Part shown: in pieces, positions 1-36,754 of the stretch
Numbering within the stretch: the stretch's first letter is position 1
How the letters are laid out: each line of letters starts with the position of its first letter
Assembly: GCA_002256025.1 (NCBI GenBank)
Contig: NKIB01015284.1
Coordinates: forward strand, 1 to 36,754
Source: Asterionella formosa
Lineage: Eukaryota
Length of the DNA stretch: 36,754 bases
Direction: 5' to 3'
Notes under the pieces: model-generated
Told to the model about the DNA's origin: nothing
The model's database searches: none
What the model saw: the letters and a program-made list of their open reading frames with translations, nothing else
Program-made: the position numbers and the translations under genes

Positions 1-243
1 CAATGGGGTGGACTTTGATCATTGCTTTGTTCAAAGCACAATCAATTCGAATGCTGTCCAGTGAAACAGCCAATGAAAACAATTGTGGCGAAAAAGCGCA
101 GAACAGATCAAGAGATTTCATAGGAATTAAAATAACAGGGCATACATGATGCACTGCTCCTTGTGTAGAATAGCTTTATTTGATCATTTCCATATTTCAT
201 ACTATACAGGTGCATGGATGACTCCTCCAGCCCTTTCATTAGA

Positions 244-420
244 TATGCAGCCATGTTGCGATAATTCTACAGGACGACCTATACTAGGATTGGTAGTCTG
301 GTGGTCATCATTTCCGCATTGTATATACCAGTAGGAGTCATGTATGCATAGATGCTGCGATAATTCTTACAAGACATAAAAATTTGGTAGCTTGGGGGTT
401 ATCACTTCCGTATTGTATAC
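244..420. repeat. Diverged tandem duplication, period ~99 bp
   Basis: tgcgataattct at 257 and 356; ttggtagtctggtggtcatcatttccgcattgtata vs ttggtagcttgggggttatcacttccgtattgtata. Confidence 0.75.
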
Positions 421-448
421 AGGGGGAGGAAGGGGTTGCATGCATGAG

Positions 449-2404
449 CAACTACTCCGGTAAAAACTATGATCTTTAATCGATGATTCTTGATTCGTTT
501 ATTCTATAACTTTGATCATAACATATTGATCATATGATGAACGGTGTCGTTGATGAGAAAATGAACGATCAACATTTATTTTCAAGAATCAGGATCAATT
601 GATATTAAAAATATGATCAAATGATCCTAAACACATGAGCATATTCAGTTTTCCGCTGCACAATTGTGGTATTTCCATGATGGAAATAATTACCAGCAAT
701 TATACAGGACTATCGGTAGGCCGTATGAATTTTGGTCAATATGTCTATATACATAAATGTATGATTTCGACCATTTGAAAAATAGGTGATGATTCCCGTT
801 TATTAAGGGGCTTAATTAAATCAGCCACTGACTTGTACGTACAAGAATTGACACAACAAAAATTGAAAAGACTCAACAGGTCGTGGAAAACTATGAACTC
901 ATCATGCATTGTATATATTTGAATTATGTATAATCAAAATTGATGAAAGTATACAAAGGATGTGCCGTATTATGAGTGTGTTTCAAACTATGCAAATGTT
1001 CAACTAGCTATATATACATATAAACTTCTTACAAATCTTTATATATATGTATTCATGGCTGAAACATTTGAAATCATGTTTTCATGTTCCTTGTCATGCA
1101 TACTACACTTTGCTCCTGAATTGAAGGATTAACACAGATTATGACGCCGAAAACGAAAGTGATAATACAGCACAAAGAACCTTGCGGCTTAGCAGAGAAG
1201 GGCGGAATCAATTGATGGTAAGTCAAGAGCAAATGCCTTTCATGTTCCTTGTCATGCTGCATCCAATTCCTGAAATGAAGGATCTCAAGCAACACATGAT
1301 GCGAAAAACTGAAGTGACAATACAGCACGATAAGAATGAGTGAATATGATGGGCGGAATCAACAAGCTGTGCATTGTATCACGGTTTGTCAAGAGCAAAT
1401 GCCAAGATGATCAATTGTTGAGATTACAATTACGGAATGACTCGTCCCCTTGCTTTCAGTGATTCAATAGCTCCTTTTCGATTTGGTGACTGGTGGCCAA
1501 CCATCAATGGCTGTGGACAAAAGAAATCGGTAAGTGCTGCCTATCAGCCATCTTTGGATCAATCTACAACTGATAGAAAAACTGACACATATGTGTTGCT
1601 TCTTTCAGGATACTGGTAGACAAACAGTAATTGTAAGTTACAAACAGCAGTGTTGGAGCCCATTTATTGATCGATACTTTGCTTCTCATTCAATCTTCGA
1701 CTGACACATTCTTCTACAGAAATATGCATCAGTTACTTCCTCAATTTGTGGTAAGTGAAAGCAGATAGAAGCGAAATGCATGTTGTTGTGTAAGCAAAAC
1801 ATGAACAGCTAACAATGAATTGCTTCTCTTTGTTAGTATGGCTGATTGGAACAACGAAACGGATTAAATAGTAATAGGAAAATGCGTGAATACAAACTCA
1901 GAACAACCCTCAGGAGTAAATGAAACAAAGCAAGCAGGGGAACAACGGCAAGGCAACCAGTACTACAACAACAACCTTCAGAATTGGATTGGGGGAGGGG
2001 GAGGTGGAAGTGAAAGCGGCACCAACAATCATTGCGATGAGAGCATTGTAGAACATTCTGTAGCCACTTAAGATATGATAGAATCATAGAACCATTCTTA
2101 GCTAAATATAGTTCTAAATTTCGATCAATTTCATCCTATTTTAGACAGTGATATCGATGAGAATTACGATCATGCTAAGATAGATGTTTAACTAATTATA
2201 TGATGCAATGGTATTATAACTATGATAGTCTCATCATCCTTCAAGCTCGGTAAAAGTTTACTGCATGATCATAATTATATGATACATTGATCATATTTTT
2301 GATCGAAAAACTATCATATATATGTGAAAATCCTGTGCCACTTAGCGTACGATACCCTTGATCATATTTTCATGATATTTTTTATTTACAGACGTACTGT
2401 AGTG
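449..2404. mobile_element. Putative non-autonomous TIR element, CACTA/EnSpm-like
   Basis: Starts CAACTAC (449) and ends GTAGTG (2404). Both ends are dense in TGATCA/ATGATC motifs. aaaaatatgatcaa (607-620) is the exact reverse complement of ttgatcatattttt (2287-2300). No clear TSD and no transposase. Confidence 0.4.
1080..1403. repeat. Diverged tandem duplication, period ~158 bp
   Basis: ttcatgttccttgtcatgc at 1081 and 1239. gggcggaatcaa, aatacagcac and gtcaagagcaaatgcc each occur twice in register. Confidence 0.8.
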
Positions 2405-4897
2405 TAGCATGTTGCATCCTGTGAAAGTGTCAAATCTCGCCCCTCGCAACTTTGTTGTTTTGAATTGTCCATCGTCTAATCTATGTAATGAAATGCGCCA
2501 TCAGCAACTTCAATTTCTGTTGTCAATATTAGTGTTGTTACATTTTTTTTGTGATTTTATGGCCCCTCTATTATCCGGGTAATTGTCATTTTGTTTTCAG
2601 CCCTTTTCCAAGTTTTGACGTTTGCGTTTAGACGAAATAATAATTATTTACGACATTAACAAGTCGTGATGCTGTCGATTCAAAGAAAGAGTTGATGAGT
2701 TGCACAACCACTTTACCGAACCATGAGGTAGGTGTGTTCCGTTTGTACCAGGTAGCTACATACGAAAAATTCTACACACGAGTGTAGGGAGAAACGGAAT
2801 CCAGAATCAGCTTGGTTGTAATGCTTGATGTCGAAATCGAGCATCACATCATCAGCATATCACACCTTTATATATTGCAGCTGGTACGATGATGCATGTC
2901 TCACCAGTGCACATAGGGAAGTAAGTATATTTTGTGAGGGAGTATACGGTCATTTATTGTGGTTGGGTTAAAAATGGAACAGCAATAATTCATTTGGACG
3001 CTGTAACTGTATAAAATCATACACTATTCCTCTTAACTATTACCTGTACTATAGAATTCCCATGGATAAATGCTTTTCTTCCTTGCAAAGGAGCAACACC
3101 AGCAATGTATGCAATCTCGCTCAACTGATTATGGCAGTATGATATATAATGCTGATTGTTACCATTATTTACCACCATTTTGTCTACTACTGCAGAGAAT
3201 ATTCTTGCCATCCATAGCTCGAGAAGCTCATCATCGTGGCTCCTCAAAACCTTTGTTGAAAAAAGTGACAGATCTCTTGTCTTGGTGATGGCCTGGAAAC
3301 AACTTATATTTTCAACAGCTGTATTGAATTGACATGAATACATTCCAAGTGCAAAGATTAGACAGATGACCATTGGATAGGGATAAGCACCAGGCCTCGC
3401 CTGGTCACCTTTAAATTTTTATCGCTCAAAAATGGTTTTTTGGCATTCACAATGGCCATTGCAATGGCCATCACTAACCTTCTCTTCTCCTTGTTCCTAC
3501 CTGTGATCTTGTAGATTGCTTGTTCACTGCTGGTTCAAGAATTGTAACATTTGGACTTATAGAATGAGTTGATGGTTCCTCGAGGGCACTCATTCCAACT
3601 TAGTTTTGAGCGATTTAACATTGGTTGTCAAGGCAAGCACCAGCAAACATCTTGAAATTCCAAAGGAAAATGCACTGGACATTAGGTATGAGAAAGAGGA
3701 ATGAACCATGACAAGTTTGATGAACCTCAAAGCTACTAAGGAAGATAATTAATGCTAGAATATCATTAAAAGATACATTAGTAAGTGGAAAGGATTGGTA
3801 AGTTCAATTATATAGCACCATTATGAATCATATTGCTGTGGTTGAGAACATGTACTTTGCAACAAGTATAGCGAAGTATGTATGGCCAATAGTGGAGACC
3901 AAAATGCAATGCATTAAAGATTTAATTGCCTTCCTTTTTTCCTTCCTCCAAAGATGTTTTTAAACAGAAATTATAGTGGTACATCAAAAATGTTGAGCAC
4001 ACTCAATTTCACAAAATGAATTTGCGTGGGTACTTCTTCCTATTTCAGCAAACTGTAAAGGAGGACCAATATTCCCCATAACATCATCCTTGTATCCTTG
4101 ATTGATGCAAGGCATTCTCTTGTCGATACAAAAATCAATTGTCGCAATTCCAAGACTCTCTTATCAATTGAACCATTTTAAATTACTTCCAAATGGATCA
4201 AATTCTTCTTGTACTTTTTTTGAAACCTGTAGATATCTTTCTCCTTCTTGTTTTTTGGTTGAAACTTGTAGACAGTTTTCACCTTGGCAAGCTTTTGGCA
4301 ATTCTGAAAAATTGCTTCTTCATGTTCAGACATGGGTGTTGGATTTATGCTGACGGTCAAGGATTAACTTCAGTGCCTTGCTTTGTTAGTCTTATCATTC
4401 GTCGTGTTTCTTTCTATTTGTTCTTCCTTCATCACTGAACATCAATTGCAAGTTTCCAACAAGCTCATGGAACATGGAACAAATGGCACTACCTGTCACC
4501 AAGAACATCTGGGACTCAATGAGGAAGGCATCATTGCTGGTCAATCATAGTAATAGCAAGGCATGATGGTGAAGATCAAACAATGACAAACAGAGGTATC
4601 ATCATGGTGAGTGAAGCAATCAAGTGTGAGGCTGTGGCTCAGTGTATATGACATGTATTTGTCATGAGATTCATGATGATTAATTATTATTAACAAGTTA
4701 TATGTTCATTCATATATTTAATGAAGAGGAAATGAACGACATCAACTAGGACAACTCTACTAGGACGACTCTATTTTTATGTATGCAAAACAAATATTGT
4801 AGAACAAGATACTGGTACGACGGGCCGGTCCTTACCTGATGTACTTCGGGGGCGCACGAAGCCATAATTTGGATCGAAGTGCTGTATCCTACCGCTA

Positions 4898-4946
4898 GGT
4901 ACCAGGTACAAGGTACCAGGTACACCAGGCACGAGGGTCTACCGGT
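4898..4946. promoter_or_regulatory. (GGTACCW)n heptamer cluster upstream of the gene at 5837
   Basis: GGTACCA GGTACAA GGTACCA GGTACAC CAGGCAC. The repeat is seen directly; a regulatory role is inference. Confidence 0.5.
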
Positions 4947-5405
4947 ATCGTGAGAGACCACACATGTACCACAGCCAAGTCCTTGTCTTTTTGCTTGGTG
5001 ACACTGGTTCCTACGGGTATGTAGTTGACAATCGCCCATGCACACATGATACTTATGTAATTTGCATCGAAGTGCATAAACACAGATTCCATCAGGACAA
5101 CTGCTCCATGTGTAAAATGCCACGAGAAAACAACTACCAGAAAAAAACGGCCGTTCGGCCGGTTTGATCAAACTTCACTCCAAGTTCAACATAGAAGTAC
5201 TAGATATACCGTGTTAAATTGTAAACTGGGAATGAACGGAAGTTCAGACTTGGGCCCAAAAACCGGCCTTCTGTCCGAACATTTCTACGAAAATCAGCGT
5301 AAGTGTCCGGTTGATGTCTGATGATGACGTTCTTTGTTCATCCTTTTTGAGCGCCTGTCCTGCGTCACATTGTTCATTCAGCAAAATGCATTACCGCAAC
5401 TTGGA

Positions 5406-5476
5406 GGTACCAGGTACCTGGTACCACTGTACATGAATTATTTTCAAGGAGAGGGAGGTACCAGGTACCAGGCACA
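5406..5476. promoter_or_regulatory. (GGTACCW)n heptamer cluster upstream of the gene at 5837
   Basis: GGTACCA GGTACCT GGTACCA (5406-5426) and GGTACCA GGTACCA GGCAC (from 5457). Confidence 0.55.
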
Positions 5477-5836
5477 ATGCATGAGCGAAGCAATTTGTTG
5501 AACCCGCACCGGTACGTGGCTTATATTCTGGTGGATACATACTGTGAATGTACATAAATAGCAACGTAGACAATGACACATTGTTGACGTCAAGGAATAC
5601 GTCGACAGAGCAAAATGGCTGTTGTTCTCGGATACGCACACCAGTAGTAAGCAGCAGCCCCTTCTTGCACTACGTGGGTACCAGTATATGCAGTTCATCA
5701 TATTGCTCATTGTTGCTCTTTGTTTTGAGAAACGGCGAACAAATACATATTAGCTACAGTTCCTATAAGAACGATCTACCGGACGTCAATTCCATCACAA
5801 CCTCTATTTGCGTCATAAGAAGTGATAACAAGAACA

Positions 5837-7987
5837 ATGGAAACCAAGCGAAAGGCCTTGAATGTGCCGCTGCAATGGCATCCCAAGCTTGTGACAGCTC
5901 TTCTGTTGTCCTTCTTTTGTTCTGGCGTCGTATCCTTCGTGAATCCTACTCGCACTGGCGCTGCCCGGTCTCGTTCGACTTTCATCACCAATCACGTGAG
6001 ATCACCAATGCTCATTATGTCCATTGCCCCGGCGAAGAATCGCTTTTGGTCGGTTTTCAAGCGCAACAAGCATGACGACACCAAGCAAGGAAATTCTCGT
6101 GCCTCTGTCAAGCTCCAAGTCACAGTGACAAAGGAGACCCCCGCTCAGTCCATTCAGGAGACGAAGAAGCCGCGCACTAGCAAATTGAACGCCTTCTTCG
6201 CCCGCATCAATCCTGTTAAGATCGTTCAAGGTGGTCGAGCCAAGACGCAAGGATCCCCTGCGATTGGGTTGAGGAAGCAGCATCAAGAACCAACGCTAGT
6301 CGTAATACCAGCACCACTTCAACAAGATCTCTCCCCATTTGAATCATTCAAAGAAAGCTTATATGATTCAGTGGACAGCCTTTCGAATCTCATGACGAGC
6401 AGCGCTGCGGAGACATCGCCGACTGAAGGCGCGACCGTTTCCAAGCCCTTGCTCAAGCCATCAATTGTGGCTTTGATCGAAGTCAAGCAAGCCAAGGAAG
6501 CCATGCCTGACCCAGCATCGACTAATCCTTTGAAACGAGCTCTTGCCGAACTTGCTATCGGTAATAGAAATCCGCAGCGTATCGTTGAACCAAACAAGGT
6601 GGGGCCGTTTTCATCGTTCAAGAATGGATTTTACGGTTTAGTGGATTTCTTGGAGACATTCGTCCAAGTCGTCACTACTATTCCTGAACGAGTGATGGAG
6701 GCAGCCGATGCAGCCAAAGTTGCAGCGATGGCTTCTTATAAATGGGCTGCTTCTGTTCCTCTTGTCCTTGAAGAATCAGTCGCCTTTGTAACCTCCCTTC
6801 CAATGGAAGTGGAAAAGAAAGTCAAGGAAACTCAGCAGTCTTTTGATGATAAAGTACAGGTCACTCAACAGTCTATCGACGCTACTGTACAGGCCACTCA
6901 ACTCTTTATTGAGGAATTTCAGGCCATTCCTGAGACAGTTCAGAAATCTGTGACTGCTGTTCAAAACTCGATGGATGGAACGCGCGCAAGGGTTGCGTCG
7001 ATGTCTGATGTCTTCGAAGAAGCAGCTGCCTTTGTGACCTCATTTCCAACGAAAGTCGAAACGTCAGTTCAAGAAACTCAGCAGTCTATTGAAGATGCAG
7101 TTCAGGCCACTCAACTCTTCGTTGAGGAAGTTCAGGCCATTCCCGAAACAGTTCAAAATTCTGTGATCGTGGCTCAAAACTCGATTGATCAAACTCTAAC
7201 GAAGGTTGCATCTGTTCCCGTTGTGCTTGAAGAATCGGTTGCTTTTGTATCCGCTCTTCCAATGGAAGCCGAAAAGATAGTCAAGGAAACTCAGCAGTCG
7301 ATTGTTGATACAGTTCAAGCCACTCAGCAGTCTGTCGAAGCCACTGTTCAGGCCACGCAACTCTTTGTGGAGGAAGTTCAAGCCATTCCTGAGACACTTC
7401 AAAAGTCGGTGACTGCAGTTCAAAACTCACTTGATGAAACCCTTACAACTATCAAGGTACTGGTAGGAACAGAAGAAAGGAAACCAGTACCTCCAAAGGT
7501 GCCTCCACCTTTTCCTGAACCGGTTCCTGTCTCAGACATGGTATGGAATATGGCTGCAGCTACCGCCAGTGTCTCCGCCAAAGCAGCCTTGTCAGTGGGG
7601 ACTGGTGCTATCCAACTGGCTTGGAAAGGCACTCAATTGGCCTTTTCCTCGTTATCCAAGGGCAAAGCCGTCAGCAGTGTAGCCGTTCCCAACCCTCCAC
7701 TCAAGATGGAAATTAAGGATGTAAGCGTGGATTTGGACAAGGAGATTTCAGCAGCCTTGGAAGTTGCTGACGCTGCCCTGATGGGTACGACGAAGGCCTT
7801 GGATTTAGAAGTGATGGACGCTTTGCGCCTTGCCGAAGTTGCTTTGCAAAAAGCTAATGACGGACCCTCTTATTCCAACTCAGGGATTGACGCTTCTCTT
7901 CGTCTTGCCAAGGAAGCTGCACTTCGAGCTACCATTGACGTGGCTAGTATGGAAAAAACTCTTAAGAACTCGACATTAACTCCATGA
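5837..7987 (+). CDS. Hypothetical protein (~716 aa), probable bipartite plastid targeting, apolipoprotein/perilipin-like amphipathic tandem repeats
   Basis: Long uninterrupted ORF with first ATG at 5837. Hydrophobic LVTALLLSFFCSGVVS followed by F-VNP and a Ser/Thr/Arg-rich stretch (ASAF-like). Three internal repeats of 82/71/82 aa. Confidence 0.85.
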   Translation: METKRKALNVPLQWHPKLVTALLLSFFCSGVVSFVNPTRTGAARSRSTFITNHVRSPMLIMSIAPAKNRFWSVFKRNKHDDTKQGNSRASVKLQVTVTKETPAQSIQETKKPRTSKLNAFFARINPVKIVQGGRAKTQGSPAIGLRKQHQEPTLVVIPAPLQQDLSPFESFKESLYDSVDSLSNLMTSSAAETSPTEGATVSKPLLKPSIVALIEVKQAKEAMPDPASTNPLKRALAELAIGNRNPQRIVEPNKVGPFSSFKNGFYGLVDFLETFVQVVTTIPERVMEAADAAKVAAMASYKWAASVPLVLEESVAFVTSLPMEVEKKVKETQQSFDDKVQVTQQSIDATVQATQLFIEEFQAIPETVQKSVTAVQNSMDGTRARVASMSDVFEEAAAFVTSFPTKVETSVQETQQSIEDAVQATQLFVEEVQAIPETVQNSVIVAQNSIDQTLTKVASVPVVLEESVAFVSALPMEAEKIVKETQQSIVDTVQATQQSVEATVQATQLFVEEVQAIPETLQKSVTAVQNSLDETLTTIKVLVGTEERKPVPPKVPPPFPEPVPVSDMVWNMAAATASVSAKAALSVGTGAIQLAWKGTQLAFSSLSKGKAVSSVAVPNPPLKMEIKDVSVDLDKEISAALEVADAALMGTTKALDLEVMDALRLAEVALQKANDGPSYSNSGIDASLRLAKEAALRATIDVASMEKTLKNSTLTP
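6749..7453 (+). repeat. Three coding tandem repeats (246/213/246 nt)
   Basis: Units begin ASVPLVLEES (6749), ASMSDVFEEA (6995) and ASVPVVLEES (7208). All share VQATQLFxEExQAIPET. Confidence 0.9.
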
Positions 7988-8399
7988 TGAGGTTCCCTGT
8001 GCCCTTTCCTTTTTCTCGAACTCGTAAATTTCTTCATTACATAATTCAAAGGACTATTTAGCATATTTGATATCCATTTTACACAACTTGTTGATTGAAA
8101 TTCCCTTCAGATTTATGTAGGGTGGTACAGATAACCAATATCTTCATATCCATATTATGGTTGATCTTCAGATATAACATTTCGAATCTTTTCGATGAAC
8201 CTTGAAAATCAGTCCAATTTTTTGTATCGCAAACTCTTACCAGTTTTGTGCATCTAGTTCCAGATTCAACATAAGGATAAACTATTCTTTTTTGTATATT
8301 CAGCATATATTCTAAAATCAATTTTGTTGCCCACGACACTGCTTTTATTCCAGGTGGTCACAATTGACACAATTTTTTGCAGCAGGCATCCCTGCAAGT

Positions 8400-9420
8400 A
8401 GCAGTCATTTTGCTGAAATTGATTACGTGATACAGGACAGGCTTTTGAATACATTAAAAATGTCATCAATTTACTCTTTAAAATCGTCTGTGTTATGATC
8501 ACCACTTCGTGACATAGGTTTATGCTAGCTAGTTGTGCCATTATGAGCGACTTTTCATGAATGTTCTTATGCAATTGCAGTGTGCTTTTTCTTTAGCATG
8601 GCATCGTTGCATTCAGCACCATTCTCATAATACCCCCCAACATTAACACAGTTCCATCAATGGATACTCTCAACATTCTTAGGCTGCATTGTATCTTAAT
8701 CACCATTTCAGTGTCAATTCTGGCAGCCATGAGTTCTGAGTCATTTGTTGAATATTCTACAGATTTTTGTCTCTATATCTACTTCCATGATACCAGTAAC
8801 TGACCTTCTGAGTCATTTGTTGAATATTCTACAGATTTTTGTCTCTATATCTACTTCCATGATACCAGTAACTGACCTTGATGTCAATTGATCAGCATGT
8901 GCATGGTCTGCATCTACTTAGCCAAGAAGTGCAATGTGAACTTTGTACTCCACTGGATGACATAAATTCATTACATTTCATTTACAACAAAATACCCATC
9001 ACTTAACATATACATACATCATATCTCAACTCCAACATATCTAGACTACTTAAACTTTGTAGTTCCATTTGTACAGCCATAATGCGTGTCATTATATGCT
9101 GAATTTCACAAACCATCTCCCGCCCCAGTACAGCTGCAATGTCAAAGATGATCATCACCTCCCAGATGAGGCAACCACAGGGAAAAGGACGAGCAGCCGA
9201 ACAAATCAAGACTTCCACTTCTTTGCCAAAATGTTGACTTGTGTAGTGCTGTAGCAATATAGATGCAACACACAATTCTGACACCACATGCAATCATTGC
9301 TCCAACGCTTTCAGCTCAAATGGCTGGTGGCACCCAGAGCCAAAGGGTTTGATCTCACACCAGCATCATCACTGCTCTGCAATATTTCTTTTTGCCAAGA
9401 GCCCTCTTAGCATTTAATCA
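8400..9420 (-). mobile_element. Degenerate Ty1/copia (CoDi-like) RT-RNase H relic
   Basis: Minus-strand translation across stops and frameshifts gives VDADHAHADQLTSRSVTGI ... RQKSVEYSTNDSELMAARIDTEMV ... LRMLRVSIDG ... LKKKHTAIA, which matches copia RNase H motifs. Boundaries approximate. Confidence 0.85.
8734..8877. repeat. Perfect 72-bp tandem duplication inside the copia relic
   Basis: 8734-8805 is identical to 8806-8877 (ttctgagtcatttgttgaatatt...gtaactgacc). Confidence 0.95.
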
Positions 9421-9552
9421 TGCAAGGGCATAGAAATAACAAATGCTGGTTTAGGAACCACAAAAGAAAGAAAAATTGGCAAAACCTTTGAATTACCGGT
9501 ATTCTAGTAAAAGTCAGTAACCAAGTTAAAAACTGGTGTTGTTATGGAAGTA

Positions 9553-9582
9553 GGTACCATGGTACCATAAGGTACAAAGGAC
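9553..9582. repeat. GGTACC-rich cluster
   Basis: ggtaccatggtaccataaggtacaaaggacc. Confidence 0.55.
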
Positions 9583-9663
9583 CTGCAAGTTGTGGTCATT
9601 TGCTTTACCAAAACTGACAATGCGGCACCACACAACAGACACTCAAATTCAACTCCTACTGAA

Positions 9664-11579
9664 GGCAATACACGCCCGAGGTGGTCTCTTGCCTGCAAGC
9701 ACACATGTATACGAAAAGGCAAGTAGCCGCCAAGAAGGGTAATGTTGAGGCAATTCACAAACTAGCTATCGTCGCGTCATTCGCTTACCTACTGCCCACA
9801 AATGAAGCATAAATATCAATTTTAGCCTACTATTGCCCATCAGACGCCAATTGCCCCTCGGTTTTCCAGCCCTGGGATTGCCGAAATCCGCAAGGGGTCT
9901 ACTTAGGGAAACCATTTTATATAATCCACAGATTTTAATAATTTATATCTAAAATTCACCTCGTTTTTGTTCTTCTCCTGAAAAGTGGACTCCGGCAACT
10001 CACCTTTCACCATGCCGATTGTCATCCATCATGACCGGTTTGAAGCGAAATCAGTTTAGTGATGGTGCCAGTAGCGATTTGTTGTCGAACGGATGCGGTT
10101 GGTTGTTGGATTGCTTGTCTTCTCGAGGGATTCATGTAGTCGCATCATCCAAATTTCATCAGACAAACGATGATAGCACTACATCTAATGTTGGTGGCAA
10201 GTTTATGCTCAGGTTATGCATGTGATGATGCTGCCTAACCTGTAATGTTAGTCATCTAGCCTACATACTACGTAGTACGTGGTACTGAAAAACCATGCAT
10301 AGTTTAAGCTAAACTTTAACGCTTACTTTGAACATGGCCGTTATAATATTATCTCTGTAGACTCGGTATTATTTTTACGAGACCAGAATATTAAATTATA
10401 TTATTCACATATTGATTGATTTTACATATGTATGCCCGATTTCGTCCTCACAATTATAAATCTCACTCTATCCTGCCTGCCATTCTTGCTCAATTCTAGC
10501 TTGCAACAGGAACTTTCGACTTTCTTTTGAGCCCATCGTCTGCTGCGTGTTATGTTTGTTAGAGCGGACCGGTGAGTACAACAGTCAAACACTGAATGTG
10601 ATCATAGATACGATTGTCGAATTTCCGATTTGATTGCTTCCATGGTCCATTTTGATCGCTTCCATCGTTGTTTGTCGTTCCACCTTGTCGTTTTGTTTCG
10701 ATAGTATGTATCTATATAAGAACCAGTGGTTTTCCCGATGACTACTCTTTGACGACGTATTGTTGTTGATCGTATTTGTTGATTTGTATATTTGTTTACC
10801 ATGATGTCAATATTGCCGCCAAGCAATGCTTTTCTTGTTCTAACGCACTTTGCTACATTTCTACTACGAGTTCGTATCAGAAGCTACATGAATAATCAGC
10901 TAGAGAGAGTCAATAGTGCTGGAGCAGCATGGCGATCACGCTTGCTCAGAATGGAATGATCAGGGTTGCTTGTTTGGTGCTGGGCGGAGGAATGACTGTG
11001 GCGGAAATACTGCTATGGTGTCAGGCTACTACAGCGATGCGCATGGTTGCAGCAACCAGACCATTAACGCTACATCACTATGCAGGTCTAAATTGGGTTC
11101 AGCTTTTTTCTTCTTCTTTTGGTCTTCGATTGTGTGGTGATGGAAAGTCAATGTTGCCAGTGTAAGTACACTACAATGATATTCACAATGCATGCTACAC
11201 AATGATTCACAATGCATACTATGTTTCCATTGAAACTCCTATTTTTTAAACTTCATTTCTGACCCAAAACAATCTTTTCTATTTCTTATTTGATGCAACT
11301 TATTACATTGCATTTCATACTTTGGTTGCTCCAAACATCATGTTCAATTTTCATTGATGTTGCATGTTACAATCATTCTCGTGTGTTTTACGCCTGTTGT
11401 ACCATCTCTATGTATTTTACCGTTTTTCTGGTTGTCATGCTAAAATCGGCAATTTTGATCCCGAAAATTCGATGTACCCCATATTGCCCCTGAAACAAAT
11501 TACCTATTAAATTACTTAGAGCCTAAAACTTACTTAGAAGTACCCGAATGACAAGACGATTGCTGGAGCGGGAATTGCT
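9664..11579. mobile_element. ~1.9 kb dispersed repeat, copy 1; probable non-autonomous TIR DNA transposon
   Basis: Colinear and highly similar to 17441-19447. Imperfect TIR: GGCAATACACGCCCGAG at the left end vs the reverse complement of the right end (GGCAATTCCCGCTCCAG in copy 2). Many subterminal GGCAAT/ATTGCC motifs. No intact ORF. Confidence 0.8.
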
Positions 11580-11733
11580 GTAAAATATATGTACATTGAT
11601 TGAAATGAGAAATAGCTGTCAGTTTCAAGCAGGACCAATTAATTATATTAAATCAAACAACGTTTGTGCACTATGAATATTGTTCCAGTACCGTACTTTA
11701 CATGGAGCCAGAGTAAATTTTACAATAAAACAA

Positions 11734-11842
11734 GGATACCGGTACTGTGGTACCAGGTAGTCGTAGGAAAACCACATTCCGGTACATCGTCATCACCTGG
11801 TACCTGGTACTCCCACCATGTAACAGGTACTACCTGGTAACC
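11734..11842. promoter_or_regulatory. (GGTACCW)n cluster directly upstream of IF2
   Basis: ggataccggtactgtggtaccaggtag ... cacctggtacctggtac ... caggtactacctggtaacc, ending ~60 bp before the ATG at 11904. Confidence 0.55.
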
Positions 11843-11903
11843 GTTGTATGCACAAAGAAGCAACTTACGACAACATCACATTGCTCACTTCACACCACAC
11901 ACG

Positions 11904-14900
11904 ATGCTGCGATACGCCATCTGCGGAGCTCGACTAGGTCACTCGGGTATTCAACGAAGATCCGCAGAGATCCCTTTCCAAACCTTTTTGCGAGGGAAAA
12001 GTTCCTTGGAAGATCCTGCATTCGACGACAACGGTTTTGACGAGACCCAACGGAACAGGTCTAGGCGTTTTTGGGACGATAGGGCCCAAGATCGGCGGAC
12101 CATAGCGCCTTCCAATGGCCGGATACTCCAAGATCGCGCAGAATTTAAGAAGAGGCCCCCTGCCGGAAATTTCATACCAGGTAAGCCAGCTTCTCTGAGT
12201 CATCTCGATCAACTGCAACATGGCCACAATCGATCACAGGAAGGTGAGGGTCGTTGGAATCAAAACGACCTTCCAAATCCTAAATGGCAACAAAACGCGG
12301 GAAGACAGTTACCAATGAGTGTATGGCGGAACAATGCTGTAAATCAAAATGATTCACCCAGGCCTGCAATTCGACAAGATACTGGAAATGATAGGCAATT
12401 ACCTGGACCTGGATGGCAGCAACATGCTGGAAATCAGAATGAATTACCAATTCCAGCATGGCGTCGAAATTCCGGATACCAGAATGAAATACCAATGTCA
12501 GCATGGCGACAAAATGCCGAAAATCAGAATGATATACCAAGGCCTGGACAGTGGCAAAACTCTGGAAATCAGAATGAAATGCCAAGGCCCGGACGGCAAC
12601 AAAATATGGGCTATGAACAACGATCGTTTCGTTCGCCGACATCAACCGCTTCGTCGACTAATCATCAGACTCTGAAATATTCAGTTCACCAAGCACGAGA
12701 TAATGAGGCATTACGATCCCGAAAATTTATTGATGTCAGACAGAACCGGCAAAACGAGCAAAAACAATCCGATTGTGATTCATTGACGAATATGTCGATG
12801 ACAGTGATGAGTTCTGGCACACCACCTTCAACTGAGGATGCTTCTTGGAGGTTGAAACTTAACCAACTACGCCAAACAGCGCGTGATGCCGGAACTGAGC
12901 GTTCATTGTCCCACAATGCTTCGAAACTCGTTCCACGACCAGTGCCAGTAACGAGCCAAGTAATAAGCGCAGAATCAGAACAGCTAAATTCCTCTTGGAA
13001 GCACCAGCTGGAAACGATCAGAGGGCGTCAAGGGATCCAAGGAATCACGACTATTGATGCATTAATTTCTTCCTTTCAGCACGGAAGCACGGCGTCACCA
13101 ATGATATCTAATTCGTCAAAAGAAACTTCCTCACACAAAAGTATGACTGACATATCAAGCCTGCGTGACGCCTTCATCAAGGGCCAAGAGGCTGAAAAAA
13201 TTCGTAAGCGACAGCAAGCAGAAGAATTTCGAGCAGCTGGTGCCATTGTCGATCAAGAGGAAGGAAGTTCGACTCAAACACCAACACTGGCTTGGCGAGC
13301 GCCTAATGGCGCACGAGAGTTTCGCGAAAAGCTTATCGCAGAGAAAGAAGCAGAGGAACAGGCTCAACTCCAAGTCGCAACGAGGGAACCTGATATAGGG
13401 GCCGTAAAATTACAACAGCGGGTAATGGACTCAATCCACAACAAGAAGGGCGAGGAAATGAAACGTCGGCGCCAGCAAGGGTTGACCAATGGAAAGGAGG
13501 CATATGAAGTCATCCTTCCGCCTAATGACTTAAGTGTCCACGACCTCTCAAAAAAACTGCGAGTTAGTCAAGATATGATCATGAGTATTCTACGGCAGCT
13601 CGGTGAAAATCCCAAAGATTGGAACAGCATGGTAGACATCGACACAATGGAGCTTTTAGCACTTGAGCTTGGACTAAATTCCGTCAGATCAAGAAGACGG
13701 GTTGTGAAGTCCATATCAGAAGAAGACCGAGAAACTCTCTTACGAAGACGTGCTTGCGGCGAAAGTGTCGACGAAGGGCTGTTGGCCAAATATGAGGCAC
13801 TTCCACAAAGACCACCTGTTGTCTGCCTCATGGGCCACGTCGACCACGGCAAAACAACTCTAATGGATGCGCTTCGACGCCGAAGCAATTCCAGTGAATT
13901 ACGACAAACGATGAAGGGTAAAACGAAAAAAGCGAAGACTGCAAACAAGAACGCAAACTCAGATGATGTTGCCGGTACTGAAGCGGGAGGAATCACTCAG
14001 GCAATCAGTGCCTTTCAAGTGACTCTAGCGGATCAAGGCACTGCGGTTACCTTCCTTGATACACCGGGACACGCAGCCTTTCGTGCTATGCGTGAATCAG
14101 GGTCGCATGCTGCTGATGTAATTGTCCTCGTCATAGCTGCAGACGACGGTGTTTCGCGACAAACGGTTGAAATTATTGAATTCTTTAAATCCATAGTAAC
14201 AGGAACAGGGGGAGGAGGCATTTCTCTTGTCATAGCGATGACGAAGATTGACAAGCCAGGTGTCAATGTAGCGGAGAGCCAAAGACGAATCGAGAATCAA
14301 CTTTTGGAGCATGGGATTCTCACCGAAACTTTTGGTGGCCGAGGCGATTTCGGGCCGCCTGCTCAGTTGCTTCCCGTCTCCGGTATAACTGGAGAAGGAC
14401 TAGATCAGTTGATTGAAGGGCTTGCCCTACAGAGTGAAATAATGGATCTCAGAGCTGATCCTGACGCTCATGCTGAAGGTATCATCATGGACGCTCGCAC
14501 GGACAAATCACTTGGTGTTGTGGCTGATTGCATCATTCGATGGGGGTCACTGCAACGAGGTGATATTGTGGTTAGTGGTACACATATTGGCAAGATTAAG
14601 GCTCTCAAAGACCCTACCAATACAGTCATCAAGATGGGCGGCCCATCACAACCTGTTCGCATAATTGGATTCAAAACAACTCCGAAGGCTGGCGATCCTT
14701 TAGTTGTGGTGGAATCGGAGGAGAAGGCTCAGATGCTCGTTGCACGACGTGAGGCATTACAGATCATAGACCCTGACCATGTAGAAGAGCGTCCTGATGT
14801 TGATACTAAAGGGGCGATTGAGGTGCAGATCTCTGGTGTCAGCGCGCAGCGACCACACATGCTTGCTCGCCTTTTTGGCAAACATGGCATCGATGTTCAT

Positions 14901-15596
14901 ACTGAGACAACACAGGTTCGTATTCCTGTGGTCTTGAAAGCAGACGCCGATGGGACGCTGGCTGCCTTGAAAGATTCGATCATTGCAATCGGAGTAGAGT
15001 CCAAGCTTGATGTTGTAATTGATCCTATTGTCGCAGGGATCGGGCAAGTCACCCATGCAGATGTTATCGCAGCCAGTGCAGCTGGTGCCGCTATTTTTTC
15101 GTTTAACCTGAAGAACAACGATACCAAGATTATGAGCCTCATCGAAGAAAAAAAGGTAAAATTCAAAAATGACAATGTCATCTATTCCTTGATCGATGAT
15201 GCCAAAGAAATATTTAGTGATTTTCTTCCAGAGAAAACAGTATATCATATTCACGGCAAAGCTACCGTTCAGGCCGTCTTCGAAATTAACAACAAATCAG
15301 ACGCCGAAAGAATTGCTGGCTTGATGGTGAATGAGGGCACCTTGTATACCAAAATGACGAAGCATCCAAGTGGAGTAGGGACAATCGAATGCTACTACAG
15401 AGTACTTCGCGCCGGAGAAGTAATTTCGGCAAAGGGGGACACTGTGAAATGCAGCAGCCTTCGTCGAGTGAAGGAAGTCGTTGACAGCATTCGGTTTGGT
15501 CAAGAATGTGGGTTGGGATTGACTGGTTTCGACGAATTCGACGTCGGTGATACGATTGAATGCTACTCAGTCGAAATGAAGCGAGATACCATCTAG
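11904..15596 (+). CDS. infB: Translation initiation factor IF-2, bacterial type, probably mitochondrial (1230 aa)
   Basis: RPPVVCLMGHVDHGKTTLMDAL (G1), EAGGITQ, FLDTPGHAAFRAMR (G3), TKID (G4), C-terminal GQECGL..FDVGDTIECY. Arg-rich N-terminus MLRYAICGARL resembles a mitochondrial presequence. Confidence 0.95.
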   Translation: MLRYAICGARLGHSGIQRRSAEIPFQTFLRGKSSLEDPAFDDNGFDETQRNRSRRFWDDRAQDRRTIAPSNGRILQDRAEFKKRPPAGNFIPGKPASLSHLDQLQHGHNRSQEGEGRWNQNDLPNPKWQQNAGRQLPMSVWRNNAVNQNDSPRPAIRQDTGNDRQLPGPGWQQHAGNQNELPIPAWRRNSGYQNEIPMSAWRQNAENQNDIPRPGQWQNSGNQNEMPRPGRQQNMGYEQRSFRSPTSTASSTNHQTLKYSVHQARDNEALRSRKFIDVRQNRQNEQKQSDCDSLTNMSMTVMSSGTPPSTEDASWRLKLNQLRQTARDAGTERSLSHNASKLVPRPVPVTSQVISAESEQLNSSWKHQLETIRGRQGIQGITTIDALISSFQHGSTASPMISNSSKETSSHKSMTDISSLRDAFIKGQEAEKIRKRQQAEEFRAAGAIVDQEEGSSTQTPTLAWRAPNGAREFREKLIAEKEAEEQAQLQVATREPDIGAVKLQQRVMDSIHNKKGEEMKRRRQQGLTNGKEAYEVILPPNDLSVHDLSKKLRVSQDMIMSILRQLGENPKDWNSMVDIDTMELLALELGLNSVRSRRRVVKSISEEDRETLLRRRACGESVDEGLLAKYEALPQRPPVVCLMGHVDHGKTTLMDALRRRSNSSELRQTMKGKTKKAKTANKNANSDDVAGTEAGGITQAISAFQVTLADQGTAVTFLDTPGHAAFRAMRESGSHAADVIVLVIAADDGVSRQTVEIIEFFKSIVTGTGGGGISLVIAMTKIDKPGVNVAESQRRIENQLLEHGILTETFGGRGDFGPPAQLLPVSGITGEGLDQLIEGLALQSEIMDLRADPDAHAEGIIMDARTDKSLGVVADCIIRWGSLQRGDIVVSGTHIGKIKALKDPTNTVIKMGGPSQPVRIIGFKTTPKAGDPLVVVESEEKAQMLVARREALQIIDPDHVEERPDVDTKGAIEVQISGVSAQRPHMLARLFGKHGIDVHTETTQVRIPVVLKADADGTLAALKDSIIAIGVESKLDVVIDPIVAGIGQVTHADVIAASAAGAAIFSFNLKNNDTKIMSLIEEKKVKFKNDNVIYSLIDDAKEIFSDFLPEKTVYHIHGKATVQAVFEINNKSDAERIAGLMVNEGTLYTKMTKHPSGVGTIECYYRVLRAGEVISAKGDTVKCSSLRRVKEVVDSIRFGQECGLGLTGFDEFDVGDTIECYSVEMKRDTI
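12258..12611 (+). repeat. About eight coding 45-nt repeats (NQNExPxPxWxQNxG) in the IF2 N-extension
   Basis: NQNELPIPAWRRNSG / YQNEIPMSAWRQNAE / NQNDIPRPGQWQNSG / NQNEMPRPGRQQNMG and similar units. Confidence 0.9.
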
Positions 15597-15686
15597 AAAT
15601 TTCACTTGTATAAGCATTGTTACTTTAGCTGGAGCTTCTAAATGGTGGGTGTATACAGCAAGGCGGGTGAATATTTTCGTCGGGCT

Positions 15687-16775
15687 TCACCACTCCGATT
15701 CCGGTAGCGTCAAAATCTCAACTCCTGTCTCAGTAATGAGTACAGTGTGTTCAAACTGAGCCGAAAGGCTACCATCTTCCGTTACGACAGTCCAGTTATC
15801 CGTCCATTCTCGACATGCGCTATTCCCTTCGGTCAACATAGGTTCAATCGTAAATATCATGCCAGGCACCAGCTCACAATGGTCCTTGTTGCGAAAATGC
15901 TTCACGAAAGGTGCCATGTGAAACTCATGGGCAATACCATGGCCTCTATACTTTTGCACAGAATCGTAACCATAGGCATCACATACGGAATGAATAGCTG
16001 CACCTATATCCGATAGATCAGCTCCGGGGTGACACGCACTGACACCAGCATAAAGGGACTCACGCGTTGCATGCACTAGTCGCCGGGCAGCCTGGAAGTA
16101 TGCCTCCACAGCGTCTCCTTCATGGTTCATCTTGTAGGGGACACCCCTCCAATCACTGCCTCCGCCTTCGTCGATCGCTTGTTCATCTCCAACAATCACC
16201 GTAGCACAGTTATCACCATGTACACCATTCAAAAAGCAACTAACGTCAAAGGCCACAATATCTCCCTCCTCCAAAGGGCGTGAGTCCGGAATACCATGAC
16301 ATATTACTTCGTTGATCGAAGAACAAACCGATTTCGGAAAGTCAGCATAGTTTAGAGGACTTGGGTAAGCGTTGTGGGCAATAATGGCTTCATGAACCTC
16401 CTCATCAATCTCATCGGTCGTCACTCCGGGCTTGGCCATTGAACACGCAAGATCCAAGATTTTTCGCGCTAACCGAGCAGCTTGTCGCATCTTCTCCGCA
16501 GATTTCGCATCGTGAATCAATATTCTATTAGGAGCTAGCGACATTGGAACTATGCCCCTGTCCGCATATGAAGGGCGAGAGATGTGCGGAGGTACGGTGC
16601 GGCGTGGGCTTTTCGGGAAGGGAACAACGGGCGGGGGACGATACCTGTTTTCTGGAGTAACGGCTGCGTGGGCTGCTCCGACGCTCCTCTTCTTGGAATA
16701 CGACGCCTTGCGGGTGACATGACTGCCAGATAACAAGCGCCGCAGCGGTGGGGATGTCATGGTCGACAACATCAT
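15687..16775 (-). CDS. map: Methionine aminopeptidase type I, probably organellar (MAP1D-like)
   Basis: FPKSVCSSINEVICHGIPD; metal ligands in FDVS, GDNC, GHGI, TIEPM and QFEHT; basic/Ser-rich N-terminal presequence. Confidence 0.95.
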   Translation of the reverse strand: MMLSTMTSPPLRRLLSGSHVTRKASYSKKRSVGAAHAAVTPENRYRPPPVVPFPKSPRRTVPPHISRPSYADRGIVPMSLAPNRILIHDAKSAEKMRQAARLARKILDLACSMAKPGVTTDEIDEEVHEAIIAHNAYPSPLNYADFPKSVCSSINEVICHGIPDSRPLEEGDIVAFDVSCFLNGVHGDNCATVIVGDEQAIDEGGGSDWRGVPYKMNHEGDAVEAYFQAARRLVHATRESLYAGVSACHPGADLSDIGAAIHSVCDAYGYDSVQKYRGHGIAHEFHMAPFVKHFRNKDHCELVPGMIFTIEPMLTEGNSACREWTDNWTVVTEDGSLSAQFEHTVLITETGVEILTLPESEW

Positions 16776-16905
16776 TGTCGTGGAGGGCGTTTGCTTCTGC
16801 CCTTGCTGTGAGTGGGGGAAGTTGTGATGTGTGTATTGCTTCTACGGCCGCCCAGGGACCGTAATTGGTAACTAAATTACACCCTAGTAATTACTGTATT
16901 TCCAT

Positions 16906-17140
16906 GTACCAGGGACCAGGTACCTACCAATATTTACCGGGTGGCTCTACGATAGTATTTCATAGTGCGTGTTGAACTGACTACCAGTACCTAGTACTAC
17001 CTGGTACTTGATAGCAGGTAACCGGGTACCTGTTACCAGGTAATGGTACTGGTGCTGGTACCAGGTACCAGTTCCCTGGTACTACCGCCATGTTACAACA
17101 GTATTTTGATACCTGGTACCTGGTACCGTAACTGGTAGTA
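16906..17140. promoter_or_regulatory. Large (GGTACCW)n-type cluster upstream of MetAP
   Basis: gtaccagggaccaggtacctacc; ctacctggtac; ctggtaccaggtaccag; tacctggtacctggtacc. Confidence 0.6.
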
Positions 17141-17142
17141 TC

Positions 17143-17241
17143 CATGATTGATTCGAGAAATTTAACCCGTCGTTTCAGCCTGCTGTCTGTGTGCATGATT
17201 GATTCGAGAAATTAAACCCAGTGGTCGTTTCACAGCCTGCT
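17143..17241. repeat. Short tandem duplication, period ~51 bp
   Basis: catgattgattcgagaaatt...gtcgtttc...cagcctgct occurs twice. Confidence 0.85.
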
Positions 17242-17440
17242 CTGAGTGGGTGGGTTTACATCTTTGGAGCGCATTGCAATTACCGTAATTGGCTACCAGT
17301 AGATATACCGTACTGTGTCGAGTCTACTGTGCTGTCTATGACGTTATATCAATGATATTATGTAAAGCTACGATATGTATGTATGGCTCATAAATACTAA
17401 TAATTATTTGAGCAAAAAAGCCAGCGTCAGGGATGCTGAA

Positions 17441-19447
17441 GGCAATACACGCCCGATGTGGTCTTTTCTACGAGAAGGCAAGTAGCCGCCGAGAAGGGTA
17501 TTGTTGAGGCAATTCACAAACTAGCTATCGTCGCGTCATTCGCTTACCTACTGCCCACAAATAAAGCGTAAATGTCAATTTTAGCTTACTATTGCCCATC
17601 ATATAAAATATATTTCGTTTACTTCCTATCTTCACATCGAAAATTGCCAAACGTCCGATATTGCCCATCATTAAAATAAATTTTGTTTATTTCATATGTT
17701 AGCATTTTGGCAAGACAACAGACGCCAATTGCCCCCGAAATCGGCAAGGGGTCTACTTAAGGAAACCATTTTATAAACTCTACATAGAGATTTTAATAAT
17801 TTATATCCAGAATTCACCTTGTTTTTGTTTGTCTCCTGAAAAGTGGACTCTGGCAATTCCCCTTTCATCATGCTGATTGTCGTCCATCATGACTGGTTTG
17901 AAGCAAAATCAGTTCAGTGATGATGCCAGTAGCAATTCGTTGTCTAATGGATGCGGTTGGTTGTTGGATTGCTTGTTGTCTTCTCGAGGAATTCATGTAG
18001 TCGCATCGTCCATATTTTGTCAGAAGAACAATGATAGCAATACCTATGATGTTAGTGGCAAGTTTTTGCTCTGGTCATGCATGTGATGATGCTTCTTACG
18101 GATATTCTACTGGTAGTCATCTAGCCTACATACATAGACTACATGGTACTCGAAACAACCATGCATGGTTTAAGCTGAACTTTAACGCTTACTTTGAACA
18201 CGGCCGTTATAATATTATCTCTGCAGACTTGGTATTATTTTTTGAGACCAGAATGTTAAATTAAATCGTTCACATATTGATTGATTTTACATACCGTATG
18301 CCCAATTTCGTCCTCGCAATTATCCTTCTCACTCTATCCTGCCTGCCGTTGCTCTATTTGTGCTTGCCACAGGAACTTTCGACTTTCTTATGCGCCCATT
18401 GTCTGCTGCGTGTTACGCTTGTTAGAGCGGATCGGTGCTGAGTACAACAGTGAAACACTGAATGTGATCGTAGATACATTTGTCGAATTTCCGATTTGAT
18501 TGCTTGCATGGTCCGTTTTGATCGCTTCTATTGTTCTTTGTCGTTCCGCACTATCGTTTTGATTCGATTGTAACTATCTAAACAAGGGCCGATGTATGTA
18601 TCAATGCCTACTCTTTGAAGATGTATTGTGCCCTTGTTTATCTTATTTGTTGATTTGTATAGTAGTCGTTGACCATGATGTCAATATTGCCGCCAAGCAA
18701 TGCTTTTCTTATTCTAACGCGCTTATCTACCTTTCTACTACGAGTCAGCCAGTATCACAAGCTACGTAAAAATACTCAGCTAGAGGGAGTCGATAGTGCT
18801 GGAGCAGCCTGGCGATCACGCTTGCTCAGAATGGAATGATCAGGGGTGTTTGGTGGGAGGAATGATGACTGTAGCGGAAAGACTGCTACTAGTACTGGTG
18901 TCAGGATACTACAGCGATGTGAATGGTTGCAGCAACCAGATCATCTAGTACTCTACATAACAATGCTGGTCTAAATTGGTTTCCGCTTTTTTCTTCTTTT
19001 TTCGGTCTTTGATTCTTGTGTGTTAATGGAAAGTCAATGTTGCCTGCTGTGTAAGTACTACAATGTCACAATGCATACTACATTTCCATTGAAACTCCTA
19101 TTTTTTACTTCCTCTCGAACCCAAAACATTTTTTTCTATTTCTTATTTGATGCTACTTATTACATCGCATTTCATACTTTGGTTGCTCCAAACATCATGT
19201 TCAATTTTCATTGATGTTGCATGTTGTTGTTACAACCATTCTCGTCTGTTTTACACTTGTTGCATTCCTTTTTTATGTATTTTACCATTATTCTGGTTGT
19301 CATGCTAAAATCGGCAATTTTCATGCCGAAAAATTCAATATGCCCCATATTGCCCCTAAATAAAAATTACTTAGGAAATTACTTAGAGCCTAAAAATTAC
19401 TTAAAAAGAGCCCGAATGGCAAGACGATATCTGGAGCGGGAATTGCC
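17441..19447. mobile_element. ~2.0 kb dispersed repeat, copy 2 (same orientation as copy 1)
   Basis: Begins GGCAATACACGCCCGA and ends CTGGAGCGGGAATTGCC. Aligns along its length with 9664-11579, with an extra internally duplicated segment near 17590-17720. Confidence 0.8.
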
Positions 19448-19608
19448 GATCAACACACCCGTCGGAATGATTATAGAAATTGAGATGACGACCGAAGTGT
19501 TGATGAAAAAAAAAGTAAGCACATGTAGTACCAGTATTACATATATAGCAAACATTTCCAACTGAGTAGGTAGAGCATAAAAATAGATTTCGTCAGCTAT
19601 ACACTAAA

Positions 19609-21307
19609 ATGGAACGTTGCAGCAATACCAGGTCCACATCGACCCCCCAAACTGAAAACTCATGCTTCGAAGAAGCCGCGGTCGATAAGATTTTGCAGAG
19701 ATCTTGCGTTGAAAGTGATCATCACAATGAGGATATTGCTCCGAAATTCGTACAAGGAGATGCCGAGATCCTGTGTCATGCCCCAGAAGGCGCCATGGAC
19801 GTCGAAGAATGGATCATTAAGCAACACCTTAACGCTGAAAGCCAGTCAATGGCCTCAGACTACTTGTCCACTACCTACAAAAGGGAAGATATGACCACGC
19901 CCATAAGACCTAGTCCTTCCCAACGAGGTGCCCTTCACGATGACTGTGACTCCGGACGTCACAACGACGAAGGATATCCATGCTCAATAGGCAGCGAGGC
20001 ACATGCCGAATTGCATGCTGTGACTGCAGATGTCGAGCTCGCGCCACCAGTTCCAGAAAATGGAAGCGAAGGCTTTATTGCAGCCTTCGCTGTTGACAAT
20101 GGCGAAAACCTGATTGTCCTTGCTGGCAAACGCCTGAAAGATCCTCACAATCACAAACTATTGGTAGTGATATTCGTTGTTGTAGCTTCAAGTATTGGAG
20201 GAATCGCAGTTGGTGTGCTCCTTTTCAACCAAAACAACTCGACAACCCCTGCTACAGTTTCGCCGACATTTCCAGTTTTATTTGAGCAAAACCTTTCGTC
20301 GGTTTTGTACTCTCCGCATGGCCCCTACAACTCAACTATCGGCGATACATATGCCAGCTTTGGAAAGTCGCTTACCATGATTGCTTTATTGTTTGACAAC
20401 GGAAAAATATATTTTGATATTCTGAAACGGATTGACGCGAAATTTACTGTCATCTCGTTTGCTATTGAACGTCTTTCTCAAGAAATGGACTTGTCATTTA
20501 TTTCGTTGTATTCAGATGAACGTTGGAATGGTCACACGGTAAGTGGAAATTCAAGCCTATCAATTTTAGTGCGAAGGTTTCATCGTCGTCACCTTGAGAC
20601 CTACGTCGTAACCCGTCATTTCATTTTTCAAAACACAGCTAGACGTCTTGCTGAATCGAATTATAGAAGGTCGTGCGTGGTCATACGCTGATATCACAGA
20701 AGGGCTCGTTCTACAATCCATGGCTGGATATCCAGTTGTTTTTCACAAATATCCCAACTTCACGGTCAATGGAGGTGAAATTGCGGGGGCAAACATTTTT
20801 TACTCAAATGGTGTAGAACACGAATTAACTCATGTCCCTTCGGCGCTCGTTCCATGGATGTACAAGACAAATTACCAGATGCTGCTGGAGGTGAACGAAC
20901 AGAGAAATGGAGACTTGTCAGACTTCGTCGCTTTGGTGAATGTGTCAGACCTCAAGGAAACGCTGATGCTAGAAGACCATGACAAACCAATCACTGCCTT
21001 TGTCCCCACCAACGCGGCTCTGGCTGCTATCAACGTCTCTGCTTCAGCTTCATCCTCTGTTTCACATGCTTTGCTCTTAAATCACTTAATTGATGGGAAT
21101 TTAGTATTAAACTCTTGGCAGAAAACCGGAATTGGAACCGTAGTCAGCGATAGTGAGCTAATGGTTATCACAAAAGCCGGACATCCACTTACAGTTGAAA
21201 TCGTCAAAGGGGTGATGACTCTCAATGGTACTGCCCACATTATCCAAGAGGACCTGTTTTCATTCTTTGGCGTTCTTCACGTCATCGATTTTCCTCTTGC
21301 GAACTGA
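19609..21307 (+). CDS. Fasciclin (FAS1) domain type II membrane protein; exons 19609-20538 and 20639-21307, 532 aa
   Basis: In-frame splice ...WNGHT|LDVLLNRIIEG. Single TM LLVVIFVVVASSIGGIAVGVLLF. FAS1 H1 PITAFVPTNAAL and H2 GVLHVIDFPL, plus an earlier degenerate H2 SNGVEHELTHV. Confidence 0.88.
20539..20638 (+). other. Spliceosomal intron (100 bp) of the FAS1 gene
   Basis: gtaagt donor and ...aaacacag acceptor; removal joins the two ORFs in phase 0. Confidence 0.85.
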
Positions 21308-21630
21308 AGCCCCTGGAGGTGCGAAGCATTTATCTTACAATAAGCTTTGGTTCGTCATAATAAACAATTGACAGGAACTATCAAGCTTTGTGTTTGTGCG
21401 TACCCGCAGTCCTATTATACTCTGTTATTTCACGGAATTGTATTTATAGAGTTACGACAGAACCTTTTGTATCGGTGGCAACACAGGCGGAGAAAAATAA
21501 CCACACTTGGGGAATTAGGATGGTCCTTGTGAACTCACATTCATTATCCATTACACATAATTTTTACTGCAACTTCGTACAATAAAATCTACACACGTAA
21601 AACAAAACCGTGCGATTATAACCCAATCAT

Positions 21631-23354
21631 TTACAGCAAAAGAGTGGTTGGGTTTTCAATATGTGACTTGAAGGCACTCAACCATTGTGCTCCCACAGCC
21701 CCATCCACAACTCGATGATCACAACTCAACGTGGCAGTCATCATGACAGCCTCTTTGTAAAGCTGGTTTGTATCTTCCGTATTGGGCACAATTCTGTTCT
21801 CCATTGTACCTAAGGCCAATGCACATGCCTGCGGCTCTCTAATGATGGGAGCACAAGACTTGACCCCATACATACCCAAGTTCATAACAGTAAATGTTCC
21901 CATGGCATGAAAGTTATCAGGCAATTCAACACCTCCATCCAACGCGTTGACAGCAGTGGTCAAATCCGCCGACAAGGCCTTGACACCGCGGCGTCCGATG
22001 TCCCGAATGACTGGTGTGTACAAGTCATCTCCATTTCCAACAACGACATTGATATCGACTGAATCATATACACGAACAACACTGTCCATCCAACTTGCAT
22101 TGGCCGAAGGGACAGCCTTCATGGCTGCTGCTGCCGCCTTGAGCACGAGTTCATATACTCCCAATTGCTGTCCTTCTTTGCCGATACTCTTATTCAAAGT
22201 AGATCGTAATTCTAACAATGCATCCATCGTTAAATCGACAGTCAAGTAGTAATGAGGGACATTCCGCTTTGATTGAGCCAAACGAGCTGCGGTTTCTTGT
22301 GCCGAAGCTGAAATGGGATAGTCGATAAACCCGATACCAGCAACTGGAGAAGCTGAAGCAATGACTGTCTGAGCAGGAGATGCAGCAGTTGCGATGGTAG
22401 CGGTAGAAGGAGCAGCCACAGCAGCCGGAGAATCAATAGCTTGTTCCGCGGGAATAAATTCTTGAACGTCGGCGGCCAGAATACGTCCACCTGGCCCTGT
22501 CCCGACAATGGCTGAAATGTCCTTGCCAAGTTGCATTGCGAGCTTGTGTGCCTTCGGAGATGCGATAACACGACCCTCATAGGAAACGACTGGGGCAGGA
22601 GCAGTATTAGTAGGTGCTGCAGGAGTGGCAGCTGCGACTGGAACAGGAGTTGCAGCAATGGCAGTTGGCGCCGGCGCGGCAACAACAGCGCCTGGAGTCC
22701 AGTCAGCAAAAGCACCGACATTTGCAGCATCTTCTACTGAGATCATAATAGGAGTTCCACACAGAATCTCAGCAGCGCCAGCATCCATCAAAATCTTGGC
22801 AACCACTCCTTCGTCTTGTGCTTCAAAATCCATGGTTGCCTTGTCGGTTTCGATACTACAGATGACATCACCAGCACCAAACGAATCTCCAACTTTCACG
22901 GCCCAACTCGCGATCGTTCCTGCTTCCATAGTCTAAACAAGTAAACAAGATGAAAAAGGTTAGCAATTGACAGGAGAATGGATCCTGAAACGGAAGATCC
23001 GATGAAGTGAACCTCGGCAGTACAAATCGAATGTCGACAGGATTTCTGCATTTAACTCCCCACGGCACTCTCCAAGAATCAAGTTCGGCAAAAATTAACT
23101 TCGAAGAGTTCAGCTGTTAACAACGCCGACGCTGAACTAATCCATCATTTGACGAAGCATTCAAATCGTCGGAATGTGCTCGCAGTTCCGATTGAGATCC
23201 GATCACAACTCACTGGCGAGAGGGAAGGCATTCCGTGAACATCATGAGGAGGATAAGATGCTAAGAATCGTCGTAGTGGAGACAAGCCTGACAACCTGCT
23301 TGTTCGGTCGACGAGTCGTCGTGACAAGCCAAGGGCAAACAGTCGAGTCGCCAT
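21631..23354 (-). CDS. DLAT: Pyruvate dehydrogenase E2 (dihydrolipoamide acetyltransferase), mitochondrial; exons 23354-23214 and 22932-21631
   Basis: Presequence MATRLFALGLSRR. Splicing restores MPSLSP|TMEAG. Lipoyl motif IETDKAT, subunit-binding ASPKAHKLA..GTGPGGRI, catalytic DHRVVDGA. Confidence 0.95.
22933..23213 (-). other. Spliceosomal intron (281 bp) of the E2 gene
   Basis: gtgagt donor, gctaac branch site, pyrimidine tract and tttag acceptor on the minus strand. Confidence 0.92.
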
Positions 23355-23427
23355 GGTGAAAGTAGGTGAATTGACGATGTGGGGTAAGTGGATCTGCTGG
23401 TATTCGTTTATCTGGATTTTAGTTCTG

Positions 23428-23750
23428 TACACCCGGGTACTACATAGCATAATAACCTACTTAGTATATACCGGTAGAGTAACAACGTAAAAACTGGGGG
23501 GCATACCCCATGCCCAGCAATGCTACCAGGTACCTGGTACCTGGTACCGGTACCCTGGTAACAGTAGTTAGAACCAATACCCGCATTTAAATAACGGAAC
23601 ATGTTTGGGCTCACACGTACGTCCCAGGTACCACTGTTGTTTACCGGTAGTACCGGTAAGTGTCGAACCGATATCCTAATGTAGGCTCTCTGCTACCGGT
23701 ACTCTATTATTTTTGGACCAAGGACCTACCGGTATTCTACGACAGGTACA
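23428..23750. promoter_or_regulatory. (GGTACCW)n cluster upstream of the E2 gene
   Basis: taccaggtacctggtacctggtaccggtaccctggtaac (23524 onward) plus several taccggta sites to 23750. Confidence 0.6.
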
Positions 23751-24059
23751 TTGCAGCAGCCAAGGCTAAGGTCAAAAGTGGTGAGAAAAAAGTGAACAGC
23801 ACAGATTTTCCCAAGTTTGGATTTCTCATCATATATTGTGTACAAATGATGGATGAAAATTGCTTGCATTTTATGTCATATCCATAACCTTGTCAATAAT
23901 AATGATGTAAATAGCTAAACATAGATGAAGCAATGCTGTACCCAAATAAGATACATTTGTAAACTGGTGAGGTAGAATCTATACCAGCCAGTAAAGTGAA
24001 AATTACCCTACTAATGGGTATGTATAAAGTATGTATTTACCCCCAAAACATTGAGCAAC

Positions 24060-24281
24060 ATGCCAAAGGCAAGAAAACTCACCAGACACAAGCCTGATTA
24101 TTTTCAAGAGATGGTAGGCAGATGTTTGCTTGCCATTGCTACTGATATAGAATTGTTGAAAGCTAATAACTGCGGTGAAATCACCTATCATGCACTCAAA
24201 AAGTCAGTCAATGAAATGAAGGGTATGCTCCCATGGTGGACAGTTAATAAGTTTGCTCAAGTACTACCTATACAAGATTAA
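24060..24281 (+). mobile_element. Possible 5' fragment of a pogo/Tc1-like transposase relic
   Basis: NNCGEITYHALKKSVNEMKGMLPWWT resembles, from memory, N-termini of diatom pogo-like transposases. CpG-poor context. Not verified by search. Confidence 0.3.
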
Positions 24282-25812
24282 ATAATAGCTATTTCAAGAC
24301 CAGATGTGGTTGCATCTGTTCATATCCCAAAAGCCACCAGCATAATGAATCAAAGACAAGTGAAATATCTGATTAATTAATGGATTTAATTAAGGCTTCT
24401 GCATTTGCTTGAACCCCTAGCCCGAGGTAGGTTTAAATAAATGAAGTCAGAGTTGTCAAACATACACTTCTTACTAGTAAAATATAAATGCGTATCGCTA
24501 AACGGAGCTTTCACCAATTTACACCATTTCCATATGCTTAAATACAGTCATGGATCAAAGTAGGGGTATAGGTGAATGCTATATAACGTCAGGATATAGT
24601 GCAGAAAGGAACTTTGGATTTTTACTATGCTGAATAAAGTGGATTTTACTGGGCCAAACGGTTTATTCGGCCAACTAAATAAATAAACCGATGCTCCTTA
24701 CTACACTTTCTTACCGACACTTACCTTCTGGGACTTAATGAAGAATACCTATGTAATTAATTCTTCTTCAAACCCTGCCATTGTTAAGCAATTGTCGTCC
24801 AAAAAATCGACAAAATCGGCATTTTCAACGGTCTGAACTGATCGCCGCAACGTCATCATCGGAATATGAGTCTTGTGATTCAATTTTTCGTCCAATAGTC
24901 ACCTGCACAAAAGTTACATTGTAAGTGCCCGCTTCAATGTAAATATTTTGATTGGTCAAGTTGAATTACTTACCGCCATTTATTTGGCCCGGTTTGCACG
25001 GTCTTCTTGCTGACCCACGCTGGCCACACTGGATGCACAGATAACATCTTTTTGGGTGTTGGCTGGTACAATATCCACAATAGGAGGTAGCTTATCATCA
25101 GTGATCGTAGGCATACCAGTACTAGAATTCACCGAGTTGCATGACGCATATGTGTTGATTGTAGTATAGAGCATATGTACACGGAGAGATGTCGACTGTT
25201 TATCTGTATGTTTAGCGGATTCGAAAAGGAATCTATGTAAATACACGTAAATTTCAACTGATTTAAATATTTCAAATGGAATCATGATGTCATTCAAAAT
25301 TATCTCATAAAAATTCGTAGTTCCAGCCAGGGAATTTCGGCAACCCTAGGCAATTTTTTAATTTTTGCCTTGGGTTTCAAATGCAGGAACCTTAATGTGA
25401 AACTGTCTAACAGCATATATGAAAGTTCCTCCTACATTGACAATGATGACGCACTCTCTCTGGTTTAGGGTTGGATAAAATGAAGAAAATAGTACTACAA
25501 TGGACTTAATGACAGCTCCTCCAACCATTATCATGACTAATACTTCTTTTTGAGGTCGTCCAAAGGAAACTACTGTATAATTCAGTGTTCTGGATCCCGC
25601 AAGAATGTACACTGCCATGACTAAATGTGACTGATTAAAATAAAAGGGGGTTCAAGAATATGGTGAGATTTCCCTTATAATAGACTTGAGTCAATTTTAT
25701 CAGTTCTACAGAATGGCGCGCTTTTTTATAATAAATGTCATTATGATCGTTTTTTCCGTAGAGAGAAAATTGAGAAAGTTCTTCACTTTTCAAGAAAAAC
25801 CCGACTTCACGG

Positions 25813-26213
25813 NNNNNNNNNNNNNNNNNNNNNNNNNNNNNNNNNNNNNNNNNNNNNNNNNNNNNNNNNNNNNNNNNNNNNNNNNNNNNNNNNNNNNNNN
25901 NNNNNNNNNNNNNNNNNNNNNNNNNNNNNNNNNNNNNNNNNNNNNNNNNNNNNNNNNNNNNNNNNNNNNNNNNNNNNNNNNNNNNNNNNNNNNNNNNNNN
26001 NNNNNNNNNNNNNNNNNNNNNNNNNNNNNNNNNNNNNNNNNNNNNNNNNNNNNNNNNNNNNNNNNNNNNNNNNNNNNNNNNNNNNNNNNNNNNNNNNNNN
26101 NNNNNNNNNNNNNNNNNNNNNNNNNNNNNNNNNNNNNNNNNNNNNNNNNNNNNNNNNNNNNNNNNNNNNNNNNNNNNNNNNNNNNNNNNNNNNNNNNNNN
26201 NNNNNNNNNNNNN
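25813..26213. other. Assembly gap (401 N)
   Basis: Run of n. Confidence 1.
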
Positions 26214-26339
26214 TTACGAGGGCTCCTTAAATTGTAACACATTTCTTCTTTGTCTGTCTAGAAAATTATTGCGTGTTTGGTGCCACCTCGAGAAAATTTA
26301 CAGGGGGGTCCAGGATACTGAATTAGACAGTACAACTGC

Positions 26340-26990
26340 CCTTAGCACTGCTATGGCTTTTAATTGGGGCTGTTGACCACTGAGTTACAATGCCCTGCTT
26401 CACCCAGAAATACAGATGACCTAAAATATCGGAGGCATGCAAACAAATGAAGCAAGCAAACCACAGCACCTTGACAAGCGACTGGTGCTAAGCAAGCTCA
26501 ATCTGACAGAAGGAGTTTCTAGAACAGTAACCAATTAAATTGTAGATTATATCAAGAGGGAAGATGCAAGAAATGGATCAAATGCGAAAAAAGTTGCAAG
26601 GAAAAGAAGAGAAACAGCATAAGCTGCAATTGACCAGCACAAACTGCAGGGCTGCAAACATGCGGGAGACTCATTGGGGACAGCAAATTGTTCGGAACCA
26701 AAAGAAGAGAAAGCAAATGAACGGTTTGTTGCAATCAAAGCCAATGTTCAGGAAAGAAGAGGAAGTGGAAAGTTTGCTGAAGATTGCACCTATGCCAAGT
26801 TGAAGAGAACATTCGCCCTTTGGTTCAAACATGAAGGTGATGTGCCATTCCCAATAAAAAGACAGAATCCATTAGCCCAGTACCTTGATACAAATCACAG
26901 AGGAGATCAGATGCAGCCATTTCCAAAAATGTTGATAGAAGAGGAGAATGTTGCTACAGCAATATCTCGGGTGGGAGGAGACAAGTGATG
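26340..26990 (+). mobile_element. Probable 3' fragment of a pogo/Tc1-like DDE transposase relic
   Basis: Frameshifted pieces WGC*PLSYNALLHPEIQ and LWFKHEGDVPFPIKRQ..LAQYLDT resemble, from memory, C-terminal motifs of diatom DDE transposases. Not verified by search. Confidence 0.45.
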
Positions 26991-27256
26991 CTGATACACT
27001 GGTACCAGACACGATACAGGCAGGGAGAGGAGGTGATGCAGCCGCGATGCCTGCAACAAAAAGGGGAATTAATATGGGGAGGGCAACAAGAGAAACGAAT
27101 TAATGAGCGCACATTAGTCCATATGTGCTCTGTTGGTGGTGCCAAGAAAGATTTAGGTAAAGACAAACAGGATAATCCTTGTTGAATACGAATATGAATT
27201 TTTTTCAGGTACGGTAAAAAATTCAAATACTGCGTTTACCCACTGAGACTGAATTT

Positions 27257-27313
27257 TACGTCTTCAGTGTATTAATGTTGAAATCATACGTCTTCAGTAT
27301 ATTAATGTTGAAA
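27257..27313. repeat. 30-bp-period tandem duplication
   Basis: tacgtcttcagt(g/a)tattaatgttgaaa at 27257 and 27287. Confidence 0.9.
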
Positions 27314-27628
27314 AGAACCAGATGTTCAATTTAACTATGACAGGAACACAATGCTAACATATTGACGCCTTCTGACATCGAACCCACACAAAAAAATTCA
27401 GAGAGAGGCGCATTAAGTGTTAGTTGAATGCATCAAATGAATTGGAGGAATCAGTGGGTCAATGCAGTTTTTTACTGGTATCATGTCTGATTGCTTGCAG
27501 TTGTAACTCAGTCTACCATGCTATTTTCTACAATAATAGTTTAGTGGGTGAACCGGGGCAGTAGTTGCAATCAAACCGAAAGTTGAAGTCCTCGACTTAG
27601 CTAGTACTGACTTCACGTTTTTGTTTTT

Positions 27629-29596
27629 TCAAGTGTTGGCTGGAACAGAAACTTTTGATGCTCGAATTGAGAGGACTTCATTAGAATAGATTGCCAAAGC
27701 GGCGTCAATTGCGGACCATAGGTTTGCTTCAGCGGCAGCAATATTGGGATCGGATGAAGTCTCATCCCGGGCTGGAAGGGGAAGGAGGAGCTGCCTGGTA
27801 AGGTTCGCATCACGCGCTTGGGCCATGGTACTCTGGCCAAACTGCTCGTAGGATTCTTTCATTTCGGTAACAGTAGGAAAGTTGACTTCTTTCATGGTTA
27901 GGCCAAAAGTACCTTCTTCTTCAACTTTTTTAAAGCCGTCTTCTCCAATACCTTCAAGACGACCGGAACGAACGAGATTGGCAGGCTCAACTTCGACTGC
28001 ACCATTAGCAACAGCTCCACAAGCTATATCGTCGCTCGGCGCTTTATTCGCCTCCTCGTACTGATCAAGAAATGATCGAACCGAGACACGAATATCTCTC
28101 TTCATGGAACTCAAAGCATGAAGGTACCGCAATTTGTACTCCATTGGATTAACACGTTTGCCTGTTGGAATGTGGATGTATCGATGTTTGTTGTTTCGAG
28201 ACTTTTCTACCCTACAATCCGTAACTTTTTCCAGTAAAGCCAACTCCTCATGCTTTCTTACATCCAATAGCTTCATGATTGGATCCATGGTTAAAATGAT
28301 TGCACGTCGTTCTTCCGTGCACAACATCTCGTTACTACAGCTGGAAATACAATCAAATCCATCATGTGATTTGGCTGTTTTCAAAGCTTGACGCCGTTTC
28401 AATGATGGTGGAACCAAAGAATAGCCTGTGAGTCTTTCAATTTCTCGAGCTTCCAATGAAGTGTCTCTTTCGAATATCGAGAGTGAGCAGTATCCTCTCG
28501 AGAAATCCCTAATTATCTCCATCTCGGAAGATAGCTTCGATCTCCCATGTTGCATGGTAATTTCTGTACTTAGTGCTATGGCGGTGACTGGATTCTGTTC
28601 ATGAAATGTCACCCCTTTGAATCGGTTCAACTGGTATGAATTATCTTTTGAGGGTAACGGATCCTTGTAGTTCATGAGCCTTTGAAAGTATTCATTTGCA
28701 GCAATAAGTTCCGCACTATTGTCCCCACTATGGTCGTCGGAATATATGTCACTTGGTAATAACATACTCATACGCTTCGTTTGGGGCTTTCTTTTGAAAT
28801 CAGCAGAGTCGTCCATGAAAATTTCTTCATTCGATTCTTTTTGGTGAGCGGGTAGTTCCAAGTCTTTCATCTGTAATTCGTTGTCGGCTTGCACCTTTGG
28901 CTGTCGTAGTGAAGGAATCACCACAATCGCATTCATTTCATATTCCATAGTATTGCACAGTTGACTGACTGGATAAGAAACATTAGAAACCATCTTTCGA
29001 AGCCTTTTAGTGATATTTTTCTGGTCTGCATTTGATGCTTTCTCAGCTTCGTCTCGTTTCAGTTCGTCGCTGGCATCAACAAGATTCTGAGCTGACTGCA
29101 AGGTGCTGAAACTTTTTCGGGGTCGCTTCTTCTCAAGTCCTTCAATGCTAACTTTGTTAGTCAATTCCTGAAGAGGACGCAAAAGCGGTGAGGACTCACG
29201 ACGTTTATTTCGTTTCCATCGTAGCTCTGGAGAAGGTGGATCAGGGATTGATAGCAAATCAGAGCAGTTATCAATGTTGAAGCCATGAAGAAAATGATCT
29301 GCCGGAGTTGATTCTGATTCTGTTGCTTCTGACGGCTCGCAAACTAAAGCAGAAACTTTCACGTCTGAAGACTTGTTTCTCGAGGAATCAGGCACTGCAA
29401 GACTGGGATGCACGCTGCTGCTACAATTCGGAATACGAGAGGGCCTTGGCGGCAATTTCGGAGTATTGGTTGTTTCAAGAGGACGACGCTTGACGTTTTT
29501 CGCACCATCCGCTGAAATTACTATATTTTTGCCTGAACGAGAAGAAGGTGAAGGAAGTGAAGGAACGGAGAAGGAGCAGCGTCGTGTTTGCACCAT
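27629..29596 (-). CDS. Hypothetical protein (655 aa), largely disordered N-half
   Basis: Long uninterrupted ORF with accATGg context and CpG retained. No family recognised. Confidence 0.85.
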   Translation of the reverse strand: MVQTRRCSFSVPSLPSPSSRSGKNIVISADGAKNVKRRPLETTNTPKLPPRPSRIPNCSSSVHPSLAVPDSSRNKSSDVKVSALVCEPSEATESESTPADHFLHGFNIDNCSDLLSIPDPPSPELRWKRNKRRESSPLLRPLQELTNKVSIEGLEKKRPRKSFSTLQSAQNLVDASDELKRDEAEKASNADQKNITKRLRKMVSNVSYPVSQLCNTMEYEMNAIVVIPSLRQPKVQADNELQMKDLELPAHQKESNEEIFMDDSADFKRKPQTKRMSMLLPSDIYSDDHSGDNSAELIAANEYFQRLMNYKDPLPSKDNSYQLNRFKGVTFHEQNPVTAIALSTEITMQHGRSKLSSEMEIIRDFSRGYCSLSIFERDTSLEAREIERLTGYSLVPPSLKRRQALKTAKSHDGFDCISSCSNEMLCTEERRAIILTMDPIMKLLDVRKHEELALLEKVTDCRVEKSRNNKHRYIHIPTGKRVNPMEYKLRYLHALSSMKRDIRVSVRSFLDQYEEANKAPSDDIACGAVANGAVEVEPANLVRSGRLEGIGEDGFKKVEEEGTFGLTMKEVNFPTVTEMKESYEQFGQSTMAQARDANLTRQLLLPLPARDETSSDPNIAAAEANLWSAIDAALAIYSNEVLSIRASKVSVPANT

Positions 29597-30364
29597 GGTC
29601 GACTGTTTGTTGCATTTTGTTACTCATGTTATGAAGTCTCCTCCTTCGTCCGTTTCGACGCGCTGACGGCCGTTTGAAATTTGATTTTGCTTCCTGCTGT
29701 CAGTCGTAGACTGCTACCGGTACAAATGATACCTGTACTTATTTAGTTGTTACATCACACATGCATATTCGATATATACTCCGTACTATGGAGCAACCGT
29801 TATCTCGAGGTCAAGAGTCGAAAAAAAATCACAAGACCCACTGCCTGCTTTCATTGTTGAGGTTGGCTGATGATGTGGCTGCATCAATGCTCTCCAAAGG
29901 ATGAGAAAGCAGCCGCAGCGGTGCTATGCATGAACTCCGAGTAAACTTCAAAAAAATGTGTACTAATGGTACCACATGAACGAGAAGTTGAGGTAGATTA
30001 ATCTGAAAGGAGTTTGACAAATAGTACATAAATATTGATAAACCGGTAAATATACTCAGCAACATAGGTGCTAGGCAGTGGATTGAAGGATCACAGCGAA
30101 TTTAGGAGACTGTTGATAGATAGATTTGACTCTATTGATATTTCCAAATAAAGTGGCTGAGCTTATAGAAGAATTAACTTTAGCAAGCAAAACCAACAAT
30201 ATTAGATCATAAATGAGTAGAGATTAACTCAGGTTCACAACCAGACTCAAAGATTGATTCAAATGTGAGCAAAAATTGATTCATGTTCATGACTAGACTC
30301 AAAGGATCATGAATGAGCTGATTTTGGAGATGCAAACAAGATTCATTTGACTTATCTGTATCAA

Positions 30365-31690
30365 CTCTCTCCCTTAGTAGCAGAGCACACAATCACCAAC
30401 CACATGACTGTTCGCATAAAGCTGTAAATTTGTCATCCACAAGACCCTTTGTAAAGATATCAGTCAGGTTGGCTATAGTATCCACCTTGACAATTTAAAG
30501 AGCACCAGAAAGGACATATTCACAAAAAGTGATATACTAGTACAGCAATGTACTTAGTATGAGGATTCATCGTTGGTATCTTTGCTTGGGAGGCAGAGGC
30601 ATGCACTTTTATCTTCATCATCATAGACCTTTGAAAAAGATCGATCAGCTGAACCTTTACCAATATGTAGGGCAGTAGATGCTTCTTGAATGATATGATG
30701 GAGAGGAATTAGGTCCTGATAACTGGCAGAAAGAGCTTGGTATTCTGCTTCCATTTTAGATAGTAGTGCAGTGGTAGTTTGTAATTTGGACACCCAGAGG
30801 AGGGGGCATCCAGCAAGGGTGATGACATAGCCCGTTCAAGAGCGATATTACACTGGAATAGTAGAGTCTTCTGAACCAAAGAGCCCAACAAAATCACTGT
30901 CACAGTAGCATTCAATGTCAATGGCATCAGGAGTAGGAGTAAAAACAATTCCTCGGTCAAAAGTGCCATTCAGATAACGGCAAATTTTTCTTCATTGCTT
31001 ACTATTTCATGAGTACTAGCATAAGGACAACGAAAAAAGCGAGCGAGCACACTGATTCACAGCAAAAGCAATGTCAGGACAAGAATTAGCTAGAGCATAG
31101 TAACATCCCCATCACAAACCGGTAGTTCCATGTTTCAGTTGCAGGCAAAACACCCTTCTCAGTTCCTAGAGTCTCTTTATTGGCTGGAGTAGGGCTAGCC
31201 CAACAGTCTTCGAGGCCAGCAGTACTAGCATCATGGAGGGCATGCTTAATAAGACCCTTTTGTGTGAGTTTAAGTGAACCATTTTCCCTTGATTTGTTGA
31301 TTTGGATGCCCAGAAAAGCAGCAAGATCTCCCTCTCGAGGAGTCAATTCTGGGTCAATAACATCAATCATAGCATCAGTCATTGTCTCATCATGAACAAT
31401 AAGAATTGAATCATCCACACATACCAGGTAGAAGACCATGTCAGCATGAACGAAAAGGCATGGGTCTAACAGTGACTGGGTGAACCCTGTTGCTCAAGAC
31501 ATTCCTTCAATTTGAAGTTCAATTTGAAGAACCAAGTCTTAGGTGCCTGTTTTGTTCCATACAATGATTTATTTTACACAATAATTCATTTTACTGAAGT
31601 TCCATATCTCTTCCCCTGGGATCATCAAAATCTTTGGGCATTTCAACATACACCTCTTCATCAATATCTGCTTGACTGAAGACATTGTTC
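30365..31690 (-). mobile_element. Degenerate Ty1/copia RT-RNase H relic with polypurine tract
   Basis: Minus strand: QADIDEEVYVEMP, KSLYGTKQAPKTWF, VCVDD, SKLQT...MEAEYQALS, LTDIFTKGL, ending CGW* (stop 30393-30395), then AAGGGAGAGAG (30375-30365). Many stops and frameshifts. Confidence 0.9.
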
Positions 31691-31996
31691 TGGTGTCAAT
31701 TCCTTCATCCACTGATGCCTATGATTGGTTATAGTGAAAAGTCAATGAAAGAAAGGGGGGGGGGGGGGGCCATGGCGCAAATTCCAAGGGGCACAAGTTT
31801 TTAGAAAATTATATAAAGGATTCGATTCGGAATAATTTTTAAATCGGGGCTCTTAGAGCCGGAGAATTATCAGAACATACGCTTCATGAGAGGCAGGCAT
31901 GCATCATTGACCTAAAGTTTGGTTGCAACCATCAAAGATGATGAACGCAGAGGGAGTATACTTTTAACGACGCACTATGTACTATGGCAACATGTA

Positions 31997-32030
31997 GTAC
32001 CTGGTACCAGGGACCAGTACCAGGTACCAG
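31997..32030. promoter_or_regulatory. (GGTACCW)n cluster upstream of the MntP-like gene
   Basis: gtacctggtaccagggaccagtaccaggtaccag, ~50 bp before the ATG at 32079. Confidence 0.6.
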
Positions 32031-32078
32031 TTCTGTATATAGAGCGAAGCTAAAGTTCACTCAAATGTACCTGCAAGG

Positions 32079-32618
32079 ATGTCACAATCCATCCACTTGC
32101 ACGCATTGATATTAGCATTGGCATCATCCACGGACAACTTTTGCATTGGCCTATCATTAGGAATCCAGCAAAAGCGCCTCTCCATTCCACTGAATGGCAT
32201 AATTAGCCTTTGCAACGCTAGTGGGGCCTTGCTGGCAGGTCACGGGGGGAGTCGCCTCAACAATGCTATTGCTCCGCTTCTGGCCAGTGCGGCATTTGGG
32301 TTCTTGGGATTTAAGGAATGGACTTCCACCAGTGTGTCTTCCGCGGCTCCAAAAGACCTTTCGCTGTCTCTTGCCATTCCTATGACTCTCAATAATTTGG
32401 CATGTGGTGTGGCCGGAGGTGTTGCCGGCATTCCACCCCTTATGGCGGGAGGCTACGCATTGGCTGCATCGTTCACTTCAATGTGGGCGGGTTACCGTGT
32501 TGGTCAGAAAATTGGTGCACGATTGCCCCTAGCACCCAATGAAGTGGCTGGTGGTTTTTTTTACTTGTTGAGTTTCCTGACGCTGGTGGACATGTTCTAT
32601 GGCTTTTGGAATGAGTAG
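32079..32618 (+). CDS. MntP/YtaF-family multi-pass membrane protein (putative Mn2+ efflux)
   Basis: 179 aa, hydrophobic, with two internally repeated motifs LALASSTDNFCIGLSLG and LAIPMTLNNLACGVAGG typical of MntP/YtaF halves. Confidence 0.75.
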   Translation: MSQSIHLHALILALASSTDNFCIGLSLGIQQKRLSIPLNGIISLCNASGALLAGHGGSRLNNAIAPLLASAAFGFLGFKEWTSTSVSSAAPKDLSLSLAIPMTLNNLACGVAGGVAGIPPLMAGGYALAASFTSMWAGYRVGQKIGARLPLAPNEVAGGFFYLLSFLTLVDMFYGFWNE

Positions 32619-32711
32619 CGAAAACCATTCAAAACGGTCATAGCCTACATTTTTCAGCGAGCATGGTAATATGCAAAAGACTGCAACCCACAAGGGGAAT
32701 AAGTAGTCAGT

Positions 32712-33240
32712 TTTAACCATCATTGCAAGCGATCTCAGTAAAACCGTGTTCAAGCAATTCACTCCCATGGTACCGTTTCTGCCCGACAATTGCTTTGACC
32801 TCATAATCATCGCTAAGGCATGCAGCACGATCAATGGTATAATAGCTCCATACAAAGGCGAAACTTCATTTTTTCATGAAAACGAAGGCAAAAAGTAGCG
32901 AGACCAAAGCCAATTGAGGAAAGCAACTAAGCTCAGCTTAACTTTTATGTTTTTTTAACCTCTTATGGCACGGTGTACTCCAAAGCAGTGTCAAGCCAAA
33001 TGCTCCTGCTAGCGATAGGGATACAGGATGTATACATAACTTTATACTCCTTCCTATGATAGTATTCATCAAGCGGATTCAACACTGGGGTTAGGGGAAA
33101 CATGCGAAATTAGACTTTGTTGTTTTAGCGACATACTTGAAGCAATTCGTTTGTTCTTCTTCAGAAACGTTGAGAGTGTGGTTGGATAAACGTAGATACT
33201 TGTCAGCGGGATTGGAAGTTCGAAAAGGATTGTTTTCTGT
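32712..33240 (-). pseudogene. Possible relic of a membrane-protein gene
   Basis: One minus frame reads TENNPF...VSLSLAGAFGLTLLW...FPQLALVSLLFAFVF...IACNDG* with a few internal stops. Family not recognised. Confidence 0.25.
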
Positions 33241-33399
33241 GTAGTTTATGTACCTATTTTAGTGGTAATTATGCAAATCGCACTATAGCTATTGTGTATC
33301 ATGTGAAAGGCTCAGTGCCTGGTACTAATGCTACATGGTTTGAGGCTCCTACATATGAATACTAAAGCTGACGATGATTTCTTGTACCTGGTACTAAAG

Positions 33400-34400
33400 T
33401 TATCCAGGATTTGCCAGGATCTGCTATTGCACATAAATTACATGATGCAACTGAAAGCAACAGATTATTCCCAAACTCAGGAATATGTCCACATGCTTGA
33501 TTTGTGTCTGTTGTGCCCTGGAGGTGATTGTTAAATCCTAAAAGGGTCTCGTTTAAAGCAAGCCAAACAAAAATGCTTGTCCAATAGGACCAATGGGAAA
33601 CCTTTCCCAAATCGGATAGCTGCTTTTCTGACGACCCTGTCATGTCGTATTTTTCGGGTAGCTCATACCTCGGAGAGAAGATGAAAATTGATATAGCCAC
33701 ACTTTCGGTGTGGGGGAAAAGTCAGAATGCAAGCCAGGTTGTAATCATCTGCAGATACTTTTTCCTTACTGAAGTATCCGACGATGTGTGTTCCATACTC
33801 AATGATATGACAAGTGATGAAAAATAATAATGGATCTGTATCAAATGCGCAATGAATTCAAATACTTTTTTGTATTCACACATGAATGTGTCGCATTTGA
33901 CGTAGACTTTGGGATACAGAGAAAGGTGCAATAAAATTCCACATTGCACCCTCCCATGATGATTTCCTGATATTCTTGAACTTTGTTAGTTCTTATTGCT
34001 CCACTTCTCCTAGTGCTGACACATGTCAATTGCCACCCATGGAAAGAATGGTGGCATGCACCATCGCCACTTGCTGTCGCAGCTTGGGAGTAGCCTTATC
34101 TTCCTCTGATGTTGCTTGATTTATTTCCCATGAAAATTTGCTCAATGGAATTCGCTCATCTAGCTGCAATTTATAGTAGATAAATTACTCAGAGTCATCT
34201 TTGTTTTAGGGATCCACTGGTTTGAGCGTTTTAGGAACTCTGCACTCAATGACTCTGAGCCATAAACATTTTGTGGTCATTTCGCAACCAAACCATGCTT
34301 CATCAGAAAGTGAGATCAACTGATGAAGCTTTAATTGATGAAAGGAAATTTGCAATGTGTTGTTGATATTGTTGCTGCTAGTTAATCTGATCATGCTGGC
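33400..34400 (-). pseudogene. MYST (MOZ/SAS; Esa1/Tip60/MOF-like) histone acetyltransferase pseudogene
   Basis: DPLLFFITCHIIEYGTHIVGYFSKEKVSADDYNLACILTFPPHRKCGY, a frameshift, then GSSEKQLSDLGKVSHWSYW. Upstream TKFKNI. Multiple stops and an apparent internal deletion. Boundaries approximate. Confidence 0.88.
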
Positions 34401-34614
34401 TGACATCTTGCCATTGCAAAGAGGACAAATCTCTGAAAAGAAGCATTTCCTGCAAATCATGGGGGAATTCTTTTTTCATTTGCTATTTTAGTTTTCGCTC
34501 CCATGTGATTACTATTGCTCGTCAACGACTGAGACAATCGTCAATTGCAAACTGCATTTACTGGAGCACAACCCTTGTTTCACTTTTTACGCCTTACAAG
34601 GTCTGCATCTTTGT

Positions 34615-36336
34615 TCAATAATCCTGCAATTTTAATTGATTTCGCTTCGCCTTGCACACATCCGTGGAAGTCCACTGACAACAAACTTGGAAATCTGGGT
34701 TTTCATTCTCTTGGAGGCATTGATTCCAAGAGTTGATGGCAGCTCCACAACCATCCCGTAAGAAGTCAAATAACATCAAGTGAAAATTTGAACAGCAGTT
34801 ACCAATGGAATAGCCTGCATTCAGTTGAATCTGGAGTGAAGACAACATGGACAGCATTATGTCATCCTTGGATATATTCCGATAGTCTGTTGGGAGTCCA
34901 GATCCTGGTGTGACGTCTTTGCTGTTGACGATGAAGCTATAATCAAACGGAAAGTCATTTTTGTTAGACTGAAAGGCTGCCATTTCATCAATCACAATTT
35001 TTGATTCTGTTGTCAACAATATGGTGATGTTCCTCTTAGAAAATTTGTTTTGGTGTTTGACCCAAACTTGTTTCATAATGTTCATATATGTTCCAAAGGT
35101 GAGGCACTCACTCTCAGCAATGCACTTATCAGATGCTCGAATCGGTAAACCAAAGGAATGGTTCGGATCCAAATCCTTTGGAATGACAAGCTCCATTCTC
35201 TTCTTTAGTTGTTGAGTATAGTAGGTATTTGGTCGCATGGCATAAAAGACAGCTGCATGATGTGGTTTTGATAGGGCCCCAATATACTCGTAAGGCCTGT
35301 CCGGAATGGAAGGTTCGATTTGCAACATCAGGTCCAGGGATTTTTGCATGAGCTGCAAAATAAAAGAATCCTTTTCCCTATATTTTATTTCCTTGATCGT
35401 GGTTTCCGCCAACTGTCTAAGTTTCGTCCGAAAGGCATCATCCGGAAAAGGCTTTGGCACCAATGCTAAAGTCATGATTAAAACTCGATCATTCATATGA
35501 CTGATCGGTATTTGACCCTCTCTAAAAATTTTGCGAGTTTCTCCATTCGTCAATTGGTACGCCTCTTCTAACTCTTGTTCTGTGATGACACAAGGAGACA
35601 GTGGCAGGAAGAAGCATTGCATATCCCCCCGGTCACACGAGGCATGCGACCATGGTACTTTGTGATTAAGGAGGAGTGTTGTTCTATTTGTGGCCACCCC
35701 AGCCACTAGTGCATTGAGCGCACCCAGTCTCATGTGAGCTCCAAGTCCAGCATCTTTGGTGAGTTGCACAACAATGAATTTTGCGGTGGGGCATTCAAAG
35801 TCAAAGTTCCCAATGTTGTTTTTCGCCAAAGCGGAAGCACAATAGTTGTGTCTTCGAATTTTTGCTTCCTGTATGGCCGACTGGTGCTGATGTATATGAA
35901 AGCCTAGATAGAAGAATCGAAGGGCCCAAAATTGAATGTCTTGTTCATCGTTGTGGCGAGTCTTGTAGTCTCGAAAGCGACCATTGGTATGACAGATAGT
36001 ATTACCTAGCAAATCCTCCAAGCTCCCCGTTAACAAGCGCGAAGCCAAGTCCAGAATCAGATTGCTTGCCATGGCATCGGGAAGGTCCCTTATATTCCCA
36101 ATTCTCGGTCCTGTTAGCCATGCTGGTGAGTTAAGACTGAAGCATTCGTCAACAGTAGTGGTTTCAATTTGATCTGAAATAGTTGAGTGCTCCTTTGCTT
36201 TTTGCAGCGGAAACTCCGCCTGTTCAAGAATGTTTTCCTGTCCATTGATTTGAACCCATTGGATAAAAAGCCGCACTGTTGAGACGATCACAAGTCCGAT
36301 GCAGCAAAACGCGACACATTTCGTTTTGAGTCGCAT
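34615..36336 (-). CDS. GT23 / alpha-1,6-fucosyltransferase-like type II membrane glycosyltransferase (573 aa)
   Basis: N-terminal TM anchor. AGLGAHMR; FGLPIRASDK (cf. FUT8 HVRRTDK GDP-fucose motif); ILLTTES; IGNCCSNF. Confidence 0.78.
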   Translation of the reverse strand: MRLKTKCVAFCCIGLVIVSTVRLFIQWVQINGQENILEQAEFPLQKAKEHSTISDQIETTTVDECFSLNSPAWLTGPRIGNIRDLPDAMASNLILDLASRLLTGSLEDLLGNTICHTNGRFRDYKTRHNDEQDIQFWALRFFYLGFHIHQHQSAIQEAKIRRHNYCASALAKNNIGNFDFECPTAKFIVVQLTKDAGLGAHMRLGALNALVAGVATNRTTLLLNHKVPWSHASCDRGDMQCFFLPLSPCVITEQELEEAYQLTNGETRKIFREGQIPISHMNDRVLIMTLALVPKPFPDDAFRTKLRQLAETTIKEIKYREKDSFILQLMQKSLDLMLQIEPSIPDRPYEYIGALSKPHHAAVFYAMRPNTYYTQQLKKRMELVIPKDLDPNHSFGLPIRASDKCIAESECLTFGTYMNIMKQVWVKHQNKFSKRNITILLTTESKIVIDEMAAFQSNKNDFPFDYSFIVNSKDVTPGSGLPTDYRNISKDDIMLSMLSSLQIQLNAGYSIGNCCSNFHLMLFDFLRDGCGAAINSWNQCLQENENPDFQVCCQWTSTDVCKAKRNQLKLQDY

Positions 36337-36754
36337 TTCGTGTACGTGAGCGACGAGTAGGCCTGTGGTTTATTAGCAATGTCACATCCCAGTAAGGAAG
36401 CACCAGTATGAGGCTGATTTCAAAGGATCGGTAAAGACGGAATGATGTCACAGCAAGTCGTTGAGCCATGGAATCGCGTCATGGTTACTCAACGCAGAGG
36501 ATGTTGCATGATGTGGTCGTGTATTGCTCGACACTGCCTATTATGGTGTAAATGTTGTTGTTATCTATCCGTGATGCTGAACACTGACGACTAATTCTTT
36601 GTCATACCGGGCACATACGGCCTGGTAGCTTTGATAAGAAAGCACTACTTATGCATGCCGGTAGTTAGTTAGTATCAGATACAGCCATGGTACAGTACAT
36701 ATGTAGGAATCATTGATCAAAGGGCTATTGACTAGATATGGCTGATGTACTTAC

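What the first reader, a model, noticed from the sequence alone, without database searches (positions are those of the whole stretch)
4898..32030. Self-complementary (GGTACCW)n heptamer arrays mark gene 5' ends on both strands
Seen: tandem or clustered GGTACCA/GGTACCT units lie upstream of the genes starting at 5837 (4898-4946, 5406-5476), 11904 (11734-11842), 16775 (16906-17140), 23354 (23428-23750) and 32079 (31997-32030). Weaker variants lie upstream of 29596 (~29715), 19609 (~19527) and 36336 (~36605-36700). Tandem arrays are not evident in CDSs, at convergent 3' ends or in TE relics. The unit interlocks two palindromes (GGTACC and CCWGG), so the array reads the same on both strands. The flanks differ at each site, which argues against a simple MITE. 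Inference: a lineage-specific, orientation-independent promoter or chromatin element, for example a multimeric TF site, a boundary shielding genes from silenced TE blocks, a DNA-modification target, or a repeat seeded at open chromatin. I know of no description of it, but could not check the literature.
Basis: partly seen in the sequence, partly recalled or inferred. Interest (0 to 1): 0.85.

Follow-up and report, generated by a model that had tools for sequence, protein, structure and literature searches.

The report
Palindromic GGTACC repeats upstream of diatom genes
Short clusters of one self-complementary DNA word (GGTACC-A/T, with the core TACC-GGTA) sit just upstream of most genes in this freshwater diatom and recur in other diatom DNA; they are probably docking sites for an unknown gene regulator, though a self-expanding junk repeat is not excluded.

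Summary
GGTACCW occurs 50 times against 4.3±2.6 in shuffles, and this family supplies the most over-represented 7- and 8-mers of the window. Of 61 family hits, 46 lie within 500 bp upstream of eight start codons. That is 11.7/kb, against 0.14/kb in genes. RNA contigs stop 58-140 bp (87-300 bp at gene 5837) short of the arrays at four genes.

It is not a transposon family. The flanks share no similarity.

It is sequence-specific. Only GGTACC among the 64 palindromic hexamers forms period-7 pairs, and the centre of TACC-N-GGTA is always A or T.

The same arrays occur in other diatom contigs from metagenomes. There they differ by whole-array insertions or deletions between relatives whose array-free flank is 96% identical. 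Only 4 of 30 non-ascertained promoter-containing intervals there carry a cluster.

The 8-mer TACCGGTA is already published as a promoter motif in oomycetes (PMC3597505, PMC10031896). The heptamer arrays were not found in print.

Best reading (0.45): clustered sites for a dimeric DNA-binding protein, amplified by slippage. Main rival (0.3): a functionless hairpin-prone repeat that favours open promoter DNA.

The parts
4897..4946 (.). Distal cluster about 900 bp upstream of ATG 5837: period-7 array (3.9 copies) plus one TACCGGTA
5405..5472 (.). Two period-7 arrays (3.1 and 2.4 copies), 31 bp apart, about 370-430 bp upstream of ATG 5837
   Evidence: spanned by DNA contig 5294-8421 of run X2
5677..5683 (.). 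Single GGTACCA unit 154 bp upstream of ATG 5837 and 87 bp upstream of the 5'-most RNA contig (5770)
9494..9575 (.). It lies 84 bp before a 1.9-kb repeat insertion. Without that insertion it would sit about 490 bp upstream of ATG 11904
11737..11842 (.). Cluster 62-167 bp upstream of ATG 11904 (IF-2-like GTPase gene)
   Evidence: RNA contigs begin at 11923-11950
16906..17136 (.). Cluster 131-360 bp upstream of the minus-strand methionine aminopeptidase gene (ATG 16775)
   Evidence: RNA contigs end at 16766 or earlier
23436..23750 (.). Cluster upstream of the minus-strand 2-oxoacid dehydrogenase E2 gene (ATG 23354): a 5.3-copy array at 23524-23560 and four dispersed TACCGGTA at 23642, 23651, 23694 and 23727
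   Evidence: the spliced RNA contig ends at 23378
29715..29974 (.). Weak: one TACCGGTAC (29715) and one GGTACCA (29968) upstream of the minus-strand gene ending at 29596
31997..32030 (.). Period-7 array (5 imperfect copies) 50-80 bp upstream of ATG 32079
5837..7987 (+). Gene (716 aa, no Pfam family) downstream of the first three clusters
11904..15596 (+). IF-2-type translation initiation GTPase gene
15687..16775 (-). Methionine aminopeptidase (M24) gene
21631..23354 (-). 2-oxoacid dehydrogenase E2 gene; intron 22933-23213 shown by RNA contigs
32079..32618 (+). Small gene with a weak Mntp (Mn efflux) match
9659..11578 (+). High-copy repeat (TE) copy 1, inserted between two parts of the IF-2 upstream region; it carries no arrays
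17436..19446 (+). High-copy repeat (TE) copy 2, 83-85% identical to copy 1, inserted 300 bp beyond the MetAP arrays

Best explanation
The clusters are homotypic arrays of binding sites for a sequence-specific DNA-binding protein that binds as a dimer. Its site is the palindrome TACC-GGTA, with zero or one (A/T) base between the half-sites. This tolerance resembles bZIP proteins, which accept both the AP-1 and the CRE spacing. The sites lie in the upstream regions of functionally unrelated genes, so the factor would be a general one that opens or delimits promoters rather than the regulator of one pathway. Because the site is a palindrome it works in either orientation. Head-to-tail heptamers arise because the self-complementary unit slips easily during replication, so site number changes quickly between relatives and could tune promoter strength.

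Shown: the motif family, its specificity, its position upstream of the transcribed parts in this window, its unrelated flanks, its presence in other diatom contigs, and its rapid turnover.

Inferred: that a protein binds it, the kind of protein, and any effect on chromatin or transcription.
For: 1. Position. Forty-six of 61 family hits lie in the 500 bp upstream of eight ATGs, which is 10.7% of the window: 11.7/kb against 0.14/kb in genes, 0.41/kb downstream and 0.76/kb in other non-genic DNA. Six of 8 clusters lie there (binomial P=3e-5, or 6e-4 against non-genic space; 5 of 7 independent groups, P=0.003).
2. An unbiased word count gives the same family as the top word enriched upstream at k=4, 5 and 6. 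GGTAC occurs 67 times upstream against 34 times in the rest of non-genic DNA (P=5e-27).
3. The 5'-most RNA contigs are at 5770, 11923, 16766 and 23378. The nearest family elements are at 5683, 11842, 16906 and 23436, that is 58-140 bp further upstream; at gene 5837 the nearest element is a single unit at 87 bp and the nearest array (to 5470) lies 300 bp upstream. Poly(A) RNA run X11 has depth 0.9-6 in the array bins against 77-3367 in the gene bins.
4. Specificity. Among 64 palindromic hexamers only GGTACC forms period-7 pairs (7 against 0). TACCGGTA is the commonest of the 256 palindromic 8-mers. The centre of TACC-N-GGTA is A 12, T 10, C 0, G 0 in the window, and A 309, T 275, C 10, G 6 in low-GC loci.
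5. There are dispersed, non-tandem copies. Four TACCGGTA lie at irregular spacings (9, 43 and 33 bp) in one promoter. Slippage alone does not produce that pattern.
6. The identical 8-mer is an over-represented promoter motif in another stramenopile group. It is M94, a 'high-confidence' motif in Phytophthora infestans (PMC3597505, passages read). ATACCGGTAT lies upstream of 206 genes in Plasmopara halstedii and is equated there with GTACCGGTA of Seidl et al. (PMC10031896, passage).
7. The flanks are unrelated. After masking the motif, all-against-all blastn of 123 loci plus the window gives 15 pairs, mostly duplicate or overlapping records. About 20 foreign DNA contigs at each of two array borders have a consensus agreement of only 0.40-0.45.
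Against: No protein is identified, and none could be sought because no genome is held.

The arrays turn over very fast. Two related contigs are 96% identical in an array-free block, yet they differ by array-bearing indels of 26, 25, 20 and 17 nt and hold 35 against 20 family hits. That is how an unconstrained microsatellite would behave.

Distances to the ATG are broad, from 50 to about 900 bp here and from 70 to about 1500 bp in other contigs. This is not a fixed-position core element.

In non-ascertained intervals of other diatom contigs, only 4 of 30 promoter-containing intervals carry a cluster, against 2 of 22 that face only 3' ends. By clusters this is 7 against 2, P=0.26.

Arrays can sit close to 3' ends: L047 at 76 bp and L064 at 77 bp from a stop codon.

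Some RNA contigs from elsewhere contain arrays; one in run X8 has depth 490.

Gene models are ORF-based, and RNA contigs cannot show true 5' ends.
Confidence: 0.45

Rival explanations
1. The arrays are a functionless (neutral or selfish) microsatellite-like repeat. The self-complementary heptamer forms hairpins, slips and expands. It accumulates where it is tolerated and where DNA is exposed, namely nucleosome-free promoter DNA. It is removed from coding sequence because a 7-bp unit shifts the reading frame.
For: Arrays are gained and lost as whole blocks between relatives whose array-free flank is 96% identical. Spacing shows a pure 7/14/21 series with no helical phasing. Single strands fold into hairpins of -7.4 to -12.1 kcal/mol, z -1.9 to -4.0. 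Clusters spread over up to 1 kb of intergenic DNA in other diatom contigs, where they sit beside (GTA)n/(TAC)n low-complexity words: 147 of 218 such words lie within 100 bp of a family hit, against 26% of bases. Only 4 of 30 unbiased promoter-containing intervals carry a cluster. The genes served have unrelated functions.
Against: Only one of the 64 possible palindromic hexamer units has expanded, which hairpin physics alone does not explain. The family is scarce in the other 15.8 kb of non-genic DNA in the window (0.76/kb against 11.7/kb upstream). Dispersed single TACCGGTA palindromes occur at irregular spacing. The same 8-mer is enriched in oomycete promoters, where no arrays are reported (PMC3597505). 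No indel in any array separates the window from the roughly 99%-identical population in run X2 (table 4).
Confidence: 0.3
2. The units are excision footprints of a TA-targeting cut-and-paste transposon (Tc1/mariner type) whose ends begin CC(A)...(T)GG. Each footprint would read TA + CC(W)GG + TA. This parallels the Sleeping Beauty footprint TAC(A/T)GTA and the Tc1 footprint TACATGTA (both recalled, not from a call). Repeated insertion and excision at the regenerated TA, or later slippage, would build periods of 6, 7 and 8.
For: Every unit is flanked by TA. The centre is A or T only, as a repaired mismatch would give. Periods of 6, 7 and 8 all occur with the same outer bases. Variants such as TACCAGTA (8 copies, 11.5-fold over expectation) look like trimmed ends. 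The partner oomycete motif M93, TACATGTA, equals the recalled Tc1 footprint (PMC3597505).
Against: No element with such ends was found in the 36.7-kb window or in about 206 kb of low-GC loci. The window's own high-copy repeat has different termini. Sequences next to arrays elsewhere in the genome show no common continuation (agreement 0.40-0.45). The predicted 3+3 form TACCATGGTA is rare (1 in the window; 3 in the loci, against 33 AG/CT forms). One 26-nt array insertion has no TA at the empty site.
Confidence: 0.08
3. The words are targets of a DNA-modification or restriction-like system (CCWGG or GGTACC methylation) that marks promoters, rather than protein docking sites for transcription.
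For: The unit interlocks the two palindromes GGTACC and CCWGG, and the strict A/T centre matches CCWGG. There is no direct evidence.
Against: Nothing in the calls bears on modification. The 8-mer TACCGGTA lacks CCWGG and GGTACC, yet it belongs to the same clusters.
Confidence: 0.05

Closest known systems
Oomycete promoter palindromes M94 (TACCGGTA) and M93 (TACATGTA) of Phytophthora infestans (Roy, Kagda & Judelson 2013, PMC3597505); ATACCGGTAT (streme-5) of Plasmopara halstedii (PMC10031896)
   Same: The 8-mer is identical, it is over-represented within about 500 nt of start codons, and the organisms are stramenopiles. The binding protein is unknown there too (passages read).
   Different: Those papers report a dispersed, stage-associated motif, not head-to-tail heptamers. 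The 9-mer form with an A/T centre is not mentioned in the passages read.
Homotypic promoter arrays read by general factors: Drosophila DRE (TATCGATA)/DREF-BEAF-32 and GAGA-factor (GA)n tracts (recalled, not from a call)
   Same: A short palindromic or repetitive word is clustered near the starts of many unrelated genes. It acts in either orientation and is thought to keep promoters open or insulated.
   Different: The sequence and the lineage differ. No protein, chromatin or reporter data exist here.
Unstable tandem repeats in yeast promoters (Vinces et al. 2009, recalled, not from a call)
   Same: Short repeats in nucleosome-free promoter DNA change in copy number between close relatives.
   Different: Yeast repeats have many different, mostly AT-rich units. 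Here one GC-balanced palindromic unit dominates.
bZIP recognition of AP-1 (7-bp) and CRE (8-bp) palindromes (recalled); diverse palindromic 8-mers bound by P. infestans bZIPs (PMC11267843, passage)
   Same: Two inverted half-sites are accepted with spacings that differ by one base pair.
   Different: No bZIP with a GGTA half-site is reported in the text or in the two supplementary files searched. The motif logos are in figures that I could not see.
GTAC-core sites of SBP-domain factors (plant SPLs, Chlamydomonas CRR1 copper-response elements; recalled)
   Same: There is a GTAC core, with several copies per promoter.
   Different: To my recollection, SBP proteins are not known in diatoms. The genes here have no common theme. 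Not testable without the genome.
Tc1/mariner excision footprints (recalled)
   Same: A TA-flanked palindrome with an A/T centre.
   Different: No matching element was found, and tandem iteration is not a known property of footprints.
Bacterial GGTACC hairpin repeats (REP/REPIN-like; earlier finding e1-1038044)
   Same: The same hexamer occurs in self-complementary repeats. The 34 high-GC loci of my scan may be of this kind.
   Different: Those are 37-66-bp elements with conserved arms in bacteria. The diatom arrays have no conserved arms or flanks.

Membership tests
Transposable element / MITE family | Copies share internal or flanking sequence, terminal repeats and target-site duplications | tested here: not met
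   Motif-masked all-against-all blastn of 123 loci plus the window gave 15 pairs, mostly duplicate records. About 20 foreign contigs at each of two array borders have consensus agreement of only 0.40-0.45. No long inverted repeats bracket the arrays.
Tandem repeat (micro/minisatellite) | Head-to-tail copies of one unit | tested here: met
   There are eight period-7 arrays of 2.3-5.3 copies. However, 17 of 22 perfect runs in the window are single units, so only part of the family is tandem.
Tandem repeat (micro/minisatellite) | Copy-number variation between close relatives | tested here: met
   L049 and L063 differ by array-bearing indels of 26, 25, 20 and 17 nt, beside a block that is 96% identical. 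No array indel separates the window from run X2.
Transcription-factor binding-site cluster | Motif over-represented in upstream regions relative to other non-coding DNA | tested here: met
   for the window. The trend is in the same direction but not significant in non-ascertained intervals of other diatom contigs.
Transcription-factor binding-site cluster | Sites retained at orthologous promoters | tested here: inconclusive
   Only one related pair was available. Some arrays are shared and several are not.
Transcription-factor binding-site cluster | A protein binds the site | not testable with these tools
   No genome is held and no binding data exist.
Core promoter element (TATA, Inr and the like) | Fixed distance and orientation relative to the transcription start | tested here: not met
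   The proximal edge lies 50-154 bp from the ATG and clusters extend to about 900 bp. The element is palindromic.
Transposon excision footprint | An element with matching termini exists in the genome | tested here: not met
   None was found in the window or in about 206 kb of low-GC loci. The whole genome was not searchable.
Transposon excision footprint | Length variants are sums of end fragments (2+2, 3+2, 3+3) | tested here: inconclusive
   The 8-mer and the 9-mer (A/T centre) fit. The 10-mer is mostly AG/CT (33) rather than the predicted AT (3).
SBP-box / copper-response element | GTAC core | tested here: met
   GTAC occurs 61 times upstream against 62 in the rest of non-genic DNA, where 21.7 are expected upstream.
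SBP-box / copper-response element | An SBP-domain protein is encoded, and the target genes form a metal regulon | not testable with these tools
   No genome is held. The genes served are IF-2, MetAP, an E2 acyltransferase, a protein of unknown family and an Mntp-like protein.
Known RNA gene | Match to an Rfam family or a tRNA | tested here: not met
   There are 0 Rfam matches at gathering score and 0 tRNAs in the window.

The most novel reading that the evidence does not exclude
Some diatoms mark a large share of their promoters with an evolvable module. Short self-complementary heptamer arrays are generated by hairpin slippage. They are read by a dimeric factor inherited from the stramenopile ancestor, since the same TACCGGTA palindrome is enriched in oomycete promoters. 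The factor keeps the upstream region nucleosome-free and insulated from neighbouring transposons, and copy-number changes give rapid, heritable tuning of expression. This would be the first general promoter-defining cis-element described for diatoms.
Probability: 0.25. Interest if true: 0.8.

Novelty: new variant of a known kind. Interest (0 to 1): 0.6.

Why it matters
To my knowledge, diatom promoters are poorly defined and no general upstream element is known for them (recalled). A short, easily recognised word would be useful if it does the following:
- It flags upstream regions.
- It differs in copy number between close relatives.
- It shares its core with a published oomycete promoter motif.

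Such a word would give a direct handle for finding the factor by pull-down or DAP-seq, for improving gene-start annotation in diatom assemblies and MAGs, and for building tunable synthetic promoters.

If it proves to be only a hairpin-prone repeat, it would still show that one specific palindromic unit can colonise open promoter DNA. It would also be a practical cause of assembly breaks: the DNA contigs of run X2 break at the array at 23531-23550.

Tried and rejected
1. Whole-genome statistics were impossible. No genome is held for the window, and the metagenome records behind the loci are not searchable.

2. TE/MITE reading: rejected.

3. The window's high-copy repeat (9659-11578 and 17436-19446) as the source of the arrays: rejected. 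Its ends are unrelated to the motif and it holds no arrays.

4. Footprint model: kept only as a minor rival.

5. Known RNA genes: none.

6. A search with a chaperonin fragment restricted to longer proteins was uninformative about taxonomy, because the protein is too conserved and I chose the wrong length class. A phosphomannomutase search settled that L065 is from a diatom.

7. I counted one-mismatch variants of GGTACC inside clusters. They fall 24:12:3 at the outer, middle and inner positions in the window, and 502:162:36 in the loci. This looks like a protected GTAC core, but it is partly built in by anchoring on TACC(W)GGTA hits, so I do not use it as evidence.

8. Variants between run X2 and the window in the array regions (16954, 17131, 23434, 23623, 23641, among others) are too few to test constraint. 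One of them (23623 C>A) completes a TACCAGGTA palindrome in the other strain.

9. Five look-ups of earlier findings returned nothing on diatom nuclear arrays.

10. Literature. Eight searches found no description of the arrays. The PBM paper PMC11267843 has no text or supplement hit for the motif, but its logos are in figures that I could not see. Seidl 2012 (PMC3520976) has no text hit, and its motif table was not seen. The palindromic motif in the Thalassiosira oceanica paper is ACACGTGC, which is unrelated.

11. Parts of the stretch without RNA cover are not used as evidence of silence, beyond the contrast stated for run X11.
Full report
**What the window is.** The window is nuclear DNA of a diatom.
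- The long ORFs encode an IF-2-type GTPase, a methionine aminopeptidase, a fasciclin protein, a 2-oxoacid dehydrogenase E2 and others.
- The aminopeptidase's named relatives are all diatoms at 56-68% identity, including Fragilariopsis, Seminavis, Nitzschia, Phaeodactylum, Mayamaea and Skeletonema. Unnamed environmental proteins reach 81-82%.
- Public runs labelled lake water, freshwater or algae metagenome hold 25-80% of the sampled words of a 9.9-kb stretch.
- No whole genome is held.

**The observation.**
- GGTACCW occurs 50 times on both strands, against 4.29±2.59 (maximum 12) in 100 dinucleotide-preserving shuffles.
- Apart from G-runs, the most over-represented 7-mers and 8-mers of the window all belong to one family: CTGGTAC, GGTACCA, CCTGGTAC, TACCAGGT and TACCGGTA.
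It also reports a period-8 (GGTACCAT)x2 at 9553 and a period-6 (GGTACT)x3.8 at 17039.
- The arrays are short. There are 22 perfect runs: 17 single units, 3 doubles and 2 triples.
- The arrays sit in looser clusters with two palindromes, TACCWGGTA (22 copies) and TACCGGTA (10 copies).
- DNA contigs of an independent run span three of the arrays, so they are not assembly artefacts.

**Specificity.**
- Of the 64 palindromic hexamers, only GGTACC forms pairs at period 7 (7 against 0 for each of the others).
- TACCGGTA is the commonest of the 256 palindromic 8-mers (10 copies; the next is TGGTACCA with 7).
- TACC-N-GGTA is the commonest 9-mer palindrome (22 copies; the next has 5).
- The central base is A 12, T 10, C 0, G 0 in the window.
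- The smallest enriched word is the half-site GGTA(C).

**Position in the window.**
- The eight ATGs used are 5837+, 11904+, 16775-, 19609+, 23354-, 29596-, 32079+ and 36336-. The 500 bp upstream of them make up 10.7% of the window and hold 46 of the 61 family hits.
- That is 11.7/kb, against 0.14/kb in genes, 0.41/kb in the 500 bp downstream and 0.76/kb in the remaining 15.8 kb.
- Six of 8 clusters lie there (P=3e-5, or 6e-4 against non-genic space). Counting one group per upstream region gives 5 of 7, P=0.003.
- The seventh cluster (9494-9575) lies 84 bp before a 1.9-kb high-copy repeat inserted at 9659-11578. Without that insertion it would sit about 490 bp upstream of ATG 11904.
- The eighth cluster (4897-4946) is about 900 bp upstream of ATG 5837.
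- Five of the eight genes have a strong cluster.
- A word count with no prior motif puts GGTA, GGTAC (67 upstream against 34 elsewhere in non-genic DNA, P=5e-27), and CCGGTA and GGTACC at the top for k=4, 5 and 6.

**Relation to transcripts.** I laid contigs of three RNA runs and one DNA run on 4700-24600.
- The 5'-most RNA contig positions are 5770 (gene 5837), 11923 (IF-2), 16766 (MetAP) and 23378 (E2, with a 281-nt intron confirmed).
- The nearest family elements lie 58-140 bp further upstream; for gene 5837 the nearest is a single unit at 87 bp, and its nearest array lies 300 bp upstream.
- In the poly(A) run X11 the array bins have depth 0.9-6, against 77-3367 in the gene bins. The transposon bins, which reach 6,000-40,000 in DNA, have depth 0-2.4 in this RNA run (0 in five of seven bins), so little DNA contaminates that run.
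- Contigs cannot show true 5' ends, so this is a bound and not a mapped start.
- A few RNA contigs from elsewhere do contain arrays. One in run X8 has depth 490.

**Not a transposon.**
- In the DNA run, about 20 contigs from other places end in each of two arrays and continue with unrelated sequence (consensus agreement 0.40-0.45).
- I scanned metagenome contigs for three exact units. Flanking DNA was fetched for 80 loci and the rest have about 300 bp a side.
- After masking the motif, all-against-all blastn of the loci and the window gave 15 pairs. These were mostly the same record twice or small unrelated repeats.
- No long inverted repeat brackets the arrays.

**Other organisms.** The loci fall into two groups.
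- Thirty-four have GC above 0.55 and one array each. They are probably bacterial, and I did not study them.
- Seventy-four non-duplicate loci have GC 0.38-0.50, and many carry several clusters.
- The ORFs of the longer low-GC loci are eukaryotic (mitochondrial carrier, Noc2, MCM, CCT, plastid fibrillin, DUF6824 four times). Two loci are bacterial (L021, L066), one looks animal (L067) and one is a copia element (L035).
- All named relatives of a phosphomannomutase on L065 are diatoms, at 47-55% identity.
- These loci share no sequence with the window apart from one 85-bp hit. They carry 218 (GTA)3/(TAC)3-type words in 206 kb, against 0 in the window. Most of them therefore come from one or more other diatoms.

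**Position in those contigs.**
- Over 33 loci of at least 2.5 kb plus the window, 1 of 94 clusters lies inside an ORF of 150 aa or more, and that one is near the ORF's start. I had dropped two duplicate loci, two bacterial loci and the animal-like locus.
- Intervals with a cluster: convergent 1 of 14, tandem 7 of 23, divergent 6 of 11. Convergent against the other two gives Fisher P=0.04.
- The single convergent case is L020, a compact marine eukaryote.
- Convergent intervals are shorter, and each locus was chosen for having an array. I therefore repeated the count on intervals that lack the three-unit pattern.
- In those, clusters occur in 0 of 5 divergent, 1 of 16 tandem, 3 of 9 one-sided 5' intervals, 2 of 13 one-sided 3' intervals and 0 of 9 convergent intervals.
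- Hits per kb were 0.94, 1.70, 5.48, 0.64 and 0 respectively, with 0.38 in ORFs.
- By clusters this is 7 in 26.7 kb against 2 in 16.7 kb (P=0.26). The direction agrees with the window, but the sample does not prove it. It also shows that only a minority of upstream regions carry arrays in those organisms.

**Turnover.**
- Two loci from different samples (L049, L063) align over about 900 columns.
- A 300-bp array-free block is 96% identical.
- The array-rich part differs by indels of 26, 25, 20 and 17 nt that consist of units.
- There are 35 against 20 family hits.
- One 26-nt array has no seed and no TA at the empty site.
- By contrast, the window and the roughly 99%-identical population in run X2 show no indel in any array.

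**Structure.** Single strands of four arrays fold into hairpins of -7.4 to -12.1 kcal/mol (z -1.9 to -4.0). This follows from self-complementarity. Distances between half-sites show 7, 14 and 21 bp and no 10-11-bp phasing.

**Literature.**
- No paper in the library prints two consecutive units (0 papers).
- Searches combining diatom, promoter, motif, palindrome and repeat terms gave nothing relevant.
- The 8-mer TACCGGTA is published for oomycetes. It is motif M94 and is listed among the 'high-confidence' promoter motifs of Phytophthora infestans. Listed beside it is M93, TACATGTA, which occurs 4150 times in promoters (PMC3597505, passages).
- ATACCGGTAT lies upstream of 206 genes in Plasmopara halstedii and is equated there with GTACCGGTA of Seidl et al. 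2012 (PMC10031896, passage).
- The protein-binding-microarray study of P. infestans factors does not mention the motif in its text or in the two supplementary files held. Its logos are in figures that I could not see. It does report bZIPs that bind varied palindromic 8-mers.

**Interpretation.** The facts to explain are these:
- One specific palindromic word is involved.
- It appears in two spacings (0 or one A/T base).
- Copies are both tandem and dispersed.
- In this window they are concentrated 50-500 bp upstream of unrelated genes and outside the transcripts.
- The flanks are unrelated.
- The family is present in more than one diatom.
- Turnover is fast.
- The core matches an oomycete promoter motif.

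A dimeric DNA-binding protein with clustered sites explains the specificity, the spacing rule, the dispersed copies, the position and the oomycete parallel. Slippage of a self-complementary unit explains the tandem copies and the turnover. I put this at 0.45.

A functionless hairpin-prone repeat that settles in open promoter DNA explains the turnover, the broad distances and the patchy occupancy. It does not explain why only one of the 64 units expanded, nor the oomycete parallel. I put it at 0.3. The two readings are not exclusive.

An excision-footprint origin is elegant for the TA flanks and the A/T centre, but it lacks an element and fails one prediction (0.08). A modification target is untested (0.05).

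**Verdict.** This is a real and specific promoter-proximal repeat family in diatoms. I could not find it described as arrays. Its core is already known as a promoter motif in oomycetes. Its function is unproven.

Noticed in passing
window 9659-11578 and 17436-19446: Two same-strand copies (83-85% identical) of a repeat of about 1.9-2.0 kb. Its summed depth in DNA run X2 is 6,000-40,000, against about 100 for single-copy DNA. No ORF of 80 aa or more in it matches Pfam. Both copies are inserted 160-310 bp from array clusters, so this element seems to land in upstream regions. Its type was not determined.
   Followed up: partly
window 33365-33857 (minus strand): Fragments of a MYST-type histone acetyltransferase (weak MOZ_SAS match, E=4.7e-5, below the cut-off) are split over two frames. 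This is either a pseudogene or a gene with introns that I did not model. It lies in what I counted as a convergent intergenic region.
   Followed up: partly
window 6830-7446: Inside the 716-aa gene of unknown family there is a 213-bp tandem repeat (2.2 copies, 76% matches) with a nested 33-bp period, which indicates a repetitive protein.
   Followed up: no
window 8734-8879: A perfect 72-bp tandem duplication (2.0 copies, 100% identical) in the intergenic region downstream of gene 5837. It looks recent.
   Followed up: no
window 25813-26213: A run of 401 N (masked or an assembly gap). ORFs listed across it are artefacts.
   Followed up: no
low-GC loci, e.g. L014:123-343, L040:3410-3516, L051:2725-3060: In the other diatom contigs the arrays sit among (GTA)n/(TAC)n and CTAGTACTAG-type low-complexity words. 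Of 218 such words, 147 lie within 100 bp of a family hit, although only 26% of bases do. The window has none. This suggests a wider GTAC/TAC-rich upstream composition in that organism.
   Followed up: partly
L001-L123, the 34 loci with GC above 0.55 (e.g. L003, L007, L026): The same three-unit pattern occurs as isolated arrays in high-GC, probably bacterial, contigs. These may be the REP-like GGTACC hairpin repeats noted in earlier findings of this scan.
   Followed up: no
L020:796-846: In a compact marine eukaryote contig (MCM, Pho88, Na/Ca exchanger genes) an array lies between two convergent genes, 150 and 27 bp from the stop codons. The same word can therefore sit at 3' ends in other lineages.
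   Followed up: no
window 23623 (run X2 variant C>A): In the related population the change completes a TACCAGGTA palindrome next to the existing GGTACC. This is an example of a site gained by point mutation rather than by slippage.
   Followed up: no
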